A DNA stretch of 64,000 bases from Dehalococcoidia bacterium (GTDB lineage: Bacteria > Chloroflexota > Dehalococcoidia > SHYD01), in the NCBI GenBank assembly GCA_009692945.1, contig SHYD01000003.1, positions 15,459-79,458 of the forward strand. Reading direction: 5' to 3'. The notes under the pieces were generated by a model that saw only the letters and a program-made list of their open reading frames with translations, ran no database searches and had not been told where the DNA came from. Shown here piece by piece: positions 1 through 64,000 of this stretch (positions within the stretch are counted from its first letter, which is position 1; every line of letters starts with the position of its first letter). The position numbers were made by a program, and so were the translations under genes.

Positions 1-33
1 CCCGATCGCACTGACACTCAAGGAGCAACAGGT

Positions 34-942
34 ATGGAATGGAATTTTGAACTGGTGGCTGGGCCCTACGGCGGCACCACGGAAGGCCCGGCCTGGGACG
101 GGTCGGCGCTGCTGTTCAGCTTCACCCACGGCAACCTGGTGCTGCGCTACAACCCCACCACCGGCCAGACCACCGAGTTCCGGAAGCACACCAACCGCAC
201 CAACGGCTTGGCGTTCTCGGCCCGGGGCGAACTATTTGCATGCCAGCAGTTCTCCCGCCGCATCATCCGGTTCAATCCGGACGGGTCCAGCGCCCCGATG
301 CCGTATCTGCTGGACGGCCAGTACCACAACAACCCCAACGACCTGGCCATCGACAAGCAGGACCGCATCTGGTTCAGCGACCCCATCCACCGGCTGTCGT
401 TGATGAGTTCACCGCAGCCCCACTTCGAGCATCAGTCGGTGCTGCGGCTGGAGCAGCGGTTCGACCGCTCATGGATCCTGCGGCGGATGACCTTCGATAC
501 CAGTTCGCCCAACGGTCTGCTGGTGTCCGAAGACCAGAAGACGCTGTACGTGGCCGACAGCAGCCCCGTGACCCGCCTGGCCGAGTTGCGGGCCTACCCC
601 ATTCGGGACGATGGTAACCTCGGCGCCTATACGGTGCTGCACACCTGGGGCCACGATCACCGCGGGGCGCAGCGGGGCATCGACGGCATGTGCTTGGACG
701 AAGCGGGGAACATCATCGCCTGCGCAGGGGCGAACCGGAGTGGCGCCGGCCCGATGATCTACGTGTTCTCACCCACCGGGCGGGTGCTCTCGACTCACCC
801 AACACCGGTGGACGACCCGACCAACTGCACCTTCGGCGGGCCGAACCTGGAGGACCTGTACGTCACCACGCTCAAAGGGCACCTATTCAAGGTGAGCAAC
901 ACCGGCCACCGGGGCTGGCTGATCTATCCGCCGAAGAGTTGA
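34..942 (+). CDS. SMP-30/gluconolactonase/LRE family protein
   Basis: 302-aa ORF with AGGAG upstream of the ATG. Propeller-type motifs seen by eye: GPAWD, NDLAIDKQDRIWFSDP, PNGLLVSEDQKTLYVADS, DGMCLDEAGNI. Confidence 0.8.
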   Translation: MEWNFELVAGPYGGTTEGPAWDGSALLFSFTHGNLVLRYNPTTGQTTEFRKHTNRTNGLAFSARGELFACQQFSRRIIRFNPDGSSAPMPYLLDGQYHNNPNDLAIDKQDRIWFSDPIHRLSLMSSPQPHFEHQSVLRLEQRFDRSWILRRMTFDTSSPNGLLVSEDQKTLYVADSSPVTRLAELRAYPIRDDGNLGAYTVLHTWGHDHRGAQRGIDGMCLDEAGNIIACAGANRSGAGPMIYVFSPTGRVLSTHPTPVDDPTNCTFGGPNLEDLYVTTLKGHLFKVSNTGHRGWLIYPPKS

Positions 943-957
943 CCGGGAGGGCCCGGC

Positions 958-1536
958 TCAGGAGCCGCCGTCGGGCCGCTCCGCCCGCATCAGGTGGCGC
1001 CAGACCCGCAGCAACCCCGCCACGCTTTTGGCGTCCCGGATCGCGCCAGACTCGACCATCGCTAGGGCCTCGTCCAGCGGCACCGTCTCCACCTCGATGT
1101 GTTCGTCGTCGTCGTGGGCCAGCTTGCTGGGGCGCAGGTCCGTTGCGAGGAAAAGGTGCAGGAACTCCTGGCAGTAGCCCGGTGCGGCGTAGAACCCGCC
1201 CAGGGGTGTGAGCGTGCCCGGATAGTGCCCGATTTCCTCCTGGAGCTCGCGGATCGCTCCGTCGGCGGGCGATTCGTTCCCGTCAAGGCCGCCGGCCGGC
1301 AGCTCCAGCAGCGCCTGTTCGATGGGCTTGCGGTACTGGCGCACCAGCAGGACGCGTCCTTTGGCGTCGAGCGGGGCGACGACCACCGCGTCCGCGTGCT
1401 CGATGATCTCCCTGGTGCCGGTCTTGCCGTCGGGCAGACGCACGTCGTCGACTCGGAGGCCCACCACCCTGCCCTTGAAGATCGACCGGCTCGCGAGGGT
1501 GGGCTCGTTGGTGGGGAAGGGGGCGGGATCGGGCAC
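958..1536 (-). CDS. NUDIX hydrolase (ADP-ribose pyrophosphatase-like)
   Basis: Nudix box GGLDGNESPADGAIRELQEEIG. The long ORF 958..1770 is trimmed to the GTG at 1536, which is preceded by GGAGAAAGAGG. The longer form would overlap the next gene. Confidence 0.8.
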   Translation of the reverse strand: MPDPAPFPTNEPTLASRSIFKGRVVGLRVDDVRLPDGKTGTREIIEHADAVVVAPLDAKGRVLLVRQYRKPIEQALLELPAGGLDGNESPADGAIRELQEEIGHYPGTLTPLGGFYAAPGYCQEFLHLFLATDLRPSKLAHDDDEHIEVETVPLDEALAMVESGAIRDAKSVAGLLRVWRHLMRAERPDGGS

Positions 1537-1610
1537 GGGCCTCTTTCTCCGTGAGGTGATTAACCGCTGGGTATGCCGCCGGTGGGTGCCCTCGGTGGGT
1601 GATGGAAGGT

Positions 1611-2207
1611 TCAGACCGACCGGCCGACGTTGGTCCACATCGGGAACAGTACGGTGGGGATGTCTTCGGGATCCTGCTGCAGGCTCTCGGCGCCGCCCGG
1701 CCGTAGATGGTAGACCATCGCGTACTCGTTGCAGCTCGGGAACTTGGGGCAGCGCAGGCACTCGCCCCACACCTTGCGGGGCAGGCTCATCACATCCACC
1801 TGTTCGAAGCCGAACTGGGCGTAATAGTCCACCTTGTGGGTGAGCACGAACACCGTGGCCAGGCTGAGGGCCCGCGCTTCGTTGAAGCAGTGGTTCATCA
1901 GCATCTTGCCGAGGCCGTGCGACTGGTAGTCCTCGTCGACCGCCACCGCCTTAATCTCCGCCAGGTCCGACCAGACGATGTGGAGGGAGGCGCAGGCGAT
2001 AACCTCGTCTCCCTGCTTGATGACCAGGTAGTCCCGGGCGTTCTCGTACAGTTCACTCAAGGGCCGGTGCAGCATATCGTTGCGGTCGGCGAAGGGGGTG
2101 ATCAGCGCGTGGATCTTGGGCATGTCGGCCAGGGCGGCCCGCTGGATCTTGAAGCGGGCTGCCTTCTTCCTGACCGGCGTCGCGGTTGAGATCGCCTGAG
2201 TCGCCAT
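1611..2207 (-). CDS. GNAT family N-acetyltransferase (short ArgA-like)
   Basis: ORF 1611..2360 trimmed to the ATG at 2207 (MATQAIS...). Acetyl-CoA binding region AVDEDYQSHGLGKMLMNH and the typical C-terminal part of short amino-acid N-acetyltransferases. Confidence 0.7.
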   Translation of the reverse strand: MATQAISTATPVRKKAARFKIQRAALADMPKIHALITPFADRNDMLHRPLSELYENARDYLVIKQGDEVIACASLHIVWSDLAEIKAVAVDEDYQSHGLGKMLMNHCFNEARALSLATVFVLTHKVDYYAQFGFEQVDVMSLPRKVWGECLRCPKFPSCNEYAMVYHLRPGGAESLQQDPEDIPTVLFPMWTNVGRSV

Positions 2208-2326
2208 GGCGCACGTCCTAACTCGACTCGCCGACGGCGGGCCGGCGAGCAACTTTCGTAACCCATGCTGGTATCTAGTTAGATTATTGCATGGCGGTGT
2301 GGCCGCCGGCCAAACCACCGGTCGGC

Positions 2327-2347
2327 GGTAAGAGTTCACATTTGAGG
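2327..2347 (-). repeat. Solo 3'-terminal fragment of the interspersed repeat family (GGTAAGAGTTCACATTTGAGG)
   Basis: Matches the conserved terminus seen at 45571, 51006 and, reverse-complemented, at 55295-55315. Only 21 nt. Confidence 0.4.
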
Positions 2348-2625
2348 AGAGGCAAGCCAAGGTGCCAAGACGGACGGGGAAGCTAAGGAAACTTCTCGCC
2401 GGGCTCGAAGCGTATCGATGCGATCGCGCAGCGGCTCGTTATTGTTCGAGCGAAGCGAGAATCTGCGTCGCCGGACTGCGATCGATTCGAATCTGAACTC
2501 CACTCGGCGGCGGTGCGTTGGCGCCGTTGTTTCAGCGGTGCGCCGTTCCACGCTACAATACCCCACACAGCCGGTGTTAATCCATTGGCCCATTCCGGTT
2601 ACCCGGGCGGGAAGAGGGTCCATTC

Positions 2626-3614
2626 GTGGTTGCTCAAGATATCGCCCGCATCAACGATCAGGTGAAAGCAGCCAGCGGGTTCGTGGAACCGCTGCTGGCC
2701 GAGGTGGGGAAGGTCATCGTCGGCCAGAAGGCGCTACTGGACCGTCTGCTGATCGCCCTGCTGTGCCACGGGCATATTCTCATCGAAGGCGTGCCAGGGC
2801 TGGCGAAGACGCTGACCGTCCGGACCCTTGCCGATGCCATCGACGCCCGGTTCCAGCGGGTGCAGTTCACCCCGGACCTGCTCCCCGCCGATCTGGTCGG
2901 TACGCTGGTGTACAACCCTCAATCCGGCAATTTCACCACCCGCAAGGGCCCTATTTTCGCCAACATCGTGCTGGCCGACGAGATCAACCGCGCCCCCGCC
3001 AAGGTCCAGAGCGCTTTGCTCGAGGCAATGCAGGAACGGCAGGTGACCATCGGCGACACCACCTTCCCGTTGGACGAACCATTCCTGGTGCTCGCAACCC
3101 AAAACCCCATTGAGCAGGAGGGCACCTACCACCTTCCCGAGGCGCAGGTGGACCGCTTCATGCTCAAGGTAAACGTGGGGTACCCGACTCGACAGGAGGA
3201 GCGCGTCATCATAGACCGCATGATGGCGGAGGAACCGCCCGCGGTGCGGCCGGTGGTAAACACCCAAGTGCTCAACCAGGCACGGCGCGTCGCCCGGTCG
3301 GTCCATATGGAGGACTCGCTGAAGGAGTACATCATCAGCGTGATCTTCGCCACACGGGAGCCCGAAGCGCACCGGCTGGCGGAATTGAAGCCACTGATCG
3401 CCTTCGGCGCGTCGCCCCGGGCGTCGATCTATTTGGCGCTGGCCGCGAAGGCGCATGCGTTCCTGCGGGGCCGCGGGTTTGTCGTTCCGGAAGACATCAA
3501 GGACGTGATCTACGATGTGCTGCGCCACCGGATCATCGTGACCTATGAAGCCGAGGCCGAGGACGTCACTTCCGAGACGATCATCCGGCGGGTGCTGCAG
3601 GAGGTGGAGGTCCC

Positions 3615-3618
<4 letters not shown>
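2626..3618 (+). CDS. MoxR family AAA+ ATPase
   Basis: GTG start after GGGAAGAGGG. Walker A GVPGLAKT, Walker B VLADEINRA, then PAKVQSALLEAMQERQVTI. First gene of a Bat-like operon. Confidence 0.9.
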
Positions 3619-4622
<1,004 letters not shown>

Positions 4623-4627
4623 CGTCG

Positions 4628-5614
4628 ATGACCGCCAGAGTTCTGATGACGGTGATGTTGGTGACGCTGGCTGCATTGTTGCTCCCAGGCCCGACATCTG
4701 CCGAAGGGCCGGTAACCGTCGAGGCGGTGCTGAATCAGACGACGTTTCGTTTGGGCGACCCGATTGAGCTGCGCCTCGTCATCTCCTACCAGCGCGGGGT
4801 CACGATCGACTCCCTCGATCCGGCCGGCAAGCTGGGAGGATTGGAATTGCTCCAATTGAAGGAGCGGACCGCCGGCTGGCAGTTGGACGGGACGCAGACC
4901 CTCACTCTGGTTTACAGCGTGAGCGGTTATATTCCCGGACAGTACCAACTACCCCCCATCAGCGTCTCATTTTCGATGGCGGATGGACAGCCGGGAACAG
5001 CCGCAACCTCCGGGGGGGTTGTGGTGGAAGTTCAAAGCGTCCTGGGGAACGGCAACGAGCCGTTTCGAGACATCAAGCCACCGCTCCCCATCGAGCGTGA
5101 ACCGGTCGCGTGGTCTCGGAATGCCGCGGCCGCCGCGTTGGTGCTGGCAGTTTCCCTGCTGTTGGTGCTGGCGGGCCGGCGGTTGCTGCGGCGCAGATTT
5201 GTACCCGCCGCAGCCATCACCTTGAATGCCGAAGATGAGGCGGGCGCGCAGTTAGCCCGCCTTGGCGCCATGGCGCTGACCACCCCGGAGGAGTTCCAGG
5301 AGTATTATGGGGGCGTTTCGAGGTGCGTGAGGCGCTACCTGGACCGGCGCTATGAACTGTCCGCCGCCACCTCAACCTCGCGGGAGGTCCGGGTGGCGAT
5401 GGAGAGCCGCGGGCTCCATCCCTGGCAGGCACGTATCATCAGCGACCTGCTCGACGAGTGCGATGCGGCAAGATGGGCGCACTACCAGCCCGACATACCG
5501 AGGGCACGGCGGGCCGTCACCATCGCGTTCGAGATAGTCGACCTGGCGGGCGGCGGCCGTGCCGAGTTGAGCGAGCCGGTGGGCGGCGGGACGGCCCGCA
5601 AGGATGCGTTCTAA
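4628..5614 (+). CDS. BatD/DUF4381-like membrane protein
   Basis: Signal peptide (MTARVLMTVMLVTLAALLLPGPTSAEG), a beta-rich ectodomain, one TM helix (AAAALVLAVSLLLVLAG RRLLRRR) and a cytoplasmic tail ending ...DECDAARWAHYQPD. Positioned between DUF58 and the VWA genes. Confidence 0.55.
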   Translation: MTARVLMTVMLVTLAALLLPGPTSAEGPVTVEAVLNQTTFRLGDPIELRLVISYQRGVTIDSLDPAGKLGGLELLQLKERTAGWQLDGTQTLTLVYSVSGYIPGQYQLPPISVSFSMADGQPGTAATSGGVVVEVQSVLGNGNEPFRDIKPPLPIEREPVAWSRNAAAAALVLAVSLLLVLAGRRLLRRRFVPAAAITLNAEDEAGAQLARLGAMALTTPEEFQEYYGGVSRCVRRYLDRRYELSAATSTSREVRVAMESRGLHPWQARIISDLLDECDAARWAHYQPDIPRARRAVTIAFEIVDLAGGGRAELSEPVGGGTARKDAF

Positions 5615-5617
5615 GCG

Positions 5618-6592
5618 ATGCTGTTGCGTTTCGCTGCTCCGGGGTTCCTGCTGCTGCTGCTGGCGGCAACCGCCATCTTCTATTGGCAGCTCCGCTTCGG
5701 GCGGGCCGGCGAGCCGCCGCTGCGCTTCTCGTCCTTGCGGGTAGCCGGTCTCATGGTCCGGTCGTTCCGCCAGCGCCTGCGGCCCCTCCCGGGCATCCTG
5801 CGGGCCATCGCCCTCGTGCTGTTGGTGGTGGGCTTGGCCCGGCCCACCGTAAGCCGGCCGGTGGAAGCCAGCCCCGGCGCCGGGATCGACATCGTGCTGG
5901 CCCTGGACATCTCTTCCAGCATGTCCGCCACCGATCTGGGCGTCCGTAACCGGCTGGAAACCGCGAAGAACGTCATGCGGGAGTTTCTGGCGAACCGCAC
6001 TGGGGACCGCGTCGGTCTGGTGGGGTTCGCCTCGGAAGCGGTGACGGTGAGTCCTCTTTCCCTCGACTATCCGATCCTGTTGGGGCTGCTGGATGACGTT
6101 AACTTCGGCCGACTGCCCGATGGCACGGCTATCGGGCACGGACTGGCCACCGCCGTGAACCTGCTGCGGGACGCCAAGGGGAAGAGCCGGGTGGTGATCC
6201 TGCTCACCGATGGCGAGAATAACGCCGGTGAAATTGCGCCCGGCACCGCGGCGAAGATGGCGCAGGCGCTCAATATCAAGGCCTACACCATCCTGGTGGG
6301 CGCTTCCGGCAACCGCCCGCGCCCGGGCAGCAACCGTCCGGCCCCCGCCTCCCCGGGTGAGGAAACGTTGCAACAGATCAGCGATGCGACAGGGGCGGCG
6401 TTCTTCCGGGCCACCGATGAAGAGACGCTGCGCCAGATCTATGAGAGCATCGGGCGGCTGGAAAAGACGGAGACCGGCCAGCAGAAGTTCGTCGAGGTGA
6501 TCGACCTGGGCTTTTATCTGTTCCTTGGGGGCGTGGTCGCGCTTTTGTTGGAATCGTTGCTGCGCAACTCGTGGCTGCGGCGGGCGCCATGA
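5618..6592 (+). CDS. VWA domain protein, BatA-like
   Basis: N-terminal TM helices, MIDAS DISSSMSATD, LLTDGENNAG, and a C-terminal TM helix. Confidence 0.85.
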   Translation: MLLRFAAPGFLLLLLAATAIFYWQLRFGRAGEPPLRFSSLRVAGLMVRSFRQRLRPLPGILRAIALVLLVVGLARPTVSRPVEASPGAGIDIVLALDISSSMSATDLGVRNRLETAKNVMREFLANRTGDRVGLVGFASEAVTVSPLSLDYPILLGLLDDVNFGRLPDGTAIGHGLATAVNLLRDAKGKSRVVILLTDGENNAGEIAPGTAAKMAQALNIKAYTILVGASGNRPRPGSNRPAPASPGEETLQQISDATGAAFFRATDEETLRQIYESIGRLEKTETGQQKFVEVIDLGFYLFLGGVVALLLESLLRNSWLRRAP

Positions 6593-6602
6593 GGTGTTGC
6601 TG

Positions 6603-8366
6603 ATGCGGTTCGAAGAGCCCCAGGCGCTGCTGCTGCTGCCGGCGGTGGCAGCAGCAGCAGCGCTGTGCTGGTTCACCTTCCGATGGAAGGACCGCACCCT
6701 GGCATTGTTTGCTCGTGGGGAAACCATGCCGTCGTTGGTGGCCTCGGTGAGCCGGGGCCGGCAGCGGGCCAAGGTGGTCCTCGGCCTGATGGCGCTGGTG
6801 CTGTTGGTGGTGGGGCTGGCCAAACCGTTTTGGGGCGAAACCACCAGGGGGGCGGCGCCTCAACAGGCGGACATCCTGCTGGTTATGGATGTTTCGCTGA
6901 GCATGGCGGCCACCGACGTCCGTCCTTCCCGCCTCGAACAGGCCAAGGCCCAGGCGTTGGCGCTCGTCGATCGTCTCCAAGGCGACCGCATCGGCCTGGT
7001 GGTGTTCGCCGGCGCCCCCTCCTTGCGGTTCCCGCTGACGTACGATTACGGCGCGGCCCGGTCGCTGATCCGGGCGGTGGAGCCCGATTCTGCGCCGTCG
7101 CCCGGCAGCGCGCTGGCCGACGGCATTCTGACCGCCGTCCGGGCGCTACGCCAGAGCGATGCGCCGGTGCGGGCGGTCTTCTTGTTGAGCGATGGCGAAG
7201 ACCTGGGCAGCCAGATCACCATGGCGGTCCAGGAGGCGGTTGCCGAGGGCGTGGCGGTGTCGACCCTCGGCGCAGGCACGTCCCAGGGCGGGACGATACC
7301 GGTGCGGGGTCCGGGCGGGACGATGACCCTCAAGCGAGACCGCAGCGGGCAGATCGTTCAGACGCGGCTCGATGCCGGGGCGTTGGAGTCGCTGGCGGAG
7401 AAGACAGGTGGCCGCTACGCGCTGGCGACGGACAACGGCAGAGAACTTGTGGCGCTGTACCAACGAGTGCAGCAACAACTAAACAGCCGGGTCTCGGAGC
7501 AACAGAGCGTTGCTGAGGACCTGGGTTCTTGGTTCGTAGTGGGGGGGGTGCTGCTGCTCATGGTCGAGATGCTGCTGCCGGAGCGGCGGGGCGCCCGGCG
7601 GCGCCCCAATACCGCCGCGGTGTTGCCGCTGGTGGCCGTTTTGTTCGCCGGAGCCTGTACCGGGGACTCGGGTCCGATTTTCAAGATGAACGAAGAAGGG
7701 GCCAAGTTCTTCAAAGAGGGCAATTTCCCCGCCGCTCTCGACCGGTTCCGGCAGGCGCAGGTGCGCCGTCCGGACCTGCCGCCACTGACCTTCAACGTGG
7801 GCGGCGCGCTGTACAAGACTCAGGAGTTCGACCGGGCGCTTCGAGAGACCCAGCGGGTGCTGGATAGCGATGATGCCGGATTGAGAGCCCGCGCCAATTT
7901 CAACATGGGCAATGCGTACTTCAAGAAAGAGCAGTATCAGGACGCCTTCGACGCGTACAAGCGGGCGCTGAAGGACAACCCGTTGGATCTCGACGCCAAG
8001 ATCAACCTTGAGTTGACACTGCGGCGGTTGGAGGAGCGCCAACAGCAGCAGTCACCCCCCGGGCAAACCCCGGGGCAGGACTCCCCGCCGCCGGGCGGGC
8101 AGAGCCCTCCCCAACCGCAACCCCCCGGCAACAACCCTCCCGGTCCGCCGGGGCAACCCTCGGATAACACCCAGCCGGGCCCAGCTCAGCCCGACCCGTC
8201 GGCGGAGTTGCGCCGGGCACTACGGGATGCAGGGCAAGAGGTGGACATCGAGGACGCGCTGCGTATCCTCGATGCGTTGCGGTTGAAGGAACAGCAGATG
8301 CAAGACCGGTTCAACCGCCAGCCGCCAGGCCGTGGTCCGGCGCAGCGGCCAGACAAGGACTGGTAG
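6603..8366 (+). CDS. VWA plus TPR domain protein (BatB/BatC-like fusion) with a Pro/Gln-rich tail
   Basis: ORF 6525..8366 trimmed to the ATG at 6603 (MRFEEPQALLLLP). MIDAS MDVSLSMAATD, a TM helix, TPR-like repeats (FNMGNAYFKKEQYQDAFDAYKRALKDNP), and a P/Q/G-rich tail. Confidence 0.8.
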   Translation: MRFEEPQALLLLPAVAAAAALCWFTFRWKDRTLALFARGETMPSLVASVSRGRQRAKVVLGLMALVLLVVGLAKPFWGETTRGAAPQQADILLVMDVSLSMAATDVRPSRLEQAKAQALALVDRLQGDRIGLVVFAGAPSLRFPLTYDYGAARSLIRAVEPDSAPSPGSALADGILTAVRALRQSDAPVRAVFLLSDGEDLGSQITMAVQEAVAEGVAVSTLGAGTSQGGTIPVRGPGGTMTLKRDRSGQIVQTRLDAGALESLAEKTGGRYALATDNGRELVALYQRVQQQLNSRVSEQQSVAEDLGSWFVVGGVLLLMVEMLLPERRGARRRPNTAAVLPLVAVLFAGACTGDSGPIFKMNEEGAKFFKEGNFPAALDRFRQAQVRRPDLPPLTFNVGGALYKTQEFDRALRETQRVLDSDDAGLRARANFNMGNAYFKKEQYQDAFDAYKRALKDNPLDLDAKINLELTLRRLEERQQQQSPPGQTPGQDSPPPGGQSPPQPQPPGNNPPGPPGQPSDNTQPGPAQPDPSAELRRALRDAGQEVDIEDALRILDALRLKEQQMQDRFNRQPPGRGPAQRPDKDW

Positions 8367-8414
8367 CGGGGCAGGTGAGCCGGTCCGGTCAGGCCGTCTC
8401 GAAAACCGGGGAGG

Positions 8415-8557
8415 CCGTGGGGGGTTGTGTCGGTTTTTCGTTCCGTTGCCCCCCCCCCCGAAAAAGAGAGAGTTTTTGTTCTTGGGGGACACCCCCAAGC
8501 CCCCGGCAGGAGGCTTCCCCCCCCCTGCACTCCCCATGTGACCGCGAACCGAGGTCG
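8415..8557 (+). repeat. Interspersed repeat, diverged subfamily copy
   Basis: Contains GAAAAAGAGAGAGTTTTTGTTCTTGGGGGACACCCCCAAGCCCCCGGCAGGAGGC...CTGCACTCCCC. Its closest relative is the copy at 21043-21180. Lies between convergent gene ends. Confidence 0.7.
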
Positions 8558-8635
8558 CCGCATCCACAAGATGTGGGTAACGAATAGCCCTTCGAGGGAG
8601 AGGGGGCCCGAACGAGTCCGAGCCGATATTCGGGG

Positions 8636-11161
8636 TCAGCGGTTGCGCCGGGGCTCCCAGAAGCGGAGCAGCTTGCGGGTAAGTTCCCAGCGGATCTCAG
8701 CCCACGCCATCCGGAGGCGCGTGAGCTCCTCGGCCGTCTGCTGTTGCGGGCTATAGCGCGCCCGGGCGTACTCCCGCGCCACCATCTGAACGCTGATCTG
8801 GGCGTTCGGCAACATGCGGGAAAGCGTTTGAGCGTACTCGTACGGGGTCTGGACCGTCCGGGGCTGGAGCCTTGCCAACCGGGCGAGCCGGCACATCTTC
8901 TCGTAGGTCTGGGCGGGAAAGCCAAGGGACCGCAGGTCCCACATCCATGCGAGCCTGAAGGCGACCCACGCCGCGAGCAATGCGGCGGCCACAAAGCCGA
9001 AGAACTCGACCAGGCGAGAGGAGGCCTGAGCCTCCAAGGCCGCAGCGGCGGCCGCCATTTCCTCTGGGGTCTGTTCGGGTTCCTCTGTGGAGCTTCCCGG
9101 GATATCCTCAGGGAAGTCGTCTTCGATGGTTCCGGACCCCAGGTTTTCAAACGTCCGGGGCACGGTGGGCCAGTTGGGGCTTGGGTTGAACTCGATCCAT
9201 CCGTAGTTTGGGAAGAACACCTCGGTCCACGCGTGGGCGTGGGCCTCCCTTACGACGTACTGCTCCTTGTCTTGGTCCCAATCCCCCGAAACATATCCCA
9301 CGGAAACCCGGGCGGGGATCCCTAACGACCGAAGCATCACCGCCAAAGCGGAAGCATAGTAATCGGCGTATCCCCGGTTCAGGGTGAACAGGAAGTAGTC
9401 GACCCCATCCTGGTCCCGCGGCGGGGCGGGGATGTTGGTGCTGTAGGGGATTTCCCGCAGCCGGGACTCGATGGCCCAGGCCATGTCGTAGGGGTTCCGA
9501 GAGTCCTTGCTCCACTCCCTGGCGCGTTGGCGGACCCGCTCGGTGGTGGTATCGGGCAGTTGGAGGTACTGGTCGAGCGCCCAGCCGGGATACGCCGTTC
9601 CTGACCCTTCCAGCGCTTCGATCGAGGCTTTGGTCACCGAGGACGTGAGGGAATAGGTGACGCCCCGGTTCATGGGCGTCCTGGTCCGTAGGCTGGTGTA
9701 GTCCGGAGGAAACGGGTCGGTCCGGCGGAGAATAACCGCATCGATCTGGCCCTGCCGCCGGATCGGGCGCTCCAGGGCCATATCTGATGGAATCATCCGC
9801 TGCAGTTCGTCGGGCGTAACCAGCCGGTTGGTGTTGCGCAGGTTAACGCTGAGGGTCCGGGCCAGGTCCTGCATGTCGGGGCGGAGGCCGCGGTTCGCGG
9901 TGAGGTCCGCCAACTGCAGGGTGAAGCGGCCAGAAGGAGGCATCTCACCCACGGCGGGTGTGTTTCCAAAAATGGGCATGCCCCGATAGAAGAAGAGATC
10001 GATGGGGATGTTGGTTTCGATGGTTTGTTGCAGGGCCCGGCGCTCTCTGTACTCATCCACGGCGCCACGAACGGTGTCCTGGGGCAACTCGGCGAACTTG
10101 CGATCCGACGCGATCCAACCCTGACCGGTGAACGTATCATAGCTCTCCGCGTGCCAGTAGCCGGACTCCTCCGTCTTGATGTTCATAATGACGTCACGGG
10201 CCAGACCCAGCCGCCCGGCGAGCGACTGCTGGTCGCCAAAGTTCACGGCGCCCCGGAAGGGCATGGAGCGGCCGAAGGAATGGAGCGGGGCGACCTTGCC
10301 CGAGCTCACCGAAGCGAACAACCGGTCGAACTCCCGTTCCATACCGCGCCATGGGCCCGTGGCCTGTTCGAACAGCACCATGATCGGCAGCGACTGCTGG
10401 AAGAGCGGCAGGAAGAAGGTGACGGCCAGCAGACCGCCTGAGAGCGCCAGCAACGGTCCTCCCAGGGAGAGGTCGGCCAGTTCCTGCCGCGAAACGTTGG
10501 TGCGCTTCCAACGCAATTGCAATTGCATCGTGTGCGAAAACATCGTCAGCGCCATTGCCGTGACGACGAACAGCACAAAATTGTAGGTGAAGTTGTTGGG
10601 CAGATAGGTGAGGTTCACCAGCAACGCGATACCTGGGGGTAACATGGCCAGCCAGGCGTTGTGCAGCCGGTAGAAGAACCAGGCGGACAGGTACCCGGTC
10701 AGCCAGGTGAAGATCAACACCTGAACGATGAAAGGGAGGGTATCGACGTTGATACCGCCGTCCCTGATGACCACCGCGAAACTGTTGAGGCGGCTGATGG
10801 CATCGGCCAGGCGGCCGTCGAGGGTGGCGCCCTTGGCGGCGTCGACCGAGGCCCGGGCGACCACCAGGAACCCGATGATCAGGGCGAGGGGGTGCAGCAT
10901 GAACGAGGGCACCCTGAGCTTGGCCATGACGTACCCGACGGCAAGAGAGGCGACGGTGATTCCAGTGAGGCCCGGCATGTCCGGCACCCACTTGGCCCCC
11001 TCCACCGCCCAAACGGTGGCCAAGGACATCAGAAACAGCAGCCCGAAGGGTAGCCACGTTTCGTCGGGCCGGGCCAGAGCACTCCAACCTGATCGAGGCG
11101 CCGGAGGGTTAGGGGCAGCCGACGGGCGACCCCGTTGGCTCTGCCAGGTGGTTGTGGTCAA
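8636..11161 (-). CDS. Transglutaminase-domain membrane protein (TgpA-like, with a DUF4129-like C-terminus)
   Basis: 841 aa with many N-terminal TM helices. Transglutaminase core YADYYASALAVMLRSLGIPARVSVGY...EAHAHAWTEVFFPNYGWIEFNPSP, then a late TM helix and a tail domain. The start overlaps the DUF58 stop by 4 nt. Confidence 0.85.
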   Translation of the reverse strand: MTTTTWQSQRGRPSAAPNPPAPRSGWSALARPDETWLPFGLLFLMSLATVWAVEGAKWVPDMPGLTGITVASLAVGYVMAKLRVPSFMLHPLALIIGFLVVARASVDAAKGATLDGRLADAISRLNSFAVVIRDGGINVDTLPFIVQVLIFTWLTGYLSAWFFYRLHNAWLAMLPPGIALLVNLTYLPNNFTYNFVLFVVTAMALTMFSHTMQLQLRWKRTNVSRQELADLSLGGPLLALSGGLLAVTFFLPLFQQSLPIMVLFEQATGPWRGMEREFDRLFASVSSGKVAPLHSFGRSMPFRGAVNFGDQQSLAGRLGLARDVIMNIKTEESGYWHAESYDTFTGQGWIASDRKFAELPQDTVRGAVDEYRERRALQQTIETNIPIDLFFYRGMPIFGNTPAVGEMPPSGRFTLQLADLTANRGLRPDMQDLARTLSVNLRNTNRLVTPDELQRMIPSDMALERPIRRQGQIDAVILRRTDPFPPDYTSLRTRTPMNRGVTYSLTSSVTKASIEALEGSGTAYPGWALDQYLQLPDTTTERVRQRAREWSKDSRNPYDMAWAIESRLREIPYSTNIPAPPRDQDGVDYFLFTLNRGYADYYASALAVMLRSLGIPARVSVGYVSGDWDQDKEQYVVREAHAHAWTEVFFPNYGWIEFNPSPNWPTVPRTFENLGSGTIEDDFPEDIPGSSTEEPEQTPEEMAAAAAALEAQASSRLVEFFGFVAAALLAAWVAFRLAWMWDLRSLGFPAQTYEKMCRLARLARLQPRTVQTPYEYAQTLSRMLPNAQISVQMVAREYARARYSPQQQTAEELTRLRMAWAEIRWELTRKLLRFWEPRRNR

Positions 11162-12390
11162 GGTGCAGCAGTTCCCCTTTCCTGTCTGGCCCCGGAGCGG
11201 GCGGTCTCACTCACCCCCAAGGACTCGCTGATGGAGCCACCCTGCTTGACGAGAAACGTCTGCACGCCGGTCGCGAGCAGCGCGCTCACCACCTGAAGCG
11301 AGTCCTTCGCCTGACCGAAGGTGCTGCCCTCGATCACCACAGCCGCCACTCTGGCGCCGCGCCGTATCAAATGCTGCAACTGATAGACCCAGGCCTCATC
11401 GGTGGATGAGGTCACCACTAACAGGGTCGAGTACCGCCCGAACCGCCTGGCTTCTCCGGCGAGCAACTCGGCGATGGGAACGGTTCCCTCCGCTTTCGCC
11501 AGCGCCAGCGACTCCATGATCTCCACCAGTTGGTGCCCGCTCCGTTCGGGCTGATGAATATCCAGGTAGTGGCCGAAGCTCATGAACCCGATGGGCCGGT
11601 TCGATTCGATATATTGATGTGCGATGGACGCCGCGACGGTGGCACCGTATTCTTCGGTGCTTTCCAGGTCCTCGCCAACCTGTACGTCCCGGTGCAAGTC
11701 CAGCGCGATCCAGGTTTCGCTGGCTGGATCGAGTTCGAATTCTTTGACCATCAGCCTGCCGGTGCGGACCGTGCTCGGCCAGTGGATACGGTTGAAGCTG
11801 TCGCCGTAAACGTAATCCCGGACCCCGGAGGCATTGGGGGTAACGAAGTGGGTGCGGCGGCGGTGGCGGCCCTCGCCGGGGAGGTCGGCGGGCGGCAGAG
11901 TGAACCCGGTGAGATCGACGGTGCGGGGGTAGACCACCAGCGAGTGGGTGCCGCTCAACGTGATCTGTCTGCGGAAGAGCCCGAACGGATCGCCGCTCGC
12001 TACATGGGTGGGGCCGACCGTGAAACGGCCGCGGCGCTGGCACTCGAAATCGACCCTGATGGTGCGAGAGGCATCGGAGGGGATCTGCAGCACATGAGGC
12101 GGCCACGGGTTGGGGAGGTCGGCTTCCTGGCGCACCTCAGCCCAGACGCTCGGGAGCAGGTTGTCGTTGAACACGGTGAACTGGACCCAAGCCTTTTGGC
12201 CCACCGTCGCCGAGGTGGTGCTTCCCCTGAGGTTGACGGTAATGCCGGATACGCTGAAATGGGTCCAGACCCAGCCCGCCAGCAACACCAGCACCAGCAG
12301 GTAACTCAGGCGGAAGTAGTGGTCTACCCCGGTGGAGAGCCCGAGCACACCGAAGAAAACCGCCACCAGGCTGACCAGCAACACGCGCAT
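11158..12390 (-). CDS. DUF58 domain protein
   Basis: Two N-terminal TM helices. Motif VRDYVYGDSFNRIHWPSTVRTGRLMVKEFE. Sits between the moxR and transglutaminase genes. Confidence 0.85.
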   Translation of the reverse strand: MRVLLVSLVAVFFGVLGLSTGVDHYFRLSYLLVLVLLAGWVWTHFSVSGITVNLRGSTTSATVGQKAWVQFTVFNDNLLPSVWAEVRQEADLPNPWPPHVLQIPSDASRTIRVDFECQRRGRFTVGPTHVASGDPFGLFRRQITLSGTHSLVVYPRTVDLTGFTLPPADLPGEGRHRRRTHFVTPNASGVRDYVYGDSFNRIHWPSTVRTGRLMVKEFELDPASETWIALDLHRDVQVGEDLESTEEYGATVAASIAHQYIESNRPIGFMSFGHYLDIHQPERSGHQLVEIMESLALAKAEGTVPIAELLAGEARRFGRYSTLLVVTSSTDEAWVYQLQHLIRRGARVAAVVIEGSTFGQAKDSLQVVSALLATGVQTFLVKQGGSISESLGVSETARSGARQERGTAAP

Positions 12391-12421
12391 GAGGTGACGC
12401 TCCGTGAGGGCGCCGAATCGC

Positions 12422-13441
12422 CTAGGAGTTCGCTGAGCCGATCCATCGTCCGGCCCGGGCCCCCGGAACCGGCACCTGTTCCAGCACGTCCATCACAATC
12501 TTGTCGGCCGTGATGTCCTTCACCCGCGCGGTGGGGCTCACAATGATCCGGTGGGCCAGCGCGTAGGGCGCCAGGAACTTGATGTCGTCCGGCAAGACGA
12601 AATCCCGGCCCCGCAACAGCGCCAACGCCTGGGATGTCCGGAACAGGGCAAGGGAGCCGCGGGGCGACGCGCCCAGGTAAACGCCCTCGTGGTGGCGGGT
12701 CGCGTCGGCGATCGCGACGATATACTGCTTGACCAGCGCGTCGACATGGATCGCCTTGACAGATTCGTTCATCTTGAGGAGGTCCTCGACCGCCACCACT
12801 TCCTGGAGCGATTCGATGGGATGAACGTGCTGCTGACGGTCCAGAATGGTGACCTCGTCGGTGAGGGACGGGTAGCCAAGGTTCAGGCGCATGAGAAAGC
12901 GGTCGAGTTGGGCCTCGGGCAGCGGGAAGGTGCCCTCGTACTCGATGGGGTTCTGGGTGGCCAGCACCAAGAACGGCCGCGGCAGGGTGTGCAGTTCACC
13001 GTCGATGGTGACTTGGCGCTCTTCCATCGCCTCCAACAGCGACGACTGTGTCTTAGGCGTGGCGCGGTTGATCTCGTCAACCAGCACTATCTGCGCAAAG
13101 ATGGGGCCGGGCCGGAATTCGAAATCGGCTGTTTTTTGATTGAAGACCGACACGCCCGTGACATCACTGGGAAGCAGGTCCGGGGTGAACTGGAGACGCC
13201 GGAAGCTGCAACCCACCGAGCGCGCGATGCTCTTGGCGAGGGTCGTCTTGCCGACACCCGGCACGTCCTCGATGAGCAGGTGGCCTTGGCACAGCAAAGC
13301 GACTACCGCAAGTTCGACCTCGGCACGCTTGCCGACGATGACCTGCTCCACGTTCCCCACAATCTTGTCGACTACGCTGTTGGCCCCAGCTTCCAAAACG
13401 CGCTCCTTTCCCACCATCCGAGGAGCCGTAGATCTGTTCAA
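12422..13441 (-). CDS. MoxR family AAA+ ATPase
   Basis: Walker A DVPGVGKT, Walker [10 protein letters not shown], then [19 protein letters not shown]. Confidence 0.9.
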
Positions 13442-13490
13442 TTATCGATACCGTTTGAAGGCGAAGTAGTTCCGAACGGCTTGAACCCCC

Positions 13491-13519
13491 ATTGTACGTA
13501 TGGGGTTGCCGTGGCGCAA
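13491..13519 (-). promoter_or_regulatory. Candidate sigma70-type promoter for the moxR-DUF58-transglutaminase operon
   Basis: The minus strand reads TTGCGC-17 nt-TACAAT, about 50 nt upstream of the moxR ATG at 13441. Sequence pattern only. Confidence 0.3.
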
Positions 13520-13553
13520 CCAACACCAGGGTTTCGTAATTGCCGGGCTGGAA

Positions 13554-14486
13554 TCAGGTTCCTCGGAACACCAGCAGCACGGCGGCGGACACGGCTACCC
13601 ACCCCACGATTCCCGCCACCAACGGCCGGTCGCTGAACAGCACCTCCTCGGGACTACCGCCCAGGCCCTTGACATGGATGAGGTACAGATAGCGGAAGAT
13701 CCCGTAGAGCACGAAGGGAATGGTGAGCATCATGGCGTGGTTGGAGGGGAGGTTCGGCGCGCTGAATGTGTAGAAACTGTAGGCGATGAGGGTGCTGGCC
13801 GCGACAACGTTGATCATCTGGTCTAGAAAGCCGTCGGTGTACTCGTCCAGGATGCGGCGGTGCTCTGCGGCTCCGCTCCGGAGCACGGCTAGTTCGTTGC
13901 GCCGTTTGGCAAACCCGAGGAACAACGCGCCGAGCATGGTGCACAGGTAGAGCCACGGGGAGATGGGCACAGCTATGGCCAGGGCTCCACCGGTGGCCCT
14001 CAACACGAATCCGGCGGCGATCACGAAGACGTCGACGATCACGACGTGCTTGAGGGATAGGCTGTAGGCGACCATGAGCGACAGGTAGCCCGCCAGGAGC
14101 AAGGCAAACAGGGGAGCCAGCGCAAAGGAACCGGCGAGACCGCCCACCGCCAGAACCGCCGCGACCGTCAGCGCCAGCGAACGGGAAACCCTGCCCGATG
14201 CGATGGGGCGGTGCCGTTTGCGCGGATGGTGGCTGTCACGGTCAGCATCAATCACATCGTTCGCGAGGTATTGCGCACTTGCGACTATGGAAAACAGGAC
14301 GAACGCGGCGAGGGACTGCCAGATAAGGAGCGAAGCGCCGGCCACGTCCGAAAAGGACCAACGTTCATTGGCCGAAAACAACAGGGCGAGGAACACAAGG
14401 CTGTTCTTGGCCCACTGCTTGGGCCGCAGCGATACCAGCAGGTCCCTGCCCAGCGCGGGTTGGGCCATAACAGACTCGGTTTGCAT
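13554..14486 (-). CDS. UbiA-family prenyltransferase, decaprenyl-phosphate phosphoribosyltransferase-like
   Basis: Polytopic protein with KQWAKNSLVF and the NDVIDADRDSHHPRKRHRPIASG motif. ORF 13554..14564; the ATG at 14486 (MQTESVMAQP) is preferred because of AAGGAAACAGG upstream, but the start is uncertain. Confidence 0.75.
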   Translation of the reverse strand: MQTESVMAQPALGRDLLVSLRPKQWAKNSLVFLALLFSANERWSFSDVAGASLLIWQSLAAFVLFSIVASAQYLANDVIDADRDSHHPRKRHRPIASGRVSRSLALTVAAVLAVGGLAGSFALAPLFALLLAGYLSLMVAYSLSLKHVVIVDVFVIAAGFVLRATGGALAIAVPISPWLYLCTMLGALFLGFAKRRNELAVLRSGAAEHRRILDEYTDGFLDQMINVVAASTLIAYSFYTFSAPNLPSNHAMMLTIPFVLYGIFRYLYLIHVKGLGGSPEEVLFSDRPLVAGIVGWVAVSAAVLLVFRGT

Positions 14487-14585
14487 CGATCGAACACCTG
14501 TTTCCTTGGATTCAACATACGGTCTGCCAGATACAGCGTCAATGTTTGACAGCACGAAAACCACCTCCTATGCTGAGGCTGCTCC

Positions 14586-15311
14586 ATGGCACGGCAACGA
14601 TTGGACGTGGTGTTGGTAGGCCGGGGGTTGGCGTCGACCCGTGAGCAGGCTCGCGGGCTGATCATGGGCGGGGCGGTCCGGGTGGAGGGGCGGCCGGCGT
14701 CCAAACCGGGTCTCCTGGTTCATGAACAGTCGGGAATCGAGGTCGCCGCTACGCCTCGTTTTGTGGGGCGGGGCGGCCTCAAACTGGAACGGGCGTTGGA
14801 CGCATTCGGCATCGAGGTTTCCGGTTGCGCCGCGCTAGACGTCGGCGCTTCCACCGGCGGCTTCACCGATTGCCTGCTGCAACGTGGCGCGGTCCGCGTG
14901 TACGCCGTGGACGTGGGATACGGGCAGCTTGATTACCGGCTCAGGACAGATCCTCGAGTTGTGGTCCGGGAGCGGGTCAATGCCCGTTATCCGCTGCAGC
15001 TGCCGGAGCCGGTGGACCTTGCAACCGTCGATGTCTCGTTTATTTCGCTTGAGATGGTGCTTCCCAGCATCACGGCGGAACTCAGGCCGGGAGGCCGGAT
15101 CGTGGCCCTGGTAAAACCCCAGTTCGAAGTGGGACGCGGCAAGGTGGGGAAGGGCGGCGTTGTTCGAGACGCTGCGCTTCACGCCGAGGTACTCTCGCGC
15201 ATCGTCAATTGGTCGGTCGATCACCAGTTGAGGATCCTGGGGCTCACTCCATCGCCGCTGCTGGGAGATGCGGGAAACCGTGAGTTCCTATTGGGCCTCA
15301 AGCGGCAATGA
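14586..15311 (+). CDS. tlyA: TlyA family rRNA (cytidine-2'-O)-methyltransferase
   Basis: S4-like N-terminus RLDVVLVGRGLASTREQARGLI. SAM site ALDVGASTGGFTDCLLQRGA. Confidence 0.85.
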   Translation: MARQRLDVVLVGRGLASTREQARGLIMGGAVRVEGRPASKPGLLVHEQSGIEVAATPRFVGRGGLKLERALDAFGIEVSGCAALDVGASTGGFTDCLLQRGAVRVYAVDVGYGQLDYRLRTDPRVVVRERVNARYPLQLPEPVDLATVDVSFISLEMVLPSITAELRPGGRIVALVKPQFEVGRGKVGKGGVVRDAALHAEVLSRIVNWSVDHQLRILGLTPSPLLGDAGNREFLLGLKRQ

Positions 15312-16195
15312 CCAATAAGCTGATCGGGATACTGTTCCATCCCCGAGTCGATGAGGCCCAGGACCTCGCCCGTGAGTTGGCCGCTGCGCTCAAGATCCGA
15401 GGTCACAACGTATGGGTGGCTTCGGCGTGGAAGGAACAAGAGGTTAAGGACCTGATGAGCGGCACCGACGTGGTGGTGAGCGTCGGTGGTGATGGGACGA
15501 TCCTCCGCGCGGCGCGGGCAATCATACCGGCTCCCGCACCGATCCTGGGCATCCGCTACGGGCGATTGGGGTTCATTGCGGAAATTGCACCGGCCGATGC
15601 CGTGAAAAGCGTGCCCTCCATGATTGATGCCCCCTGGCACCTGGATATCAGGGGCATGCTGCGCGCCCGTCTGACCACGCATCCGGTCGAACCCTCCCTG
15701 GCAGAGGCTCACCACCCCCTGATGAACGGCGCCCCCGAGTTTCACGCGTTGAACGACGTGGTGGTGTCACGCGGCAGTTTGGGCCGGCCCATCTATGTGA
15801 AGGTGGTGGTGAACGGGCAGGATTATTTCACCTACCGGGCCGATGCGGTCATCCTCTCCACCGCCACCGGCTCCACCGGCTATTCTCTTTCCGCTGGGGG
15901 TCCGATTCTCCACCCGGCTTCCGGGTGTCATGTGCTCACGGCGGTGGCTGCTCACGCCGCGATGCGCAACGCGCTGGTCCTCGAACCGTCGTTCTCGGTC
16001 CAACTGGTCGTCCGCTCCGACCACGGAGCCATGCTCAGTATTGATGGACAGGTCGACATCCCCCTGGAAGACCAAGAGATCGTCGATATCGCTCCCAGCA
16101 AATACGCCACGCGCTTCCTGCGGGCCACGGCGGCCGACGACTTCTACCGCACGGTGCTGGCGCGCCTTCGTTATGGGGAAACCCCAGCGGGTTAG
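15308..16195 (+). CDS. nadK: NAD(+) kinase
   Basis: ATGA overlap with tlyA. GGDGT motif (VVVSVGGDGTILRAAR) and STATGSTGYSLSAGGP. Confidence 0.9.
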   Translation: MTNKLIGILFHPRVDEAQDLARELAAALKIRGHNVWVASAWKEQEVKDLMSGTDVVVSVGGDGTILRAARAIIPAPAPILGIRYGRLGFIAEIAPADAVKSVPSMIDAPWHLDIRGMLRARLTTHPVEPSLAEAHHPLMNGAPEFHALNDVVVSRGSLGRPIYVKVVVNGQDYFTYRADAVILSTATGSTGYSLSAGGPILHPASGCHVLTAVAAHAAMRNALVLEPSFSVQLVVRSDHGAMLSIDGQVDIPLEDQEIVDIAPSKYATRFLRATAADDFYRTVLARLRYGETPAG

Positions 16196-16197
16196 CA

Positions 16198-17541
16198 ATG
16201 ACCAGCCGGGCCGACCTGCCACATCCCGATCTCCAAACCGGTGCGATCCTCCAGGAACTGAGGCGGGAACTGTGCGTGCTCCAGGAAGCATCGTCCCCGT
16301 CGCTGGCGGGGACCTTCGTGGAGTTGCAAGCGACCGACGCCCTCGGCACATTTGTGCTGTCAAACTCGGTTCAGGACTTGGACCGGCGTTCGGCACTCAC
16401 TCCACTGCCCTTCGGATCGGACCTGCCATTGGTGGGGCTGGCCGTTGCCAAGTTCCGGACGTTGTGGAACGAGGTTGCGACGCGCTGGTACCTCCAGCCC
16501 CTGTTGCAGCAGCAGTCCGAGTTCAACGCCAGTGTGGTCCGTTTCGGGCACCTGGTGTCGCAGATGTTGCGGCTGCTTCAGCCGGACGAGGACCAAGAAG
16601 CGAGCGCCCGGCGGGATCGTCAGGAAGTTTCGCTGACCAAAAGCCTGGCGCAGCTCGAACTGTTGCTCGGCCGCCTTCAGGATGGCGTCCAGCGGACGGA
16701 AGCGCCCGGCGCCCGTGCGGAGATTGCAGGACTGACTGCACGCATTGCGTTGTTGGAAGGCTTCCAGTCCACATCCGGGGCGCCGCCTCGGGTTGGGCAG
16801 CGCCAGCCACCCTCCGGCGCGCCACCTGCTGCCCCCTTTGATTACTTCGGCTTTGAACTCCAATTCCGGGGAGAGCCCGCCGCGCTCAAGGAGCGGCAAC
16901 GGCTCTACCTTGAGTATTTCCCGTCCGGTCCGGTGCTGGATCTGGGGTGTGGAAGGGGCGAGTTCGTCGAATTGTTGGGCGAGCAGGGTATCCCGGCATC
17001 AGGAGTCGATGCCGACCCTGGGATGGTGGCGTACTGCATCGAGCGGGGTCTGAATGTGACACGGAACGACCTGTTGGCCGCGCTGGAGGGGCATGCCGAT
17101 GCCGGTCTGGCGGGGATATTCTCGGCTCAGACCATCGAACACCTGGCCCCCGGTGATATTGCACGGCTCGTCTCGCTCTCGTTCCAGAAGCTGGCGCCGG
17201 GCGGGTTGATGGTCCTCGAGACCATCAACCCCATCTGCCTCACTGCCCTGGCCACCACCTACACGCTCGATCTGACCCATCGCCAGCCGGTACATCCAGA
17301 CACGGCGGCGTTTCTAGCGAGGTCGGCCGGCTTTCTTGAAGTCGAAGTCCGCTATCTCTCCCCGGTCCCGGATCACCTTCGGCTTCAGGTCTTTGCGCCA
17401 ATCGACCAGTTGCCTGGGTCGGAACCGTGGCGCTCCATGCTGAATGCCAATGTCCAACGGCTCAATGACGTGCTGTTCGGATACCAGGACTACGCCCTCA
17501 TCGCCCGCAAGGCGCCCGCGCTCGACCGCGGATCGTTCTGA
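16198..17541 (+). CDS. Class I SAM-dependent methyltransferase with a long helical N-terminal domain
   Basis: C-terminal VLDLGCGRGEFVELL...IEHLAPGD...LAPGGLMVLETINP. The roughly 230-aa N-terminal region is Leu/Gln-rich. Confidence 0.75.
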   Translation: MTSRADLPHPDLQTGAILQELRRELCVLQEASSPSLAGTFVELQATDALGTFVLSNSVQDLDRRSALTPLPFGSDLPLVGLAVAKFRTLWNEVATRWYLQPLLQQQSEFNASVVRFGHLVSQMLRLLQPDEDQEASARRDRQEVSLTKSLAQLELLLGRLQDGVQRTEAPGARAEIAGLTARIALLEGFQSTSGAPPRVGQRQPPSGAPPAAPFDYFGFELQFRGEPAALKERQRLYLEYFPSGPVLDLGCGRGEFVELLGEQGIPASGVDADPGMVAYCIERGLNVTRNDLLAALEGHADAGLAGIFSAQTIEHLAPGDIARLVSLSFQKLAPGGLMVLETINPICLTALATTYTLDLTHRQPVHPDTAAFLARSAGFLEVEVRYLSPVPDHLRLQVFAPIDQLPGSEPWRSMLNANVQRLNDVLFGYQDYALIARKAPALDRGSF

Positions 17542-18587
17542 TGGGGATGCGAATCTGCATTGGGGCGGTGCAGGTCCCCTTCGTGCGGGGCGGCGCCGAG
17601 ATGCTGGTGGAATCATTGCGAGACGCGTTGGTGGAACGGGGCCATACCGTGGAGGTGGTGGCGTTGCCCTTCAAGTGGTATCCCAGCCGGCAGGTGGTGT
17701 CCCACGCCCTGGCATGGCGGTTGCTGGATGTCACCGAGGCTCAGGGCCGGCCCATCGATCTGTTCATCCCCACCAAGTTCCCGGCCTACTTGGCCCGGCA
17801 CCCCAACAAAGTGACGTGGCTGTTTCATCAGTTCCGGCAGGCGTACGACCTCGATGAGAGTGCCTTCAAAGAGCTCTCGGGAACCCCCGAAGATGAATGG
17901 GTGAAACGGAAGGTCCGCGCAATGGACGCCAAGGCTTTGCCCGAGAGCCGCGCCATCCACACCATTGCCCAAAATGTGAGCCGGCGGCTGCAACGATACA
18001 ACGGGGTGGCCAGCACCACCCTGTATCCCCCGCCGCCGCTGGCCGAACGGTACCATTGCAGCGATTACGAGCCCTTTGTATTGTCGGTCGGGCGGCTGGA
18101 TGCGATCAAACGCGTGGACCTGCTGCTCCGCGCGCTGGCGGTCAGCAGCGGGGGGCTTCGGTGCGTGGTGGCAGGGACCGGGCCAGAGGAGGCGCGTCTC
18201 CGAGCGCTGGCGAAGGAGTTGGGTGTTGACCGGCGGGTCGAGTTCGCCGGTTTCGTTTCAACCGAACGGTTGCTGGAACTCTATGCCCGCTGCGGCATGG
18301 TGTACTACGCGCCCTACGATGAGGACTACGGGTTCGTGACGCTGGAGGCACTCCGCTCCAGCAAGCCGGTGGTAACCGCCGACGACTCCGGGGGAGTGTT
18401 GGAGTTCATCCGTCATGGGGAAACAGGGCTCGTGGCCGCCCCCCGCCCGGAGGCGGTCGCCGCCGCGCTGGACCGGCTCGCCCAGGACCCGCAGGGAGGA
18501 GCCCGGATGGGGGAGCGAGGCCGGAACGAGGTGGCCGATATCTCGTGGGATAGGGTGCTCGAAGGTCTCCTTGCGACGGCCACTTAG
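17541..18587 (+). CDS. Glycosyltransferase family 4 (GT-B)
   Basis: TGATG overlap with the upstream gene. C-terminal EX7E region YAPYDEDYGFVTLEALRSSKPVV...GETGLV. Confidence 0.85.
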   Translation: MGMRICIGAVQVPFVRGGAEMLVESLRDALVERGHTVEVVALPFKWYPSRQVVSHALAWRLLDVTEAQGRPIDLFIPTKFPAYLARHPNKVTWLFHQFRQAYDLDESAFKELSGTPEDEWVKRKVRAMDAKALPESRAIHTIAQNVSRRLQRYNGVASTTLYPPPPLAERYHCSDYEPFVLSVGRLDAIKRVDLLLRALAVSSGGLRCVVAGTGPEEARLRALAKELGVDRRVEFAGFVSTERLLELYARCGMVYYAPYDEDYGFVTLEALRSSKPVVTADDSGGVLEFIRHGETGLVAAPRPEAVAAALDRLAQDPQGGARMGERGRNEVADISWDRVLEGLLATAT

Positions 18588-18594
18588 GCTCGCT

Positions 18595-19932
18595 GTGGTG
18601 AGCCCTCTGCCGCCCCAGCCCACGGGCATTGCGGATTACTGTCACGAGCTATTGCCGTTTCTCGCCCCGTACGCCGAGATCGACCTGTTCGTTGACGATT
18701 ACGAGCCGTCCGATCCCCTGCTCAAGTGGAGCTTCCCCATTCGAAACTATCGGGACCTCCCTTGGCGGCACGCTGAGGGCCGGTATGATGCCGTGCTGTA
18801 CCAACTGGGAAACAGCCTGGTGCATCGGTACCAGTGGCCGCTGATTCACCGGATCCCCGGTTTCGTGGTACTGCACGACCTAGTGCTGCAGCACCTGGTG
18901 GCGGGTATGGCCATCGATCATAGGCGGCCCGGAGAGTACCTAAGAGCAATGGCCTACGCCCATCCGGGGGGCGGACTGCGCATGGGATGGGAGGTCATGA
19001 CCGGACAGCGCAGCATTCCCTTCACCGAGTCCCCTTTCTGCCAGAGCGTGGTCGACGTCAGCCTGGGGGTGCTGGTGCACAGCAGGTTCGTTGAACGAGC
19101 GGTGACCGCCCTTCAGCCCCGCGCCGCGGTGGGCTACGTGCCGATGGGGATACCGCTGCCCCAGTGGTCCGCTGCCAAGACCTCGGTACGGCGGGGCCTC
19201 GGCCTGCACCCAGATCGGTTCGTCGTAGCCTCGCTGGGCGAGGTGACCCAGCACAAGCGATTCGCTGAAGTGCTGGCGGCCCTGCGGCAATTGGCCGCCG
19301 CAGGGGCGGATTTCCAGTATGTGGTCATCGGTAACACTGCGGACTTCGACATCCGCCCTGACATTGCCGGCGCCGGACTGACCGACCGGGTGCGGATGAC
19401 TGGACGGGTGGATCGGGCAACGTTCGAGGGTTACCTTCAAGCAGCCGACGTCTGCATCAACCTGCGTTATCCCACCGCCGGGGAGACCTCGGCGTCGGCG
19501 CTGCGCAGCATGGCCGCGGGCCTGGCGGTGATCGTTTCTGATATCGGAGCCAACCAGGAGTTGCCGGAAGCCTGCTGCATCAAGCTGCCGGTGGGGGGCG
19601 ACGAGGTCCCGCTTCTGGCGGCCGCCCTGGGGTGGCTGAAGGACCATCCTGAAACCCGGTCTGCGCTCGGTCAGAATGCGCGGGCATTCGTGGCGCGGCG
19701 CCATACCCTCGAGGGCGCTGCCGCGGCCTATATCAACTTCATTCAAGATGTGCTCCATACGCCATGGCGTCCGCCGGTCGAGATCGAGCCGATGGCTCAT
19801 GAGCCCGATGTACAATACGTGCGTGATCTGGCGCGGGAGCTTCACGGCCTCGGGTTCCGCGCTGACGACCTCCCATACCTGACCGAATTTGCGGGCGGCA
19901 TCGCTCAGACGGGGATCGAGGTGACGGGATGA
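18595..19932 (+). CDS. Glycosyltransferase family 4 (GT-B)
   Basis: ORF 18415..19932 trimmed to the GTG at 18595 (VVSPLPPQPTGIADY), just after the upstream stop. Motif PTAGETSASALRSMAAGLAVIVSD. Confidence 0.8.
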   Translation: MVSPLPPQPTGIADYCHELLPFLAPYAEIDLFVDDYEPSDPLLKWSFPIRNYRDLPWRHAEGRYDAVLYQLGNSLVHRYQWPLIHRIPGFVVLHDLVLQHLVAGMAIDHRRPGEYLRAMAYAHPGGGLRMGWEVMTGQRSIPFTESPFCQSVVDVSLGVLVHSRFVERAVTALQPRAAVGYVPMGIPLPQWSAAKTSVRRGLGLHPDRFVVASLGEVTQHKRFAEVLAALRQLAAAGADFQYVVIGNTADFDIRPDIAGAGLTDRVRMTGRVDRATFEGYLQAADVCINLRYPTAGETSASALRSMAAGLAVIVSDIGANQELPEACCIKLPVGGDEVPLLAAALGWLKDHPETRSALGQNARAFVARRHTLEGAAAAYINFIQDVLHTPWRPPVEIEPMAHEPDVQYVRDLARELHGLGFRADDLPYLTEFAGGIAQTGIEVTG

Positions 19933-19963
19933 ATTGGACCGTGGTCCGGATGAGGAGGCCTGC

Positions 19964-20986
19964 ATGACCACCAGACCGTTGCGCCGGATGCGGTCCGATA
20001 CCGAGGCTGCGCCGGCGCTCCTTGCGTACTCTCTGATCATCCCGGTCTACAACGAGGCGGGGAATGTCATCCCGCTGTACGACGCCATCGTTCCCGTCAT
20101 GGAGCAGTTGGGAGACAGTTTTGAAGTCGTTTTTGTGGACGACGGCAGCCGGGACGACAGTTTCGCGGAGTTGGCCACCGTCGCCGCGCGCGATTCCCGC
20201 GTCCGCGTCGTGCAGTTCCGCCGCAATTTCGGGCAGACGCCCGCCATCGCCGCAGGAATCGACTACTCCCGCGGGGAAGTGCTGATCTTCCTGGATGCCG
20301 ACCTCCAGAACGACCCCACCGACATCCCCCGGTTGGTGGATGCACTGGCCGAGGGATACGACGTTGTCAGCGGTTGGCGCAAGGACCGCCACGACACCCT
20401 GGTGACCCGGAAGGTGCCTTCTTGGGCGGCGAATTGGCTGATCTCCACCATCACCGGGGTAAAACTGCGCGACTACGGGTGCAGTCTCAAGGCGTACCGG
20501 CGTGAGGTGCTGGTCCACGTCAACCTCTATGGGGAGATGCACCGGTTCATCCCGGCGTACGCCTCCTGGGTCGGCGCTGCGATCACGGAGATCCCCGTGC
20601 AGCACCACGCCCGGGTGAGAGGTAAGTCCAAGTACGGCCTCTCCCGCACGGTGAAGGTTATCCTGGACCTGCTGACCGCGAAATTTCTGGCGAGCTACGC
20701 CACCAAGCCGATCTATGTCTTCGGCGGCGTAGGCTTAACGCTGCTGGCCCTGGCGGTGGCCAGTCTGCTGATAGCGCTGGTGCAGAAGGTCACGATGGGG
20801 GTCTCGCTGATCCAGACCCCGCTGACCATGCTCTCCGCCATCCTGGGCGCCACCGGGTTCATCGCCATCCTGCAGGGGCTGAACGCCGAGGTCGCCATCC
20901 GTACCTATCATGAATCGCAACAGAAGCCGACCTATACGGTCAGACGGGTGCTCAACGGCGGCGATACCGGCGATCCCCCTCGCTAG
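19964..20986 (+). CDS. Glycosyltransferase family 2, polyprenyl-phosphate glycosyltransferase-like (GtrB/ArnC/Ppm1-type)
   Basis: ATG at 19964 follows GAGGAGG. Motifs IIPVYNEAGN, VFVDDGSRDDS and DADLQNDP (DXD), with two C-terminal TM helices. Confidence 0.85.
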   Translation: MTTRPLRRMRSDTEAAPALLAYSLIIPVYNEAGNVIPLYDAIVPVMEQLGDSFEVVFVDDGSRDDSFAELATVAARDSRVRVVQFRRNFGQTPAIAAGIDYSRGEVLIFLDADLQNDPTDIPRLVDALAEGYDVVSGWRKDRHDTLVTRKVPSWAANWLISTITGVKLRDYGCSLKAYRREVLVHVNLYGEMHRFIPAYASWVGAAITEIPVQHHARVRGKSKYGLSRTVKVILDLLTAKFLASYATKPIYVFGGVGLTLLALAVASLLIALVQKVTMGVSLIQTPLTMLSAILGATGFIAILQGLNAEVAIRTYHESQQKPTYTVRRVLNGGDTGDPPR

Positions 20987-21042
20987 CCGGGCGCCGTCTG
21001 AGGCCGTTCGGCAGCGCGTTGCCGTCCAGGGGAGTACGATTT

Positions 21043-21180
21043 CAGACTCGGGGTCGGACACGGGGGTGCAGGGGGCAAAGCCATCCTGCCGGGGGACTGG
21101 GGGTGTTCCCCCAGAAACAAAAACTTCTCTTTTTTCTCGGTGGATGGGGCAAACGGCCGGGACGCAGCCCCCCAAGACTG
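21043..21180 (-). repeat. Interspersed repeat, diverged subfamily copy with clear terminal inverted repeats
   Basis: Ends are CAGACTCGGGG ... CCCCCCAAGACTG. The core is CCGGGGGACTGGGGGTGTTCCCCCAGAAACAAAAACTTCTCTTTTTT. Partner copy at 8415-8557. Confidence 0.75.
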
Positions 21181-21265
21181 AGTAGTTACCCAGGGGACGG
21201 CCCCGCGATCCGTCATCGCCGGGCCGGGTAGAATGAAGGTAGTCCATTCTGCATAGGAGGTTCCC

Positions 21266-22105
21266 ATGTCGCCAATTCGTGTATTGCAGGCCGTGTGCGC
21301 CCTCTCCATTCTGACCGGCGGGGCCTTCGCGGTGCAGCCGCATCCGTTTCCGGCTAGCGCCGAGACACCGATGCCCAAACTGCTGAGCGTTTCGGCCTTT
21401 GGCCAGGTGATGGCCAAGCCGGACATGGCCACGGTTCACCTGGGGGTGCAGGCCGATGGGCCGACCGCCGCGGCCGCCATGCAGGCCAACGGCGAACGGA
21501 CGAATGCAATGGTCGGCCGGATCAGGGCCTTGGGGATCGAGGAAAAGGATCTCCAGACCACCGGGTTGAGCCTGTTTCCAGTGTATAACCATCCGGGGAT
21601 CATGGGAGAGGGCGCTGTGACTGCCGAGCCGGGCGACCAGCCTTCGCCGCCGCCGGTAAGTGTGACACCGATGCCGACACCGGCACCGGCGCGCCCTCCA
21701 GGGGCCCCCTTCGTTCCGGTTGTGGTCGCCTACCGGGCCGTGACCAACCTGACGGTGACCGTTCGGGACCTGAGCAAGGCGGTGTGGGTCATCGATGCCG
21801 GCGTCCAGTCCGGGGCGAACCTGGTGAGCGGGGTCAGTTTCGGGCTATCGAATCCCGAGGCGATGCGGGAAGACGCCATGCGCAAGGCCGTCCAGGCGGC
21901 CAAGGCCAACGTGCTGGCGCAGGAGGCTGGAGTCTCCATCGTGGGGGTTCAAAACCTGAGTGAAGGGGGCGGGTATCCCGGCCCCTTCACTCAGGTTGGG
22001 CCCTTCTTTGGCAAGGGGGGCGACGGCTCCTCCCCGGCCGTTCCCGTTGAACCCGGGCAACTCACGCTCACCTCTTCCGTCAGCATCTCCTACCTGATCT
22101 CGTAG
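21266..22105 (+). CDS. SIMPL (DUF541) domain secreted protein with a Pro-rich insert
   Basis: AGGAGG RBS, a signal peptide, and KPDMATVHLGVQADGPTAAAAMQANGERTNAMV...EEKDLQTTGLSLFP. Confidence 0.75.
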   Translation: MSPIRVLQAVCALSILTGGAFAVQPHPFPASAETPMPKLLSVSAFGQVMAKPDMATVHLGVQADGPTAAAAMQANGERTNAMVGRIRALGIEEKDLQTTGLSLFPVYNHPGIMGEGAVTAEPGDQPSPPPVSVTPMPTPAPARPPGAPFVPVVVAYRAVTNLTVTVRDLSKAVWVIDAGVQSGANLVSGVSFGLSNPEAMREDAMRKAVQAAKANVLAQEAGVSIVGVQNLSEGGGYPGPFTQVGPFFGKGGDGSSPAVPVEPGQLTLTSSVSISYLIS

Positions 22106-22109
22106 ATTC

Positions 22110-24035
22110 ATGTGTGGTATTGCCGGTGGCGCCAACCTCACTCAGGAGCGGCCCGTCGATGGGCCGCTTCTGAGTGCAATGCTGGGCACCTTGCGGCACC
22201 GCGGTCCCGACGACGAGGGCCAGTTCATCGACGCCCATGTGGCCCTGGGAACGCGGCGCCTGTCGATCATCGATGTCCAGGGCGGTCACCAACCCATCGG
22301 GAACGAGGATGGCTCGGTGTGGGTGGCCCTGAACGGCGAGATCTTCAACTTTCCGTCGTTGCGGGCCCAACTCGCCGATCGCGGCCACCGGTTCGCCACC
22401 CAGTCCGACACCGAAGTCATCGTCCACGGTTACGAGGAGTGGGGCGACGCGGTGGTCGAGCGGCTCAACGGGCAGTTTGCCTTTGCGCTGTGGGACAAGG
22501 GGAAGGAGCGGTTGCTGTTGGCCCGCGACCGGGTCGGCATCAAGCCGCTGTACTACTCCGAGCACCAGGGCGGCGTGGTTTTTGGCTCGGAACTCAAAGC
22601 GTTGTTGTGCTGCCCGTGGATTCCCCGGTCGCTGGACCTGGACGCGCTGGACCAATACCTGACCTACGAACATATCCCGGTCCCGCGCACCATCTTTCGA
22701 GCTATCAAGAAACTGGCCCCGGGCCACACGCTGATCCTCGATCGGCGCGGGGTGGAGCTCCGGCAATACTGGGATTTCGATCTCGCCCAGAGCGAATCCG
22801 GGCCGGTGCTCTCAGCGGCTGCTTGGGAGGAACGGTTCCGCTCGGCGCTGTGGGAAGCGGTCGAGATGGAGTTGATCAGCGACGTCCCGCTGGGGGTGTT
22901 CCTGAGCGGAGGGATCGATTCCAGCGCCATCGCCGCGTTGATGTCCCAACATAAAGGGCCTCGCGTCCAGAGCTTTTCCATTGCGTTCGACGACCCCTCA
23001 TTCGATGAATCGCAGCATGCCCGGTTGGTGGCCGAGCATCTGGGCACCGAACATCACGAGCAGACGCTGAGCGAGGCGATGATGTGGGACCTCGTGCCCC
23101 GCATCGCCGATTTCCTCGATGAGCCCATGGGGGACTCTTCGTTCATCCCCTGCTACCTGCTGGCGCGGTTTGCGCGGGAACGGGTGACGGTGGCGCTGGG
23201 GGGCGACGGTGGGGATGAGTTGCTGGCGGGGTACTCCACCATGCAGGCGCACCGCCTCGCCGGGCTCTACAACCGAGCCCCGGCGGGGTTGCGCGACGGC
23301 CTGATTGGGCCGTTGGTGCGGCGCCTGCCGGTGTCGCATGACAACCTGAGCCTGGACTTCCGGGCCAAGCGGTTCGTCGCCAGTGCCGCGCTGCCGCCGG
23401 TCGAGCGTCACCACCTCTGGCTGGGGTCGTTTTCGCCGCAGGAAAAGGTGGCGCTGCTGCGCCCTGAGGTCCGGTCTGAAGTGGACGGCGACACCTTTGC
23501 GGTCGCGCGGGGCCACTTCGAACATTGCGGCGCTGACGACCCGCTCAACCGGATTCTCTACACGGATCTCAAGTTGTACATGGATACCGATATCCTGACC
23601 AAGGTGGACCGGTCCAGCATGGCCAATTCGTTGGAAGCCCGCGTGCCTTTTCTCAATCAGGTGGTGCTGGAGGTGGCGGCGCAGATGCCGCTGGACATGA
23701 AGCTGCGCGGGTTCACCCGCAAGCACGTCCTGCGCCGGATCATGAAAGGCGTCCTGCCGGATCGGATCCTCAGCCGTCCCAAGAAGGGGTTCAACATTCC
23801 GGTGGCGAAGTGGTTCCGCAACGAGTTGAAGCCGCTGCTTCAGGACTCCCTTTCGGAGTCCAAGATCGTGGGCCAGGGGTTGTTCGAGCCGGCCGCGGTG
23901 AGCACGATGCTGGAGGAGCATTTCTCCGGGCGGCGGGACAATCGCAAGCACCTCTGGACGTTGTTGGTGTTCCAACTCTGGCACGACCGTTGGCTCGCGC
24001 CTTCGGCCCGTCCGGCCAAAGCAGCGTTGACATGA
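22110..24035 (+). CDS. asnB: Asparagine synthase (glutamine-hydrolysing) family amidotransferase
   Basis: N-terminal MCGIAGG (Cys2 nucleophile) and PP-loop FLSGGIDSSAIAALM. Its position in a glycan cluster suggests a sugar or peptide amidation role rather than Asn synthesis. Confidence 0.85.
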   Translation: MCGIAGGANLTQERPVDGPLLSAMLGTLRHRGPDDEGQFIDAHVALGTRRLSIIDVQGGHQPIGNEDGSVWVALNGEIFNFPSLRAQLADRGHRFATQSDTEVIVHGYEEWGDAVVERLNGQFAFALWDKGKERLLLARDRVGIKPLYYSEHQGGVVFGSELKALLCCPWIPRSLDLDALDQYLTYEHIPVPRTIFRAIKKLAPGHTLILDRRGVELRQYWDFDLAQSESGPVLSAAAWEERFRSALWEAVEMELISDVPLGVFLSGGIDSSAIAALMSQHKGPRVQSFSIAFDDPSFDESQHARLVAEHLGTEHHEQTLSEAMMWDLVPRIADFLDEPMGDSSFIPCYLLARFARERVTVALGGDGGDELLAGYSTMQAHRLAGLYNRAPAGLRDGLIGPLVRRLPVSHDNLSLDFRAKRFVASAALPPVERHHLWLGSFSPQEKVALLRPEVRSEVDGDTFAVARGHFEHCGADDPLNRILYTDLKLYMDTDILTKVDRSSMANSLEARVPFLNQVVLEVAAQMPLDMKLRGFTRKHVLRRIMKGVLPDRILSRPKKGFNIPVAKWFRNELKPLLQDSLSESKIVGQGLFEPAAVSTMLEEHFSGRRDNRKHLWTLLVFQLWHDRWLAPSARPAKAALT

Positions 24036-25051
24036 ACACCCGCGTTTTGGACTATCTGTGCTGCCTAGATTGCGGCGGTATCCTGAACTTGGGGGAGGGA
24101 ACGGCAGGACCGGAGGTGGAGTCGGGTGAACTCGTTTGCGGCGGGTGCGGCCGCCGTTACCCGGTGGTGCGGGGCATCCCCAGGCTGCTGCCGGATGAAC
24201 TGACGTTGGAGAAGCTGCGGACTGCCTCGGCCTTCGGCTGGGAATGGCAGGAGTTCGACTCGCTCCACGACGACAAGGAGACCTACCACCAACAGTTCCT
24301 GGACTGGGTGCACCCCATTGAACCGGATTTCTTTCGGGGGAAGGTGGTGCTGGACGGGGGTTGCGGCATGGGACGGTTTGCCGCCGCCGCCGCCGAATTC
24401 GGAGCGAGGGATGTGCTGGCCATCGATCTCAGCGACGCCGTGGAGGCAGCCTACCGCAACACCAGGCACCTCCCCAACGTTCACGTGATTCAGGCCGACA
24501 TCTACCGGCTGCCCTTCGGGCGTCCCGTAGACTTTGCCTTCAGCATTGGGGTGCTGCACCACCTGCCGGACCCCGAAGGCGGGTTCCAGAGTCTGGTCAC
24601 GCACCTCAAACCCGGCGGGTCCGTGTTTGCCTGGGTCTACGGACGGGAGAACAATGCTTGGATCGTCCACCTGGTCAATCCCATGCGTGAGCGCATCTTT
24701 TCGAGGCTGCCAAGGAAAGCGTTGTATGCGCTCTCCCTGGCCGCCACGGTGCTAGTGCACCCCGTGTTGAAACTCCTGTATCTCCCGGCCAACCGCTTCT
24801 CGTCGCTGCGTCCGCTGTCCAAGATGCTGCCTTACAACGGGTATCTCAGTTGGCTGGCCCAATTCGGGTTCCGGCACAACCACCACGTGATATTCGACCA
24901 CCTGGTGGCCCCCACCGCGTTCTATATAACTCGGGACGAGTTCAGGGCCTGGTTCAACAAGGCTTCGCTTTCCGAGCCGCGCATCTCTTGGCGGAATCAG
25001 AACAGTTGGCGGGGCTGGGCCGTCCTCGAACATGCGGATTCTCGCGCTTAA
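24032..25051 (+). CDS. Class I SAM-dependent methyltransferase with a Trm112-like zinc ribbon
   Basis: ATGA overlap with asnB. N-terminal CLDCGG...CGGCGRRYPVVRGIPRLL. SAM site VVLDGGCGMGRFA. Confidence 0.8.
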   Translation: MNTRVLDYLCCLDCGGILNLGEGTAGPEVESGELVCGGCGRRYPVVRGIPRLLPDELTLEKLRTASAFGWEWQEFDSLHDDKETYHQQFLDWVHPIEPDFFRGKVVLDGGCGMGRFAAAAAEFGARDVLAIDLSDAVEAAYRNTRHLPNVHVIQADIYRLPFGRPVDFAFSIGVLHHLPDPEGGFQSLVTHLKPGGSVFAWVYGRENNAWIVHLVNPMRERIFSRLPRKALYALSLAATVLVHPVLKLLYLPANRFSSLRPLSKMLPYNGYLSWLAQFGFRHNHHVIFDHLVAPTAFYITRDEFRAWFNKASLSEPRISWRNQNSWRGWAVLEHADSRA

Positions 25052-26201
25052 CTACGAGTACCCTCCCCTCGGCGGAGGCGCGGGCAACGCCACGGCCTAC
25101 ATCTGCCGGGAGTTGGTGGGATTGGGCTGCGAGGTGGCGGTCCTCACCTCGGGTTACCGCGGGTTGCCTGCCCAGGACTCGGTGGATGGCTATGAACTGC
25201 AGCGGGTTCCGGTGCTGCGTAAACGCCTCGACCAGAGCACGCCCTTGGAAATGGCCAGCTTCGTGCTCAGTGCCGCGGTACCGGCCCTGCAACTGGCGCG
25301 CCGGTTTCGGCCGGATGTCGTCCACGTGTATTTTGCGGTGCCCACCGGCCCGTTGGGCGTTTTGATAAAACGCCTCGTGGGAACGCCCTACCTGCTGTCG
25401 CTCCGGGGTGGCGATGTGCCGGGTTTCCTGCCGGACACCCTGGGGCGCCTGCACCGTCTGACCGCGCCCATCAACGGGCTGGTCTGGCGGGAGGCTGGTG
25501 CGGTGGTGGCGAACAGCGAGGGGCTGCAGCAACTCGCGCAGCGCGTGGCGGGAGCGCATCGGGTCCATATGGCGCCGAACGGGGTCGATCTGAAAACCTA
25601 CCACCCGGAACCAAGGCTCGATGATGGCGTGTTCAGGGCGTTGTTCGTGGGACGGCTGGTTGAGCAGAAGGGCGCCCGCTACCTGTTGGAGGCGGCGGCG
25701 CGACTCCGTACCGAGGTCGACCGGCCGATCGAGGTGGTGCTGGTCGGGGCCGGTCCGGAAGAGCCGGTGCTGCGGCGTCTCGCCTCAGCACTGGGGCTCG
25801 CCGAGGCCGTCCGGTTTGCGGGTTGGGCAAGCCGCAGCGACATGCCGGCCCACTACCGCAATGCGGACTGCTTTGTGTTCCCGTCGTTTGAAGAAGGGAT
25901 GTCCAACGCCGTGTTAGAGGCGATGGCGTCCGGCCTGCCCATCATCACCACCGATATTTACGGCAACCGTGACCTCTTCACCTCAGAAGGGCAGGGGTTC
26001 CTGGTGCCGACCGCCGATGCGGCCAGCATCGCTGCGGTGCTCCGCCGTTTGGTGGTCGAGCCAGCGTTGCGACGTACTGTTGGGGACCGGGCTCGGGCGC
26101 GTGCCGCCGAGTTCGGCTGGCAACACACCGCAGCATCGTATCTGGAGTTGAGCCGGATGATCACTCGATCCGGGGCCGGCGCAACCGCGATGGTGCGATG
26201 A
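25032..26201 (+). CDS. Glycosyltransferase family 4 (GT-B)
   Basis: MRILALNYEYPPLGGGAGNA and FPSFEEGMSNAVLEAMASGLPIITTD. Confidence 0.85.
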   Translation: MRILALNYEYPPLGGGAGNATAYICRELVGLGCEVAVLTSGYRGLPAQDSVDGYELQRVPVLRKRLDQSTPLEMASFVLSAAVPALQLARRFRPDVVHVYFAVPTGPLGVLIKRLVGTPYLLSLRGGDVPGFLPDTLGRLHRLTAPINGLVWREAGAVVANSEGLQQLAQRVAGAHRVHMAPNGVDLKTYHPEPRLDDGVFRALFVGRLVEQKGARYLLEAAARLRTEVDRPIEVVLVGAGPEEPVLRRLASALGLAEAVRFAGWASRSDMPAHYRNADCFVFPSFEEGMSNAVLEAMASGLPIITTDIYGNRDLFTSEGQGFLVPTADAASIAAVLRRLVVEPALRRTVGDRARARAAEFGWQHTAASYLELSRMITRSGAGATAMVR

Positions 26202-27157
26202 TGACCGCCGGGAAATGGTGGATGTTGGCGAAGGCGCTGGTCAGTGCCGCACTGCTAGCCCTGTTGGCGACCAAAGTTGATGCGGGACAGGCTGGGCAAG
26301 AACTCATGAGGGTCGAACCGGTTTGGGTCGGGTTGGCTGGCTTGGCGACGGTCGCCGCCTTTGTCGTGAACACGTTCAAATGGCGGTGGCTGTTGACGAC
26401 CTTGGGTGTGACTCCCCCTTTCCTCAGGCTGTTGCAGTTGAACTACGTGGGGATGTTCTACGGTATGGTATTGCCCGGGCAGGTCGGTGGCGAAGTGGTG
26501 AAGGCCATCCGGTTGACGCGCGATGGGGTACAGCCGGCCCAGTCGACGATCTCAATTGCGATGGACCGGCTCACCGGACTGGTGGGGCTCGGTGTGCTGG
26601 GGACGGGCGCGTTGCTGTTGGCGCCCGCGACGCCGTTCCGGGCGCAGTTTCTGGGACTGGGCGTCGCCATGGCGCTGGGCGGCGTGGTGCTGCTGCCCCT
26701 GTTACGCCGCCGCTCGGGGGAACTCCCCGGCAGAGCAGGTCCGAACTTCCTCCCGCTGGCAGCCCGAGGCTTCTTGGCTGACCTGCAACGCTATCGCGCC
26801 GGCAAGCATGATCTGGCGCTGGCGCTGGGTTGTTCGGTCGTGTGCCAGGCGTTGGTGGTGACGTCGAACTACCTGGTGGCCCTGAGCCTCGGAGTCGAAG
26901 TCACGCTGCCTGAGATCGGATGGATTGTGGCGTTCGTTTCTCTGATCAACCTGATGCCCATTGCGTTCGCCGGACTGGGGGTGCGGGAGGGGGCCTACAC
27001 CTTCCTCTTGGGCCTGTATGGGGTCCCGCTCACCAGCGGCCTCGCGGTTGCCCTGGTGGTGCTGCTGTTGATGCTGGCGCAGGCCGCGGCTGGCGGGGTC
27101 TGCGAGCTTATTCCGCTGCGGGCGCCCGCCCGGTTGACCCCGCAGTCGGGCGAATGA
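26198..27157 (+). CDS. UPF0104 / MprF-type flippase-like membrane protein
   Basis: 319 aa with about 8 TM helices. N-terminal KWWMLAKALVSAALLALLATKVD is typical of the lysylphosphatidylglycerol-synthase TM region family. Confidence 0.7.
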   Translation: MMTAGKWWMLAKALVSAALLALLATKVDAGQAGQELMRVEPVWVGLAGLATVAAFVVNTFKWRWLLTTLGVTPPFLRLLQLNYVGMFYGMVLPGQVGGEVVKAIRLTRDGVQPAQSTISIAMDRLTGLVGLGVLGTGALLLAPATPFRAQFLGLGVAMALGGVVLLPLLRRRSGELPGRAGPNFLPLAARGFLADLQRYRAGKHDLALALGCSVVCQALVVTSNYLVALSLGVEVTLPEIGWIVAFVSLINLMPIAFAGLGVREGAYTFLLGLYGVPLTSGLAVALVVLLLMLAQAAAGGVCELIPLRAPARLTPQSGE

Positions 27158-27181
27158 CCGCTCCCCTCGGATAGGGCTTTA

Positions 27182-30100
27182 TTGGAAACTGCCTTCAAGC
27201 TGGCGCTCTTTTTCGCGGTCGCCGCACTCTACCTGGGTATTCTGGGGTACCTGCCCGCGCGCGTGCTGGTGCGGGGAGACGCGGCCAGGCTTCGGTGGCT
27301 CTTTTTGGCCCCCCTCGGGTTCTGCACTTTGGTGGTGCTCTCGTCGTTTCTCAATACCGGGTTCTTGCCGATGAGCCAATTGACCTGGCTCCTGCTGCTC
27401 GCCGGGGCGATTGGGGCGGGTCTCAGCCGCCGCTTCACCGGGTCCACGGGCCTTCCCCGCCCGGGGCGGGTCGAGGGTGCGGTGGCGGCGGTGGCGGTGC
27501 TGGCATTCGCGGTGGGGGTGGCGCCGTTGGTGCAGGCCGGGGCGACCACGTTCATCGGTGTGCAATGGGACCTGGAAATCTACCTGCCCCTCACCGAATA
27601 CCTCAAGCAGTACGTGGCGAACGGGCCTTTCCCGGCCCCGGCCAGCCCCCTGTTGGACAGCGCCAACAGCTTAGCCGTCCGCGGTGGATCGGGGCTAGGT
27701 TTCTCCTATTTCGATGCAGCGATGGGGACGTTGCTCAACTGGCCCTCGGACCAGACGTTCCGGCCGTCGCTCCACGCGCTGCTCGGCCTGACGGCGCCAT
27801 CGGTGTATCTGTTTGCCCGGCTTGGCCTCAAGCTCGCCGCCGCCCCAGCGTTGGCCGCCGCGGGATTGACGGCATGCAACGGGCTCAACCAATGGCTGGG
27901 TGCCATTGGCCTTGCCGGGCATACCGTGGCGCTGGGGTTGTTGCCGCTGGCATTGCTGGGCGTGTTGCTGGTCCTGCGGACCGTCAATTGGCGGGAAGCC
28001 GCCTTGGCGTCGCTCTCCATCGCTGCGATGCTGTTGTGCTTCTACACGGGCGCTGTGGCCGTGTTTGGAGTGGTTGCGGCCGGCGTTGGCCTGGCGCATC
28101 TGCTGACAGCGCCAGAAAAGCGGCGGGTGCTCGCCGCCGGAGGGATGACGCTCCTCGGCGTCGCGAGTCTTGGTATAGTGGCTCATTTCAGGTTCCTGGA
28201 ACTGTTGCCGCTCTACTTCGGCCAGGGGTTCACCGAAGGATGGCACGTCGTCCGCTTCTCCCCCGCCAGCGAGGCGCTGGGGCTTACCACATTCTCCCTG
28301 ATTGTGAACCGGCTCGACGGCACCGCATTCTGGGGGCCAGACCCTGCCCCCGAGTTAGCGGCGTTGGCCACCGGGTTGACGCTGGTGAGCGGAGGGCTTG
28401 GGCTGGTGGCGCTGCTCTCCGGTGGGTGGGACCGCCGCAGCATGGTGGGGCTGGCGGCCGCGGCCTTGGGATTCGCGGTGGTGCTGCGGTTTGGCGCCCA
28501 GTACCACTATGGCTACTTCAAGCTGCTGTCACTAACCTCGTTCATCCCGGCGTGCCTGGTGGCCCAGGGGTTATGGACCGTCTGGCAGCGTGGGGCGTCG
28601 GGCGCCTTTGGCGGCGGCCGGTTGGGGGTCCGCCGTCTGCTCGCATCCGCCTTCGTCATCGCGTTCCTGCCGCTGTTCGTGGCGAACGCCGTTCAAAGCC
28701 TGCGGTTCTTCTGGTCGGCGGATGAGAACGAGCTGCCGCAGGCGGTCTGGGAACTGGGGGCCCTGCGTTCGCTGATCCCACCCGGGGTCCCGGTGTATGT
28801 GGGTGGCCGCTCGTCCTTTGATCCCCGTACCACGGCGATGGTGGCGTATTATCTGCGGGCAAATCCGCTGGTGGGGAGCGTCAAGACGGCGTATGGCGAA
28901 CTCCAGAGCCGGCGTCCGGACGAGTACTTCGCCTACCTGTTGTTGCGGGCCGGGGACAGGCCGGAAAAGCGGGGGTTGACCGGCGCTGATGCCATCTGGC
29001 GAAACGATCTCGCGGTCCTATACCGGCGGCCTCCGGGGTGGCTGTCCGCCGTGGACTTCGAGAGTGTGGCGCAGCCGATGGTGGTCCGGCAGGACGGCGA
29101 ATACCGGGTGGAACTCACCTACAACTCCTGGTCCATTTCCGACGGTCAGCGTTCCTTCGAGGGTTCTCTGCATGCTGCAGCAAACCGGCCTCGTATCGAA
29201 TTATCGCTGCTGAGCATGGGCGAAGGGCGCGCCACCGTCCGGCGGGGCGACGCAGTCGACTCACTGGGGATCGAAGCCGGGCTGCTGAACTACCGATCGG
29301 AACCCGTGACCGCGCCTGGGGTCATGACCCTTCGGATCGATCGCACGGACCGCCCTGCCTGGCTCCTGGGACTGAGGGTAGTCAGCGAATCCGTGGGCGT
29401 GCCGGAGGTCTGGCGCAGAGAAGACCTGCTCTTGCTGCATCCCTCGGCTCAGGTGGTGGGGTCTGAGGCCCGATTGACGCTCGACTATCTGCTGTCGGAC
29501 CCCAAGGGCGGGGACCTCGCGGTGGGAGTCGAGGTGTACCGGCGGGGACGAGACCAGCAGGACCTGCGTCCTATCGACGCATGGCAGATCGTGAAGGAGC
29601 AGGGCGATGGAGATGGCGAGGCGCGCTTTGTGCTCGACGCTTCCGGCTGGCGCTGCGGTGAGGCTTCCGCCCAATTGAACCAAGGAGGGGCGCCCCCGCC
29701 GGATGGGGAGTATGAGGCCCATGTTGCGGTGTACTACCTCGGACTGGAGGTGGCGCGGTGGCCGTGGGTTGCTATCAGCAGGCAGGGGCAGGAAGTCCGT
29801 TTGCAGTTGAGGCCGATGGAGCAATATCACCTGTTGCCCATCCCGCTCCCCACCGATGTTGCGAGGCTGGCGTCGCACATCCCAGATGGACTGAACGTGG
29901 TGGCTCCGGCGGTGACCGACCCCGACAGCGCCTTCATCGCAGTGGCGCGATGGAAATTGAAGGACAGACTGGTCGCTCGGGACCAAACGGCCCTCGATGC
30001 CCCTCTCGTGTTGCTGCCGCGCCGCGAGAGCCCCGGCGACTGGGGACTGGGCGGGGCTGCTGTGGTGTGGCGGAACTCCCAGGCCGTCCTGTACCGGGCG

Positions 30101-30568
30101 CCGGCGGGCATCCGGTTGGGCGCCGGCGCCGATCGCGGTTGGGCCGGGTGGCGGCTGCGGGCATCCTCGGAGCGGGACGCCGGGACCGTTGCGACCGTCC
30201 GTGTCGAGTTGAGCGGGCCACAACGTGAAAACACGCTAATTGGGTTGGACGTGTACGGCGAACGCTCGTGCGGGCTTGAGCATTTTGGCTGGTGGGCGGC
30301 GGCGACAAACCAACTGCCGCCGCGATTCCAAGCGGTGCTGGACATGACACGCCAGCTCGGGCGGATCGAAGACCGTGCGGATTCGCCGCTGCCATTCTCA
30401 TTCCAGACCTGGCCGGTATCCGACGGGAGGTTCCGCGCGTTCCTATACCTCAAACAGGGAGAGGTGTTTGACAGCTTCCCGGCCTTCGAGTTTACTGTGG
30501 AGAACGGCCGGGTGGTGCGGTACCGGGGGTTTCCAGTCGACCGGCTGGTCCCCCTCCGAGGGAATTGA
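27182..30568 (+). CDS. Large polytopic membrane protein of unknown function (possible GT-C-like N-terminal half plus a ~570-aa extracytoplasmic C-terminal half)
   Basis: 1128-aa ORF from a TTG. About 13 hydrophobic helices fall in the first ~560 aa. The soluble C-terminal half has an internal repeat ending W-R-N-x-x-A-V-L-Y-R-x-P-x-G. I recognise no family motif. Confidence 0.6.
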   Translation: METAFKLALFFAVAALYLGILGYLPARVLVRGDAARLRWLFLAPLGFCTLVVLSSFLNTGFLPMSQLTWLLLLAGAIGAGLSRRFTGSTGLPRPGRVEGAVAAVAVLAFAVGVAPLVQAGATTFIGVQWDLEIYLPLTEYLKQYVANGPFPAPASPLLDSANSLAVRGGSGLGFSYFDAAMGTLLNWPSDQTFRPSLHALLGLTAPSVYLFARLGLKLAAAPALAAAGLTACNGLNQWLGAIGLAGHTVALGLLPLALLGVLLVLRTVNWREAALASLSIAAMLLCFYTGAVAVFGVVAAGVGLAHLLTAPEKRRVLAAGGMTLLGVASLGIVAHFRFLELLPLYFGQGFTEGWHVVRFSPASEALGLTTFSLIVNRLDGTAFWGPDPAPELAALATGLTLVSGGLGLVALLSGGWDRRSMVGLAAAALGFAVVLRFGAQYHYGYFKLLSLTSFIPACLVAQGLWTVWQRGASGAFGGGRLGVRRLLASAFVIAFLPLFVANAVQSLRFFWSADENELPQAVWELGALRSLIPPGVPVYVGGRSSFDPRTTAMVAYYLRANPLVGSVKTAYGELQSRRPDEYFAYLLLRAGDRPEKRGLTGADAIWRNDLAVLYRRPPGWLSAVDFESVAQPMVVRQDGEYRVELTYNSWSISDGQRSFEGSLHAAANRPRIELSLLSMGEGRATVRRGDAVDSLGIEAGLLNYRSEPVTAPGVMTLRIDRTDRPAWLLGLRVVSESVGVPEVWRREDLLLLHPSAQVVGSEARLTLDYLLSDPKGGDLAVGVEVYRRGRDQQDLRPIDAWQIVKEQGDGDGEARFVLDASGWRCGEASAQLNQGGAPPPDGEYEAHVAVYYLGLEVARWPWVAISRQGQEVRLQLRPMEQYHLLPIPLPTDVARLASHIPDGLNVVAPAVTDPDSAFIAVARWKLKDRLVARDQTALDAPLVLLPRRESPGDWGLGGAAVVWRNSQAVLYRAPAGIRLGAGADRGWAGWRLRASSERDAGTVATVRVELSGPQRENTLIGLDVYGERSCGLEHFGWWAAATNQLPPRFQAVLDMTRQLGRIEDRADSPLPFSFQTWPVSDGRFRAFLYLKQGEVFDSFPAFEFTVENGRVVRYRGFPVDRLVPLRGN

Positions 30569-30647
30569 GGTCACGAGTGATTGCGCCCGAAAGCTTGACC
30601 GGGAAGCCTGGGCCTATGATTGCCCTCCCCAAACAGCGTTTCTGCCG

Positions 30648-32678
30648 TTGAATAAGTTGGAGCAATTGAAGGCCGCGCCCCCAACCCTTCGCCAGGGTCT
30701 GGTGCGGCGCTTGGCACGCATTCCAGAGGCGGCGTTGGTGGCTCTGGCGGTGGCGGTGGCGGTGTTGCTGGCGTTGCCGAACCTCGAGAGCAACCCTCCG
30801 CTGTCCTACGACGAGGGCTATGGGCTGGGGGCGCCCCACAACCTGCTCCAGGAGGGTTGGTACGGCGTCCGTATCGGACACCGCAACGAACTCTTCGACA
30901 CCCACCTCAGCACCGGTCCCACCGTCCTCTTGCCCGTCTGGGCGATGTTTGTCCTCTTCGGCGAAGGGGTGGCCAAAGCGCGGGCGATTCCGATCCTGTA
31001 CGGCGCTCTTGTGGTTGCCGCCGGGTACTGGTTCGTGCGGTCGTATGCCGGCCGGTTGGGTGGGCTCGCAGCGGCGCTGCTGCTGGCCGGCGCGCTCTAC
31101 CCCTATTCGCGGTCGGTGCTGGGGGAGACTCCCGGCTTCTTCTGGCTGTTGCTGGGTTCCTTGCTCTGGTGCCATGGAATTCGCCGCAACAGCATCCCGC
31201 GGCTGCTCCTGTCGGGAATCGCGCTGGGCTTGGCGGTGCTGACCAAGCTGGCGTTGGGCCCGATCATCCTTGTTGGGTTTGGCGCCACCCTTCTCGGCAC
31301 GGTGGCTTTGGGGCGTCCGCTGCGTCTCAGGGCGGGGCTGGCGCCCTTGCTCGCAGGCATGGTTCCGGTGGCAACGTGGTATGCGGTCCAATTCGTTTTC
31401 CTGGGGCCGGTGGCGTTCTGGCAGCGGCTCACGACGCTCACAAGCTATCAGGGCCAGATGGCGGACCTGGGACGGGTGGGCGGCAACTGGGAGGCGCTGG
31501 CGGGCTTTGTGCCCTCCGGCCTGCTCCCCTGGGTGGCGCCCGCAGCGTTGTTCCTCGTAGTCCAGGTGTTCCGGGCAGGGTCGCGCCGGCCCGAAATCAT
31601 CCTGTTGGGTGGTCTGATGGCGGCATCGCTGTGCTACTTTTTGCTGTCGGTGGGATGGTCGCGCTACGCTTACTGGTTCGTCTTGTTCTGCGCGTTGGCC
31701 GTCGGGTCGCTGGCGCCGCTGTTTCTCAGGGAGTTGCGGCGCCATATTCCGGCCGCCACCGCACAGGCTCGCTGGGCGTGGGCAGCGCCTCTCGCCGTTT
31801 GGGCAATGCTGTTGCTCCCCCAGGCCGGCTGGTCGCTCAGCAGCGCCGCTCGCAGTGATGAATCGTTGGCCAACACCGTGGGTTTCGTGAAGCAGCATGT
31901 GCATCCCGACGATGCCGCAGGGACCACGGAGAACGAGGTCGGGTTCGTTTCCGGCGTAAGGTTCACGTATCCCCCGACCTTTGTCGCTACCGTCTCGAAT
32001 GAAACGGTGCGGGACAGCTATGACTGGGCCTGGGGCACAACAGACTGGGTGGTGACGGGGCTTATTGGGCATTTCCTGGGAGCTGACAAGGCGCTGGAGC
32101 AGAACGGCCGCTTCGTGGAGCGGTTCCGTGCGGGGGCATACCGGGTGTTCCAACGGCATCCCGACGCCGCACCGCTGCCGGGATGGTTGTGGAACGCCAC
32201 CGGGGCCTCTCCCTCGCCGGCGCTCGGTGCAGGGCAGGCCGGCCAGGCCTTCGTGGCGCCTTACTCTATGATCACCGAAGTGCGGGTGTTGCTGGCCGGA
32301 GAGGGCCGGACGAATAACGCCGCAGTGTGGCTGCGCATCTACGACACGCCATCGCGCGGGCGGATGTTGTCGCAGGCTGAGATATCTGGGCGGGACATCG
32401 TGCAGAACAAGTGGTACTCCTTCGACGTTGGCAGGCTCCACATGGTTCGGGGGCAGCAATACTATCTGGAGTTGGTGTCGCGCCCTGGCCCCAACGAAGT
32501 GTCGGTTACGGCATGGGTGAACGCCGCGATGGACTATTATCCCGATGGCCGGTGGTGGCAGGACGGCCTGGCCCAGGAGGGCGACCTGTATTTCGGCGTA
32601 CTCGGGCACGACCCCTCAGGGGGCCTGGTCCGCAATCTGGGGCCGGAGGCGTTGTGGTTGAGCGGAGCCGGGCCGTAG
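30648..32678 (+). CDS. GT39/PMT_2-like (ArnT-type GT-C) membrane glycosyltransferase with a C-terminal beta-rich domain
   Basis: ORF 30375..32678 trimmed to an in-frame TTG at 30648, after the upstream stop; the start is uncertain. N-terminal SYDEGYGLGAP...LSTGPTVLLPVW..., about 11 TM helices and a ~250-aa soluble C-terminus. Confidence 0.65.
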   Translation: MNKLEQLKAAPPTLRQGLVRRLARIPEAALVALAVAVAVLLALPNLESNPPLSYDEGYGLGAPHNLLQEGWYGVRIGHRNELFDTHLSTGPTVLLPVWAMFVLFGEGVAKARAIPILYGALVVAAGYWFVRSYAGRLGGLAAALLLAGALYPYSRSVLGETPGFFWLLLGSLLWCHGIRRNSIPRLLLSGIALGLAVLTKLALGPIILVGFGATLLGTVALGRPLRLRAGLAPLLAGMVPVATWYAVQFVFLGPVAFWQRLTTLTSYQGQMADLGRVGGNWEALAGFVPSGLLPWVAPAALFLVVQVFRAGSRRPEIILLGGLMAASLCYFLLSVGWSRYAYWFVLFCALAVGSLAPLFLRELRRHIPAATAQARWAWAAPLAVWAMLLLPQAGWSLSSAARSDESLANTVGFVKQHVHPDDAAGTTENEVGFVSGVRFTYPPTFVATVSNETVRDSYDWAWGTTDWVVTGLIGHFLGADKALEQNGRFVERFRAGAYRVFQRHPDAAPLPGWLWNATGASPSPALGAGQAGQAFVAPYSMITEVRVLLAGEGRTNNAAVWLRIYDTPSRGRMLSQAEISGRDIVQNKWYSFDVGRLHMVRGQQYYLELVSRPGPNEVSVTAWVNAAMDYYPDGRWWQDGLAQEGDLYFGVLGHDPSGGLVRNLGPEALWLSGAGP

Positions 32679-34072
32679 TGCTGCTGCTTCAGGGCGCGGG
32701 GCGTCCGCTCCACCGGTTGGTGGTGCGGCAGGGCTTTCGCCTAGCCAATCGCAACTCGGCCCTCGGACGCAATTGGGCCGCCTTGGAGGCGAGCCAATGG
32801 TGGTCCGCCGAAGCGTTGCGCGTTGAGCAATGGACGAAGCTGCAACGGCTGGTGCTCCACGCCTTCAACCAATCGCCCTTCTACCGTCTCGCCATGGAGG
32901 ACCTAGGCATGACGCCCCACGACATCCGGTCCCCCGAAGACTTCGCCCGTCTCCCCATCGTCGACAAGCAGACCATCAATGGCCAGCGCGAGACGATGGT
33001 GGCGCAGCAGTTCCCACGCGACCGGCTTATCAAGACTGCCAGTGGCGGCTCCACCGGCGTTCCGGTCAGCCTCTATCACGATCCCGGTTTCGTGGCGGCG
33101 TACCGGGCGGTGAAACTCCGCAACTTTGGCTGGGCCGGGTGGCGCCCCGGTGATGCCTGGGCCCGGCTGTGGGGCGCCCAGTTCGATGTCGCTCCGCACC
33201 AGCAGTTGAAGCAGCAGGTTTGGGACGGGCTGACCCGCGTGATGGTGCTCCCGTGCTGGGACATGAGCGAAACGACCATGACGGAGTACGCAGGCCGGCT
33301 TCGCCGGTTCCGTCCCGACGTGATCGAGGCGTATGTGACTCCGATGTATCACTTTGCCCGGTTCCTCGATGCCCGGGGGATCCGTGGGATCGAGCCCCGG
33401 GGGATCATCTGCTCCGCCGAAATGCTGTTCGACCATCAACGTGACCTGATCCAGCGGGTTTTCGGATGCAAGGTGTTCAATCGGTACGGTGGGAGGGAGG
33501 CGGGCGACATCGCCCACGAGTGCCCGGCCGGCACAATGCACCTCAACGCGGAGAACTACTACGTGGAGTTCCTGCGGGATGGGCGCCCGGTGGCCCCAGG
33601 AGAGCCGGGAGAGATCGTGGTTACCCCGCTGGACCTGTTCGGGATGCCGCTGCTTCGCTACCGGGTGGAGGACGCCGGTTCCCCGGCAACAGGGTCCTGC
33701 GTCTGCGGCAGGGGCCTGCCGGGCATGGCCGTGGTGGAAGGCCGGATTCAGGACCTGATCACCCTTCCAGGAGGACGGTCTTTGCCGGGAGAATTCTTCC
33801 CCCATCTTCTGAAAGATTTCCCCGTCAGGCAATTCCAGGTGGAGCAGGACCGGCCGGATCACGCCGTGTTGCGTTTGGTACGTGGCGAGGGTTTTACCGA
33901 TGACAACCTGGCCTACCTGTTGGAGAAAACGCGTGAATACACGGCCGGGACGTTGGATGTTACTGTCGAGTTTTGCGAGTCCATCCCGCTGACCCCCACC
34001 GGCAAGTTCCGCTACACCATTTCCCATGTGCCCCCGGTGTTCATTCCGGTCAGAGCGGACTCCCGTGTTTGA
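32678..34072 (+). CDS. Phenylacetate-CoA ligase family / CapK / F390-synthetase-like adenylate-forming enzyme
   Basis: GTG at 32678 overlaps the upstream TAG (TAGTG). Motifs SPFYRLAMEDLGMTPHDIRSPEDFARLPIVDKQ, SGGSTGVP and TPTGKFRY. Confidence 0.8.
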   Translation: MLLLQGAGRPLHRLVVRQGFRLANRNSALGRNWAALEASQWWSAEALRVEQWTKLQRLVLHAFNQSPFYRLAMEDLGMTPHDIRSPEDFARLPIVDKQTINGQRETMVAQQFPRDRLIKTASGGSTGVPVSLYHDPGFVAAYRAVKLRNFGWAGWRPGDAWARLWGAQFDVAPHQQLKQQVWDGLTRVMVLPCWDMSETTMTEYAGRLRRFRPDVIEAYVTPMYHFARFLDARGIRGIEPRGIICSAEMLFDHQRDLIQRVFGCKVFNRYGGREAGDIAHECPAGTMHLNAENYYVEFLRDGRPVAPGEPGEIVVTPLDLFGMPLLRYRVEDAGSPATGSCVCGRGLPGMAVVEGRIQDLITLPGGRSLPGEFFPHLLKDFPVRQFQVEQDRPDHAVLRLVRGEGFTDDNLAYLLEKTREYTAGTLDVTVEFCESIPLTPTGKFRYTISHVPPVFIPVRADSRV

Positions 34073-35552
34073 CCCGTCCGCGGTGGCGATTTGGGACGCC
34101 GGAGTGACCAACTACCCGGAGTCGCCGCCGTTTCACCCGGAAACTGCCTACCCGGAGTATCCCTTCGGCCCGGCAGCGGTGGGACCTCCAAACCTCGTTT
34201 ATGGGGCGGTCAGAGCGATGCTGAACGGCCTGGGGCTGGACTCGGCCAACTTTGGCCGGCCGGAATGGAATCCCCTGGGCGAACTCGTCCAACCCGGCAA
34301 TACGGTGGTGATCAAGCCGAATTTCGTCATCAGCGAGCACCGGGACGGCCTGCCCGGGATCCAGGCGGCGGTGGTCCACGGGTCGGTGTTGCGTCCGCTG
34401 GTGGACTACGTGTATCGGGCGCTCGAAGGGCGCGGGCGAATCATCGTGGCTGATTCGCCGATCAAAGAGGTCGATTTCGATCGGATCGTCGAACTCACCG
34501 GGATCGCCGCCATCAAGGCATTCTACGACTCCGGGACGCCGCAGGGGCTGGAGCTGCTGGATTTCCGGGACGCTCAGGTGGAACGCAACGCCTCCGGGTT
34601 CATGGTCGAATTGCGGCCGTTGACGGGGGACCCCGCAGGCTACACGCTGGTGGACCTGGGACGGGACAGCATGTTCGAGGAGATCGCCGGCCTTGCCGGG
34701 CGGCTGCGCAGCACCGCGGTGTACTACGAAGACGTGATGGAGTCTTTCCACCGCCCCGGCCACAATGTGTACAGCCTGCCCAACACGCTGCTGAACGCCG
34801 ATGTGGTTATTTCCGTGGCCAAGCTGAAGACCCATCGCAAGGGCGGCATCACCCTGACCCTCAAGAATGCCGTCGGGATCACTAACGAGAAGCGGGGGTT
34901 GCCGCACCACCGGGCGGGACCGCCACGGGCCGGCGGCGATGCGGTGGCCGACGACGCCCGGCTCGACGCCCAACTGGAGGACCGGTTCCGGGATTTCATG
35001 TTGGGCCAGCCCCTGGGCCGGACCGGCCTGAGGGTGATGGGCGGGCCGCTGCGGACGGCGGCCCGGGTGGTGAAGCCGCTGTTCCGGCGGCTCTCTCCCG
35101 GGCGCCCGGCTGTGGTGGAAGGCGACTGGTACGGCAACGACACGGTGTGGCGAATGGCGCTCGATCTGAACCGGGTCCTGCTGTACACCGGGCGCGATGG
35201 CATGCTGAAGGATATCCCCCAGCGGCGCTATCTCGGCGTGGTCGACGGTGTGGTGGCGGGAGAGGGCGAGGGGCCCCTATTCCCCACCCCAAAGGCCTGC
35301 GGCGCGCTGCTGGCAGGTGGGAACCCGGTGCTGGTGGACATCGCCGGAACGCGGTTGATGGGGTTCGACTGGCACAAGGTGCCGATGCTGCGAGAGGCGG
35401 TGGCGCGGCGGTGGCCGGTCACGATTCCAGTCGATCCGGAAAATTTTCCCATTTTCAGTAACCATAGTGCATGGAGTACAGTTTTAGAGTCTACGGAGGG
35501 GTGTTTTTCCTTCGAGCCAACCCAAGGCTGGAAGGGACACATCGAGACGTGA
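34065..35552 (+). CDS. DUF362 domain protein
   Basis: GTG at 34065 overlaps the upstream gene by 8 nt. Motifs GNTVVIKPNFV and VVISVAKLKTHRKGGITLTLKNAVGI. Confidence 0.8.
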   Translation: MFDPSAVAIWDAGVTNYPESPPFHPETAYPEYPFGPAAVGPPNLVYGAVRAMLNGLGLDSANFGRPEWNPLGELVQPGNTVVIKPNFVISEHRDGLPGIQAAVVHGSVLRPLVDYVYRALEGRGRIIVADSPIKEVDFDRIVELTGIAAIKAFYDSGTPQGLELLDFRDAQVERNASGFMVELRPLTGDPAGYTLVDLGRDSMFEEIAGLAGRLRSTAVYYEDVMESFHRPGHNVYSLPNTLLNADVVISVAKLKTHRKGGITLTLKNAVGITNEKRGLPHHRAGPPRAGGDAVADDARLDAQLEDRFRDFMLGQPLGRTGLRVMGGPLRTAARVVKPLFRRLSPGRPAVVEGDWYGNDTVWRMALDLNRVLLYTGRDGMLKDIPQRRYLGVVDGVVAGEGEGPLFPTPKACGALLAGGNPVLVDIAGTRLMGFDWHKVPMLREAVARRWPVTIPVDPENFPIFSNHSAWSTVLESTEGCFSFEPTQGWKGHIET

Positions 35553-35717
35553 GTTGGAGTGCCGCTCCCGTCATCAGACGGCTGGCGCACCGGCGCCCGA
35601 TGGCGGCAGTTCTCATGATGTACGATAGTGGCACTTCACCCCTGGAATCGGCGCTGGCGGCGGAGTGATTCGAGACTCGATCCAGACCGAATGATTGCTG
35701 CACCGGGCGCCGGTCCG

Positions 35718-35745
35718 GTGTAACAGGCGGGATTCGCGGTTCGTT
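35718..35745 (+). promoter_or_regulatory. Candidate ECF-type promoter (GTGTAAC-N17-CGTT) for the sigma/anti-sigma pair
   Basis: An AAC-containing -35-like element and a CGTT -10-like element 17 nt apart. It ends only 8 nt before the GTG at 35753, which would imply a leaderless or near-leaderless transcript. Confidence 0.3.
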
Positions 35746-35752
35746 TAAGAAA

Positions 35753-36334
35753 GTGAAGGTCGTGAGCGACAGACCAGCGTTGACCCAAGACCCTCAAGAA
35801 CTCGCCCAGGTGGAGAAAGCCATCACGGGCGATGCTGAGAGTTTTGGGCAACTGTACGACCGCTACATCGACAGGATCTACCGTCACCTGTACTACCGGG
35901 TGGGTAACCCAGCCGAAGCAGAGGATCTTGCAGCGCAGGTGTTCCTGAAAGCATGGAACGCCATGGGGCGCTACAAGCCAATGGGGCGGCCGTTCGGAGT
36001 GTGGCTGCTGAGCATTGCTCACAACCTGTTGGTGGATCACTATAGGGCGAAGCGGGACAGCACTTCGATCGACGATGTCATCATCCCTGCGGATGATAGC
36101 GCAGACCCAGTGACCCTGGCGGAGAAGAGCTTTGCGAGCGCCGCGCTGCGGCAGGGCATCAAGAAGTTGAAACGGGACCAGCAGGTGGTTGTGGTGATGC
36201 GCTACATCGACGGAGTGGATTACTCGGATATCGCGGCGTTCTTGAACAAGAGCGAGGGCGCGGTGCGGGTGATCCTCCACCGGGCGCTCCTTTCTTTGCG
36301 CGGCATTATGGGACCAGAGGCAGGGCGATTGTGA
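35753..36334 (+). CDS. RNA polymerase sigma-70 factor, ECF subfamily
   Basis: Region 2 YDRYIDRIYRHLYYRVGNPAEAEDLAAQVFLKAW. Region 4 VVVMRYIDGVDYSDIAAFLNKSEGAVRVILHRAL. Confidence 0.9.
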   Translation: MKVVSDRPALTQDPQELAQVEKAITGDAESFGQLYDRYIDRIYRHLYYRVGNPAEAEDLAAQVFLKAWNAMGRYKPMGRPFGVWLLSIAHNLLVDHYRAKRDSTSIDDVIIPADDSADPVTLAEKSFASAALRQGIKKLKRDQQVVVVMRYIDGVDYSDIAAFLNKSEGAVRVILHRALLSLRGIMGPEAGRL

Positions 36335-37551
36335 TGATTAGCGACGATGTCCTGGCTCGGGCTTTGGATGAACTCGATCAGGGCCTGAGTCTTGGGGAAG
36401 TCTTGGAGCGGCACCCGGGTGATCGCCAGGAACTGGGCGGTCTGCTGCGGGTGGAACAGCAACTCCAAGCGCTGCCGCGCGACATCTCGCTGCCTCTGAC
36501 GGCGAAGGCCCGCCTGCGGGCGCAGATCCTGGTTGACGGCAGGCATCCTGCAGCCGCTCCCGCCCCCTATTATTTTTCGGAATGGTGGAACCGGTTGTCC
36601 GACGAGGTTAAGGGGTTCTTGGGCGTCGGCCGGTGGGGAGCAGCGCTGTCCCGGCCTGTGGCCGCGGCTCTGTCGGTCTTGTTGGGGCTTGGGGTGCTGG
36701 GCGGCGGGACGGTGTCCGCCGCCATGGAAGCGGTTCCTGGAGACAACCTCTACCAGGTGAAGACTGCGGTCGAGCAGACGCGGTTGGCGCTGGCCGCCAA
36801 CCCTCAGGAAAAGGCGGAAACCCACCTGTGGATTGCCTCCTCCCGTTTCCATGAGTTGTCCAAGCTGGCGGAACACGGCGAGCTGGAACTGATCAAGCAG
36901 GTGGCGTCGGATTACAAACGCAATATTGAGCAGGCACAAAAGCACGTCTCCAACAAGGCACGTAGCGAGGCGGGATTCCAGAAGGACATCGACCTGCTTC
37001 AGACCAACATGCGGGGCGTCTACGAGCGCACGCCGAAGTCGGCCCAGAGTGCGATGGCGCTGAGTGTCACACCCCCGGATGAGCCGAAAACCCTCAACTT
37101 AACAGCGGGGGATCCGTTGCAGCCCACGACCGCTCCACAGAGCAGTGCCGTGATAGCCGGCACTGAGACCATCACCGGGCAGAACGGCCCCAGCATCGCG
37201 TTGCCGCGCGAGAAGGGCGGGCCGGTTTTCGGCATCGATGATTCAGGGAAGGCGGGTCCCCTGACTCCCCCACCCTTCTTCACGGCTCCTGATGAGCAGC
37301 AGCCGTCCAAGGGAACCGTTCCGGCGGAGATGGCCCCCATTCCGAACAAGGAAGGGAGCACGGCCGCTCCGGCTGCGAGTGCTGATCCCGAGCGCAAGGA
37401 ACTGCCCGTTCAGGGTGGTGGGTCAACCCAGATTGCGGTTCCCGATGGCACGCGGAAGCCCGTGGATGGCCCGACCGACTCCGGCATCGGACCCGGCTCA
37501 AAGAGCGGGACGATCCAGGGCCTGGATCCGACGGGACACCGGTTGCCGTAG
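36331..37551 (+). CDS. Putative anti-sigma factor, DUF5667-like, with a Pro-rich C-terminal tail
   Basis: Overlaps the sigma stop (GTGATG). Helical N-terminus, one TM helix (VAAALSVLLGLGVLGGG), an ectodomain PGDNLYQVKTAVEQTRLALA...HLWIASSRFHEL, and a P/G/S-rich tail. Confidence 0.6.
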   Translation: MMISDDVLARALDELDQGLSLGEVLERHPGDRQELGGLLRVEQQLQALPRDISLPLTAKARLRAQILVDGRHPAAAPAPYYFSEWWNRLSDEVKGFLGVGRWGAALSRPVAAALSVLLGLGVLGGGTVSAAMEAVPGDNLYQVKTAVEQTRLALAANPQEKAETHLWIASSRFHELSKLAEHGELELIKQVASDYKRNIEQAQKHVSNKARSEAGFQKDIDLLQTNMRGVYERTPKSAQSAMALSVTPPDEPKTLNLTAGDPLQPTTAPQSSAVIAGTETITGQNGPSIALPREKGGPVFGIDDSGKAGPLTPPPFFTAPDEQQPSKGTVPAEMAPIPNKEGSTAAPAASADPERKELPVQGGGSTQIAVPDGTRKPVDGPTDSGIGPGSKSGTIQGLDPTGHRLP

Positions 37552-37577
37552 CGTCGCAGGAGGCAACGGGAGGAATC

Positions 37578-37604
37578 GAAGGGCGCCCGAATGGGGCGCC
37601 TTTC
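37578..37604. terminator. Bidirectional stem-loop between convergent genes
   Basis: GAAGGGCGCC-cgaatgg-GGCGCCTTTC, a 10-bp stem including GGCGCC/GGCGCC, with T residues on the 3' side. It lies between the anti-sigma stop (37551) and the nfo stop (37620). Confidence 0.55.
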
Positions 37605-37619
37605 TTGGTCCCCCCGGAC

Positions 37620-38474
37620 TCACTCGCTCCTGGCGGCCCGCATGCTCTTGAGCCGGCCCATGTTCTCGAGGTCGGGCCCCTGGCGTTCGACGCCCGGAAC
37701 CTCCAGCAGGAAAGGCACGTCGCGGAACACGGGGTGGCCCACGATATGCCGGAAGCCCTCGTAACCGATGTAACCCTCGCCGATGTTTTCGTGACGGTCC
37801 GCCGCCGCGCCGAGGGGCGTTTTCGAATCGTTCGCGTGGACCGCCACCAGGTTCTCTACGCCGATCTCGCTGCCGAACTCCGCCATGGTGGCCGCAATCC
37901 CCGCTTCGGTGGCCATGTCGTAGCCCGAAGCGAAGGAGTGCTGGGTGTCCAGGCATACCCGCATGCGGGGACTGGCGACAGAGTCCATGATCCGGCGGAT
38001 CTCCCGAAAGTTGCCGCCAACCTGGTTCCCCTGTCCGGCGTTGTTCTCGATGATCAACCAGGCGTCGTTGCCCGCCCGGCGCAGCATCTCGTTGATCGCG
38101 GCGGTTATCTGAGGCAGTACTGCGTCGAACCCCGCGCCCTTATGGCTGCCGACGTGGAAGATGACGCCCTTGGCGCCGATGGCCCCGGCGAGGTCCAGAT
38201 AATAGACCAGCGAATCGATGCCGCGGGCGAGGTTTACCTCGTTCTCGGTGGCGAGGTTGACCAGATAGACGCCGTGGAGGAAAACGGCGTCTGACACGCC
38301 GGCATCGGCCGCTTTCGCGCGGAATGCGCTGATGGTCTCCGGCGGGTGTGGTTTGAGCGCCCAACTCTGGGGTGCTGAACCGAAAATTTGGATCGCTTCA
38401 GCCTGGAGCGCCAGTCCCCGATCGACGGCCTTGTCGAGTCCGCCCGCGGTGGAGACGTGGGCGCCGATGCGCAT
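37620..38474 (-). CDS. nfo: Deoxyribonuclease IV (endonuclease IV)
   Basis: MRIGAHVSTAGGL..., VHANDSKTPLG, and TIM-barrel AP endonuclease family 2 motifs. Confidence 0.9.
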   Translation of the reverse strand: MRIGAHVSTAGGLDKAVDRGLALQAEAIQIFGSAPQSWALKPHPPETISAFRAKAADAGVSDAVFLHGVYLVNLATENEVNLARGIDSLVYYLDLAGAIGAKGVIFHVGSHKGAGFDAVLPQITAAINEMLRRAGNDAWLIIENNAGQGNQVGGNFREIRRIMDSVASPRMRVCLDTQHSFASGYDMATEAGIAATMAEFGSEIGVENLVAVHANDSKTPLGAAADRHENIGEGYIGYEGFRHIVGHPVFRDVPFLLEVPGVERQGPDLENMGRLKSMRAARSE

Positions 38475-38477
38475 GGA

Positions 38478-38777
38478 CTATGCCTCGGGCGCTATCGCGT
38501 GGATTGCCGACTCCGCGTGGAGCGAACAGTCTGTGAGGTCGCCGGCGTCCAGCTTGTGGCGGATGGCGGTCATCGCCGGTTCCATCAATGCCGTGATGAC
38601 CGCCTCTTTGTCCTCGAGCTGGAGGATACGCTTGGGGTTGTAGAACGCCGTGAGGGTAAATGCCAGCATTCCGGTCTGCTCGCTGAACACCTGGAACGTT
38701 TCTTTGGCGTCCCACACCCGGTAGGCGCCATCCCGCAGACGGTTAATGGAGTAGCCCTTATATCGCTCAACGACCAT
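38478..38777 (-). CDS. Hypothetical protein (99 aa)
   Basis: The ORF ends 3 nt before the nfo ATG, so the two are probably co-transcribed. GC is somewhat lower than the surroundings. No motif recognised. Confidence 0.5.
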   Translation of the reverse strand: MVVERYKGYSINRLRDGAYRVWDAKETFQVFSEQTGMLAFTLTAFYNPKRILQLEDKEAVITALMEPAMTAIRHKLDAGDLTDCSLHAESAIHAIAPEA

Positions 38778-38831
38778 TGGTGCTGTCTCGCCCTTTAGGA
38801 ATTGCTTCGAAGCAACTATATACTACCCCGG

Positions 38832-40178
38832 TCAAGTGAAGACCGGCGACGCAAGGGCGCCTGCCGCCCCCTGTTGCCAGGGCTGGGCGCGGGGCAGCAC
38901 CAAGGCAGCGGACCGGACCCGGTAATTCTCGGGCTGAGCGGCGGCTGCCGGTTCCTGGCCCGCCTCCAGGGCATGGGCCAGTCTCAGCAAGAGCCGCCGC
39001 ATTGAGATGATAGCGGCGTCGGAGACGCCGAGGTGCTCCTTGGTACGGTCGTAGATGGGCCCCATGCTCTCCTGAGCCGCCATGTCCTGCTCGCCGATCC
39101 CCCTGATCCCGCTGAAGGATCCTCGATGCTGCTCGACCCGGTCGACGCGGTAGTCGTTGGCGCGGTTGGCCAGAGGCTGGAACGTGATGGGGTCGACGTG
39201 GGCGTGGATTCCCAGGCCCGACCGCATGTCGGCGACCTCCTCCGGCGTCAGCGGCCGCTCCGCCTGCCAGCTGAAGCTCCAGGTCCAGCAGTGAGTGTCG
39301 TCGATGGGGACCCAGGCGTGGCCGCCCAACGGCAGGCCGGGGTCGGCGGGAAAGATGGTGTACCAAGGGAGCAGAAACTGGCTGATGCGCCAGTAGAAGT
39401 GCTCGTCGTCCGCGACCCGGCGTGCGGCGATCTGCACCCCGGAACCGGTCTCCAGCGTCTCGAAGCGCGGGTGCCGGTCACGGGTCATGTAAGGCGGGAA
39501 GCGGATGCCGCCGGCCTCCACCGGCTTCTGGGAGGCCTCTTTCTTGCTGTGGAGGAACGACAGATGGCTGGGATCGATGCCGCCTTCCATGGCTTGAAGG
39601 TAGTTGCAGTCCTGCAGCCGTTTGCTCACCACGATGTGGGATGGCGGCAGCGCTGCCCATTCAAGCTGCGGGAGTTCGGCCTGGAGGTCCGGGGGCCCCA
39701 GGTAGACCCAGATGATGCCCGCCTGCTCCCGGCACTGGTAGGCGGTGTGGTGGACCTTGTCCCTGAAGCTTGTCCTGAGCTCAGCCGAAGGGCTTGTCCT
39801 GAGGTTCCCCTGAGCCGCGCCGAAGTGCCCCGTCGAAGGATTGCTCTCGGGCGGTTCATTCGGCATGTCGATGCAACGGCCGGTCGCATCGAACTTCCAG
39901 CCGTGGTAGACGCAGCGCAGCCCCTCTTCTTCGTTGCGGCCGAAGAAGAGCGACGCGCCGCGGTGCGGGCAGTGGGCTGCCAGCACCGCGGGGCGTCCCG
40001 AGGTGGTGCGGAACGCCACCAGGTCTTCGCTCATGACCCGGAGCTGCACCGGCGGACAATCGGGGCCGGGGAGCTCCGAGGACAGCAGCACCGGCGCCCA
40101 GAAGCGTCGCAGCAGGTTTCCCATCGGCGTGCCGGGGCCGGTGCGGGTGATGTAGGTGTTGTCGTGGGCTGGGAGCAT
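38832..40178 (-). CDS. Rieske [2Fe-2S] aromatic-ring-hydroxylating oxygenase, alpha-subunit-like
   Basis: Rieske motif CPHRGASL...CVYHGWKF and the catalytic domain. Carries an apparent 24-aa in-frame insert (see findings). Confidence 0.85.
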   Translation of the reverse strand: MLPAHDNTYITRTGPGTPMGNLLRRFWAPVLLSSELPGPDCPPVQLRVMSEDLVAFRTTSGRPAVLAAHCPHRGASLFFGRNEEEGLRCVYHGWKFDATGRCIDMPNEPPESNPSTGHFGAAQGNLRTSPSAELRTSFRDKVHHTAYQCREQAGIIWVYLGPPDLQAELPQLEWAALPPSHIVVSKRLQDCNYLQAMEGGIDPSHLSFLHSKKEASQKPVEAGGIRFPPYMTRDRHPRFETLETGSGVQIAARRVADDEHFYWRISQFLLPWYTIFPADPGLPLGGHAWVPIDDTHCWTWSFSWQAERPLTPEEVADMRSGLGIHAHVDPITFQPLANRANDYRVDRVEQHRGSFSGIRGIGEQDMAAQESMGPIYDRTKEHLGVSDAAIISMRRLLLRLAHALEAGQEPAAAAQPENYRVRSAALVLPRAQPWQQGAAGALASPVFT

Positions 40179-40259
40179 GTGATGGCCCGAGGCTCAGGTA
40201 GCGCTATTGTAGGCAGCGGTGGCGGCCTGCGTCCAGCGGTGAGGGCGACGGTTTCGGTT

Positions 40260-40418
40260 CAGTGTCAGGGTTCGGGGCATATGAGCCACTCCCCCCGCCC
40301 AGGAAAAAAGGAAGAGAATTTCATGTGGGGGGCGCCCCCACTCCCCCGGCAGAGGGCTGCCGCCCTCGTGTACTCCCACTCCTGAGCCCCGCCCCCCTCA
40401 ACAGTGAATTCTGGCGGG
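40260..40418 (+). repeat. Interspersed ~160-bp repeat, full-length copy
   Basis: CAGTGTCAGGG...ATGAGCCACTCCCCCC...GGCAGAGGGCTGCCGCCCTCGTGTACTCCCACTCCTGAGCC...CTCAACAGTGAATTCTGGCGGG. Lies in a divergent intergenic region. Confidence 0.85.
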
Positions 40419-40473
40419 CGACGGCCCGCCGCGTCGCCCGTCTCCCCGCTGCTAGAATGGCCCTTAGGCCCGT

Positions 40474-42660
40474 ATGACCAACCGCACCCCCACCCTCGCG
40501 GTGGAACTCCCTCAGGTTCGTGAATTGTTGCAGCGGTACATCCGCGCGCTCTCGGGCCGTGATGTCCTGGCGCTTGCCGCGGCGGACGCGCCCTACGACC
40601 CGCAGTCCTGCCTCGCAGTGATGGTGGAGGAGACCGCCGAGTTGGTGCTGCGGTTTCCTGAATCGGCGCCCTTCGCCAGGTTCAAACGGCTGGCGGCCCA
40701 CCAGGCGGGACACCTCGAATCCGGCAGCAGAGACCTTGACCTGGGCCGCACCTCGGCCCTTTTTGCAAACCTGAGGCCCCGTCTCTTGCCTACAATGCGA
40801 GACACCGGTTCCCCGCTGGCGGCCCTGGTGGGCGCGTTTCCCGATGCCCCCCTGGCAGCCCGGTTGTTCGACCTCTTGGAGGACTTCCGGGTCGATGCCG
40901 CGCTGCTGCGGCGCTACCGCGGGCTGCGGCCGGACTTTAGAGGCCGGGAACGGGCGATTGCTGCCGCTGACACGGCCGATCTGGGGCTGCTTCCCCTACG
41001 CCGCCTGGTCCTGGGAGCAATGAGGCGGTACGTCGATGGCGAAAGGCTCCGGTTGGCCGTTCCAGAGCGGTTCTCCGACGCTGTCGCGTTGGTCGCCGGT
41101 CTGTTCAACTTATTGGCGGACCCAGCAGCGCGGGTGGAGGACACTGCCGAGGCGCTGTTACGAGCTTATTGCCTGCTGCGGAGCATCCCCAACGCGCCGC
41201 CGCCGGCCTATCGGGACCTCGACCAATCAATCGTGGACCTCGCCTCCGCTTCTTGCGACCCGTCCCCCGACACTGCCGACGGCTGGGTTGCATTGTGGGA
41301 CTCGCTTCACCCAACGATGGGCGACTTCACCTTCGACGGAGGCGGCGACGATTCGGTCGGTGTCTGGGTTGATCCCCGTGACGATGGTGATCTCGGCCAA
41401 GAAACGACGCCCTCCCCTCCCGAACCCGTTAGTACGGCCACGGGCGTCGAAGCTACCGCGGCAGCGGCGGGGCCGGTGGTGGCGGGAGATGGCGATGTTG
41501 GCACCGGCCTTCAACTCGACGAGGCCCGAGCTTCGATCGAGGGGGAGGGCGAGGGCTCGGACGCGGATGCCCCTTCGCAGCCGGAAGCGATCGCGGCCCG
41601 CGCGCAGGAGGATCCGGTGCCGGGCGGGGCGATGGACCGGCTGATGTGCGAGGGCGACGCCGTTCCCTTCGTGTATCCCGAGTGGGACGAGCGGGCGGGC
41701 CGCTACCGCGAGGGTTGGTGCACCCTCTGGGAGCGCCGCCTCAAGGGGGGCAGTGCCGACTACTACCACGGCGCCCTGCGGACCCACCGCTATCTGGTGC
41801 GGCAGGTGGAGCGCCGCTTCGAACTGTTGCGGCCGGACCTGCTGCGGTGGCGCCGGGGCCTAGTGGACGGCGATGAGTTGGATCTCGATCGGGTCATCGA
41901 CGCCAGCGTCGAGTTGCGCGCGACGGGGCACATCCAGGACCGGGTGTATCAGCGCCGCGACCGGACCGATCGCAGTGTCAGCCTGCTTTTCCTGCTTGAT
42001 ATGAGCCTCTCCACCAGTGAAGGGGTGCTCCGGTTGGACCCGAATAAGGACGATATGGGCTGGTCGGGGTTCGGACGTCCCGAGTACAAACGGATTATCG
42101 ATATCGAAAAGGAGAGCCTGGTGGTGCTCACCAGGGCGCTGGAACAGGTGGGGGACCGGTATGGCGTTTACGGCTTTTCGGGGAGCGGGCGGCACGGGAC
42201 CCGTTTCTATGTCATCAAGGACTTTGCCGAAGCGCTCACCGCAGCGCCGCTGGCCCGGTTTGAAACGATAGCGCCGGTCCAATCGACCAGGATGGGGCCG
42301 GCCATTCGCCACGCCGTCAAAATCCTGGGCCGTGAACCGTCTCGGACCAGGGTACTGGTCATCATCGGCGACGGGCAGCCCCAGGATGTCGGATACGGGT
42401 CAGACGAGGGGTTGGGGCCGGTGAGCGGCTTGAGCCCATCCGAGCAACGGCAGTTGGAGAAGGACTATGCGCTGGCCGATACCCATAAAGCGCTCGCCGA
42501 AGCGCGAACCGCTGGGTTGACGCCATTCATCCTCTCCATCGACCGGCATGGCCAGGACTACCTGCGGGCCATCTGCGGCGAGGTGGGGTACGAGGTGGTG
42601 CAGGATGTAGCGTCGTTGCCAAGGCGGTTGGTAACGCTCTACCACCTGCTGGCGACGTAG
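40474..42660 (+). CDS. NorD/CbbO-like VWA domain protein
   Basis: 728 aa with a C-terminal VWA domain: MIDAS LFLLDMSLSTSE and VLVIIGDGQPQDVGY. The acidic low-complexity linker and N-terminal helical region resemble NorD/CbbO. Confidence 0.7.
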   Translation: MTNRTPTLAVELPQVRELLQRYIRALSGRDVLALAAADAPYDPQSCLAVMVEETAELVLRFPESAPFARFKRLAAHQAGHLESGSRDLDLGRTSALFANLRPRLLPTMRDTGSPLAALVGAFPDAPLAARLFDLLEDFRVDAALLRRYRGLRPDFRGRERAIAAADTADLGLLPLRRLVLGAMRRYVDGERLRLAVPERFSDAVALVAGLFNLLADPAARVEDTAEALLRAYCLLRSIPNAPPPAYRDLDQSIVDLASASCDPSPDTADGWVALWDSLHPTMGDFTFDGGGDDSVGVWVDPRDDGDLGQETTPSPPEPVSTATGVEATAAAAGPVVAGDGDVGTGLQLDEARASIEGEGEGSDADAPSQPEAIAARAQEDPVPGGAMDRLMCEGDAVPFVYPEWDERAGRYREGWCTLWERRLKGGSADYYHGALRTHRYLVRQVERRFELLRPDLLRWRRGLVDGDELDLDRVIDASVELRATGHIQDRVYQRRDRTDRSVSLLFLLDMSLSTSEGVLRLDPNKDDMGWSGFGRPEYKRIIDIEKESLVVLTRALEQVGDRYGVYGFSGSGRHGTRFYVIKDFAEALTAAPLARFETIAPVQSTRMGPAIRHAVKILGREPSRTRVLVIIGDGQPQDVGYGSDEGLGPVSGLSPSEQRQLEKDYALADTHKALAEARTAGLTPFILSIDRHGQDYLRAICGEVGYEVVQDVASLPRRLVTLYHLLAT

Positions 42661-42681
42661 CAGGCATCGCCGACCGGCACG

Positions 42682-43977
42682 TTACCCCGCGGCGCCCGGT
42701 CCCCTGAGCGGCGTTGCCGCCGGGATGGCCACCTTCATCGGGCTGACCCGCAGGCAGAAGCCCACCGCAATGAGGGCAATGAACCCCCCCGCCATGAAGG
42801 CGGGGGCGTAGTCGCCCGCTTCCACCCGGACCACGCCCGCCGCCCACGCCATGGCGGCTGCGCCGATCTGGTGGGTAAGGAACACCCACCCGGTGACCGT
42901 ACCCATCGACTGGCGGCCGAAGCGTTCAGCGATGAGCCCCATCAAGGGTGGGGCGGTGGCCAGCCAGTCGATCCCATAGAGCACGGCGAAGACCGCCAGC
43001 CCGTTAACGTCGCTGACGAAAGGGAGCACGAAGAGGGACAACGCTCGGAAGCCGAACACGGCAGCCAGCAGCACTCGTTTGTCCATTCGATCAGATAGCC
43101 AGCCGGCGCCGGCGGTGCCGAAGAAGTTCATCACTCCCATAATGCTGATGGCCGCGGTGGCCCCCATGGCCGATATGTTGTGGTCGATGGCGTGGGGAAT
43201 GAGGTGGGTGCCGATGAGGCCGCCCGAGGTGCCGCCGCAGACACTGAACGCCAGGGCCAGCAGCCAGAAATCGGGGCTGCGGACCACCTGCGACATCGGG
43301 GTCGCAAAGTTTTCCCGGCGGTCGCGCGCCCCTGCGGTTCCCCCAACTTCCTGTCCCAAGGGATTCCCATCGAGCCCGACGCCCACATCTTTCGGATCGT
43401 TGCGCATGAAAAGAAAGACCAAGGGCAGGACCACCGCCAGGAGGACGGCGCTCAATACCAGCACCGAGTCGCGCCAGGCGCCCACCAGAATCACCCACAT
43501 CAGGAGCGGCATGAATATCATCTGGCCGGCCGAGTAACCGGCGGTGAGCAGCCCGATGACCAACCCCCGTTTTGCGGAGAACCAACGTGCAGCGATGGTC
43601 GCCGAAAGCACGCCCGCGGCGCCGCCCATCCCGGCCCCCAGCACCACACCCCAGAGCAGGTAAAGGTGCCACACCGCGCTCATGAACAGCATGGCGGTCG
43701 TCCCGATGCCCACCAGGACCAAGCTTCCCAGCATGACCGCGCGCACCCCGCGCTGGTCCATGAGTTTGCCTACCAGCGGTCCCACTAATCCGAACATCAG
43801 CAGGTTCACCGACGCGGCCAGCGCGATGGACGCCCGGTCCCATTGGAACTCCTGTTCCAATGGGACCATCAGAATCGGGAAGGCCGCACGCGCTCCGGAC
43901 GACACTACAATGGCCAGGAACGCGACAACAACGATGACCCAGCCGTAGTAGATCCGCAGCGGTCCGAGGGTGATCAC
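42682..43977 (-). CDS. MFS transporter
   Basis: GTG start after GAAAGAGG. Twelve hydrophobic helices and the loop motif GPLVGKLMDQRGVR. Confidence 0.85.
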   Translation of the reverse strand: MITLGPLRIYYGWVIVVVAFLAIVVSSGARAAFPILMVPLEQEFQWDRASIALAASVNLLMFGLVGPLVGKLMDQRGVRAVMLGSLVLVGIGTTAMLFMSAVWHLYLLWGVVLGAGMGGAAGVLSATIAARWFSAKRGLVIGLLTAGYSAGQMIFMPLLMWVILVGAWRDSVLVLSAVLLAVVLPLVFLFMRNDPKDVGVGLDGNPLGQEVGGTAGARDRRENFATPMSQVVRSPDFWLLALAFSVCGGTSGGLIGTHLIPHAIDHNISAMGATAAISIMGVMNFFGTAGAGWLSDRMDKRVLLAAVFGFRALSLFVLPFVSDVNGLAVFAVLYGIDWLATAPPLMGLIAERFGRQSMGTVTGWVFLTHQIGAAAMAWAAGVVRVEAGDYAPAFMAGGFIALIAVGFCLRVSPMKVAIPAATPLRGPGAAG

Positions 43978-44018
43978 GGGGGCCTCTTTCGGGGTAGGCA
44001 GCTCGTCCGGCTGCTGTC

Positions 44019-44041
44019 GGTGCTATCGGTTTGATAGCACC
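44019..44041. promoter_or_regulatory. Perfect 9-bp dyad GGTGCTATC-N5-GATAGCACC (candidate operator)
   Basis: Seen directly. Lies 42-64 nt upstream of the MFS start in the divergent MFS/LLM intergenic region. Confidence 0.35.
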
Positions 44042-44070
44042 AGAGTACGGACCGCGCTCAAGACCGTCAA

Positions 44071-44162
44071 GAAAAAGAGGAGCATTCTCGGTGAGGGGCA
44101 CCCCCATTCCCCCGGCAGAGGGCTGCCGCCCTCGTGCACTCCCACTCCTGAGCCCGGCCGCC
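44071..44162 (+). repeat. Interspersed repeat, core-only copy truncated at both ends
   Basis: 91/92 identical to the reverse complement of the core of the 45571-45729 copy. Confidence 0.85.
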
Positions 44163-44334
44163 GAATCGGGGGCTCGCTGAGACAACATTTCACTCCCGAA
44201 GGGGTACAATGATGCCCGCGGGCCGGGTTAAGTTTGGTCTCTGCGTCCATTCAAATCAGGATCCCGATCCCTCTGAATCGGCGGTAATCTGTGAAATCTG
44301 TGGATCAACTCCGGTTTTCTCCGCGGAGGCGACG

Positions 44335-45498
44335 ATGCAGCAGTCGAGAATGAAGTTCGGCATCTTCCTGGCGCCCTTCCATCCATTGGGGGAAAATCCC
44401 ACGCTGGCCATCCATCGCGACCTTGAGTTGATCGAGCGGCTCGACGAACTGGGTTACGACGAGGCGTGGGTGGGCGAACACCACAGCGCAGGTTGGGAGA
44501 CTATCGCCTCCCCCGAGGTGTTCATTGCTGCGGCGTCGCAACGGACCCGGCACATCAAGCTGGGGACCGGCGTCGTCTCGCTGCCCTACCATCACCCATT
44601 GCTGGTCGCAGACCGGATGGTGCTGCTGGACCACCTTACCCGGGGCCGGGTGTTGTTCGGCGTTGGACCGGGCGCGCTGGTTTCCGACGCGATCATGATG
44701 GGGATCGACCCGCCCACCCAGCGGCCTCGCATGGAGGAGGCGATGGGCGTCATCTTGCGGCTGTTCACCGAACTCGACCCCGTCGACTATGAGTGCGAGT
44801 GGTTCACCCTGCGCGGCGCGCGTCTCCAGCTCCGGCCGTACACCCAGCCCCACATGCCCATCGCGGTGGCAGCGGTGCAGTCGCCTTCGGGCATGGTGAC
44901 GGCGGGTAAGTTCGGTGCGGGGGTGCTCACCTTCAGCGTCGCCAGGGGCGACGATGCCCCAAGCCTGCAGGAGTTCTGGGGCATCGCCGAGAAAACGGCG
45001 GCGGAACACGGGAAGACGATGGACCGGCGGGAGTGGCGGATCGTGCTGCCGTTGCACCTCGCGGAAACCCGCGCCGAGGCGATGGCCCAGATCCGGGAGC
45101 GGGCCGGCCGTTACCAGGCCGAGTACCGCCGCTCCACGCTGAGCCTCGAGTTGGACGTTGACGCGCCGCCGGAGCGGCTCGCCGAGGAGATGGTGGCGCG
45201 CGACGCCTGGTGCGTAGGCACGCCCGACGACCTGGTGGCCAAGATCCGTGCCTTCCAGGAAAGCAGCGGCGGCTTCGGCGGGCTGATGGTCCAGGCCATC
45301 GATTGGGCGGACCGCGAACACCTGCTGCACAGCTATGAACTGCTGGCCCGTTATGTGATGCCCCATTTCCAGGGAAGTCTCGATGGCTTGGTGGCGTCGC
45401 AGGCGACGGTGGCCGATCAATCCCGCCGGCTCAACGAACTGCGCCTCGCCTCGTTGGCCCGTGCGAGGTCGGATTACGAGCAGCGCCAGCGCGGCTGA
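44335..45498 (+). CDS. LLM-class flavin-dependent oxidoreductase (luciferase-like monooxygenase)
   Basis: ORF 44209..45498 trimmed to the ATG at 44335 after GGAGG. Begins MKFGIFLAPFHPLGENPTLAIHRDLELIERLDELGYDEAWVGEHHS. Confidence 0.85.
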   Translation: MQQSRMKFGIFLAPFHPLGENPTLAIHRDLELIERLDELGYDEAWVGEHHSAGWETIASPEVFIAAASQRTRHIKLGTGVVSLPYHHPLLVADRMVLLDHLTRGRVLFGVGPGALVSDAIMMGIDPPTQRPRMEEAMGVILRLFTELDPVDYECEWFTLRGARLQLRPYTQPHMPIAVAAVQSPSGMVTAGKFGAGVLTFSVARGDDAPSLQEFWGIAEKTAAEHGKTMDRREWRIVLPLHLAETRAEAMAQIRERAGRYQAEYRRSTLSLELDVDAPPERLAEEMVARDAWCVGTPDDLVAKIRAFQESSGGFGGLMVQAIDWADREHLLHSYELLARYVMPHFQGSLDGLVASQATVADQSRRLNELRLASLARARSDYEQRQRG

Positions 45499-45570
45499 CG
45501 CCTCTAAACTGCACAGAGGAAGAGTTAGAGACCGTGATCGCAGGTGTGCAACAGGGCGGCAGTCTTGGCT

Positions 45571-45729
45571 GGTAGGAGTTCACTGTTGAGGGGGCGGCCG
45601 GGCTCAGGAGTGGGAGTGCACGAGGACGGCAGCCCTCTGCCGGGGGAATGGGGGTGCCCCTCACCGAGAATGCTCCTCTTTTTCCCGGGTTGGGGGGAGT
45701 GGCTCATATCGCTCGAACCCCTGACACTG
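45571..45729 (-). repeat. Interspersed ~160-bp repeat, full-length copy
   Basis: GGTAGGAGTTCACTGTTGAGGGG...GAGGACGGCAGCCCTCTGCCGGGGG...GAGTGGCTCATATCGCTCGAACCCCTGACACTG. Confidence 0.85.
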
Positions 45730-45849
45730 CTGCGGGAAGGCACCCTTTTCATGACCCGGTGGTGTCCCCATGGTCATGGGCGTCTGAATAGATACCCTGG
45801 CTGCGTGGATGTGCTGTCCTTGGCGGAATTTGGTACGTGAGGTGATGCG

Positions 45850-46716
45850 ATGAAGATCGGAATCGGGCTGCCCTCAGGCCTCCCGGATGTCAGTGGGAAG
45901 CTCATATTAGACTGGGCGCGCCAGGCCGACGCGGGGCCCTTCTCCACCTTGGGTGTCATCGACCGCATCGTGTATCCCAACTACGAGCCGATGGTCACCA
46001 TGGCCGCCGCTGCCGCGGTCACAAGCCGGATCCGGTTCATGTCGGTCATCCTCATTGCGACGCTGCGGAACGCCGGCGTGCTGGCCAAAGAGGCGGCGAG
46101 CATCGATGCGCTGTCTGGCGGCCGCCTGACCCTCGGCCTCGCAGTTGGCCGGCGCCGCGACGACTTCCTGGCGGCGCCCGCAGAGATGAAGGGCCGCGGC
46201 AAGCATTTCGAGGACCAGCTTGCTCTGATGCGGCGGGTGTGGTCCGGCGAGCCGTTGTCGGAAGGGGTCGGCCCCGTGGGGCCGCCGCCGATCCAACCCG
46301 GCGGACCTCCCGTCTACATCGGTGGCACGGCCCCTGAGGCGCTGGAGCGGGCCGGGCGGCTGGCCGACGGTCTCATCGCCGGCGGTGGACGCGGTGCGCC
46401 GGGCATCGCCGAGCACTATGGGATCGTTCAACAGGCCTGGAAGGCGGCGGGCAAAACGGGCAAGCCCGGGCTCTCCGCCATCAAGTACTTCGGGCTGGGT
46501 CCCAACGCCCTCGAAAGGGGCGCCCCGGCGATACGACGCTATTATTCCAACGCGGGGATGGACCCGGAGGCAGCGATCCGGAGCGTTGCCTTCACGCCCG
46601 AAGAGGTCAGAACGGTGATGAAGGAATACGCAGCGGTGGGGATGGACGAACTGATCATGCTGCCCGCCATCCCGGACCTGGACCAGATCAGCCGGCTGGC
46701 GGACCTGGTGGGGTGA
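45850..46716 (+). CDS. LLM-class (probably F420-dependent) oxidoreductase
   Basis: MKIGIGLP...GPFSTLGVIDRIVYPNYEPMVTMAAAAAVTSRIRFMSVILIATLRN...SGGRLTLGLAVG. Confidence 0.8.
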   Translation: MKIGIGLPSGLPDVSGKLILDWARQADAGPFSTLGVIDRIVYPNYEPMVTMAAAAAVTSRIRFMSVILIATLRNAGVLAKEAASIDALSGGRLTLGLAVGRRRDDFLAAPAEMKGRGKHFEDQLALMRRVWSGEPLSEGVGPVGPPPIQPGGPPVYIGGTAPEALERAGRLADGLIAGGGRGAPGIAEHYGIVQQAWKAAGKTGKPGLSAIKYFGLGPNALERGAPAIRRYYSNAGMDPEAAIRSVAFTPEEVRTVMKEYAAVGMDELIMLPAIPDLDQISRLADLVG

Positions 46717-46749
46717 CACCGGCAGCCAGGACTGCTGCTTTCGGCGCGT

Positions 46750-47063
46750 TTGAAGCAGGCGTGCAGAGGGCGGCGACCCTTGCCGGGGGTTTTGGGGGGT
46801 GTCCCCATAGGAGTGGGCACCTTTTGAATTCGTGCCTGGATGAGGGCTTTGGGGCGGGGGTGTGCAGAGGGGGCGGAGCCCCTTCTGCCGGGGTGTGGGG
46901 TGTCCCCACACACAAACGAAATGGGCGGGTGGGCGGGAAGTACTGCCTTGGAGGTTGTCCGAGGAGAAACCCGCCCACTCCTAAGGGGTAGCCCCCACAT
47001 AGAATTCTCCTCTTTTTTCCTGGGTTGGAGGGAGTGGCTCATACCCCCGAACCGCTGACACTG
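46750..47063 (-). repeat. Composite of three degenerate repeat cores in tandem
   Basis: Cores at about 46757-46815, 46850-46915 and 46985-47063. The last carries the intact 5' terminus ...GAGTGGCTCATACCCCCGAACCGCTGACACTG. Confidence 0.7.
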
Positions 47064-47168
47064 AAAAGATACCAAGAGTGCCGATGTTGGCAGCTCTTTG
47101 CCGGACTCGGCTATCATTGATTTATGGGTTGATGATCGAGCCTGGCTGAGGGCACAGAGGAGGTTGGG

Positions 47169-47645
47169 TTGTCCGAAATCATGCAGAGCAGAATGCCTTG
47201 GTTCATCGCTGGGCCGGTCATCGGTCTGTGCGTGGTGGCGTTGTATGCATTGGCCAACCAGCGCCTGGGCGTGACGGGTTCCTATGTACAGGTGGCAAGG
47301 GCCGCCATCGGCGGGCGGGTCGACGAGAAGTGGCGCCTCTGGTTCTTCGCGGGGCTTGGCGGTGGAGCGCTGCTGCTCGCGGTGCTGCGGGGCGGGCCGT
47401 CACCGTCGCTGGCGTACGGAGCGCTCGGAATCCTATTGCCGTTGGGCGTGCTGATCCCGGTGCTGTTCGGCGCCGGGGTGTTGATGGGGTTTGGCGCCCG
47501 CTGGAGCGGAGGCTGCACCTCCGGTCACGGCATCTCGGGGAACTCCTCGTTCTCACCGGCCAGCTTTGTCGCGACGGGAACATTCATGGCCACGGCGGTG
47601 GGGTTGACCCTGTTGCTGCACTGGATCACGGGAGGAACGCTATGA
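47169..47645 (+). CDS. YeeE/YedE family sulfur-transport membrane protein
   Basis: TTG after GAGGAGG. Motif GARWSGGCTSGHGISG. Confidence 0.8.
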   Translation: MSEIMQSRMPWFIAGPVIGLCVVALYALANQRLGVTGSYVQVARAAIGGRVDEKWRLWFFAGLGGGALLLAVLRGGPSPSLAYGALGILLPLGVLIPVLFGAGVLMGFGARWSGGCTSGHGISGNSSFSPASFVATGTFMATAVGLTLLLHWITGGTL

Positions 47646-48151
47646 GGCTGGCGCCGCTGGCGGTGGGGGGCGTGTTCGGGTTCGTGCTGGCTGCGGCCAA
47701 CCTCAGCGACTACACCGTGATCCACGACATGCTGTTGCTGCGGGAGTTCGATGTGTTTTTCCTGATGGGTTCCGCCATCGGCGTGGCCGCTCCACTGCTG
47801 TGGTGGATGGAGCGCCGGCATTGGCGCTCCATGGTGGGGAGCGAGCTGGTGGTCCAGAAAGAGCCCGCGGGTCGTTCCACGGTGGCGGGCGCGGCGCTGT
47901 TTGGCGCGGGGTGGGCCATCGCGGGCACCTGTCCCGGTCCGGCGCTGGTCATGACGGCCGGTGGCAGCCTATTGGGGCTGGTGGTGATGGCTGGGCTGGC
48001 GGTGGGCGCCACCCTGAGGGACCGGGTGACGGGAGTTACCGGTGGTGAGCGGGAGGGGGCGGTCACGCGTGACACACGCGTGAGGGTGTCCGCCAAGAGG
48101 GAGTACCTGACCTCACCAGTTGGGCGGGCGGATGTTACTGAGGCATCCTGA
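47642..48151 (+). CDS. YeeE/YedE-like membrane protein (second half-transporter)
   Basis: ATGA overlap with the upstream gene. Motif GAGWAIAGTCPGPALV. The gene lies inside the longer mis-framed track ORF 47198..48151. Confidence 0.75.
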   Translation: MRLAPLAVGGVFGFVLAAANLSDYTVIHDMLLLREFDVFFLMGSAIGVAAPLLWWMERRHWRSMVGSELVVQKEPAGRSTVAGAALFGAGWAIAGTCPGPALVMTAGGSLLGLVVMAGLAVGATLRDRVTGVTGGEREGAVTRDTRVRVSAKREYLTSPVGRADVTEAS

Positions 48152-48205
48152 CTTTCGCCTCCCACTCCTCCGTGGAATACCCGTGGTCAAACTCCCAAAG
48201 CAGCT

Positions 48206-48964
48206 TTATCCCCACCATATCGTGGGTGCGTCCACCACGATACCGGCGTCGCGCAGGTCTGCCAGGAAGTCGGCGAGCTTCCCGCTTTCGGGCGGCAAAC
48301 GCAGATGGTCTTCGAAACGGTCGTCTTCATGAACGAATTCTATCGTTAACCAGAGCGCCGCTTTGCTGTCGCTCGTGCTTGGCTCGATCGACACGGATCG
48401 GATCGTGCCAAGCACGGACGTCTCCTTCGTTGCCCAGCGCGGCCCGTAATTAACCCGGCTACCAGGGGACCGGATGCCTCGCACCCGGTCATAGTTGACA
48501 ACGAACGTGAACTCCGCGGTGATCTGTCCAGGAGTTAGGACTTGGATCGCGGATGCCTTCAAGAAACGGGCGAGGTCAGTGTCCCTCAAGTCACGATCCC
48601 CGGTGATCAGTGTGTCTGCGTCGCTTGCGATTGCGGTTTCGAGCACCACATCATCTTTGGGGTCTCGGCAGAGGTGGATCAACCCGGGAGTTGGGAAGAT
48701 GGCTGCGGACCGCTGCACTCGCGTCACGAAACCGTGGATTTCCGCAAGCGTCAGGCGGGACCGCACCCGAATCTTGGGGCGAAGCAGCACGTCTTCCAAC
48801 TCGGCCAACAGGGGCTTGCTGGCAACGATTTCGATTTGCCCCAATCCCCAGTAGTGTATGAGGCGGGCAGGCGGGCCGTTGCGATTCAGGAGCGCAGCGA
48901 CCCAGACGTTGGTGTCAACGACGGCTCGCCGCACTCTTCCGAACCTCCTGGACCGCCTGGGCAA
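48206..48964 (-). CDS. PIN-domain toxin (TIGR00305-like) fused to a ~105-aa C-terminal extension of unknown function
   Basis: AVVDTNVWVAALL...LLAELEDVL...DPKDDVVLETAIASDADTLITGDRDL, then an uninterrupted extra ~105 aa. GC is only about 55-60%. Confidence 0.8.
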   Translation of the reverse strand: MPRRSRRFGRVRRAVVDTNVWVAALLNRNGPPARLIHYWGLGQIEIVASKPLLAELEDVLLRPKIRVRSRLTLAEIHGFVTRVQRSAAIFPTPGLIHLCRDPKDDVVLETAIASDADTLITGDRDLRDTDLARFLKASAIQVLTPGQITAEFTFVVNYDRVRGIRSPGSRVNYGPRWATKETSVLGTIRSVSIEPSTSDSKAALWLTIEFVHEDDRFEDHLRLPPESGKLADFLADLRDAGIVVDAPTIWWG

Positions 48965-49193
48965 TCTCAGTCGTCAACTCTTCAGTGGAATCAACAGACG
49001 GGATTCGACTTTGAATCCGTTCCATAAAATCCACAAGCCTCTGCTTCCAAGGTCCATCCTTAGCCAGGCGAACCGCCAGGTAGCTGTCCACAGCTTTTCG
49101 GACCACCTCCGAAGTGGAGCAGCGGTCTTGCGTGGCAAGCAGCTTCAAGGCTTGAATCTGATCGTCATCCAGGTAGATATTGGTGCGGTTCAT
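48915..49193 (-). CDS. Ribbon-helix-helix (CopG/Arc/MetJ-type) antitoxin
   Basis: ORF trimmed to the ATG at 49193 after AAGGAGG. Begins MNRTNIYLDDDQIQALKLLATQDRCSTSEVVRKAVDSYL. Overlaps the PIN gene by 50 nt. Confidence 0.75.
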   Translation of the reverse strand: MNRTNIYLDDDQIQALKLLATQDRCSTSEVVRKAVDSYLAVRLAKDGPWKQRLVDFMERIQSRIPSVDSTEELTTEIAQAVQEVRKSAASRR

Positions 49194-49207
49194 TAGTGTA
49201 CCTCCTT

Positions 49208-49241
49208 GCGGAGAGTATACATCATGATGTATACTCTCCGC
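49208..49241. promoter_or_regulatory. Perfect 34-bp palindrome (candidate TA operator and/or terminator of the upstream mutase gene)
   Basis: GCGGAGAGTATACATCA|TGATGTATACTCTCCGC. It lies 15 nt upstream of the antitoxin ATG and 2 nt after the mutase stop, and contains the -10-like TATACT. Confidence 0.6.
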
Positions 49242-49243
49242 CA

Positions 49244-50899
49244 TCACACCACCACGACCTCGCGCATCTCGCCCCAGGCCTCGCGCAGCACGTCGCAGAT
49301 CTCGCCGATGGTGCAGTAGGCTTCGACGCACTCCACAAACACCGGCATGGTGTTTTTGGAGGAGCGGGCCGCTGTGCCCAGTTTCCGCAGCGCCAGACCT
49401 GCCGCCCGCTGGTCGCGCTCGGCACGCACCGCTTTCGTGCGGGCCCGCTGCCGCTCGACCCAGGCGGGGTCGACCCGGAACAGCTTTTCCAGCGGCCGGG
49501 GAGCCGCGGTGAACTTGTTGACCCCCACGATGGCCTGGTCACCCCGCTCGACCTCCATCTGGAAGCGATACGAGGCCTCCTGGACCTCCCGCTGCACGTA
49601 GCCTGACTGGATGGCCGCCACCGCGCCGCCGAGCCGGTCGATCTCGTCGATGTAACCGCGGGCCTTCTCCTCCAGCGTGTTGGTCAAAGACTCGACGTAA
49701 TACGATCCACCCATGGGGTCGGCCACATCTCCGGCGCCGCTCTCGTAGGCGATGAGTTGCTGGGTGCGCAGCGCGATCTGCACCGCCTCCTCCGAGGGCA
49801 GCGCCAGGGCCTCGTCCCAGGAGTTGGTGTGGAGCGATTGGGTGCCACCCAGCACGGCGGCCAGCGCCTGGAGCGCGGTCCGCACGATGTTGTTCATCGG
49901 CTGCTGGGCGGTGAGGCTGACGCCGGCGGTCTGGGTGTGGAAACGCAGCATGGCCGACCGGGGGTTCTTGGCGTGGAAGCGGTCCCGCACGATGCCGGCC
50001 CAGAGACGGCGGGCCGCTCGGAACTTGGCCACTTCCTCGAAGAAGTTGTTCTGGGAGACGAAGAAGAACGATAGCCTCCCGGCGAAATCGTCGATGTCGA
50101 GCCCGGCAGCCAGCGCCGCTTCGACATAGGCGATGGCGTTGGCCAGCGTGAAACCGATCTCCTGGGCGGCGGTGCACCCCGCCTCCCGCATGTGGTAGCC
50201 GCTGATGCTGATGGTGTTCCAGGAAGCCACCTGGGTGCCGCAGAACTGAAAGATATCGGTGATCAGCCGCATCGAAGGCTGCGGCGGGTAGATGTAGGTG
50301 CCGCGCGCGATGTATTCCTTCAGGATGTCGTTCTGGATCGTCCCATCCAGTTTGTTCAGGTCGGCGCCCTGGCGTTTGGCCAGCGCCAGGTAGAACGCCA
50401 GCAGCACCGGGGCGGTGGCGTTGATGGTCATTGAGGTCGAGACTTTGCTCAGCGAGATGCCATCGAACAGGATCTCCATGTCCCGCAGGCTGTCGATGGG
50501 GACCCCCACCTGGCCCACCTCCGCCTCCGCCATGGGGTGGTCGGAGTCGTAGCCGGTCTGGGTGGGGAGGTCGAATGCGACCGAGAGTCCGGTCTGCCCC
50601 TGCTCCAGCAGGTAGCGGTAGCGCTTGTTCGATTCCTCGGCTGACGAGAAGCCGGCGTACTGGCGCATGGTCCAGAACCGGCCGCGGTACATCGTCGGCT
50701 GCACCCCCCGCGTATAGGGGAATTCGCCGGGATAGCCCAGGTCGTCCGGGTAGGCGAGTCCGGCGTTGTCCTCGGGCGCATAGAGCGGCTGCAGCGGGAT
50801 GTCCGAGGAGGTGTGGAAGTCCGGCCGGCGCTCAGGGAAACGCTTGACGGCGGGGTCGTAGGTCCGTTCGTTCCATTCCTGCTTGTTCTGGCTCGGCAT
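49244..50899 (-). CDS. Methylmalonyl-CoA mutase family, catalytic (N-terminal, TIM-barrel) subunit without the B12-binding domain
   Basis: [55 protein letters not shown]. At 551 aa it ends before any DxHxxG B12 domain. Confidence 0.9.
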
Positions 50900-51005
50900 G
50901 GCATGCCTCTTGGTCTGCGAGGTGGAAGGGAAGAGGCCAGCGTGCGCCAGCCCCCCCTCCGATCATACGGAGGGGGAGTGGGAGCGTCAACGCGTGCGTG
51001 GGCGA

Positions 51006-51160
51006 GTAAGAGTTCACGATTGAGGGTACCATCGGGCTCAGGAGCGGGAGTGCACGAGGGCGGCAGCCCTCTGCCGGGGGTGTGGGGGTGGCCCCCACAG
51101 AGAATTCTCCTCTTTTTATGGGGTGGGGGGCATGGTTCATGCGGCCGGCCCCTGATTCTG
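51006..51160 (-). repeat. Interspersed ~160-bp repeat, full-length copy (an extra core fragment follows at ~51165-51200)
   Basis: GTAAGAGTTCACGATTGAGGG...GAGGGCGGCAGCCCTCTGCCGGGGGTGTGGGGGTGGCCCCCACAGAGAATTCTCCTCTTTTTATGGGG...CCTGATTCTG. Confidence 0.8.
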
Positions 51161-51301
51161 AACTCATACGTGCGTGAGGGCGGAAGCCCTCCCATACTCT
51201 GAGAGGGCAATCTTCGACTGACGGCGTCTGCCATCATGCAATCTGAAGACCGATCTCGAACCCACCGGCGTAACCGTCGCCTTCTTTCGTCACCGCCACC
51301 G

Positions 51302-52042
51302 TCAGTTGATTGTCGGTCTGGCGGAAAATTCCGTCCCGGGGTTTCTCACATTGCGTTTGCCTCGCGGCGCGTAGGGCGGCAGCAGGTGGACCTGGTCGGA
51401 CACGGCGTCGTCGAAGAAAAGCTGTGATGTAAAATCGAACGTTCGCTGGGAACCGGCGCCGGTCCGTATCTTGAAGTGAATATGCACCGCCCGTCCTGGA
51501 TACCAGCCGGGGTAGATCGTGGTGAAATGTGCCTTCCCCGACCCGTCGGTGAACTGATGGCCTCGTAAGAACTTCTTGCCGGCGGAGTTGGTGCCGGCAT
51601 CGCGGACGTCCGAATAGACCCCGAGCGCCTCACACTGCCACAGGTCCACCTGGGCCCCGGCCAGGGGACTGCAGGCTGCGCCGCGGATTCGGCCGACCGC
51701 AAACGTCAACTTGATCGGTGCGCCTATGCTCACCGATCCATCCACGGGATCCGATCTGATGTCCGACCGGTTGAGCATTTTATCGACAAAGAAAGGCCCT
51801 TCCGCCAGCACCGGCCGGACAATGCAAGAGGGCGCCGATGAGGCCGCTGCCGCAGGGTTGGCTGTTGCCGTTGGAGGGGCGATCGGGCTGGGAGCAATGC
51901 CCGCCGGGAGGGGCGGACTGGCGGATTCAGCGTTGCATGCGGTCGTGAAGAGAACGGCGGCCGGCCCCAGGAGCGCCAGCAACTCTCTCCGATTCAGCAT
52001 CCGGCCCACCGGCCGGTCATCACCGTTTCCCATGACGGCCAC
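51302..52042 (-). CDS. Intradiol ring-cleavage dioxygenase family protein with a Tat-like signal
   Basis: RRELLALLGPAAVLF (twin-arginine) and YPGWYPGRAVHIHFKI. The start is uncertain: GTG 52042, ATG 52033 or ATG 52000. Confidence 0.8.
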   Translation of the reverse strand: MAVMGNGDDRPVGRMLNRRELLALLGPAAVLFTTACNAESASPPLPAGIAPSPIAPPTATANPAAAASSAPSCIVRPVLAEGPFFVDKMLNRSDIRSDPVDGSVSIGAPIKLTFAVGRIRGAACSPLAGAQVDLWQCEALGVYSDVRDAGTNSAGKKFLRGHQFTDGSGKAHFTTIYPGWYPGRAVHIHFKIRTGAGSQRTFDFTSQLFFDDAVSDQVHLLPPYAPRGKRNVRNPGTEFSARPTIN

Positions 52043-52082
52043 CCCTTATCGAAGACGCTGGCCGCCGATCTCGCTGGACGCC

Positions 52083-52874
52083 TTACAACTTCCCCGAGAG
52101 CGAGAGTGATTCCTTCATGCGGTCGGCCAGCGGGCCGGATCCGTCCTCGAACCCGAGCAGCAGTTCGATGCGGCTGGGGGAGCAGGCCCAGACCTGCACC
52201 GGCGGCGCGGTGGCCGCGGCCCCCCGCATCGCGGCCTCCATCGCCTGCATCATCAGCAGCGCGGTGTCGGGCATGGGCGTCTGGGGCGAATGGGGTTTGG
52301 GTTGGAGCGCGCTCAGCGCCCCGGCGAACCGCTCGGCCGCGGTGCCGGCGGCGCTCCAGCCGTGCTCGGTGGCGTGGATCGGCGCGCTGTGGCGCGGGAA
52401 ATTCAGGATGACGGGCTGCTGCTCATTGATGTAGCCCGCCAACAACACCTCGGAGGTGACGTTGAGGGGTGTCTCTGGGGCACGCGACTGCCGGATGCGG
52501 GCGAGGTTGTTGCCGTTGAGCATCGAGAGCCGGTCGGCGAAGTTATCGGTCCACCAGCCGCGGTCGGTGCTCCCCGGCGTCAGTTGCCGGGTGTCCAGCC
52601 GGTCGAAGGCCTGGAGCGATTCGATCCACGCGCGCAGGTCCTTGATGATCCGAACGTCGCCGTTGCCGCCCCACATCACGTTCACGTCGCACAGGCGCTG
52701 CAGCTTCGAGGCTTCATAGGCGCCCAGCGGGTCGGCGGCGTAGGAATCCGATGCGATGAGGATGTGGCCCCGGCAGCGCATCGCGGCGATGAGGCTCATG
52801 GCGTTCTCCCAGGCGGTTTGCCTCGAAATGATAGCATGGCGGGCGGCGGTTGCATCAGCGATGGCCCGCTCCAT
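52083..52874 (-). CDS. Hypothetical protein with HslV/proteasome-beta-like (Ntn hydrolase) sequence features
   Basis: From Met26 (ATG at 52799, GGGAGAA upstream) it reads M-SLIAAMRCRGHILIASDS...ASKLQRL...GGNGD...VLLAGY...AAGTAAERFA. This parallels HslV TTIVSVRRNGHVVIAGDG...KKVRRL... By-eye alignment only. Confidence 0.5.
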   Translation of the reverse strand: MERAIADATAARHAIISRQTAWENAMSLIAAMRCRGHILIASDSYAADPLGAYEASKLQRLCDVNVMWGGNGDVRIIKDLRAWIESLQAFDRLDTRQLTPGSTDRGWWTDNFADRLSMLNGNNLARIRQSRAPETPLNVTSEVLLAGYINEQQPVILNFPRHSAPIHATEHGWSAAGTAAERFAGALSALQPKPHSPQTPMPDTALLMMQAMEAAMRGAAATAPPVQVWACSPSRIELLLGFEDGSGPLADRMKESLSLSGKL

Positions 52875-52966
52875 CCTTTACAACACCCTCGGATGCGGCG
52901 GGGCAGGGCCTACTTCGCCATCCCTAAAGAGTTGCCAACCTCTTGGCAACCCTACACGGCCGACTT

Positions 52967-53019
52967 CGTGCACTCCCACTCCCGAGCTCGGCCGCCCCTC
53001 AACAGTGAATTCTGGCGGG
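52967..53019 (+). repeat. Interspersed repeat, solo 3' part
   Basis: CGTGCACTCCCACTCCCGAGCTCGGCCGCCCCTCAACAGTGAATTCTGGCGGG. Confidence 0.75.
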
Positions 53020-53112
53020 AGCTGCCGGTAGCTTGCGGACGGCAACGGTACCCGCTAAGCTAGGGGCGTTTTCCGGGTAGCACGCTGCCCGATCGCGTGA
53101 AAGGGAGCCACG

Positions 53113-53508
53113 ATGACCAGCACAACACGGAAGCTCGAAGTCCTGGAGGTGCCAGGGGTGGCCCACGGCGTCACTCCGATCCCGATGGCCGTGAAGATCG
53201 GGAACTGCATCATGACTTCGGGCATCGAACCGGTGGACTTGGAGACGGGGAAGCTGGGGGCCACTCCGGAGCGGCAGGCCGAATGGACCTTCGCCCACAT
53301 GAAGACGATCCTAACGCAAGGCGGGGCCACGCTGGACAACGTCGCCATGGTGACGGTCTATCTCCAGCTTCCGGAGTACTACGTACACTTCGAGCGCAAA
53401 TGGCTGGAGACGTTTCCGGATCCCCACAACCGGCCCGCCTGCCGGATCTTCGTCACACCGGAACCCCCGTCGTTATTCGTCCAGGTGCAAATGATCGCCG
53501 TCCTGTAG
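53113..53508 (+). CDS. RidA/YjgF family protein
   Basis: 131 aa, ...AEWTFAHMKTILTQGGATLDNVAMVTVYL... Confidence 0.8.
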   Translation: MTSTTRKLEVLEVPGVAHGVTPIPMAVKIGNCIMTSGIEPVDLETGKLGATPERQAEWTFAHMKTILTQGGATLDNVAMVTVYLQLPEYYVHFERKWLETFPDPHNRPACRIFVTPEPPSLFVQVQMIAVL

Positions 53509-53552
53509 CTGCCGCGACCGATAACCAACTCCTTTCTGGCGCGAGGTTTTGA

Positions 53553-54110
53553 ATGACCGATACCCTTAGAATTCTCGGCATCTCGGGCAGTATCCGGGCT
53601 GGCTCCTACAACCGCTCGGCGCTGAGGGCTTCGGCCGGGTTGGCGCCGGAAGGGATGGACATCGATATCTTCGACCTGGCGCGGTTGCCGATGTACAATG
53701 GCGACCTCGACGGGGAAGCCACGCCACCGGTCGTGCGGGACTTTCAGTCTAGGGTGCGCACCGCCGACGGCCTGTTGGTGGCCACACCGGAGTACCTCCA
53801 CTCGATTCCAGGGGTGCTCAAAAATGCTCTCGATTGGGCTTCGCGTGGCGGCGACAACTCACCGCTGCTTGGCAAGCCGATTGCGATGATGGGCTGTGTC
53901 ACCGGCGCCTCGGGCTCCCGTTGGGGGCAGTACCACCTGCGCCAGATCTGCCATGCCACCGATATGCTCCCCCTCAACCGGCCGGAGATCTACGTCACCG
54001 ACGTGCGCAACAAGTTCGACGACGCCGGCAACCTGACCGATGAATCGACCCGTCAAGCAATCCGGGAGTTGCTGGGGGCCTTCGGCCTCTGGATAGAACG
54101 GCTGCGCTGA
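53553..54110 (+). CDS. NADPH-dependent FMN reductase
   Basis: LRILGISGSIRAGSYNRSAL...LLVATPEYLHSIPGVLKNALDWAS. Confidence 0.85.
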   Translation: MTDTLRILGISGSIRAGSYNRSALRASAGLAPEGMDIDIFDLARLPMYNGDLDGEATPPVVRDFQSRVRTADGLLVATPEYLHSIPGVLKNALDWASRGGDNSPLLGKPIAMMGCVTGASGSRWGQYHLRQICHATDMLPLNRPEIYVTDVRNKFDDAGNLTDESTRQAIRELLGAFGLWIERLR

Positions 54111-54118
54111 GGTCCCCC

Positions 54119-55105
54119 ATGGCACTGCTGCTCTCCGAGCGTGATATCCGTCCCGTTCTGCGGGACATCGCTTTCATGGACGCCGCGATCGATGCGGTCG
54201 AAGCGGTATTCAAGGAGTATGCCCAGAAACTGACCCAGCAACACCCCTGGACCAACCTGCCCTGGCACGGCGATCGAGGCCCATTGCGGCTCTGGTTTGC
54301 CAGCTCGCCTGGAGTGGGTGGGGCGGTGAGGGTCAACTCGATGCTGCCCGGTGGCGGTTCGGCGGCCGACACCCGCTTCATGCTGGTGTTCGATCCGGCG
54401 ACCGGCGCCCTGCGCGGCATCCTCCCTGATGAGGAGTTCAATTACGCCAGGACTGCCGCCCCCGCGGGCGTTGGCGCTCGCCATCTGGCGCCCGCCGGCG
54501 CCGCGATCATGGGCATCCTGGGGGCGGGCAAGCAGGCGCTGATGCAGATTACGGCGATCGCCCGGGCAGTGCCCACCATCAGGGAGGTGCGGGTTTACAG
54601 CCCGACTCCTGCCAACCGGGAACGGGTGGCGGCGCAGGCGTGCGATCGCTTGAGCATCGCCGTCGAACCGGTCGACTCGGCGGAGGAGGCAGCACGGGAT
54701 GCCGATATCGTTGATCTGGCAACCAACAGCCGGACTGCGGTCATCGAGAGCGGATGGATCCGTCCGGGCGCGTTGGTCATTGCGATCTCGAGCAACCAAT
54801 TCCCGCGGGATTTCATCGCCTCCAGCCGCGTTTTCGTCGGGTCGCGTGAAGATCTTCTGTACGGCGCGTTCCGGCGGGAACCGTTCCTGAGCATGATCGA
54901 CGATTCCTCATGGTCGATCGATCGGGTCATCGGCGACCTGGGCGAGGCGGCGCTAGGCCAGGTGGAGGCCCGTACGCGTTCCGAGGATACCGTGTTGTTG
55001 GACATCCCCGGCATGGCGCTTTGGGACCTGGCGGTGGCGCGGGCGTTGTGCGACTGGGCGGATGCACGCAGTATCGGGGTCCGATTTCAGCTCTCTGATG
55101 TTTAG
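54119..55105 (+). CDS. Ornithine cyclodeaminase / mu-crystallin family protein
   Basis: Rossmann motif MGILGAGKQALMQITAI and family-typical length (328 aa). Confidence 0.8.
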   Translation: MALLLSERDIRPVLRDIAFMDAAIDAVEAVFKEYAQKLTQQHPWTNLPWHGDRGPLRLWFASSPGVGGAVRVNSMLPGGGSAADTRFMLVFDPATGALRGILPDEEFNYARTAAPAGVGARHLAPAGAAIMGILGAGKQALMQITAIARAVPTIREVRVYSPTPANRERVAAQACDRLSIAVEPVDSAEEAARDADIVDLATNSRTAVIESGWIRPGALVIAISSNQFPRDFIASSRVFVGSREDLLYGAFRREPFLSMIDDSSWSIDRVIGDLGEAALGQVEARTRSEDTVLLDIPGMALWDLAVARALCDWADARSIGVRFQLSDV

Positions 55106-55157
55106 CCAGGACCGCATCTGCGAAGCAACCAGCCGTTCCAAACCCAGTATCTATAAG

Positions 55158-55315
55158 CAGTGTCAGGGGTTCGTGGGATGAAAGCCACTCCCCCCACCCG
55201 AGGGAAAATAGGGAGAATTATCTGTGGGGGCACCCCCACTTCCCCGGCAGAGGGCTGCCGCCCTCCTGCACTCCCACCCCCGAGCCCGGCCGCCCCTGCA
55301 CAGTGAATTCTTACC
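55158..55315 (+). repeat. Interspersed ~160-bp repeat, full-length copy
   Basis: CAGTGTCAGGGGTTCGTGGGATGAAAGCCACTCCCCCCACCC...GTGGGGGCACCCCCAC...GGCAGAGGGCTGCCGCCCTC...CACAGTGAATTCTTACC. Confidence 0.85.
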
Positions 55316-55559
55316 GAACCCAGGGTGTGACCAGTTGATGTGGGCGTTTTGGCGGCTAGCCGAACCGAGGCGTGACCTGATCTTGTCGAAGGTACCGCCG
55401 GCCGCGTTTATCCCAACAACGGCCGTTGGACACAGCACCTTACCCCACCTCGGTGCCTTCGATGGCCTCAGGCAACGCCCCGCCACCCCAGTCCACGAGG
55501 CCGGTCACTTTACGTTGCCCGGTGTCTAACAACTAGTCACGCCCAAACCCCATGTCAAG

Positions 55560-55588
55560 TTGTCCCTCGCGCGCCGAGGTGCTATCAT
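55560..55588 (+). promoter_or_regulatory. Candidate sigma70-type promoter TTGTCC-17-TATCAT
   Basis: Pattern only. It would give a very short leader before the GGAGGAG RBS of the TauE gene. Confidence 0.25.
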
Positions 55589-55604
55589 CGGCGCGGAGGA
55601 GTTG

Positions 55605-56438
55605 ATGGCACGTTCTTTTCTGGTTCCCGTCGGCGTGGGGGTGGTGGCTGGGTTTTTCAGCGGTATGACAGGCGTCGGCGGGGGCGCCATTCTGGTTAGC
55701 CTGATGGTCAACTTCATGGGGTTGACGCAACACCGGGCCCATGGCACTTCGTTGGCGGTCATCATCTCGGTGTCGTTGGTGGCGGCGCTCAGCTATGCAC
55801 TGCCGTTTCTGCTGGGGTACCCGGCAAAGTTCGAATACGACCCGGACCTTGCCAGGCAATTGATCCCTACCCTAGCCATCGCAAGTATGTTTGGGGTCAT
55901 CTTGGGAGCCAAGATCATGGCGGCGCTGCCGTCCCGGCAACTGCGGCGGCTGTTCGGAGTGTTTCTTTTCTTCGTCGCGATCTCGATGTTCGCCCGGGGC
56001 ATCCAGGTGGGCAGTGGGCCGGCCGACATGAACATATGGCCGTTCCCGGCCTGGGTGGCGCTGGGGTTCATCGCCGGGGTGTTCTCCGGGATCCTGGGTA
56101 TCGGCGGGGCGCTCGTGATGGTTCCGGTAATGACCATCGGCGCCGGCATCGAGCAGCACATGACGCAGGGCATCACCCTGGCGGTCATCTGCATTACTAC
56201 CATGACGGGCGCTTATACCCACTATCGCCTTGGCAACGTGGACCTCAAGGCGACGCTCGCGATCGCCCCGGCTGCGGTGATTTGCGGCTTCCTGGCAGGA
56301 CAACTGGCCGCCCAGACCGACACTATCTGGCTGACCAGAGTGTTCGGCGCCGCCATGCTGTATTTCAGTTATCAGTTCACCTTCACCGGTACTCCCCAGC
56401 GCAAGCCTGCCCCGGCCCCTGCGCCCCAGCGTTCGTAA
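55605..56438 (+). CDS. TauE/SafE family sulfite exporter
   Basis: ORF trimmed to the ATG at 55605 after GGAGGAG. Motif GFFSGMTGVGGGAILV is repeated as GVFSGILGIGGALVMVP. Confidence 0.85.
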   Translation: MARSFLVPVGVGVVAGFFSGMTGVGGGAILVSLMVNFMGLTQHRAHGTSLAVIISVSLVAALSYALPFLLGYPAKFEYDPDLARQLIPTLAIASMFGVILGAKIMAALPSRQLRRLFGVFLFFVAISMFARGIQVGSGPADMNIWPFPAWVALGFIAGVFSGILGIGGALVMVPVMTIGAGIEQHMTQGITLAVICITTMTGAYTHYRLGNVDLKATLAIAPAAVICGFLAGQLAAQTDTIWLTRVFGAAMLYFSYQFTFTGTPQRKPAPAPAPQRS

Positions 56439-56487
56439 TTACGGCCCGGAGCAAACCCTGTCCGGCCTCCCTGCGCTGTGCAATCGG

Positions 56488-57096
56488 ATGCTGAGCTGCA
56501 CCTCGTGTGGCCTGAGTGAAGGGCGCACGCGGGTTGTTCCCGGTGAAGGCCCGGAAGACGCTGAGATTATGTTCATCGGAGAGGCTCCCGGGTTCAACGA
56601 GGATAAGCAGGGCCGCCCCTTCGTGGGGGCGGCGGGACAGTTCCTGGAGGGGTTGCTCTCAGCAGGAGGCCTGCGGCGTGAGCAGGTGTACATAGCCAAC
56701 GTGGTCAAGTGTCGTCCGCCCAACAACCGGGATCCCCTGCCCACCGAAATTGCCGCGTGCAAGCCGTGGCTGGATCAACAGATGGAGATGCTGCGCCCCC
56801 GGGTCGTCGTGACGTTGGGGAGGTTCTCCATGGCCCGGTGGTTTCCGGGACAGAGCATTAGCCGGATCCACGGACGGCCCGAAGAACGGGATGGGTTGAC
56901 CGTCGTACCCATGTTTCACCCCGCCGCAGCGCTGCATCAGCAGGCGCTCAAGGCGACCATCACCGAAGACTTCCGCAGATTGCCGAAGCTCCTGGAGCAA
57001 TTGCGTCAGGTCGATACAGCATCGCAGCCAGCACCATCCGACTCGGACCCGGCCGCGGCGGCCGAGCCGAGACCAGAACAGTTGAGTCTTTTCTAA
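56488..57096 (+). CDS. Uracil-DNA glycosylase, family 4
   Basis: CTSCGL...IMFIGEAPGFNEDKQGRPFVGAAG...NVVKCRPPNNRDP...HPAA. Confidence 0.85.
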   Translation: MLSCTSCGLSEGRTRVVPGEGPEDAEIMFIGEAPGFNEDKQGRPFVGAAGQFLEGLLSAGGLRREQVYIANVVKCRPPNNRDPLPTEIAACKPWLDQQMEMLRPRVVVTLGRFSMARWFPGQSISRIHGRPEERDGLTVVPMFHPAAALHQQALKATITEDFRRLPKLLEQLRQVDTASQPAPSDSDPAAAAEPRPEQLSLF

Positions 57097-57099
57097 CTT

Positions 57100-58752
57100 A
57101 TGGCATACCCACGAACACGGATCGTTCCCCTCGGCGGATTGGGTGAGATCGGCAAGAACATGATGGCCATCGAGGTCGGCGACGACATCGTGGTGGTCGA
57201 TGGCGGGCTCATGTTCCCGGAAGCGGAGATGCTGGGAGTCGACCTCGTCATCCCCGACATAACGTATCTGCTGGAGAACCGGAGCAAGCTGCGCGCCATC
57301 GTCCTCACCCACGGCCACGAGGACCATATCGGCGCGCTGCCGTACCTGCTCCCCCGGTTGAACGTCCCGGTCTATTCCACCCCGCTTACCAACGGGCTGG
57401 TGTCGGTGCGGCTCAAGGACCGGCACGCCATTCAGAACGCCGATCTCAATATCCTGCGGCCCGGCCGCCAACTGGAGTTGGGCGCGCTCAGGGTCGAGTT
57501 CTTCCGGGTGGCCCATTCCATACCCGATGCGGTGGGGGTGGTGCTCCACACCCCTGCGGGAGCCATCGTCCACACCGGTGATTTCAAGTTCGACCACACC
57601 CCGGTGGATGGCGAGCCCACCGACCTCGCCCGCCTGGCCCGGTTGGGCGAAGAGGGCGTGCTGTTGCTAATGTCCGACTCGACCTACGCCGAAGTTCCCG
57701 GCTACACGCCCTCCGAGCAGATCGTGGGCGATACGTTGCACCGCATCATCGCCAGCGCCCAGGGCCGGGTGATCATCGCGTGCTTTGCTTCGCTTATCTC
57801 GCGCATCCAGCAGATCGTCGATGGAGCGATCGCCTGCAACCGCAAGGTGCTCGTCATCGGCCGGAGCATGCAGGACAATGTCGCGATGGCGTTGGAACTC
57901 GGGTATCTGTACGCGCCCGAAGGCACCTTCATCAATCCGGACGATCTCAAACGCCTGCCGGCGGATAAGGTGGTCATAGTGGCTACGGGGAGCCAGGGCG
58001 AGCCCACAGCGGCGTTGGCCCGTATGGCCAACAAAGACCACCGGTTTGTGCGGATTCAGCCCAACGATACCGTGGTGCTTTCGGCCACTCCCATCCCTGG
58101 GAATGAGGAGTTGGTGGCCCGGACCATCAATAACCTGTTCCGCCAAGGGGCACGGGTGTTGTACAGCCCGATGGAACCGGTGCATGTTCACGGTCATGCC
58201 GCTCAGGAAGAGCTCAAATTGATGCTCTCGCTGGTCAAGCCCAAGTACTTCGTCCCGATCCACGGCGAATACCGGCATCTCATCCACCATAAGGAATTGG
58301 CCAAGGCGGTCAGCGTCCCCGATCAGAACTGCTTCGTCATGATGGACGGTGATGTTCTGGAGTTGGCCGAAGGAGGTGGGAAGGTGGTGTCCCAGGTCTC
58401 GGCCAACTATATCTATGTGGACGGCATCGGTGACGTCGGGCCGGAGGTGCTGCGTGACCGGCGGCATCTGTCCCAGGACGGCATGCTGGTGCTGGTGCTG
58501 GCGCTCGACCGGAAGACCGGGGCGCTGGCGGCCCGGCCCGAAATTGTGCAGCGAGGTTTCACCAGTCCGGACGACGCAGCGAACCTCCTCGAACAGGCCA
58601 GGGAAGTGGCCGAGAAGGCCATCGGCGGCGGCGGTGAAGTCCGGGACGAGTGGTCCTCGACCGCTAGTTCCGTACGGGAGGCGGTGGGGGCCTTCCTCTA
58701 CCAGCAGACCAGGCGCCGGCCCCTGATCCTTCCCATTCCCATCGAGGTCTGA
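57100..58752 (+). CDS. rnj: Ribonuclease J
   Basis: RIVPLGGLGEIGKNM, the metallo-beta-lactamase motif THGHEDHIGALPYL, and a beta-CASP region. 550 aa. Confidence 0.9.
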   Translation: MAYPRTRIVPLGGLGEIGKNMMAIEVGDDIVVVDGGLMFPEAEMLGVDLVIPDITYLLENRSKLRAIVLTHGHEDHIGALPYLLPRLNVPVYSTPLTNGLVSVRLKDRHAIQNADLNILRPGRQLELGALRVEFFRVAHSIPDAVGVVLHTPAGAIVHTGDFKFDHTPVDGEPTDLARLARLGEEGVLLLMSDSTYAEVPGYTPSEQIVGDTLHRIIASAQGRVIIACFASLISRIQQIVDGAIACNRKVLVIGRSMQDNVAMALELGYLYAPEGTFINPDDLKRLPADKVVIVATGSQGEPTAALARMANKDHRFVRIQPNDTVVLSATPIPGNEELVARTINNLFRQGARVLYSPMEPVHVHGHAAQEELKLMLSLVKPKYFVPIHGEYRHLIHHKELAKAVSVPDQNCFVMMDGDVLELAEGGGKVVSQVSANYIYVDGIGDVGPEVLRDRRHLSQDGMLVLVLALDRKTGALAARPEIVQRGFTSPDDAANLLEQAREVAEKAIGGGGEVRDEWSSTASSVREAVGAFLYQQTRRRPLILPIPIEV

Positions 58753-58796
58753 GACCCCGAGGCATCCACACCCACCGATGCGCCTCCATGGGGTCT
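58752..58796 (+). terminator. Imperfect stem-loop immediately after the rnj stop
   Basis: AGACCCCGAGGCATC...GATGCGCCTCCATGGGGTCT (outer 7 bp perfect). There is no U-tract, so it is weak as an intrinsic terminator. Confidence 0.3.
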
Positions 58797-59067
58797 GGTG
58801 CAGATTGGGCCGGGCCGGTTGTGACCCAGACCGAACCTAGCGAAGACGGCAGGTCCAATGGGTCGCCTGGTAGCTGTAGGGCAGGTCTCGATGCATCCAG
58901 GGCTTCCAATTCGTCCTAAACCTAAACCCCGGCGGCTCGGATCGCAACGGGACAGGCCGCACCAACCGGTGCGGCCTGTGGCCTACCCCCCAACAGCTTC
59001 CGCCATCGGGGCCATTCGGCCTCGAATGTAACGGGGTGTTGGCCGAATCGTTCCTAAAGTTGCCTTT

Positions 59068-61353
59068 ATGACAAGAATTTACACCCGGTCTTCTCCCGGC
59101 CGCGGCGCCCGGCGGCCCGCGGGAAAGGGGAGGCCGCGAATCTCAGCCCCTCGCCTGGGTTTCCTGCGGCGTCCCGTTCTCTACCTTCTCCTCATCGCCG
59201 CGGCCTTCGGGTTCGCGGCGTTGTTTGCTGTCGTGCTGTTGCCGCTGCTGTTTAACGGCATCCTCGCACTGCTGGGAGTTGGCGTGGCATTGCTGGTCCC
59301 GGCAGTGGCGGTGCTAGTTTGGCGGTGGCAGGTGCTGGGCAAGGCCGCGCTGATACGGCATCACTGGCGCCACCTGTTGGGTGGCGCCTCATGGTTCGCG
59401 GGGCTCCTGGGCGTTGGGGCGCTGTTCCGTCCGGCCACCGGCGGTCTGTGGGAGGTCCGCTGGGCCGAGGCCACCCTCGGTGGACTGCTGGGCCAGATGG
59501 TCCTCGGTGAACCGGGATGGTGGGGCGTTGCCCGCTTGACGGCGTTGTTTGTAGCTGGAACCGGCATCGGCGTGCCGCAGTCGGGACCGTGGCTGGCTGC
59601 CGCGGCGGCGCGAGGGGTGGTGGGGTTCTGGCGCCTGCGGCTCCCCCAGCGGGGCGCCGGGCTCGTTTGGAGGCAGATCCAGGAAGCGAAGGCGGCGCTT
59701 CAGGACAAGCCGCCGGTGCCGCCCGAGCAGGCGGACGAGTTCGTCTATTGGGTCGAACACATGCCCTCAACTTCGGAGCCCGTGAGCGCCCTCGAAGCGC
59801 CCAACCAAGCGGTGGCTGCCTCTGCCACAGTGCTATTGGCCGAGGACGAGCCGTTGGCGCCCGTTCACCAGAGCGCCTGGGAGCTGCCTGCCCTCGATCT
59901 ATTCGAAAAATTGGTCGAGGCCGAACCGGCGGACCAAACCCAGCGGGCCAAGCAGATCGAGGAAGCCCTCGCCAGCTACGGCGTCGATGCTAAAGTGGTC
60001 CAGATCCACGTTGGCCCGGCAGTCACCCAGTTCGGCATCGAGCCGGGCTGGGACCGGAAGTTCAAAGATGTGAAGGAGCGGGAGATCACCGGGCGGGTCA
60101 AATTGGACAAAGAGGGAAACCCCGTGGTTCGGACCGAGGAGGTTTCCCGCACCAGGGTCAAGGTGGAGCGGATCACCTCATTGTCGAACAACCTCGCGCT
60201 CGCCCTTTCCGCCCCGTCGGTGCGGATCGAAGCTCCGGTGCCGGGCAAGAACGTGGTGGGCATCGAGGTCCCCAACATCTCCCCCAGCATCGTGCCGATG
60301 CGGTCGGTCATCGAGAGCCCGGCCTTTCAGCGACTCAAGGCCCGTTCCAAAGTGACGCTGGCGCTTGGCAAAGGCGTCGCCGGCGACGTGGTGGTAGCCG
60401 ACCTGGCCAAGATGCCCCACCTGCTCATCGCTGGCGCCACCGGAAGCGGGAAGAGCGTCTGCCTCAACGCCATCGTGAATTGCCTGCTGATGCACGCCAC
60501 GCCCGACGAGGTCCGGTTGCTTATGGTGGACCCCAAGCGGGTGGAGTTGGTTCCCTACAACAACGTTCCGCATCTCCTGTGCCCGGTGATGGTGGACGCG
60601 GAAAAGGTGGTGGGGTTGCTCCAGTTCGTCATCAAAGAGATGGACGAACGCTACCGCAAATTCGCGGCGGCGGGAGTTCGCAACATCGATGGCTATAACC
60701 GCAGCCCCAAGGTGCAGGAGCGGTTGCCGTTCTGGGTCCTTGTCATCGATGAACTGGCCGATCTGATGATGGTGGCCCCGTATGAGGTGGAGCGCAGCCT
60801 GTGCCGCCTGGCCCAACTGGCCCGCGCCACCGGCATTCACCTGGTGGTGGCGACGCAGCGGCCCTCGGTGGACGTGGTGACCGGGCTCATCAAGGCGAAT
60901 TTCCCGACGCGCATCAGCTTTGCGGTGACCTCTCAGATCGACTCCCGCACGATTCTCGATTCGGCGGGCGCCGAGAAGTTGCTAGGCCGCGGCGACATGC
61001 TTTACATGGCAACCGATGCCGCCAAACCGCGCCGGGTCCAGGGCACTTACGTCTCGGACGCCGACGTCGAGCGCATCGTCGAGTACTGGTCCAGCGAGCG
61101 GTTCCAGCATCTGCGGCCCCCGACCTTCGCCGATGAGATCCAGAGCGCAGCGGCCGCCGCTTCCGGTGACGGGGTGGGCGAGGACGACCCCCTGTTGGAA
61201 AAAGCCCGCGAACTGGCCGACTCCGCAGAGCGGGTATCGACCTCGTTTCTGCAACGGCGGCTCCGCGTCGGCTACCCCCGGGCGGCCAGGCTGATGGAGA
61301 CCCTTCGAGACGAAGGGTACGGCGAGTTGGAGGGGATGGACGACCGGTTCTAG
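59068..61353 (+). CDS. ftsK: DNA translocase FtsK
   Basis: N-terminal TM helices, Walker A IAGATGSGKS, VLVIDELADLMM, and the C-terminal gamma domain RLRVGYPRAARLMETL. Confidence 0.9.
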   Translation: MTRIYTRSSPGRGARRPAGKGRPRISAPRLGFLRRPVLYLLLIAAAFGFAALFAVVLLPLLFNGILALLGVGVALLVPAVAVLVWRWQVLGKAALIRHHWRHLLGGASWFAGLLGVGALFRPATGGLWEVRWAEATLGGLLGQMVLGEPGWWGVARLTALFVAGTGIGVPQSGPWLAAAAARGVVGFWRLRLPQRGAGLVWRQIQEAKAALQDKPPVPPEQADEFVYWVEHMPSTSEPVSALEAPNQAVAASATVLLAEDEPLAPVHQSAWELPALDLFEKLVEAEPADQTQRAKQIEEALASYGVDAKVVQIHVGPAVTQFGIEPGWDRKFKDVKEREITGRVKLDKEGNPVVRTEEVSRTRVKVERITSLSNNLALALSAPSVRIEAPVPGKNVVGIEVPNISPSIVPMRSVIESPAFQRLKARSKVTLALGKGVAGDVVVADLAKMPHLLIAGATGSGKSVCLNAIVNCLLMHATPDEVRLLMVDPKRVELVPYNNVPHLLCPVMVDAEKVVGLLQFVIKEMDERYRKFAAAGVRNIDGYNRSPKVQERLPFWVLVIDELADLMMVAPYEVERSLCRLAQLARATGIHLVVATQRPSVDVVTGLIKANFPTRISFAVTSQIDSRTILDSAGAEKLLGRGDMLYMATDAAKPRRVQGTYVSDADVERIVEYWSSERFQHLRPPTFADEIQSAAAAASGDGVGEDDPLLEKARELADSAERVSTSFLQRRLRVGYPRAARLMETLRDEGYGELEGMDDRF

Positions 61354-61383
61354 CCCGCTTGTAGGGCGGGCCGTTGGTACAAG

Positions 61384-61432
61384 CTGCACCCCCACTCGTG
61401 AGCCCGCCGCCCCTCAACAGTGAATTCTTACC
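61384..61432 (+). repeat. Interspersed repeat, solo 3' part
   Basis: CTGCACCCCCACTCGTGAGCCCGCCGCCCCTCAACAGTGAATTCTTACC. Confidence 0.75.
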
Positions 61433-61446
61433 CGGCGCCGCTGCCG

Positions 61447-61476
61447 TTGCACCCGGCTTCCGGTTCGGGAGATAAT
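61447..61476 (+). promoter_or_regulatory. Candidate sigma70-type promoter TTGCAC-18-GATAAT
   Basis: Pattern only, about 70 nt upstream of the cyclophilin GTG. Confidence 0.3.
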
Positions 61477-61544
61477 CAACGTGCTTGACGGGCCACCAGC
61501 CCTCAGCCCCTGCCGCCAGTTCTGGTTCCCCAAGAGGAGGATCC

Positions 61545-62057
61545 GTGCCCAAGAGTTATCCATCCGCGCCTGCCCTCGCCATTGACCCCGAGAAGACCTA
61601 CGCTGCGGTGTTCGATGTCGAAGGAAAGGGCGCCTTCAAGGTTGCGTTGTTCGCCAAGGACGCTCCCAACACCGTGAACAATTTCGTGTTCCTGGTGCGG
61701 GACGGGTTCTACAACGACACGACTTTTCACCGCGTGATCCCCGGCTTTATGGCCCAGGGCGGGGACCCCACCGGTACCGGTACCGGCGGCCCCGGCTACC
61801 GGTTTTCGGATGAGTTCAACTCCAAGCTGCGCCACGGCAGTCCCGGCGTGCTGTCCATGGCCAACGCCGGCCCCAATACCAACGGAAGTCAGTTCTTCAT
61901 CACCCTTGCTCCCACCCCTCATCTGGACGACCGGCACTCGGTGTTCGGCAAGGTGGTCGAGGGTATGGACGTGGTGCTCCGTATCGCAGTGCGGGATCCA
62001 TCCAACTCCCGGGCGCCGGGCGACAAGATCATCTCAGTCATCATCGAAGAGCAGTAG
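61545..62057 (+). CDS. Peptidyl-prolyl cis-trans isomerase, cyclophilin type
   Basis: GTG at 61545 after AGAGGAGG. Motifs [25 protein letters not shown] and [15 protein letters not shown]. Confidence 0.9.
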
Positions 62058-62072
62058 CCCCCAGGGTCCGGC

Positions 62073-62642
62073 ATGCCACCGCCGCAGCCGGACCTCTTTG
62101 TTTCCCATCTCGTGAGCATCATCGGCGAACCCGTTGGACTGCAAGCGTTGGACGTGGGCTGTGGACGGGGACGCAACGCGCTGTTCCTAGCCAGGCATGG
62201 CGCCGCTGTCGTGGCCGTTGACCACATGGTAAGCATGGTCGACGCCTGCCGCCGGGCGTCGCTCAACGAGAAGCTGCCGGTACGGTGTGTGGCGGGAAAA
62301 GCTGAATCCGCCCCCTTCGCTCTCGGGTCGTTCGATCTGGTGCTGTGCACCAGCGTTCTCGAATCGATGGACCTGCCGGTGGCGTCGGCTGCCGCGGTCG
62401 AATTGCACCGGGTCACACGGCCCGGAGGGACCGCGCTGGTGGTCACCGCGGCCTTGGAGGGGTCCGATCCGGAGGCGGGTGGGGCTCCGCCGCTCAAGGC
62501 CCGTCTGACATCGAGAGACCTGCTGACAACCTGGTTTCAGGGCTGGCATACGCTCGAATTGCTCCACCTGCAGTTGGTGGCCCCAGCGTCAGCCGCGGTG
62601 AGCGCGCAGTGGGCGCTGATTGCCCGGCGGAACGCGGATTGA
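62073..62642 (+). CDS. Class I SAM-dependent methyltransferase
   Basis: ALDVGCGRGRNALFLARHGAAVVAVD...VTRPGGTALVV. Confidence 0.75.
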   Translation: MPPPQPDLFVSHLVSIIGEPVGLQALDVGCGRGRNALFLARHGAAVVAVDHMVSMVDACRRASLNEKLPVRCVAGKAESAPFALGSFDLVLCTSVLESMDLPVASAAAVELHRVTRPGGTALVVTAALEGSDPEAGGAPPLKARLTSRDLLTTWFQGWHTLELLHLQLVAPASAAVSAQWALIARRNAD

Positions 62643-64000
62643 TCGGGAGGTTCGGGCGACGGCCGGCTTCAGCGGATGCCGCTGCTGAAGCGGACGCCAA
62701 CTATCGACAAGCCGGCGCCTGGATCGCGCTGCATCACCGGACGCTGCTGGCGGCACTGCTGGCGTTGAGTTTCGCCTCACATGTCGTGATGCTTGATTCG
62801 CCACCGATCCCCCTGTTTGATGAGGGAGGGTCCTACGTCCCGGCGGGGAGGGCGATAACGGCGGGCCTGCCCGACCCCAATTTCGAACATCCTCCCCTGG
62901 GCAAATTGGCCATCGCTTCGGGTATGGCCGTGTTGGGTGACAATCCTTGGGGTTGGCGCATTGTCGCCGCGATCACAGGGACCGTGGGGGTGTTTTTCAC
63001 CTTCCGGTTGGGCGCTGCCGTCTGGGGGGTCGGTGGGGGCTGGATTGCTTGCGGCAACGCTCCTCTCCGTTGATTTCCTGTGGCTGGCCTTCTCCAGAAT
63101 GGCGATGCTGGATATCTTCCTCGCCGGGCCATTAGTCGCGGCGCTGAGCCTGGCCTTTGACTGGCGTGAGCGTCGCAGCGGGTGGGCGCTGGCCGGCAGC
63201 GGCCTGTGCCTCGGCGTGGCGACGGCGGCCAAATGGTCGGCGGCCTGGGCGTTTCCAGTGGTGCTCCTGCTGGTTTGGTTCTGCCGGCCGGGTGGCCCGG
63301 GGCATCGGGCGCTATGCCGCACCGGCCGCGTTGTGCGCTGCGGCGGCCGTGGGGTATCTCGGCGTATGGATCGCCTACGGGTTGCAGTCTGGGCAAGAAG
63401 TGTCTCAACTCGCGCTGAGACACCTGCAGATGATCAACTACCAGGCGGTCGCTGGCGGGAAGCCAGAAAGCCTCGTCGCCAACCTGCTGGCTCCCGGCCG
63501 CTGGCTGCTGAATGAACCACTCGTTCTGGCCTCCAGGGGTGACGCTACTCACTGGCAATTGTTGATGAGCAACCCGCTGGTGTTCTGGCCGGGCGTGGCG
63601 GCTGCGATCTGGGTTGGGTACAGGGTGGCGCGGAAGCGGAGCGCAGGAGAGGTGTTCCTGCTGGCTTCGGTGTTAGCGCTCTACCTCCCATGGTTCGCGC
63701 TGCCGAGAATCAAGTACTTCTACTACCTGTTGCCGGTGCTGCCCTTGCTGGCGGCCGCGGCGGGAGGCGGCCTGTTGAGGTTGCTTCCGCAACCCGGACT
63801 GCCGTTAACGCGGCCGGCACGCTACCGGCTGTTGCTGGTGGTGGCCCACCTGGGGCTGGCGCTGGCGTTCTGGGCGGGCTCGTTTCCCGCCGTCACGGGG
63901 ATGTGGCGGCGGGAACCTCGTTTCCCGCGCTCCTCACCATCGTTCCGCCAGGCATTCGCTCCCACCCCCCACCAGATAGATATTTGGTTGAATCAAGGGG
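62639..64000 (+). pseudogene. GT39/PMT-family (phospholipid-carrier-dependent) glycosyltransferase, interrupted by two +1 frameshifts and running off the window
   Basis: Family sequence continues across three frames. The first frame gives ...EHPPLGKLAIASGMAVLGDNPWGWRIVAAITG...AAVWG. It shifts at the G6 run 63024-63029 to SVGAGLLAATLLSVDFLWLAFSRMAMLDIF...AAKWSAAWAFPVVLLLVWF. It shifts again at about 63280-63305 to ...YAAPAALCAAAAVGYLGVWIAY...NPLVFWPG...LPRIKYFYYLLPVLP, which stays open to position 64000. Confidence 0.7.

Follow-up and report, generated by a model that had tools for sequence, protein, structure and literature searches.

The same hairpin-rich sequence recurs throughout the intergenic DNA of a 64-kb stretch from a Dehalococcoidia bacterium (the window, hereafter), which raises the question of what kind of element it is. 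A sequence-only reading had counted at least 11 loci and had left MITE-like, REP-like and structured-RNA explanations all open. As set out below, its MITE-like option is the one to which the termini and their flanks point.

A dispersed intergenic repeat family

In order to define the family, every listed copy was recovered again by repeat finding, blastn and nhmmer, and a covariance model of the core was run across the window. The family comprised 11 loci with nine complete cores, all at E <= 3e-13, the next match having E = 0.03, so the dense, dispersed and hairpin-rich family of the sequence-only reading was recovered in full (Table 1). Full-length copies measured 156-168 bp. The genes on both sides of all window copies are Pfam-supported, confirming that every copy is intergenic. 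Related Dehalococcoidia MAGs of groundwater and lake origin contain three subfamilies (A, B and C), type C being a dimeric form of about 200-250 bp that was seen in relatives. The truncated type B copy is flanked by two MoxR-DUF58 gene clusters that converge on it, and the copy at 51006-51169 abuts the -35 box of a methylmalonyl-CoA mutase promoter.

Table 1. Full-length copies, fragments and remnants of the repeat family in the 64-kb window
Feature	Position	Strand	Ends and remarks
Type A MITE, full length, 165 bp	40251-40415	+	TSD GGGCGACG at 40243-40250 and 40416-40423 (8/8)
Type A MITE, full length, 167 bp	45572-45738	-	5' TIR degenerate; without TSD (1/8)
Type A MITE, full length	51006-51169	-	Best-kept TIRs GTATGAGTTCAGAATCAGGGG / GTAAGAGTTCACGATTGAGGG; TSD 6/8
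Type A MITE, full length, 168 bp	55147-55314	+	TSD CAAACCCA/CGAACCCA (7/8)
Type B MITE, full length, 156 bp	21034-21189	-	TIRs GTAACTACTCAGTCTTGGGG / GTACGATTTCAGACTCGGGG; TSD TCCCCTGG at both flanks (8/8)
Type B copy, both ends truncated, without TIRs	~8428-8557	+	Core at 8467-8540
Internal fragment, armless, with purine tract, P1, P2 and tail	44069-44162	+	99% identical, inverted, to 45593-45684
5' half of type A MITE	46985-47072	-	Intact 5' TIR GTATCTTTTCAG; break inside P1
Core-only unit, first of head-to-tail pair	46852-46925	-	Soil-type P1 GGGGACACCCC, without MITE arms
Core-only unit, second of head-to-tail pair	46751-46824	-	101 nt from first unit
Type A 3'-terminal fragment	52959-53016	+	P2 3' arm through to 3' TIR
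Type A 3'-terminal fragment	61385-61431	+	Terminal TIR ...GTGAATTCTTAC
Solo 3' TIR	2328-2349	-	CCTCAAATGTGAACTCTTAC
P2-like hairpin remnant, weak call	51176-51191	-	GAGGGCTTCCGCCCTC, directly 5' of copy 51006; E = 0.03

Termini, target-site duplications and mobility

The full-length copies are bounded by imperfect terminal inverted repeats (TIRs) of ~20 nt (GTAWGAGTTCAS...), and the aligned termini share the pattern GTATnnnnTCAGnnnnGGGG, the TIR profiles being GTAWGAGTTCAS and GTAWnTnCTCAGTCTTGGGG. Imperfect inverted termini had been noted before and proved real; taken singly, those of 5 of the 11 copies reached significance (z 4-5), and the others were degenerate. The copy boundaries given earlier did not stand, as their 5' ends fell about 10 nt short; the true element ends, GTAT...TAC, lie outside them. 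Variants of the termini included GTAAGAG, GTATGAG, GTAGGAG and GTAACTA.

The sequence-only reading had also seen no target-site duplications (TSDs), and this was overturned. Across eight type A copies from four sources, the 8-bp flanks matched at 53 of 64 positions, as compared with 16.5 +/- 3.6 expected by chance (20,000 trials, maximum 34), and the signal was restricted to offset 0. Perfect or near-perfect duplications (6-8 of 8 positions) were present at seven of the eight type A copies as well as at the full-length type B copy, and type C elements matched at 7/8 positions in L129 and at 6/6 visible positions in L123. A TSD was looked for and found absent at the full copy 45572-45738, and none was seen when the flanks of a soil subfamily (arms ATATCAAATCCG...) were checked.

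TIRs, 8-bp TSDs, a lack of coding capacity, many dispersed intergenic copies across several related genomes, and a spacer occupied by different family members according to lineage were directly shown. We conclude that the repeats are very probably miniature elements of the MITE type, and the TIRs and 8-bp TSDs indicate that they were moved in trans by a DDE transposase. Such an enzyme, encoded elsewhere in the genome, would recognise the ~20-nt TIRs of these non-coding elements and, by cut-and-paste, leave the 8-bp duplication at the target. The degeneracy of the TIRs in about half of the copies and the missing TSD at copy 45572-45738 count against this conclusion, as do the clean empty site and the autonomous partner that were looked for and not found (see below). 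Immobile remnants of local segmental duplication, or a chance low-complexity G+C-rich similarity, have practically no standing as an explanation. The copies do cluster at 40-56 kb of the window, as local duplication might produce, but they occur in both orientations with differing flanks and a TSD of their own, and chance similarity is at odds with the covariance-model E values. Other Chloroflexota genomes and about 25 metagenome contigs also contain members; together with the TSDs, these refuted both versions, and the family is not a local duplication.

Comparison with relatives located two copies exactly at gene-indel junctions with respect to a 97% relative. Copy 51006-51169 sits at the junction of a 1.08-kb segment missing from L122. 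A 2.47-kb segment with three genes, likewise missing from L122, has copy 55147-55314 as its right-hand edge and contains the fragment 52959-53016. The homology of L122 restarts 0-1 nt beyond the 3'-side TSD of both copies. In the GT2-SIMPL spacer, the window and its 98% relative carry a type B element, L129 carries a type C element flanked by a TSD of its own, and L130 carries the 3' half of a type A element. No clean empty site, with a single TSD copy and no element, was recovered among the relatives compared: L126 stops 12 nt short of the site, the GT2-SIMPL spacer was occupied in all relatives, and the polymorphisms between relatives were larger indels or different elements in one spacer. 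Inserted copies appear to act as recombination and indel hot-spots in this accessory-gene region.

In agreement with the sequence-only reading, no transposase was present among the window genes. Neither a transposase nor any other protein family recurred beside 61 cores elsewhere, and a TIR-pair scan of about 0.8 Mb of sequence yielded no autonomous element with matching TIRs. The 8-bp duplication and GTAA-type ends nevertheless point to the IS66 family, although 8-bp duplications are also made by other IS families. The repeats resemble IS66 in having 8-bp direct repeats and inverted repeats of ~20 nt starting with GTAA or GTAT. IS66 inverted repeats are 20-30 bp long, begin with GTAAGCG and are accompanied by 8-bp direct repeats (PMC11946415), and the family has been recorded mostly from Proteobacteria (PMC11946415). 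Of the first 12 nt of the TIR, 8 are common to the inverted repeat of a bona fide IS66 element, ISPsk01 (GTAAGCGTCCGG...; PMC11946415, PMC12888890), but the canonical GTAAGCG is matched only in part (GTAAGAG / GTATGAG), and the IS66 transposase (TnpC) and accessory genes were not found in the window. From these terminal features we tentatively suggest that the mobilising enzyme may be of the IS66 family, a proposal to which we give slightly less than an even chance.

The two-hairpin core

All subfamilies contain a core of ~55 nt made of two different hairpins and conserved linkers. It runs from a purine tract through P1 (NNNGGGG-ACA-CCCCNNN), the linker CCCCG and P2 (GCAGAGGGC-TGCC-GCCCTCTGC) to the tail ACTCCC. 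The palindromes of the sequence-only reading were real, but its two mutually exclusive hairpins resolved into one conserved 9-bp helix, GCAGAGGGC/GCCCTC(g)TGC; the CGGCAG/CTGCCG pairing is missing in variants that still hold this helix. Compensatory changes were detected at 10 of the 16 core pairs, and 94% of the cells of the core alignment were paired, a level reached by none of 500 shuffles and compared with about 50% in slid controls. The core diverged by 5% as against 20-21% for the arms, a rate 3-4 times slower with private substitutions included, and core singletons were halved (P = 0.01). A further closing helix between the purine tract and the pyrimidine tail was dropped because cognate and non-cognate duplexes could not be told apart (P = 0.68).

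A small protein encoded by the elements (the MSHSP.PGKK... ORF) and a role as intrinsic terminators are both highly improbable. In most type A copies an ATG does open a stretch of about 10 similar codons, a Shine-Dalgarno-like AAGAGGAG lies 5' of the GTG/ATG in P1, and P2 is a stable G+C-rich hairpin. However, the start-codon position covaries as a stem, with GCG, TCG and GAG also found, and the frame varies by copy. The earlier claim that the element is non-coding, made from frame shifts between copies, was upheld: 40 of the 42 internal gaps were not multiples of 3, the copies fell in three reading frames and stops were spread over all six, and the coding hypothesis was rejected on these grounds. 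As for termination, the hairpins are without a T-run and the terminator scan was negative at every element; the 11 terminator-like sites at 40-56 kb, none of them at an element, did not exceed the number in shuffles. Many copies also lie in divergent promoter regions, a further point against this explanation. An integron attC array was likewise discarded, the orientations being mixed and no integrase present.

Outside the window, three copies were found within 8 kb in L017, and Ktedonobacteraceae and soil Chloroflexota carry the core without the MITE arms, in places in tandem. Core units occurred as singles, head-to-tail arrays (L073, L003 and window positions 46751-46925) and inverted pairs, and the arms of the soil subfamily differ from those of the MITEs. 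The core is therefore common to other repeat types across Chloroflexota classes, which goes beyond the view of the sequence-only reading, and the core-only units, tandem arrays and TSD-less soil subfamily demonstrate that its spread or persistence does not depend on this TIR system, which also counts against the MITE conclusion. A scan of viral contigs gave no matches, nor did plasmid BLAST with either the element or the core. Many 18-mer matches from other phyla turned out to be unrelated terminator-like hairpins. The contigs of several relatives stop inside or beside these repeats.

We consider it unlikely that the P1-P2 core works as a structured RNA, whether as a multicopy sRNA or as an RNA element acting in cis. 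On that reading each copy would be transcribed, the hairpins would act at the RNA level, for example on transcript stability, processing or regulation, and the MITE would be no more than a vehicle. Much about the core is what such an RNA would show: both helices covary strongly and accept long loop insertions (L073, L091/L115, L084), the unpaired nucleotides of the ACA loop, the CCCCG linker and the ACUCCC tail are conserved, evolution is slow even in private substitutions, and several Chloroflexota classes share the core. Rfam families are alike in their two covarying helices, conserved unpaired residues and variable loop insertions. However, Rfam 15 (4227 models) gave no match in the window at the gathering threshold, and only irrelevant sub-threshold matches in permissive mode for 40-56 kb of the window and 12 loci, which supports the earlier statement that no named family is recognisable. 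The orientation to neighbouring genes takes every form and the genomic context is not consistent; no promoter-like or terminator-like site was found in or beside the elements, and no promoter consensus site inside them. G.U pairs were not above A.C on either strand (38:28 in the core helices), giving no strand bias, one copy has an inverted P1 loop, as is typical of a DNA palindrome, and the closing helix is unsupported. Slow evolution could also stem from gene conversion, as 92 nt inside copy 45572-45738 (45593-45684) are 99% identical to 44071-44162 in inverted orientation.

The core units could also be REP/BIME-like, multiplied on single-stranded DNA by a RAYT (a Y1 HUH enzyme), with the TIR-bearing forms secondary, but we regard this as quite unlikely. 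The two systems are alike in extragenic, G+C-rich, strand-neutral hairpins of high copy number that occur as single units, head-to-tail tandem arrays and inverted pairs, and the core-only units lack TIRs and TSDs. By contrast, the full-length copies carry TIRs and 8-bp TSDs, and to our knowledge HUH/Y1 transposition makes no target-site duplications. A Y1 transposase (RAYT) gene was found neither among the window ORFs nor in a set of 76 neighbouring proteins. Whereas a REP is defined as a single imperfect palindrome of 20-40 nt with a GTAG or CGTC tag (PMC3733652), the present unit is larger, consists of two distinct hairpins with linkers (~55-70 nt) and has no GTAG/CGTC tag; GTAG-type REPs are on record in Chloroflexi (PMC3733652), which counts in favour of the REP/BIME explanation.

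With the repeats taken as MITEs, we are far less sure of what the core does than of what the elements are. Our best guess is that the core would be a strand-neutral, DNA-level module needed by or useful to the element, for instance a candidate site at which the transposase or a protein of the host would bind, and its uniformity may derive partly from gene conversion among copies. A conserved structured interior is not normally needed by DDE-type MITEs, which is a point against the MITE conclusion. There is a small but appreciable chance that the core is an undescribed, selectively maintained Chloroflexota module, an RNA motif or a DNA protein site, with several vehicles and a host-level role. 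If so, the three MITE subfamilies, the soil subfamily with unrelated arms, the tandem arrays and the inverted dimers would be its vehicles, and it would serve the host, for example by seeding accessory-gene gain and loss at junctions such as the two described above, instead of being MITE filler.

Relation to known elements and significance

The repeats are closest in design to the Correia/NEMIS elements of Neisseria and the ERIC/IRU elements of Enterobacteria. All are non-coding, 100-250 bp long, with imperfect TIRs and a target duplication of fixed length, have many intergenic copies in either orientation, can fold into a long hairpin, are associated with genome rearrangements, and possess an interior conserved enough to suggest secondary functions. 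The present repeats differ in belonging to another phylum and having no sequence similarity to described elements, and in their 8-bp TSD, Correia elements using a TA target. Their most conserved part is the internal two-hairpin core, not the termini, and this core is confined neither to the TIR context nor to one class of the phylum. Neither the core sequence nor any Chloroflexota MITE was found described in the searchable literature.

In summary, a MITE superfamily of uncultured Dehalococcoidia from groundwater and lakes is described here in concrete terms for the first time, with its ends, its TSD, its subfamilies and a covariance model. Metagenome assemblies break at these repeats, which also mark the limits of accessory-gene gain and loss, and therefore their recognition aids the curation of MAGs and work on genome plasticity in a poorly known phylum. 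The deeply conserved, covarying core offers a well-defined target for asking if a functional module, RNA or DNA, is carried by mobile repeats.

Distribution of the repeat family

Repeat finding, blastn and a profile search with nhmmer recovered every copy of the ~160-bp intergenic repeats listed in the sequence-only reading. A covariance model (R1) of the core, a ~55-nt two-hairpin module, found nine complete cores in the window (G+C ~65%, no tRNAs) at E <= 3e-13, and the next match had E = 0.03. Pfam annotation of the flanking ORFs placed all copies between genes, as that reading had stated; these genes include Rieske/LigXa oxygenase, MFS transporter, luciferase-like monooxygenases, methylmalonyl-CoA mutase (MCM), a dioxygenase-like protein, OCD, TauE, FtsK, GT2 and SIMPL. 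None of the flanking ORFs carried a transposase domain, in agreement with the earlier claim that the window lacks one.

Purely local duplication, which had also been considered, was excluded by members in other Chloroflexota genomes and in metagenome contigs. Only three species-representative genomes, each from Chloroflexota, contained an exact core 19-mer within a true member. One is a Lake Baikal Dehalococcoidia MAG, L017, which has three full copies in 8 kb; the others are a Ktedonobacteraceae MAG (five contigs) and a further MAG of Chloroflexota. When metagenomes were scanned with an 18-mer, 104 loci were obtained, ~25 with true members and the remainder unrelated hairpins, and the viral contigs and plasmids searched held no family member. 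No named RNA family had been recognised, and Rfam 15 likewise gave no match to the window at gathering thresholds, on which all its families were rejected; permissive mode, applied to 40-56 kb of the window and to 12 related loci, returned irrelevant sub-threshold matches only. The family also fell outside the definitions of REP/BIME, attC arrays and intrinsic terminators; the terminator consensus is absent from the elements. The core sequence is absent from the searchable literature.

Element ends and a candidate mobiliser

An alignment of nine full copies, drawn from four sources, defined the ends and moved the 5' boundary ~10 nt upstream of that first drawn by eye. The 5' end reads GTAT(G/C)...TCAG...GGGG, and a similar sequence in reverse complement, ...GTGAACTCWTAC, forms the 3' end. 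The imperfect inverted termini seen earlier were borne out by ~20-nt ends that are clearly complementary in the best copies; terminal complementarity reached z 4-5 in 5/11 copies and was degenerate in the others. Target-site duplications (TSDs) had been reported as missing, but 8-bp direct repeats lie directly outside the ends of seven of eight copies of subfamily type A. Matching TSD positions numbered 53/64 versus a null of 16.5 +/- 3.6 (maximum 34, 20,000 trials), and the signal was gone once one flank was shifted by one base.

What had been called a diverged copy belongs to a separate subfamily, type B, and is a complete MITE with the same flanking sequence on both sides. Type C is dimeric (~200-250 bp), with two inverted cores within terminal inverted repeats (TIRs) GTAWnTnCTCAGyCTTsGGG, and also has 8-bp TSDs. 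The three TIR types have the pattern GTATnnnnTCAGnnnnGGGG in common. As proposed before, the elements have no coding capacity: of 42 internal gaps, 40 have lengths that are not a multiple of three, and the frame of the short ORF differs between copies, with three frames represented. Folded in full, the element forms a multibranch hairpin closed by its TIRs, at modest z-scores (-3.3 and -2.4). The family passed the defining tests of size, non-coding nature, TIRs, fixed TSD and multiple copies for a bacterial MITE, and full-length copies are very probably MITEs. The family works like Correia and ERIC-type MITEs, but in another phylum and with another TSD length, and unlike them it has a structured internal core, better conserved than the ends and shared with other repeat architectures. 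Truncated copies tend to break inside or at the foot of the core hairpins P1 or P2, which hints that hairpins promote deletions.

IS66 elements have 20-30-bp inverted repeats starting GTAAGCG and 8-bp direct repeats (PMC11946415). A published IS66 repeat, GTAAGCGTCCGG... (PMC12888890), shares 8/12 positions with the MITE terminus GTAAGAGTTCAC. Because the 8-bp duplication and the ~20-nt inverted repeats beginning GTAA match this signature, the mobilising enzyme may belong to the IS66 family, a proposal to which we give slightly less than an even chance. Other IS families make 8-bp duplications too, and no autonomous element with matching TIRs occurred in the ~0.8 Mb scanned, so the assignment is one that we infer.

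Coordinates of elements and associated features (window positions unless a locus from another genome or metagenome, L, is named)
Feature	Position	Details
Type A	40251-40415	TSD GGGCGACG / GGGCGACG, 8/8
Type A	45572-45738	sole tested type A copy without TSD
Type A	51006-51169	TSD TCACGCAC / TCGCCCAC, 6/8; TIRs GTATGAGTTCAGAATCAGGGG vs GTAAGAGTTCACGATTGAGGG
Type A	55147-55314	TSD CAAACCCA / CGAACCCA, 7/8
Type A	L017a	TSD CCGCCGGC, 8/8
Type A	L017b	TSD GAGACGGC, 8/8
Type A	L096	TSD AGCTACCG, 8/8
Type A	L044	TSD TATTTCTT / TATTTTTT, 7/8
Type B	21034-21189	TCCCCTGG on both sides
Type C	L129:5729-5927; L123:7-256; L096:8039-8277	each two inverted cores, one TIR pair
Truncated copies	46985; 52959; 61385; L130:3353-3429
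1.08-kb segment		dioxygenase-like gene, MITE 51006-51169
2.47-kb segment	~52851-55322	three genes, 3' fragment 52959-53016, MITE 55147-55314 with TSD
Dioxygenase-like gene	51302-52042	absent from L122; apparent frameshift near 3' end; plausible C-terminal continuation in other frame to TGA ~51234 (51240-51310, - strand)
Third indel	48057-49238	toxin-like PIN-domain gene 48206-48964
DUF6691/Sulf_transp	47198-48151; L123:2081-3018	single 317-aa ORF; two adjacent genes, 154 + 158 aa
Inverted 92-nt pair	44071-44162; 45593-45684	brackets complete luciferase-like monooxygenase gene 44209-45498
Paralogous MoxR(AAA_3)-DUF58 clusters, facing	2626-8366 (+); 8636-13441 (-)	VWA/BatA/TPR genes in one, transglutaminase-like gene in other; truncated type B element in gap
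Weak 93-nt inverted match between these clusters	3449-3541; 12538-12630
1128-aa ORF	27182-30568	no Pfam match; adjoins PMT_2-like and glycosyltransferase genes; AT skew strongly negative at 26-32 kb

Insertions among relatives

Compared with L122, which comes from Hainich groundwater and is a 97% relative (~91% identical at the nucleotide level), the window has two extra segments of 1.08 kb and 2.47 kb, and in both cases L122 homology restarts 0-1 nt beyond the 3'-side TSD copy. The copy at 51006 adjoins a conserved MCM promoter (TTGACG-17-TATGAT). The PIN-domain gene of the third indel is absent in L122 and L123, and no MITE is found there. In both relatives the sulphur-transport gene(s) directly follow MCM without the PIN-domain gene between; the DUF6691/Sulf_transp difference is either a gene fusion/split or a difference in gene calling.

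Which family member lies in the spacer between the GT2 and SIMPL genes differs from lineage to lineage: type B in the window (and in a 98% relative, whose contig breaks inside the element), type C with its own TSD in L129, and only the 3' half of a type A in L130. These occupants are probably independent insertions into one spacer. Contig ends of several relatives fall within or beside an element. No clean empty site was found among the relatives compared. Two assemblies of the same 21.6-kb MCM region (L124 and L125, near-identical, 82% MCM identity) have no copy.

The conserved core

All subfamilies have the core in common, namely a purine-rich tract, P1 (NNNGGGG-ACA-CCCCNNN), linker nCCCCG, P2 (GCAGAGGGC-TGCC-GCCCTC(g)TGC) and the tail ACTCCC; both loops tolerate insertions of 20-35 nt. 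Without the MITE arms (the parts outside the core), it is also found in contigs of Ktedonobacteraceae and of soil metagenomes, together with an inverted repeat of ~25 nt that is unrelated (ATATCAAATCCG...CGGATTGGATAT; no detectable TSD), and in tandem arrays (L073, L003, L015, L084, window 46751-46925). At L073:1773-2026 three head-to-tail units, repeating at periods of 71 and 95 nt, continue up to where the contig stops; two of them have a ~25-nt hairpin inserted in the P2 loop with the stem intact. In the Ktedonobacteraceae MAG (L003:2070-2324, L007:1-440), extra P2-plus-tail modules with different loops (e.g. GCAGAGGGTGGGTGCCCTCTGCTCTCCCGC) follow complete cores, which suggests that this unit can multiply alone.

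In a MAFFT alignment of 23 copies, unfitted to the model, three positions of P1 showed 4-5 types of base pair and P2 had one compensated pair, a covariation score equalled by none of 500 shuffles. In a model-guided alignment of 55 distinct copies, which is biased towards the model, 94% of cells were paired versus ~50% in slid controls, with compensatory changes in 10/16 pairs. Of the two mutually exclusive hairpins proposed earlier, the P2 helix stood, whereas independent P2 variants that keep it (CCAAGGGGC/GCCCCTTGG, CCAGCGGGG/CCCCGCTGG, GCAGGGGGC/GCCCCCTGC) abolish the CGGCAG/CTGCCG alternative.

Divergence among type A copies was 5% in the core versus 20-21% in the arms (9% versus 25-34% for four window copies), and the core had private substitutions at half the frequency (Fisher P = 0.01). 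The inverted 92-nt pair is 99% identical, other family copies being 78-85% alike, which suggests that gene conversion took place recently or that the segment can invert. This near-identical stretch spans exactly the core region, so gene conversion appears to be one force behind core uniformity.

The core could act as RNA, but this is unlikely, and several results speak against a simple RNA role. G.U and A.C pairs stood at 38:28, and at 20:27 once the terminal pair was left out, counts that favour neither strand; copies lie in mixed orientation relative to genes, no promoter or terminator consensus occurs within the elements, and a closing helix of purine tract with tail was unsupported (P = 0.68). 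In the type C element of L129, moreover, one core has the P1 loop TGT in place of ACA, an inversion, which is the behaviour of a DNA palindrome. We consider it unlikely that the core is a functional module of Chloroflexota, made of RNA or DNA, that is so far undescribed and carried by several vehicles. Taken together with the evidence for conversion in the 92-nt pair, the results above lead us to favour a module that works at the DNA level, is strand-neutral, matters for the element and is homogenised by conversion.

Follow-up and report, generated by a model that had tools for sequence, protein, structure and literature searches.

A conserved gene cluster of uncultured Dehalococcoidia that probably encodes a lipid-linked glycan pathway with a new GT-C-fold family

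The thirteen genes at 16198-35552 of the window (the whole 64,000-nucleotide stretch of Dehalococcoidia DNA that was analysed) probably encode a self-contained lipid-linked glycan pathway that is split across the cytoplasmic membrane, with genes g01-g10 as its core. The product is most likely a short sugar chain, chemically tailored and carried by a membrane lipid, that is flipped across the membrane and finished outside. This reading starts from what is established for the locus, namely its gene families, folds, synteny and lack of canonical partners nearby.

Results

Architecture and conservation of the locus

The original prediction of thirteen co-directional, tightly packed genes of named families was borne out: an ORF check placed all of them on the + strand at the predicted positions, and Pfam, NCBIfam or PDB searches upheld each family call. 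Start codons were revised for some four to five genes: g03 (about 18571), g07 (24032), g11 (about 30711), g12 (32678) and g13 (34065). The first gene begins 2 nt past the nadK stop, and adjacent genes overlap or are separated by at most 24 nt, with two exceptions. One is the gap before g11, which is up to ~140 nt given its uncertain start; the other, 20986-21266 between g04 and g05, is the sole real gap of the cluster and is filled by a MITE-like dispersed repeat (21030..21195, no strand) with 109 blastn hits in its own genome.

Nine or more genomes or contigs of related Dehalococcoidia share the synteny of the cluster. The g01-g10 order is kept in genomes G003, G004 and G007 and contigs L082 and L083, and G001, G002, G005, G009 and contig L081 show the same order as far as the contig extends. 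This arrangement is far beyond chance: the order recurs in G001-G005, G007 and two further metagenome contigs, and partial copies of it occur in G009 and on a fourth, short contig. The operon is a real and conserved one of uncultured freshwater Dehalococcoidia, and the g01-g10 block is its invariant core, with g05 variable within it.

Cytoplasmic glycosyltransferases and tailoring enzymes

At the head of the cluster, here and in the relatives, stands g01 (16198..17541), a class I methyltransferase with an N-terminal extension of ~230 aa, which matches Methyltransf_23 and MetW over residues 230-380 and PDB 3dli at 1.3e-43. Three genes encode GT4 glycosyltransferases: g02 (17541..18587; Glycos_transf_1 2.7e-33; 67% identity in G003, G004 and G007), g03 (18571..19932; Glycos_transf_1 7.7e-13) and g08 (25032..26201; Glycos_transf_1 1.2e-39, with Glyco_trans_4_4). 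The g03 ORF is open from 18415, TTG at 18571 being the probable start; its orthologues are called at 466-484 aa and overlap their neighbour by about 26-29 nt. A glutamine-dependent AsnB-type amidotransferase is encoded by g06 (22110..24035; Asn_synthase 4.7e-103 plus GATase_7; TIGR03108 637 bits, under the 817 cut-off), which is the sole copy in its genome and lies within the core block of all relatives. Overlapping it by ATGA, g07 (24032..25051) encodes a Trm112-like zinc ribbon (Trm112p 5e-07) fused to a class I methyltransferase (Methyltransf_25 2e-16). The variable member, g05 (21266..22105), encodes a SIMPL (DUF541) protein (SIMPL 8.4e-43) with a hydrophobic N-terminal segment, TM or signal, at 6-24, and is missing in G002, G004 and G007.

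The GT2 encoded by g04 (19934..20986) is ArnC/GtrB/PgfS-like, with matches to NCBIfam NF007986 ArnC (1e-58, over 8-313 of 316 residues) and PgfS (1.6e-47). It aligns over its full length with the structures of ArnC (9bhc, 1.4e-49) and GtrB (sll0501, 4.7e-37), carries two C-terminal TM helices (265-283 and 295-313) and is 70-83% identical across the relatives. These similarities support its membership of the polyprenyl-phosphate glycosyltransferase group, as had been proposed.

The best NCBIfam matches of g02 are GT4s of the MshA and BshA types, whose products are small-molecule glycosides, and the 3' part of the locus (g11-g13 and an ECF pair) is clearly separable. Both observations would suit two unrelated units lying side by side, a cytoplasmic one (GT4s, methyltransferases, AsnB and ligase) making a soluble glycoside or storage glycan, and a membrane module of GT2, UPF0104 and GT-C proteins. 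We consider this very improbable, because genes of the two kinds are interspersed (GT4-GT4-GT2 ... GT4-UPF0104-GT-C), are translationally coupled and are inherited by all relatives as a single block.

The UPF0104 flippase-like protein

The flippase role had been ascribed to a UPF0104 protein, and g09 (26198..27157) is indeed the only flippase-like protein encoded in the cluster. It is of the UPF0104/MprF-flippase-domain type (LPG_synthase_TM; PF03706 1.9e-43, 149.5 bits) and scores 57.6 bits against TIGR00374, for which the cut-off is 43.2. Its gene shares an ATGA overlap with g08, which adjoins it upstream at every orthologous locus; the order of the triad g08-g09-g10 is unchanged in all of these loci, down to 33% identity. 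UPF0104 paralogues from other families of the class have a GT2 neighbour at 7/19 loci and a GT4 neighbour at 0/19, in agreement with the archaeal AglD fusion (PMC5898192). The original prediction counted this flippase among the unusual parts of the system; however, UPF0104 was already predicted in 2015 to be a glycosylation flippase in archaea, where it stands beside an AglD-like GT2 and a PMT/STT3-like GT-C (PMC5898192). In bacteria the best-studied stand-alone UPF0104 gene is gpgF, and even there flippase activity is unproven (PMC12713373).

A new GT-C-fold family

The label of unusual part does hold for g10 (27182..30568), an 1128-aa membrane protein of predicted GT-C fold whose C-terminal half (~600 aa) is beta-rich and contains a weak internal repeat. 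Sequence searches of Pfam, NCBIfam and PDB returned no match, and the protein has neither the STT3 Pfam signature nor a WWDYG motif. Its family comprises about 580 clusters, has no Pfam or NCBIfam model, and its named relatives are exclusively from Chloroflexota. The AF2 model (pLDDT 85.5, pTM 0.79) was matched by Foldseek to AftD (1.3e-8) and STT3 (4e-7), and also to PglB, EmbC and ALG12. The matches are moderate, with target-normalised TM-scores of 0.4-0.54, and do not separate an en-bloc from a single-sugar transferase. Residues D130, E132, R213, Y443 and K447 are conserved family-wide; the acidic W-D130-x-E132 motif and the Y443/K447 pair would fit the catalytic acid and phosphate-binding site of a GT-C enzyme, with D130 assigned to its side of the membrane by the positive-inside rule. 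We regard g10 as the candidate for the core outer-face transferase.

The donor of g10 could be a pentofuranose. A minus-strand gene at 13554-14564, 1.6 kb upstream of the cluster, encodes a UbiA-family decaprenyl-phosphate phosphoribosyltransferase that scores above NCBIfam cut-offs (256 versus 234 bits), and this gene is syntenic in G003, G004 and G007. The enzyme might feed g10, which would then be an AftD/Emb-type transferase of ribofuranosyl or arabinofuranosyl groups, leaving the GT2 to feed g11 or to prime the glycan. Among the fold matches of g10, AftD is the one with the lowest Foldseek E-value, and Emb proteins match too; the synthase occurs in 11/12 genomes with a g10-family gene versus 22/49 without; and pentofuranose systems of three components that use new GT-C families have been described (PMC11127046). 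We nevertheless find this reading improbable. The gene lies on the opposite strand with two housekeeping genes between, no phosphatase/epimerase partner was seen nearby, and outside the order to which this genome belongs the co-occurrence (3/3 versus 21/48) is not significant (p = 0.10). The TM-score between g10 and AftD is low, at 0.27-0.29. The UbiA/tlyA/nadK arrangement also predates the cluster, being present in G016 with other genes after nadK; the adjacency of the synthase is thus probably coincidental.

A variable 3' extension

Downstream of the core lies a variable extension made up of g11-g13 and the ECF pair. The accessory g11 (30711..32678, 655 aa from about 30711, matching called protein P0018) encodes a PMT_2-type, ArnT/PMT-like GT-C (PMT_2 28.1 bits, cut-off 26.1) with a conserved NPPLSYDEGY loop following TM1; its model (pLDDT 69) matches STT3, AglB and ArnT in Foldseek (TMt 0.53). 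Of the two GT-C partners originally proposed, both therefore have the predicted fold; they are not equivalent, as the clusters of G003, G005, L082 and G009 lack g11. It overlaps by TAGTG with g12 (32678..34072), a PaaK/CapK-like adenylate-forming ligase (NF045666 3.5e-39; PaaK 2e-25; PDB PaaK 4r1l 3.5e-23), an orthologue of which bears Pfam CapK_C. Translationally coupled to this gene by an 8-nt overlap, g13 (34065..35552) encodes a DUF362 protein (DUF362 3.3e-26; 67-69% identity in relatives).

A BldN-like ECF sigma factor (35753..36334, + strand; Sigma70_r2 and r4_2; TIGR02952 3.2e-42, under cut-off) and an anti-sigma factor (36331..37551, + strand; DUF5667 3.6e-17; one TM helix at about 105-128) overlap by 4 nt. 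Sigma genes with 79-86% identity adjoin the cluster in G001, G003, G004, G007 and L083. That such a pair follows directly holds here and in most relatives, but not in L082 and G009, from which it is missing; we infer that it regulates the cluster.

Search for missing partners

When every sizeable ORF between 34 and 48151 was annotated with Pfam, none matched Wzx, Wzy, ABC-2 or an initiating transferase, and the 16 kb upstream and 12 kb downstream contain no Wzx/Wzy, ABC exporter or initiating phosphoglycosyl transferase, as the original prediction had it. Absences in the cluster's own genome are not firm, as it is 81% complete; complete relatives have WbaP-type and MraY/WecA-type genes, two of each, all away from the cluster.

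These unlinked genes would suit the Gtr/Arn-type module of the original prediction, in which a single sugar is put on a polymer that already exists. The GT2 sugar would be flipped by UPF0104 and added singly by g10, with or without g11, to a polymer or protein made elsewhere, while the GT4s and tailoring enzymes would serve that other pathway, its initiator and exporter being encoded elsewhere. The full-length match of g04 to ArnC and GtrB, the GT-C fold of both large proteins and the frequent GT2 adjacency of the class UPF0104 paralogues agree with this, and the same genome holds a simpler two-gene version, in which a second ArnC-like GT2 adjoins a DUF2079 membrane protein. Such decoration, however, strands three GT4s, two methyltransferases and AsnB, which have no role in the module yet form an invariant core with g09 and g10. 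Moreover, g09 is always coupled to g08 and g10 rather than to the GT2, and the relatives that were examined yielded no linked initiator or exporter. The originally proposed combination of GT2, flippase-like protein and GT-C thus stands, but single-sugar decoration is unlikely.

Discussion

A proposed pathway

We propose instead that the core acts as one lipid-linked pathway, for which we infer each of the substrates, the direction of flipping and the acceptor. Inside the cell, g04 would load a sugar onto polyprenyl phosphate, the three GT4s would assemble a short oligosaccharide on lipid, and g01, g07 and g06 would tailor it, joined in most relatives by the CapK-like ligase and its DUF362 partner. 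The cofactors of the tailoring enzymes (SAM, ATP and glutamine) are cytoplasmic, so tailoring must come before flipping. The lipid-linked intermediate or intermediates would then be carried to the outer leaflet by g09, and g10 would perform the final transfer outside, where the PMT_2 GT-C, if present, might add a further lipid-donated sugar. The GT2 is kept wherever the contig includes the upstream part of the cluster and g11 is absent (G003 and L082); its retention at 76% identity in G003 argues that it does not serve g11 alone.

Two variants of this pathway can be drawn. We tentatively favour priming of polyprenyl monophosphate by the GT2, as by AglJ in Haloferax, followed by extension by the GT4s, flipping by g09 and transfer by g10 to a surface protein or polymer, because every core gene but the variable SIMPL is used once and no missing initiator is required. 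We know of no bacterial oligosaccharide built on a GT2-primed polyprenyl monophosphate. Slightly more doubtful is a variant in which a membrane glycerolipid serves the GT4s as their base, as in PIM/lipomannan synthesis, with the GT2 supplying a polyprenyl-phosphate sugar that g10 adds outside.

Comparison with known systems

With three-component systems (GtrB/GtrA/GtrC of Shigella and Salmonella, ArnC/ArnE-F/ArnT, CsbB/GtcA/YfhO and the GT136 plus MATE pentofuranose system; PMC11127046) the cluster has three parts in common, encoded in a single operon: a GT2 of the polyprenyl-phosphate glycosyltransferase type that ends in TM helices, a membrane protein occupying the flippase slot, and a GT-C whose outer-face domain is large. 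Their flippase is GtrA, SMR, Wzx or MATE, whereas here it would be of the UPF0104/MprF type and the GT-C belongs to a family for which neither Pfam nor NCBIfam has a model. The conserved block also includes three GT4s and between three and five tailoring enzymes of the cytoplasm, and none of the linked genes encodes an initiator or exporter for the acceptor polymer.

The gpgSDF genes of Pseudomonas aeruginosa and hexSDF of Clostridioides difficile (GT4, deacetylase and UPF0104; PMC12713373) also place a GT4 immediately upstream of a stand-alone UPF0104 gene, a gene order which suggests that the flipped substrate is the glycolipid product of the GT4. These systems make a simple monosaccharide-modified glycerolipid with neither GT-C nor GT2 (PMC12713373); g09 matches the GpgF model only at 2.7e-4, and the cluster GT4s fall far under the GpgS cut-off.

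Like the actinobacterial pathways for PIM, lipomannan and lipoarabinomannan (PimA and PimB' GT4s; Ppm1 GT2; PimE, MptA/B, EmbC and AftD GT-Cs; UbiA DPPR synthase), the cluster combines cytoplasmic GT4s that work on a lipid anchor with a GT2-type synthase of polyprenyl-phosphate sugar, large GT-Cs with carbohydrate-binding-like C-terminal domains and a nearby DPPR-synthase homologue, and AftD is the fold match of g10 with the lowest E-value. In contrast, g10 is not related at the sequence level to Emb, Aft or Mpt proteins, the cluster encodes an explicit candidate flippase, and AsnB and methyltransferase tailoring has no PIM/LM counterpart.

In Haloferax volcanii Agl N-glycosylation (AglJ, AglG/I/E, AglP, AglD with its UPF0104 C-terminal domain, AglS and AglB) and the archaeal arCOG00899 neighbourhoods (PMC5898192), a GT2 able to prime polyprenyl (dolichyl) monophosphate is likewise accompanied by additional cytoplasmic glycosyltransferases, a SAM methyltransferase that tailors the lipid-linked glycan, a predicted UPF0104 flippase and a PMT/STT3-like GT-C outside, and a WecA/WbaP-type initiator is unneeded. 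As differences, our host is a bacterium (Chloroflexota), the elongating enzymes are GT4s, g10 departs from STT3 in signature and motif, and UPF0104, fused to a GT2 there, is a separate gene beside a GT4 here. The overall scheme is already known, and the new element of the cluster is the GT-C family of g10.

Gene content and borders of the cluster

All thirteen open reading frames (ORFs) of the original prediction were found in the cluster at 16198-35552, on the + strand and with high third-position GC, and Pfam and NCBIfam searches confirmed every one of its family calls. These searches identify g01 as a methyltransferase with a long N-terminal extension, g02, g03 and g08 as GT4 glycosyltransferases (three in all), g04 as a GT2, g05 as a SIMPL protein, g06 as an AsnB-type amidotransferase, g07 as a Trm112-ribbon methyltransferase, g09 as a UPF0104/LPG_synthase_TM protein, g11 as a weak match to PMT_2, g12 as a PaaK/CapK-like ligase and g13 as a DUF362 protein; the 1128-aa product of g10 has no family match. 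An ECF sigma factor and then a DUF5667 anti-sigma factor are encoded 3' of g13. The limits originally set for g03, g07, g11, g12 and g13 lie too far 5', and the likely starts are at ~18571, 24032, ~30711, 32678 and 34065, respectively. Reading g03 from the ATG at 18415 creates a 173-nt overlap with g02 (18415-18587); tblastn alignments of relatives reach into this overlap, and the relatives' gene calls favour a start close to the g02 stop, not ATG 18415.

Genes within the cluster overlap (TGATG, ATGA, TAGTG) or are separated by gaps of at most 24 nt, with two exceptions: the gap 5' of g11, which is up to ~140 nt, the start of g11 being uncertain, and the single large gap at 20986-21266, which is filled by a dispersed repeat. 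This MITE-like repeat, at 21030-21195 between the GT2 and SIMPL genes, has more than 100 copies in the genome, and another lies in the window at 8415-8557. Scanning the cluster for promoters and terminators found no more of them than expected from shuffled sequence. The source MAG is 2.5 Mb and 81% complete, and its named relatives are all Chloroflexota or Dehalococcoidia. The window sequence occurs in freshwater metagenomes; the runs matching the cluster are freshwater DNA metagenomes only, with no RNA runs among them.

Directly 5' of the cluster are tlyA and nadK, followed on the opposite strand by a UbiA-family gene, and two MoxR/DUF58/VWA modules lie further out. On the 3' side are genes for a Rieske oxygenase, a VWA protein and an MFS transporter, together with luciferase-like oxidoreductases and a sugar-phosphate isomerase-like gene. 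The ORFs between 34 and 48151 turned up neither Wzx nor Wzy, and also no ABC-2 exporter and no phosphoglycosyl transferase of the initiating kind, in agreement with the original prediction, and we reject a Wzx/Wzy- or ABC-transporter-dependent polysaccharide locus on this basis. Three near-complete relatives each hold two WbaP-type and two MraY/WecA-type genes, none of them in or beside the cluster; the Bac_transf genes of the related genomes G003, G004 and G007 are 13 kb to more than 100 kb from it and are not syntenic.

The UbiA-family gene (13554-14564, - strand) scores 256 bits against an NCBIfam cut-off of 234 for decaprenyl-phosphate phosphoribosyltransferase, an enzyme that supplies the lipid-linked pentofuranose donor to mycobacterial GT-C enzymes. 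It is divergent from tlyA, 21 nt away, and is found in 33 of 61 genomes of the class. Its position next to the cluster seems to be a coincidence, because the related genome G016 has the UbiA/tlyA/nadK order without the cluster. We therefore demoted the DPPR synthase as a part of the system: the synteny is older than the cluster, the neighbouring operon in G016 is a different, Wzx-containing glycan locus, and co-occurrence ceases to be significant once the taxonomic order of the source genome is left out.

Conservation of the cluster

Conservation was surveyed by tblastn of all window products against relatives; precomputed Pfam calls on three additional metagenome contigs agree with the cluster order. 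The feature is real and conserved. In G003 the order runs from UbiA and tlyA-nadK through g01 ... g13 to the ECF and anti-sigma genes; G004 and G007 share this order with tlyA undetected, and the copies in G001, G002, G005 and G009 are contig-limited or partial. The constant block is g01-g10, and in one locus, L082, the cluster stops directly after g10. Within the block, no orthologous locus lacks the triad of GT4 (g08), UPF0104 (g09) and g10, even where identity falls to 33%. The cluster lacks g11 in G003, G005, L082 and G009; g12, g13 and the ECF pair are absent in L082 and G009, where ribBA lies 3' of g10; and the SIMPL gene g05 varies among relatives. Of the neighbouring genes, those of the ECF pair are the best conserved (79-86% identity); the pair is missing from more distant loci, and probably couples the locus to envelope signalling.

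In G001 (locus L020) two two-gene cassettes, at 1283-3185 and 5070-6811, flank AsnB inside the glycan cluster; each comprises an AAA_21/AAA_15 ATPase and a DUF4276 protein, resembling OLD-type defence or selfish modules, and G002 (L023) has a similar-sized insert at the position of the second cassette (~5072-6799). In G007 (L015) the g08 and g10 orthologues are each split over two frames (13241-13386 and 17870-17873), through either frameshifts or long-read assembly errors. In G009 (L026), from the neighbouring family, an extra methyltransferase gene at 4966-6366 separates the GT4 and UPF0104 genes, which suggests lineage-specific variation in tailoring.

The GT2 and the flippase-like protein

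The original prediction took the cluster for a likely Gtr-type system, in which a GT2, a flippase and a GT-C enzyme decorate an existing envelope polymer or protein outside the membrane; systems of this type add a single sugar to a glycan preformed by another pathway. The GT2 fits this description: g04 aligns over its full length with ArnC (1e-58; 1.4e-49 against solved ArnC structures in the PDB) and with the GtrB protein sll0501 (4.7e-37), and has two C-terminal TM helices within residues 265-313, which together support its assignment as a polyprenyl-phosphate GT2. Its score is under the ArnC equivalog cut-off, and we do not regard it as an ArnC orthologue. The GT2 is retained at 70-83% identity in relatives, also where g11 is missing; its partner is therefore g10 or the cytoplasmic assembly, and not g11 alone. 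In the source genome, g04 is one of just two ArnC-like GT2 genes found. The second, on contig C15 (L050, 760-6950), is 43% identical to g04 and has a DUF2079 membrane protein and a 705-aa protein 1 kb downstream, an arrangement that looks like a minimal GT2 and membrane-transferase module.

The flippase departs from the Gtr-type pattern. No cluster product matches a GtrA-family or SMR (ArnE/F) flippase in Pfam, and the genes are too tightly packed to hide a small flippase gene. The flippase position is held instead by g09, a member of the MprF-flippase-domain (UPF0104/PplT) family, with 149.5 bits to PF03706 (cut-off 33.4) and 57.6 bits to TIGR00374 (cut-off 43.2). Lipid translocation is predicted for archaeal UPF0104 members (PMC5898192), and Makarova et al. 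describe a gene neighbourhood in archaea that combines an AglD-like GT2 with UPF0104 and a PMT/STT3-like protein. Translocation by GpgF is unverified (PMC12713373), and a preprint on 'PplT' domains describes GT-B fusions in Chloroflexi (10.1101/2022.03.11.483950).

Gene coupling points both ways as to the substrate of the flippase. In cluster orthologues g09 invariably goes with a GT4 and with g10, whereas 7 of 19 UPF0104 paralogues in other families of the class lie beside a GT2, and none beside a GT4, pairs that are like a split version of archaeal AglD. At L061-L067 and L079, GT2 ORFs, several of ~230 aa, directly adjoin UPF0104 paralogues, and another three paralogues form part of ORFs of 1048-1534 aa that look like fusions.

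The two large membrane proteins

Sequence searches of Pfam, NCBIfam and the PDB returned no relative of g10; profile searches of PDB sequences gave nothing usable for g10 or g11, and g09 and g13 likewise have no sequence relatives in the PDB. A confident AlphaFold2 model of g10, built from an alignment of 16 homologues (pLDDT 85.5, pTM 0.79), shows a membrane domain of helices that extends to about residue 511, followed by a C-terminal half rich in beta structure. The top Foldseek matches in the PDB are exclusively GT-C enzymes: AftD (1.3e-8), yeast and human STT3 (from 4.4e-7; TM-score by target 0.41-0.46), and further DPY19, PglB, EmbC/EmbB and ALG12 (0.54). The membrane domain is thus predicted to adopt a multi-helix GT-C fold. 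The beta-rich half has weak beta-sandwich matches only (LacZ domains) and contains two repeated modules, the internal similarity being weak (31% over 96 residues, E = 8e-6).

GT-C enzymes use an acidic loop residue for catalysis and a Lys/Tyr pair for binding the donor phosphate. In the g10 family alignment (136 members) the best-conserved polar residues are D130 (93%), E132 (76%), R213, Y443 (99%) and K447 (96%), which, as read from the alignment, may correspond to such a loop and pair. We rejected assignment of g10 as an STT3/PglB/AglB oligosaccharyltransferase, given the lack of an STT3 Pfam match and of a WWD(YG) motif and the beta-rich C-terminal half. It also has no Pfam or NCBIfam match to the Emb/AftD family, and nothing at E <= 10 against Emb or AftD sequences in the PDB, so that on the model its likeness to these enzymes is at the level of fold only.

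For g11, the PMT_2 score is 28.1 bits (cut-off 26.1), an SYDEGY loop following the first helix, the acidic motif after TM1, is conserved, and a model of moderate confidence (pLDDT 69) matches STT3, AglB and ArnT (TM-score by target 0.52-0.53), PglB and ALG12. Among the fold matches of g10 and g11, those to STT3, PglB, ArnT, AftD, Emb and ALG12 have probability 1.00. Score, motif and predicted fold all identify it as a PMT_2, ArnT/PMT-like GT-C enzyme. The Gtr-type reading thus has two candidate transferases, both GT-C-like in predicted fold as first proposed, and the outcome named in advance as counting against it, large membrane proteins unlike GT-C enzymes, did not arise. The two are not recent paralogues; a profile-profile comparison found no significant similarity (probability 3.8%). 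Their GT-C domains would act at the outer side of the membrane.

Sixteen relatives of g10 emerged from 5.8 billion proteins in a word-indexed search, and when 1.84 billion representatives were searched exhaustively with a profile, 581 matched at E <= 0.001, 181 of these at E <= 1e-30. Every match in a named genome is a Chloroflexota MAG. Across the 61 genomes of the class, 12 have family matches, and full-length orthologues are confined to the source genome's own family and one neighbouring family. A paralogue of ~910 aa lies on contig C79 of the source genome and occurs in its relatives. Its neighbours, annotated on the G004 orthologue (L018), are the housekeeping genes FtsH, Dcd, LspA and RluD, conserved within the family only, and we discarded this context as a functional clue, as we did that of the distant member P0016, whose neighbours are unrelated. 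The contig carrying a further protein, P0015, was looked for and not found.

Chloroflexota envelopes are poorly understood. The source genome (G000), G003, G004 and G007, small genomes of 2.2-2.8 Mb, each have about 13 PMT_2 matches plus two g10-family genes, and lipid-linked glycosylation at the outer face is clearly central to the surface biology of these organisms. Some of these PMT_2 matches are in ORFs of 1000-1500 aa, fused to DUF2298.

A proposed mechanism and its relation to known systems

Beyond the observed gene families, folds, coupling and synteny, a mechanism may be proposed on the basis of what is established for polyprenyl-phosphate glycosyltransferases, GT-C enzymes and MprF. 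The variable SIMPL gene left aside, the core block encodes three GT4s beside a single lipid-phosphate GT2, three enzymes for tailoring, and one each of a flippase-like protein and a GT-C enzyme. Enzymes that depend on SAM, ATP or glutamine can act only in the cytoplasm, and methyl and amide groups must therefore be in place before flipping; the intermediate would thus be an elaborate lipid-linked (or nucleotide-linked) one in the cytoplasm, not a single donated sugar. The Gtr-type reading accounts for the GT2 and the GT-C folds, but it lacks a GtrA or SMR flippase and leaves most of the core unexplained; with three GT4s and the tailoring enzymes in an invariant block, we consider pure decoration improbable.

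Two schemes use each core gene, SIMPL aside, once. In the first, which we favour only tentatively, the GT2 would prime polyprenyl monophosphate, like AglJ in Haloferax, the GT4s would extend the primer, UPF0104 would flip the finished chain and g10 would transfer it. Such priming would explain the missing WecA/WbaP-type initiator, and a single flipping step would suffice. In the second, which is rather doubtful, the GT4s would act on a glycerolipid anchor, like PimA and PimB', the glycolipid would be flipped by UPF0104, as proposed for gpgSDF and hexSDF (PMC12713373), and g10 would add a GT2-made polyprenyl-phosphate sugar on the outside. This lipoglycan scheme has bacterial precedent, but requires a second flipping step to which no protein is assigned.

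The operon is a compact, conserved test bed, in which a single GT2 goes with a single flippase-like protein and a single core GT-C enzyme. It could show whether MprF-type UPF0104 proteins flip polyprenyl-linked sugars, which has been predicted since 2015 and of which we found no demonstration, and could give an activity to a GT-C family of ~580 sequence clusters without a Pfam or NCBIfam model.

A more specific form of the priming scheme, which we consider unlikely, sees in the core block the bacterial equivalent of the route from AglJ to AglB in haloarchaea: polyprenyl monophosphate primed by the GT2 would carry a tailored oligosaccharide, which UPF0104 would flip and g10 would transfer en bloc to a surface protein or polymer. 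The g10 family is here a GT-C family restricted to Chloroflexota, with no sequence relation to STT3 or PglL/WaaL. If this were true, the oligosaccharyl or glycan transferases of bacteria would gain a new class in g10, and UPF0104 would be a flippase for lipid-linked oligosaccharides.

Three-component systems are well established and are still gaining new flippase types and GT-C families. An example is GT136, which has a CBM at its C-terminus and is paired with a flippase of the MATE type (PMC11127046). The scheme of the cluster is in this sense already known; what is new is the g10 family, the tight GT4-UPF0104-GT-C triad, and the setting of this triad among ten genes that provide for heavy tailoring in the cytoplasm and include no canonical initiator or exporter.

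Follow-up and report, generated by a model that had tools for sequence, protein, structure and literature searches.

Within the 64,000-nucleotide stretch of a Dehalococcoidia contig analyzed here (hereafter, the window), the gene for a luciferase-like (LLM class) flavin monooxygenase, LLM1, is bracketed by two nearly identical inverted sequences. We think it probable that this near-identity reflects a recent, non-reciprocal copying of the interior of a miniature transposon (MITE) that lies downstream of LLM1 into the spacer upstream of the gene. The bracketed-gene picture would then be a by-product of MITE activity and local sequence copying, rather than a mobile cassette or a designed switch. 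Concerted evolution among neighboring or dispersed repeats is well known from rRNA operons, tuf genes, insertion sequences, and REP copies. The phenomenon itself, concerted evolution of adjoining repeat copies, is ordinary, and the outcome of the analysis is a clean negative and a clarification. What is novel is the repeat family alone, and the core in its interior recurs in free units across the Chloroflexota.

A repeat search of the window identified the two arms at 44071-44162 (+ strand) and 45593-45684 (- strand). Each is 92 nt long, and they are 99% complementary and 1430 nt apart. The arms match at 91 of 92 positions, and their sole mismatch sets the family consensus C at 44129 against a derived T at 45626 (in element orientation). 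Identity drops at once to background outside both edges of the 92-nt tract. These data confirm the description in an earlier note, which had reported near-identical inverted copies on either side of LLM1 that differ by one mismatch. The same note had placed only LLM1 and its leader in the enclosed segment, at 44163-45570; this is correct for the gene content, although the segment in fact spans 44163-45592 and also includes 94 nt past the LLM1 stop codon.

LLM1 itself occupies 44335-45498 (+ strand) and matches the Pfam family PF00296 (Bac_luciferase) with an E-value of 8e-51. Its leader/promoter block (44163-44334, + strand) is conserved in relatives and begins exactly at the end of the upstream arm; it contains the hexamer TACAAT at 44205-44210 and the repeat ATCTGTG-AA-ATCTGTG at 44287-44305. 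On the other side of the upstream arm, the MFS-proximal part of the divergent intergenic region (43978-44070), which includes the palindrome TGCTATCGGTTTGATAGCA at 44021-44039, is conserved in the closest relative as far as the arm's left edge. Domain searches identify the left neighbor as an MFS transporter gene (42682-43977, - strand) and the right neighbor as a second luciferase-like oxidoreductase gene, LLM2 (45850-46716, + strand). A scan of 43900-45900 for promoter and terminator consensus sequences returned no sites, and a search for tRNA and tmRNA genes returned none.

We compared the arms with the core-bearing family copies at 40251-40415, 51006-51169, and 55147-55314 in the window and with three copies from a Lake Baikal metagenome-assembled genome (MAG). 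The full-core copies compared from the source genome number five, all within the window. Every pairing other than that of the two arms, whether between two of these copies or between a copy and an arm, matched at 76-85 of about 94 positions. The remaining family members do differ from one another at many positions, as the earlier note had stated. Given a background divergence of 8-15%, the probability of finding at most one mismatch in 92 positions is 4e-3 to 6e-6. Four private states (AGCATT, CGG, GTGAGGGG, and CCCCCATT) are common to both arms and absent from the other copies compared, and no third copy with the four private variants was found in the window or in the fetched loci. Likewise, the 28-mer GGGGCACCCCCATTCCCCCGGCAGAGGG occurs without a mismatch at the two arm sites only within the window, and none is expected from shuffled sequences; the private variant that the earlier note had attributed to the pair is thus real. 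The arms therefore have the hallmarks of a gene-conversion tract, namely copies that lie near one another (1430 nt), identity far above the family background, and sharp borders.

The repeat family to which the arms belong is a MITE, a miniature non-autonomous transposon. A profile built from four long copies and searched with nhmmer found 12 members in the 64-kb window, all of them intergenic. The element is abundant in its source genome, that of an uncultured groundwater Chloroflexota. The iterated profile also found members in other Chloroflexota contigs, and three more copies are present in a non-syntenic contig of the Lake Baikal MAG. Full-length copies are 156-168 bp long, and the family is short, non-coding, multi-copy, and dispersed. 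We read the element ends in seven full-length copies: four in the window, the diverged copy at 21034-21189, and two in another locus (L017). Imperfect terminal inverted repeats of ~20 bp, GTAWGAGTTCA(G/C)..., are found at the 5' end and as the reverse complement of the 3' end; the end sequence can also be written GTAWGAGTTCAGTGTCAGGGG. The 8-mers that directly flank the ends match at 8/8 positions in four of the seven copies (GGGCGACG, TCCCCTGG, GAGACGGC, and CCGCCGGC), at 7/8 in one more, and at 6/8 in another, such that six of the seven match overall. A control with shifted offsets gave a poorer match in five of six copies, the exception being the copy with 6/8. Since terminal inverted repeats and 8-bp target-site duplications are a signature of transposition, these results identify the family as a MITE.

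Among the full-length copies in the window, the one at 40251-40415 (+ strand) has an exact 8-bp duplication, GGGCGACG, at 40243-40250 and 40416-40423. The flanking 8-mers of the copy at 51006-51169 (- strand) match at 6/8 positions, those of the copy at 55147-55314 (+ strand) match at 7/8 (CAAACCCA and CGAACCCA), and the diverged copy at 21034-21189 (- strand) again has an exact 8-bp duplication (CCAGGGGA, + strand). Truncated copies are found at 46985-47073, 52959-53021, and 61385-61434. The first of these, a MITE 5' half, belongs to a cluster of partial members in the spacer between LLM2 and the transporter gene that follows it (46752-47073, - strand), together with two core-only units at 46752-46810 and 46858-46915.

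Bacterial MITEs are non-autonomous derivatives of insertion sequences. The family resembles them in being short and non-coding, in having many scattered intergenic copies with imperfect terminal inverted repeats and a fixed 8-bp duplication, and in the presence of truncated and nested copies. It differs in that the core of the element also stands alone without transposon ends in several Chloroflexota lineages, which is atypical of an element derived from an insertion sequence by deletion alone. The published description of element ends offers one lead to a parent, IS66: elements of that type are described (PMC11946415, citing TnCentral) as having terminal inverted repeats of 20-30 bp that start with GTAAGCG, along with 8-bp direct repeats. 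In the MITE, the ends start with GTAWGAG (GTAA or GTAT), are ~20 bp long, and are accompanied by 8-bp duplications. IS66 is a possible parent, the agreement being confined to the opening 4-5 bases and the length of the duplication. No IS66-type transposase was found in the open reading frames (ORFs) tested at 38.8-57 kb.

Searches of the whole window against Rfam gave no match at the gathering threshold and nothing relevant at E<=1 for 43950-45900, a plasmid collection contained no match to the MITE, and a literature search on the core sequences yielded nothing relevant. Based on Rfam, the plasmid collection, and the searchable literature, the family appears to be undescribed. The ends, the 8-bp duplication, and the conserved core now define it, and its hosts are uncultured groundwater and lake Chloroflexota. 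This definition should aid annotation, help to explain why contigs break in such MAGs, and make the remodeling of promoter regions easier to spot. A structured-RNA reading of the element was dropped, given the lack of an Rfam family, a fold at the level of shuffled sequence, and essentially no covariation: the element RNA folded no more stably than shuffled sequence on either strand (z-scores of +0.8 and -0.3), and an alignment fold of 23 cores gave five weak pairs, -1.6 kcal/mol, and a covariation term of 0.06.

The core lies in the middle of the MITE and comprises about 60-70 nt (GGGGACACCCC...CCCCGGCAGAGGGCTGCCGCCCTCTGCACTCCC). Free cores that lack transposon ends are found in the two core-only units of the LLM2-transporter spacer, in a relative of the source genome (L019), in a Ktedonobacteraceae MAG, and in other contigs. 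A scan of a genome collection with a 19-mer from the core returned 17 loci, of which those in Chloroflexota alone are genuine members of the family. REP, BIME, and REPIN elements are mobilized by RAYT transposases. The free cores resemble such elements in that they are short, GC-rich, and partly palindromic (GGGGACACCCC; GGCAGAGGGCTGCC), and in that they are intergenic and sometimes clustered at a spacing of about 100-200 nt. They differ in that no RAYT gene was seen and in that the element folds no better than shuffled sequence; moreover, the full-length elements have terminal inverted repeats and duplications, which REPs do not.

Homologous loci from other assemblies allowed us to examine the history of the region. 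The same strain has been assembled a second time (a 12,455-nt contig from ERZ1305449), with no change in the encoded proteins or in the distances between genes over either arm. A Logan contig from another run (L022) matches 45768-46820 with 99.9% identity and thereby independently confirms 45768-45832. The arrangement is thus not peculiar to one assembly. In the closest relative, L018, LLM1 is 98% identical at the amino acid level, and nucleotide identity is 87-91%; L023 is an independent assembly of this relative and is 99.7% identical to L018. A metagenome scan with LLM1 added L023, a relative at 80% with short flanks (L024), and many distant homologs. The gene order in L018 is the same as in the window, MFS (-), LLM1 (+), LLM2 (+), and a sulfur transporter, with zero family copies. 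Alignment of L018 and L023 to the window extends to 44074 and resumes at 44163, and the 65 nt that lie between these points in the relative have no similarity to the family. Neither the profile nor a Smith-Waterman comparison against shuffled sequences supported this 65-nt spacer as a decayed family copy.

On the other side of LLM1, L018 and L023 are collinear with the window across the 45508/45833 junction and lack the 324-bp block at 45509-45832, which consists of a MITE plus about 150 nt; the LLM1-LLM2 gap is 27 nt in L018, compared with 351 nt in the window. The block also contains degenerate core fragments at 45543-45562 and 45758-45781. By eye, the window's LLM1-LLM2 spacer without its MITE could possibly be a diverged core-only unit, and its pairwise comparison with L019 was not significant (p 0.52). 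Every unit of the partial-member cluster between LLM2 and the transporter gene is missing from L018 as well. Relative to the closest relative, three spacers around both LLM genes have thus been expanded or rewritten. Searches for an empty site at the copy at 51006, using the adjoining dioxygenase protein, found no close relative, and a search with the Rieske protein found one truncated relative that ends short of the intergenic region.

Two further relatives differ in their repeat content. L021 (80% amino acid identity) is repeat-free and has a 40-nt LLM1-LLM2 spacer. In L019 (90% amino acid identity), the two spacers that hold the arms in the window contain diverged family cores in the same inverted layout, with the upstream core on the + strand (E 1e-9) and the downstream core on the - strand (E 3e-5); these two cores are very unlike each other. 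The earlier note had raised a fixed arrangement with diverged flanks in relatives as evidence against a recent event, and L019 provides this in part, in the form of its diverged inverted cores around LLM1. The core is conserved from the source lineage to Ktedonobacteraceae and other Chloroflexota MAGs, and it might be a functional cis-element (e.g., a putative protein-binding site) whose paired inverted placement around LLM1 in the window and L019 has been selected. If so, the paired cores would not be transposon junk; they could act on the LLM1 promoter region by looping or insulating it, or permit a RecA-dependent flip of LLM1 that uncouples LLM2. We consider such selection very unlikely.

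These relatives also bear on gene-cassette capture, one of the origins proposed in the earlier note, in which the repeats would have carried LLM1 into the locus as a composite transposon. The picture of one gene bracketed by inverted mobile-element sequence suggests such an event only superficially. LLM1 lies directly 5' of LLM2 in three relatives, two of which also have the MFS gene upstream and two of which are repeat-free. In particular, LLM1 adjoins LLM2 in the same orientation in the repeat-free L018/L023 and L021, and the MFS gene lies upstream in L018. Furthermore, the upstream arm is devoid of element ends, the outer (5') end is missing from the downstream copy, and no duplication surrounds the composite. 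Given that an arm without transposon ends cannot serve as one side of a composite transposon, and that the gene is in place in repeat-free relatives, cassette capture is refuted, and we see practically no chance that it is correct. Judging from these syntenic comparisons, LLM1 has long resided at the locus and predates the repeats.

The anatomy of the two arms suggests how the pair arose. The upstream arm corresponds to profile positions 50-142 only, comprising the A-rich linker and the conserved core, plus 19 nt from the beginning of the 3' module. Considered as a MITE insertion, it lacks both the element ends (terminal inverted repeats) and a target-site duplication, and its flanks are the conserved promoter blocks. 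It does include ACTCCTGAGCCCGGCCGCC, a MITE-specific sequence that opens the 3' module and is missing from free core-only units. This indicates that the upstream arm derives from the MITE rather than the reverse, and hence that the direction of copying was from the downstream MITE to the upstream site. The downstream arm is the corresponding inner part of the adjoining MITE, a nearly full-length copy at 45572-45729 (- strand) that has the canonical 3' end GTAGGAGTTCACTG (+ strand, at 45572). This copy lacks ~10 nt at its 5' terminus, and its flanking 8-mers match at 0/8 positions; since no target duplication is recognizable, its history must be more complex than a single insertion.

Gene conversion between flanking copies, which the earlier note had listed among the possible origins, is the best-supported reading of these observations given the sharp-edged 91/92 tract, the private states, and the absence of element ends upstream. 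The MITE family transposes, and a nearly complete, 5'-eroded copy sits in the LLM1-LLM2 spacer, within sequence that L018 lacks. The upstream arm is not a product of transposition: both of its borders fall within the element, and it replaces a 65-bp spacer between conserved promoter blocks. We infer that its 92 nt were copied non-reciprocally and in inverted orientation over a distance of 1.4 kb, with the downstream MITE as donor and the upstream spacer as recipient. The copying would be recent, with one substitution since then, in the donor copy.

Two routes to such a copy can be envisioned. In one, an older, diverged core-only unit, like the one at that position in L019, would have been converted by the downstream MITE. 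In the other, templated break repair or template switching would have made the copy without prior homology, as the state of L018 would suggest. A family unit that could have been the recipient at the upstream site is found in L019 (E 1e-9) and in neither L018 nor L021. The lack of a family remnant at this site in L018 implies either that the homology was lost there or that the copy was made without homology. Thus, the pair resembles intrachromosomal gene conversion in that near copies are far more alike than the family, the tract is sharp, and the ends were not transferred, and it differs in that the closest relative has no homologous recipient at the upstream site.

It is unlikely that the two arms instead represent two independent recent hops from one very young master, with later deletions that trimmed the upstream copy at both ends and the downstream copy at its 5' end. 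The family does transpose, as the 8-bp duplications attest, truncated copies are common in the window, and the downstream copy is already 5'-eroded. However, such a history needs more events, an insertion and at least two deletions, all within the time of one substitution, and the deletions must take both ends of the upstream copy and the whole 65-nt ancestral spacer while sparing both conserved blocks. The lack of a third copy with the private variants in the window or in the fetched loci also argues against a common master. An identical copy elsewhere in the source genome is possible, the comparison having covered five full-core copies of this genome.

We also considered whether truly divergent copies could have been homogenized during assembly, through bubble popping in the de Bruijn graph across the canonical k-mers of inverted copies. 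The window comes from an 88,954-nt contig of a short-read MAG, and other assemblies of the population break at family repeats, with L022 ending at 45768 and 46820. Against this, one arm mismatch survived assembly, the arms are shorter than typical reads and hence can be spanned, the second assembly has identical gene spacing over both arms, and the borders of the patch are clean relative to the relative's sequence. An assembly artefact is therefore quite improbable, and local copying of the MITE interior is the more attractive explanation for the near-identity of the arms.

The earlier note had further suggested that the arms form an inversion substrate. The structure bears this out, with 92 bp of inverted identity 1.4 kb apart, whereas no sign of its use was found. 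A 92-bp inverted repeat at this distance is a plausible substrate for RecA-dependent inversion, and an inversion of LLM1 together with its promoter could be supported. This potential looks like an incidental by-product rather than a designed switch, since no inverted form of LLM1 is present among the assembled contigs, a Pfam search of 20 ORFs at 38.8-57 kb found no recombinase, integrase, transposase, or invertase domain, and the L019 cores have not been kept alike.

That the repeats are maintained so that LLM1 and its promoter can flip, coupling or uncoupling LLM2 transcription as a form of phase variation, is extremely unlikely. A substrate of perfect length exists and the enclosed DNA has its own conserved promoter block; moreover, the LLM1-LLM2 gap of 27-40 nt in repeat-free relatives is operon-like, and L019 too has inverted family cores on each side of LLM1. 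Those cores are strongly diverged, however, and hence have not been kept as a substrate for recombination. LLM1 points the same way in the window, the second assembly, L018, L023, L019, and L021, so that a single orientation is seen throughout all of the assembled contigs and relatives. Known invertible switches use short, specific sites and a dedicated recombinase. The locus resembles Hin/Gin/Fim-type switches in that a gene and its promoter lie between inverted repeats, and it differs in that there is no adjacent recombinase, in that the repeats are 92 bp of transposon interior rather than short recombinase sites, and in that the alternative orientation was not observed here in assembled contigs. 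If the inverted repeat does recombine, the locus would be a simple natural example of transposon-seeded gene inversion. A flip would move LLM1 along with the conserved promoter block at 44163-44334 and part LLM2 from it, and the junction of the inverted form would read 44040-44070, followed by the arm and CCCTCAACAGTGAACTCC.

The spacer between LLM2, the second of the two luciferase-like oxidoreductase genes, and the neighbouring sulphur-transporter gene measures 426 nt in the window (46718-47143) versus 107 nt in L018 (4778-4884), the closest relative. The additional sequence in the window's spacer contains three partial members of the MITE family. Therefore, all three of the spacers flanking LLM1 and LLM2 have been altered by this family, which expanded or rewrote each of them after the split from L018. 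Further along the window, a 252-aa open reading frame with a PIN_3 domain (E 2.5e-23) at 48206-48964 on the minus strand is flanked by sulphur-transport genes and a methylmalonyl-CoA mutase gene, and may encode a toxin-like nuclease.

The LLM1 leader (44163-44334) is strongly conserved in L018 and partially conserved in the more distant relative L019. It includes a -10-like TACAAT at 44205-44210 and, a short way upstream of the start codon, ATCTGTGAAATCTGTGGAT, a tandem ATCTGTG repeat at 44287-44305. The leader looks like a promoter together with an operator or leader element for some regulator. The divergent intergenic region holds, in its half nearer the MFS gene, a perfect palindrome at 44021-44039, TGCTATC-GGTTT-GATAGCA, that is also kept in L018; it resembles an operator at which a dimeric repressor would control the MFS gene.

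An independent assembly from the same population yielded L022 (Logan SRR8561391), a contig that corresponds to window positions 45768-46820. Both of its ends fall within GGTGTCCCCAT-type core fragments, which shows that the MITE family breaks up short-read assemblies of these organisms.

Outside the window, the Lake Baikal contig L017 (Dehalococcoidia bacterium Baikal-deep-G111), which is non-syntenic with the window, carries three MITE copies within 8 kb (782-941, 3075-3217 and 4209-4367). These copies are 81-89% identical to the window copies, the same level that is found among the window copies themselves, and one of the three belongs to the sub-family of the window copy at 51006-51169, end sequence included. 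Given this equal identity and shared sub-family, there are two readings of the MITE family: it is old and its masters have been conserved, or it has been transferred between lineages.

The interior core is also found by itself. Core-only units of approximately 55-70 nt without MITE ends are present in L003, L006, L007, L010 and L015, all from the Ktedonobacteraceae MAG SMAG_U6176, and in L001 and L069 (at 5255-5325 in the latter). Often several of them lie on one short contig, irregularly spaced at intervals of approximately 50-200 nt and close to the contig ends. The core thus has a far wider distribution among Chloroflexota than the MITE in which it is embedded.

Within the window, GTAAGAGTTCACATTTGAGGAG at 2328-2350 matches the MITE terminal repeat but stands alone; the profile search missed it, and it may be the lone end remaining from an old copy. 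The segments 2753-3541 and 12538-13302, approximately 9-10 kb apart, match each other in inverted orientation at three collinear stretches, each 59-93 nt long with 71-80% complementarity. The most likely explanation is a pair of paralogous genes that lie on opposite strands and have diverged; they are unrelated to the MITE.

Follow-up and report, generated by a model that had tools for sequence, protein, structure and literature searches.

Gene organization and translation start

Within the window, by which we mean the whole 64,000-nucleotide stretch of DNA analysed, from a groundwater Dehalococcoidia bacterium, a minus-strand open reading frame of 263 amino acids spans positions 52083-52874, its frame open from 52874. 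The reading frame is genuine and lies exactly where the preliminary description placed it; the features of the gene and its surroundings are collected in Table 1. Its composition is not foreign (GC 0.686, against 0.648 for the window), and an Rfam search around it returned no match. Public collections call the gene at 238 amino acids, and a 97%-identical variant is deposited in GenBank as a "hypothetical protein". The two immediate neighbours, an intradiol-dioxygenase-like gene and a dispersed repeat, were correctly recognized in the preliminary description; other copies of the repeat occur at 55257-55311 and 45590-45621, and an inverted copy at 51033-51095. The wider neighbourhood comprises dioxygenase-like, RidA, FMN reductase and OCD genes (Pfam PF00775, PF01042, PF03358, PF02423 and PF01925).

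Table 1. Features of the proteasome-beta/HslV-like gene and its flanks, in window coordinates.
Feature	Position	Strand	Remarks
CDS, proteasome-beta/HslV-like protein, 238 aa	52083..52799	-	stop TAA at 52085-52083
Start ATG (52799-52797) and Ser codon AGC (52796-52794)	52794..52799	-	HslV T1 position
Shine-Dalgarno-like GGGAG	52806..52810	-	6 nt 5' of ATG 52799
In-frame upstream extension, 25 codons (MERAIADATAARHAIISRQTAWENA)	52800..52874	-	frame closed by stops in homologues L005 and L001
Asp17 (mature numbering), equivalent to proteasome Asp17	52746..52748	-	codon GAT; invariant in 18-sequence alignment; pairs with HslV D17
Lys31 (mature numbering), equivalent to proteasome Lys33	52704..52706	-	codon AAG; pairs with HslV K33; at least 90% conserved
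Gly43 (mature numbering), equivalent to oxyanion-hole Gly47 (HslV Gly45)	52668..52670	-	at least 90% conserved
Gly-Thr at site of G-S(129)-G motif; Thr replaces Ser129	52341..52346	-	hhalign pairing AAGTA/IGSGG
Clade-specific insertion, residues 63-81 (FDRLDTRQLTPGSTDRGWW), H1-H2	52557..52613	-	partly disordered in model
C-terminal extension, H5-like helix (model residues 224-234)	52086..52151	-	
Intradiol-dioxygenase-like protein, signal/lipoprotein-like N-terminus	51302..52042	-	PF00775, E 2e-13; downstream, 40-nt gap
Dispersed intergenic repeat copy	52959..53013	+	in 238-nt divergent spacer toward RidA gene (53113-53508)

By comparison with homologues, translation begins at the ATG at 52799, which yields a 238-residue product with a Met-Ser N-terminus. 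In homologues, GGAG or GAGG is found at the same 6-nt spacing from the start as the box in the window gene, and all eight variants of the clade to which the window protein belongs (hereafter the window clade) are called at 238 amino acids. A start at the ATG at 52874 would instead add a 25-residue extension that would either remain in place, so that no nucleophile is free, or be cleaved autocatalytically like a propeptide. This alternative draws on the open frame, on a GAGGG located 5' of that ATG and on open N-terminal extensions in some distant relatives (P0006/P0031, P0008, P0013 and P0014), and we regard it as very improbable. The extension is interrupted by stop codons in both of the nearest homologue lineages, with TGA two codons 5' of the corresponding ATG in a 79%-identical homologue and eight codons 5' of the ATG in a 51%-identical one. 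Its GC3 is lower than that of the gene (0.72 versus 0.91), no counterpart to it was seen among the homologues, and phmmer alignments start only at residues 21-26. Cleavage would also place Met at residue -1, whereas Gly usually stands immediately ahead of Thr1 in proteasome propeptides. In the orphan proteasome homologues, moreover, propeptides are absent (Fuchs et al., PMC8665760). Positions 52800-52874 are thus most likely a 5' untranslated leader rather than a propeptide. The upstream start, recognized in the preliminary description as the case in which its nucleophile would be lost, is disfavoured by the homologue stops, the GC3 difference and the GGGAG box, and a codon count from 52799 confirms the earlier placement of Ser as residue 1, Asp as residue 17 and Lys as residue 31. 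With a start at 52799 the N-terminus is therefore Met-Ser, and excision of the Met would expose Ser1.

Homology to the proteasome-beta/HslV superfamily

Searched by itself, the protein had no significant match in Pfam, NCBIfam or the PDB sequences (phmmer), with neither PF00227 nor any NCBIfam model reported even at E<=10, and no match in PHROGs. The best direct Pfam match, AMH_N (E 0.04), was dismissed as noise. PADLOC was empty for the protein and for every relative, indicating that no known defence system is involved. Relatives are rare: an exhaustive phmmer search of 1.84 billion representative proteins gave 13 matches, a word-indexed search for homologues, run with the family profile, found no additional ones, and a contig profile search with a narrow alignment recovered one Dehalococcoidia MAG. 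Through these relatives a linked chain could be followed. The window protein matches P0006 over its full length (phmmer, E 1e-37), and P0006 in turn exceeds the PF00227 gathering score (28.5 bits at a cut-off of 22.4 bits), as do P0007 (25.2 bits), P0015 (43.2 bits), L008 (43.3 bits) and further relatives. Against the PDB, the family profile matched 80 chains, all of them HslV or proteasome (best E 8.6e-6), and it aligned to an HslV alignment with an hhalign probability of 98.15% (E 6.3e-14) and the catalytic positions in register. The segments so paired (window/HslV) are S2-T1, ASDS-AGDG, SKLQRL-TKVRRL, WGGNG-IGFAG and AAGTA-IGSGG, so that the register of the alignment made by eye in the preliminary description was correct. 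The small window clade alone did not reach significance against HslV (hhalign E 0.15). Given that neither the direct nor the small-clade searches are significant, the resemblance exceeds chance only by way of intermediate sequences.

An AlphaFold model of the protein, which depends on an 18-sequence alignment that includes PF00227-positive relatives, reached a pLDDT of 88.2 and a pTM of 0.87; with four close homologues only, the pLDDT was 34. Its elements follow the canonical proteasome order (S1-S4, H1, H2, S5-S7, H3, H4, S8-S9, H5). Foldseek searches of the PDB with this model returned 1158 chains at E<=0.001, the top 50 being without exception 20S beta subunits (E 6e-11, TM 0.6-0.75), and searches of BFVD returned phage HslV/proteasome-like proteins (E 3e-9). 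Two elements stand out from the rest of the family: the H1-H2 insertion, which exceeds the length seen in other members by about 10 residues and falls below a pLDDT of 50 at residues 73-78, and the C-terminal extension, which is missing from compact relatives of about 200 amino acids. The GWW motif is invariant across the window clade and its sister clade.

The direct and small-clade searches and the poor four-sequence model could be taken to mean that the likeness to HslV and proteasomes arose by chance in an unrelated fold. Set against the chain through P0006 to PF00227, the hhalign alignment of the family with HslV and a confident model that matches proteasomes only, the probability of such a coincidence is negligible, and this reading is already refuted for practical purposes. 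We therefore consider homology to the proteasome-beta/HslV Ntn-hydrolase superfamily secure. The profile and structure searches that the preliminary description proposed both bore out its fold assignment, PF00227 and profile significance being obtained via relatives and the family profile and not with the protein alone.

Active-site composition

The Ser1 site aligns with T1 of HslV, and the corresponding residue is Thr in 15 of the 18 family members and Ser in all eight window-clade variants. Ser1 is the derived state and has replaced Thr1. With Ser at its N-terminus, the protein departs from the Thr nucleophile by which proteasome-like Ntn hydrolases are recognized. When Met is counted as residue 1, D18, K32 and G44 align with HslV D17, K33 and G45; the family shows no variation at D18 and G47 and at least 90% conservation at K32 and G44. 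At the Ser129 site, the Thr is invariant in the window clade, and Ser is found in P0006, the nearest relative with Thr1. The Asp166/Ser169 pair of the 20S proteasome could not be recognized, a conserved Pro-Pro occupying this region in the family. Ser1, the Asp, the Lys, the Gly and Thr153 are invariant across the eight variants, which share 79-100% identity; at 79% identity, five conserved sites amount to weak evidence. Comparison with the 79%-identical homologue gave a dN/dS of 0.18 at a dS of 0.78, showing purifying selection on the window gene.

A sister clade from the same taxonomic family and a related genus, with 51% identity to the window protein, presents a different active site. All 13 sequences read from it carry Ala1, Arg at the Lys33 position and Asp or Ala at Ser129. 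These 13 variants are above 90% identical to one another, with a dN/dS of 0.22, and two copies differ by about 4% at synonymous sites with no non-synonymous change. The sister clade is thus subject to purifying selection despite its dismantled active site. The strongest conservation common to both clades falls outside the active site, in the motifs GWW, NFADRL, LNGNNL, RQSR and AERFAG. An RHH-PIN gene pair lies directly 5' of the gene in the sister clade only, which we treat as coincidence.

Genomic context and partner genes

No conserved neighbour was found in three close-clade and five wider solo-clade contexts. The dioxygenase-like gene is not adjacent to the homologues in L005, L001 and L027, and it is thus not a conserved partner. 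Likewise, no HslU, proteasome alpha-subunit or Anbu-type gene was found near the window gene, and the Pfam content of the flanking proteins agrees with the preliminary description on this point. At the level of genomes, no HslV, 20S subunit or HslU gene was detected in the window's order, and no PF00227 match was detected in the window's genome or its taxonomic family. For HslU (TIGR00390), nothing exceeded the 362-bit cut-off in the window's genome and nine others of the order, the best matches being ClpX-like, in pieces of about 90, 48 and 57 bits; the window's genome is 81% complete, and closed relatives agree on the absence of HslU. In a closed, 98%-complete genome the gene is the sole member of the proteasome family.

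Distant Thr1 relatives among Chloroflexota always have a partner of about 145 amino acids, wHTH-like, immediately upstream on the same strand. A profile of this partner found nothing in the window's genome (G000) or in G406, and upstream of the window gene the repeat-bearing spacer is followed by the divergent RidA gene and no wHTH-like partner; both the window and sister clades lack it. A DUF2513 gene near P0006 and a 150-aa gene upstream of P0007 were tested as candidates for this partner and proved not to be it.

Comparison with known proteasome homologues

Proteasome homologues that stand alone, with no AAA+ partner, are a class already described, comprising 22 subfamilies with Thr1 or Ser1 (PMC8665760), and for the orphan families neither an AAA+ partner nor conserved context was found (Fuchs, Alva & Lupas 2021, PMC8665760). 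Like these homologues (e.g. AAH, CPH and WPH, plus BPH; PMC8665760), the window protein is encoded by a single gene, has no propeptide and begins with Met followed by Thr or Ser. It also shares with them the Thr1/Ser1-Asp17-Lys33-Gly47 core, the lack of an AAA+ partner and of conserved context, and a rare, patchy distribution. In a comparison by description, the window clade differs in adding the H1-H2 insertion and the H5-like helix to a family of about 200 amino acids, and in having a sister clade whose active site is dismantled. By that comparison, we place the protein among the orphan proteasome homologues in the catalogue of Fuchs et al., as a new and diverged member. The preliminary suggestion of an uncharacterized Ntn-hydrolase lineage consequently holds for an unannotated, stand-alone protein with the proteasome fold, and not for the class, which was already known (PMC8665760).

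Among systems with defined partners, HslV (ClpQ) resembles the window protein residue for residue in the N-terminal segment, where the nucleophile, Asp17, Lys33 and Gly45 all align, and in having no propeptide and maturing by simple removal of Met, as the window protein would. The window protein, by contrast, has Ser in place of Thr1, measures 238 amino acids with its insertion and H5-like helix rather than about 175, has no HslU in its genome or order and matches neither TIGR03692 nor NF003964, HslV models that give weak matches in only five of 18 relatives (best E 3.5e-6). In the phylogenetic tree a long, fully supported branch divides the whole family from HslV. The 20S beta subunits (PF00227, MEROPS T1A) are the best structural matches of the model and share the "ADS" motif after strand S2 and the H5-like C-terminal helix; 7/18 family members match TIGR03634 and 4/18 match TIGR03690. 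Unlike them, the window protein has no alpha subunit, propeptide or conserved Asp166/Ser169, carries Ser1 and itself falls under the PF00227 threshold. Anbu is likewise bacterial, adopts the proteasome fold and lacks an AAA+ unfoldase. Its operon comprises ATP-grasp, transglutaminase-like and alpha-E genes, which are missing near the window gene and near its homologues.

Mutagenesis of the yeast proteasome offers a further comparison. A beta5 T1S proteasome retains 55-60% of activity and can be modified by covalent inhibitors (Huber et al. 2016, PMC4792962), and T1A and K33R proteasomes are inactive (PMC4792962). The window protein is the natural counterpart of beta5-T1S, and the sister clade that of T1A plus K33R, with the difference that the yeast mutants carry point changes in a 28-subunit complex and the substitutions seen here have become fixed in proteins that stand alone.

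Proposed function and alternative interpretations

We lean towards the view that the gene encodes a highly diverged, partner-less Ntn hydrolase of the proteasome-beta/HslV branch (MEROPS family T1), likely a weak Ser1 hydrolase. Serine is a permissive second residue for Met removal and HslV matures in the same way, so removal of Met by methionine aminopeptidase is to be expected. The free amine of Ser1 would then lie beside Asp17, Lys31 (the equivalent of Lys33), the oxyanion Gly and the Thr that replaces Ser129. Descended from Thr1 ancestors, the window clade has exchanged Thr1 for Ser and Ser129 for Thr, both of them conservative changes, and the remaining active-site residues are preserved in all eight known variants; for this reason the Ser1 enzyme would most likely still work. 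With Ser1 as its N-terminal nucleophile it would be a peptidase or amidase of lowered efficiency, acting on peptides or unstructured substrates without an AAA+ unfoldase, as proposed for other orphan homologues. The analysis establishes the fold and homology of the window protein, its start site, the conservation of its residues, purifying selection, and the lack of HslU, HslV and 20S genes; Met removal, catalysis, oligomeric state and substrate are what we infer.

The sister clade lends weight to a different interpretation, under which the protein would be a pseudoenzyme retaining the proteasome fold for a non-catalytic job (binding, scaffolding or ring assembly) shared with the Ala1/Arg33 proteins, Ser1 being irrelevant. 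That clade is conserved after the loss of three catalytic positions, and since T1A and K33R inactivate the yeast enzyme, any role that the two clades share needs no catalysis. The closed genome, moreover, has no second proteasome-family gene, which rules out the role of a silent subunit in an active complex. The location of the strongest shared conservation outside the active site and the lack in both clades of the wHTH-like partner of the distant Thr1 relatives point the same way. Ser1 could accordingly mark a neutral stage of the same decay, and the window protein is possibly non-catalytic. Against this, the catalytic changes of the window clade are conservative and the positions concerned invariant in eight variants, unlike what relaxed selection would be expected to leave, and T1S proteasomes are active (PMC4792962). 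We hold the pseudoenzyme interpretation to be a real if doubtful possibility.

A third scenario, which we think unlikely, would treat the Dehalococcoidia clade as a natural series in which an enzyme left the wHTH-partner cassette, the window protein became an active Ser1 enzyme with a new, narrow activity, and the sister protein became a non-catalytic binder. Examples of such an activity would be a connectase-like peptide ligase or transpeptidase, or a small-molecule amidase in the service of the accessory catabolic genes next to it.

Whichever function applies, a very rare branch is added to the orphan proteasome homologues, with a window protein that Pfam does not detect, and a "hypothetical protein" gains a fold-level annotation; the importance of this is modest. 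The family could also exemplify a proteasome-fold pseudoenzyme outside a mixed ring. Three states of yeast mutagenesis occur here in nature within one bacterial family, namely Thr1 in distant relatives, Ser1 in the window clade and Ala1/Arg33 in the sister clade, which is still under selection, and the Thr1, Ser1 and Ala1 proteins could therefore be used to test "why threonine, not serine". Were repurposing in the Dehalococcoidia clade to prove true, these proteins would amount to an experiment by nature on the reasons for the strict use of threonine in proteasomes.

Fold membership through rare relatives

By itself the window protein is invisible to curated resources. Searches with the single sequence returned only noise against Pfam and no match against NCBIfam or the PDB sequences (phmmer), comparison of its small clade with an HslV alignment was not significant (hhalign, E 0.15), and an AlphaFold model built on a four-sequence alignment reached a pLDDT of 34. 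An exhaustive phmmer search of 1.84 billion representatives recovered only 13 proteins at E<=0.001. The link to PF00227 comes via rare intermediates: three relatives scored over the gathering score of 22.4 bits (P0006, 28.5; P0007, 25.2; P0015, 43.2 bits), of which P0006 aligns with the window protein over its full length (E 1e-37, 35% identity), and further relatives from Chloroflexota genomes scored 28-43 bits. The Pfam match sought in the preliminary description thus belongs to such relatives and not to the window protein alone.

Every one of the 80 PDB chains matched by a 12-sequence profile was an HslV or proteasome subunit (best E 8.6e-6), and an 18-sequence family alignment matched HslV with 98.15% probability (hhalign, E 6.3e-14). 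The latter paired S2, D18, K32 and G44 (Met as residue 1) with T1, D17, K33 and G45 of HslV, and G152-T153 with G-S124, exactly the register previously drawn by eye. Modelling on the same alignment, also proposed at that stage, gave a pLDDT of 88.2 and a pTM of 0.87, with strands and helices in their canonical sequence. For this model Foldseek retrieved 1158 PDB chains (E<=0.001), and 20S beta subunits filled the top 50 places (E 6e-11, TM 0.6-0.75); the best matches in a viral structure library were phage HslV/proteasome-like proteins. Taken together, the intermediates, family profile, hhalign register and predicted structure make membership of the proteasome/HslV fold secure.

Start codon and N-terminus

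The 263-aa open reading frame was found as first described (see table). Four lines of sequence evidence favour the ATG at 52799 over the upstream start at 52874, on which the preliminary description had allowed its reading to fail. A GGGAG box lies 6 nt upstream of this ATG, and GGAG or GAGG precedes the ATGs of homologues at equal spacing. A TGA stands two codons 5' of the equivalent ATG in L005, a 79%-identical homologue, and eight codons 5' in L001 (51%), so the 25-residue extension is impossible in both. Gene calls in public collections give 238 aa for every one of the eight sequence variants in the window's clade, and GC3 is 0.91 in the gene versus 0.72 in the extension. These place the N-terminus at Met-Ser. 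Methionine aminopeptidase, which removes Met before Ser and matures HslV in this way, would then expose Ser1. Counted accordingly, Ser1 (AGC), Asp17 (GAT) and Lys31 (AAG) occupy the places originally assigned to them. By GC content the gene does not stand out as foreign.

Features of the window and of relatives' loci
Feature	Location	Strand	Details
Open reading frame	52083..52874	minus	263 aa
Preferred start ATG	52799	minus	238-aa product, begins M-SLIAAMRCRGHILIASDSYAAD
Intradiol-dioxygenase-like gene	51302-52042	minus	PF00775; 40 nt downstream
GC-rich intergenic repeat	52959-53013	+	dispersed copy
GC-rich intergenic repeat	55257-55311	+	dispersed copy
GC-rich intergenic repeat	45590-45621	-	dispersed copy
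GC-rich intergenic repeat	51033-51095		dispersed copy, inverted
Window upstream neighbours			divergent RidA / FMN-reductase / OCD / TauE set
L005 neighbours			Amidohydro_3 (convergent), class II aldolase (divergent)
L001, L002, L006 neighbours			RHH-PIN pair upstream, Amidohydro_2 downstream
Sister-clade gene	L001:8001-8708		same taxonomic family as window
Sister-clade gene	L027:10001-10708		same taxonomic family as window
Relative's cassette	L035:3367-3987
Relative's cassette	L036:3566-4006
Relative's cassette	L037:3539-3982
Relative's cassette	L038:3597-4025
Relative's cassette	L034:578-943		metagenome contig
Locus of P0006	L040:215-1428		nearest Thr1 relative
Locus of P0014	L031:8713-10271		solo relative

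Evolution of the active site

Across the family alignment Asp17 and one glycine never vary, conservation of Lys33 and the oxyanion glycine reaches at least 90%, and 15 of the 18 members carry Thr at the nucleophile position. The Thr1 members start with (M/V/L)T-[LIV] and, as in HslV, lack a propeptide. The window's clade has Ser at this position in all eight variants (79-100% identity span), among which Asp17, Lys31, the glycines and a Thr replacing Ser129 are also invariant. Its sister clade carries Ala in 13/13 sequences read, together with Lys33 replaced by Arg and Ser129 by Asp or Ala. In a maximum-likelihood tree rooted on HslV, the Ser and Ala clades have the Thr1 protein P0006 as sister (support 100/99) and are nested with it among Thr1-bearing relatives, which indicates that both Ser and Ala are derived. 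Since a single substitution separates ACC (Thr) from either AGC (Ser) or GCC (Ala), we infer ACC as the ancestral codon. A C-x-(D/G)-H motif (window Cys9 and His12) at the turn of the first S1-S2 beta hairpin recurs in much of the family, and is expected to sit well away from the active site.

Purifying selection acts on both clades: dN/dS is 0.18 between the window gene and L005 (at dS 0.78) and 0.22 between sister-clade loci L001 and L027, and L001 and L002 differ by zero non-synonymous changes at ~4% synonymous divergence. The Ala1/Arg33 protein looks like a free-standing proteasome-fold pseudoenzyme. Three members of the sister cluster (P0005, P0023, P0028) have frameshifted C-termini, probably sequencing errors given that at least P0005 derives from a low-coverage (4x) assembly.

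Genomic context and partner cassettes

The window's genome is a 2.5-Mb MAG, 81% complete, of a member of the Dehalococcoidia (Chloroflexota). No PF00227 gene or HslU exceeds its cut-off in this genome or in the nine others of the order, the HslU matches being ClpX-like. A homologue occurs in two of eight genera of the taxonomic family, and G406, a closed and 98% complete relative genome, has no proteasome-family gene besides that of the Ala1 protein. Neighbours vary in every lineage, include no Anbu-type ATP-grasp or transglutaminase genes, and PADLOC matched no family member. Thus the earlier report that no HslU, alpha-subunit or Anbu-type partner is adjacent holds, and for PF00227 and HslU matches over cut-off the absence extends to the whole assembly. 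The dioxygenase and repeat named as neighbours were both recovered, the repeat copies flanking the dioxygenase-like and proteasome-like unit in inverted orientation. Given that the dioxygenase-like protein covers only the first ~100 PF00775 positions (E 2e-13) and that its N-terminus (RRELLALLG...FTTAC) resembles a Tat or lipoprotein signal, this neighbour may be an exported, truncated dioxygenase-like domain and not an enzyme that cleaves rings.

Among more distant relatives, each of the nine other Chloroflexota genomes in which the family profile detected a Thr1 relative has a ~145-aa gene directly 5' of it in the same orientation (gap of 9-25 nt from compared coordinates), as does metagenome contig L034. 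These partner proteins are mutually alignable, sharing Y.F.PY.(Y/W)GP...(I/V)Y.D...L..G...G..W..Y..T..G...F..LL..VY..P; they have no Pfam match and a weak PDB match to PadR/AphA-type winged helices (E 0.007). Neither the window's genome nor G406 carries the partner, nor does any readable context within the window's wider 13-sequence branch, which places the window's gene in a "solo" branch, in contrast to the two-gene cassettes of the family's other branches. Directly upstream of P0006 are a DUF2513 (wHTH-type) gene, its product unrelated to the partner profile A7, and a second gene that faintly matches an IS1-type transposase (DDE_Tnp_IS1). At the P0014 locus, three overlapping genes (54, 296 and 182 aa) follow the proteasome-like gene inside a sugar-modification cluster and may represent a lineage-specific operon; the 182-aa product is DUF6016 in precomputed annotation, which our own Pfam scan did not reproduce.

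Relation to known systems and predicted function

In the account of Fuchs, Alva and Lupas (2021), orphan prokaryotic proteasome homologues form 22 subfamilies with a Thr1/Ser1-Asp17-Lys33-Gly47 core, varied insertions and C-terminal extensions, and no propeptides, AAA+ partner or informative gene context (PMC8665760). Compared by described features, the window protein fits this account point by point. Two traits set its clade apart from the otherwise compact ~200-aa family: the H1-H2 segment is longer by ~10 residues and contains an invariant GWW, and a C-terminal helix is added. Identity as HslV was rejected (no equivalog match, no HslU, the additional insertion and H5-like helix), as were a 20S beta subunit (no alpha subunit, no propeptide) and Anbu (operon missing). 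The initial observation is confirmed and its reading as a possible Ntn-hydrolase lineage is supported, the protein being a new, very diverged addition to an already described class.

We lean towards the window protein being a Ser1 N-terminal-nucleophile hydrolase that would act at lowered efficiency and without an unfoldase, since the catalytic-position swaps of its clade are conservative and were then kept unchanged. Yeast mutants indicate what such substitutions should do: beta5-T1S keeps 55-60% activity and reacts with covalent inhibitors, and T1A and K33R are inactive (PMC4792962). The main rival, a serious though less probable one, holds that the entire Ser/Ala group can do without catalysis, as the conservation of an Ala1/Arg33 sister standing alone in its genome would suggest. 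Translation from 52874 is improbable against the homologue TGAs, 238-aa calls, GGGAG box and GC3 contrast, and a chance resemblance to HslV and the proteasome is scarcely credible beside the intermediates over the gathering score, the hhalign probability and the 20S beta matches. The natural series of Thr, Ser and Ala/Arg at catalytic positions is a mildly interesting twist.
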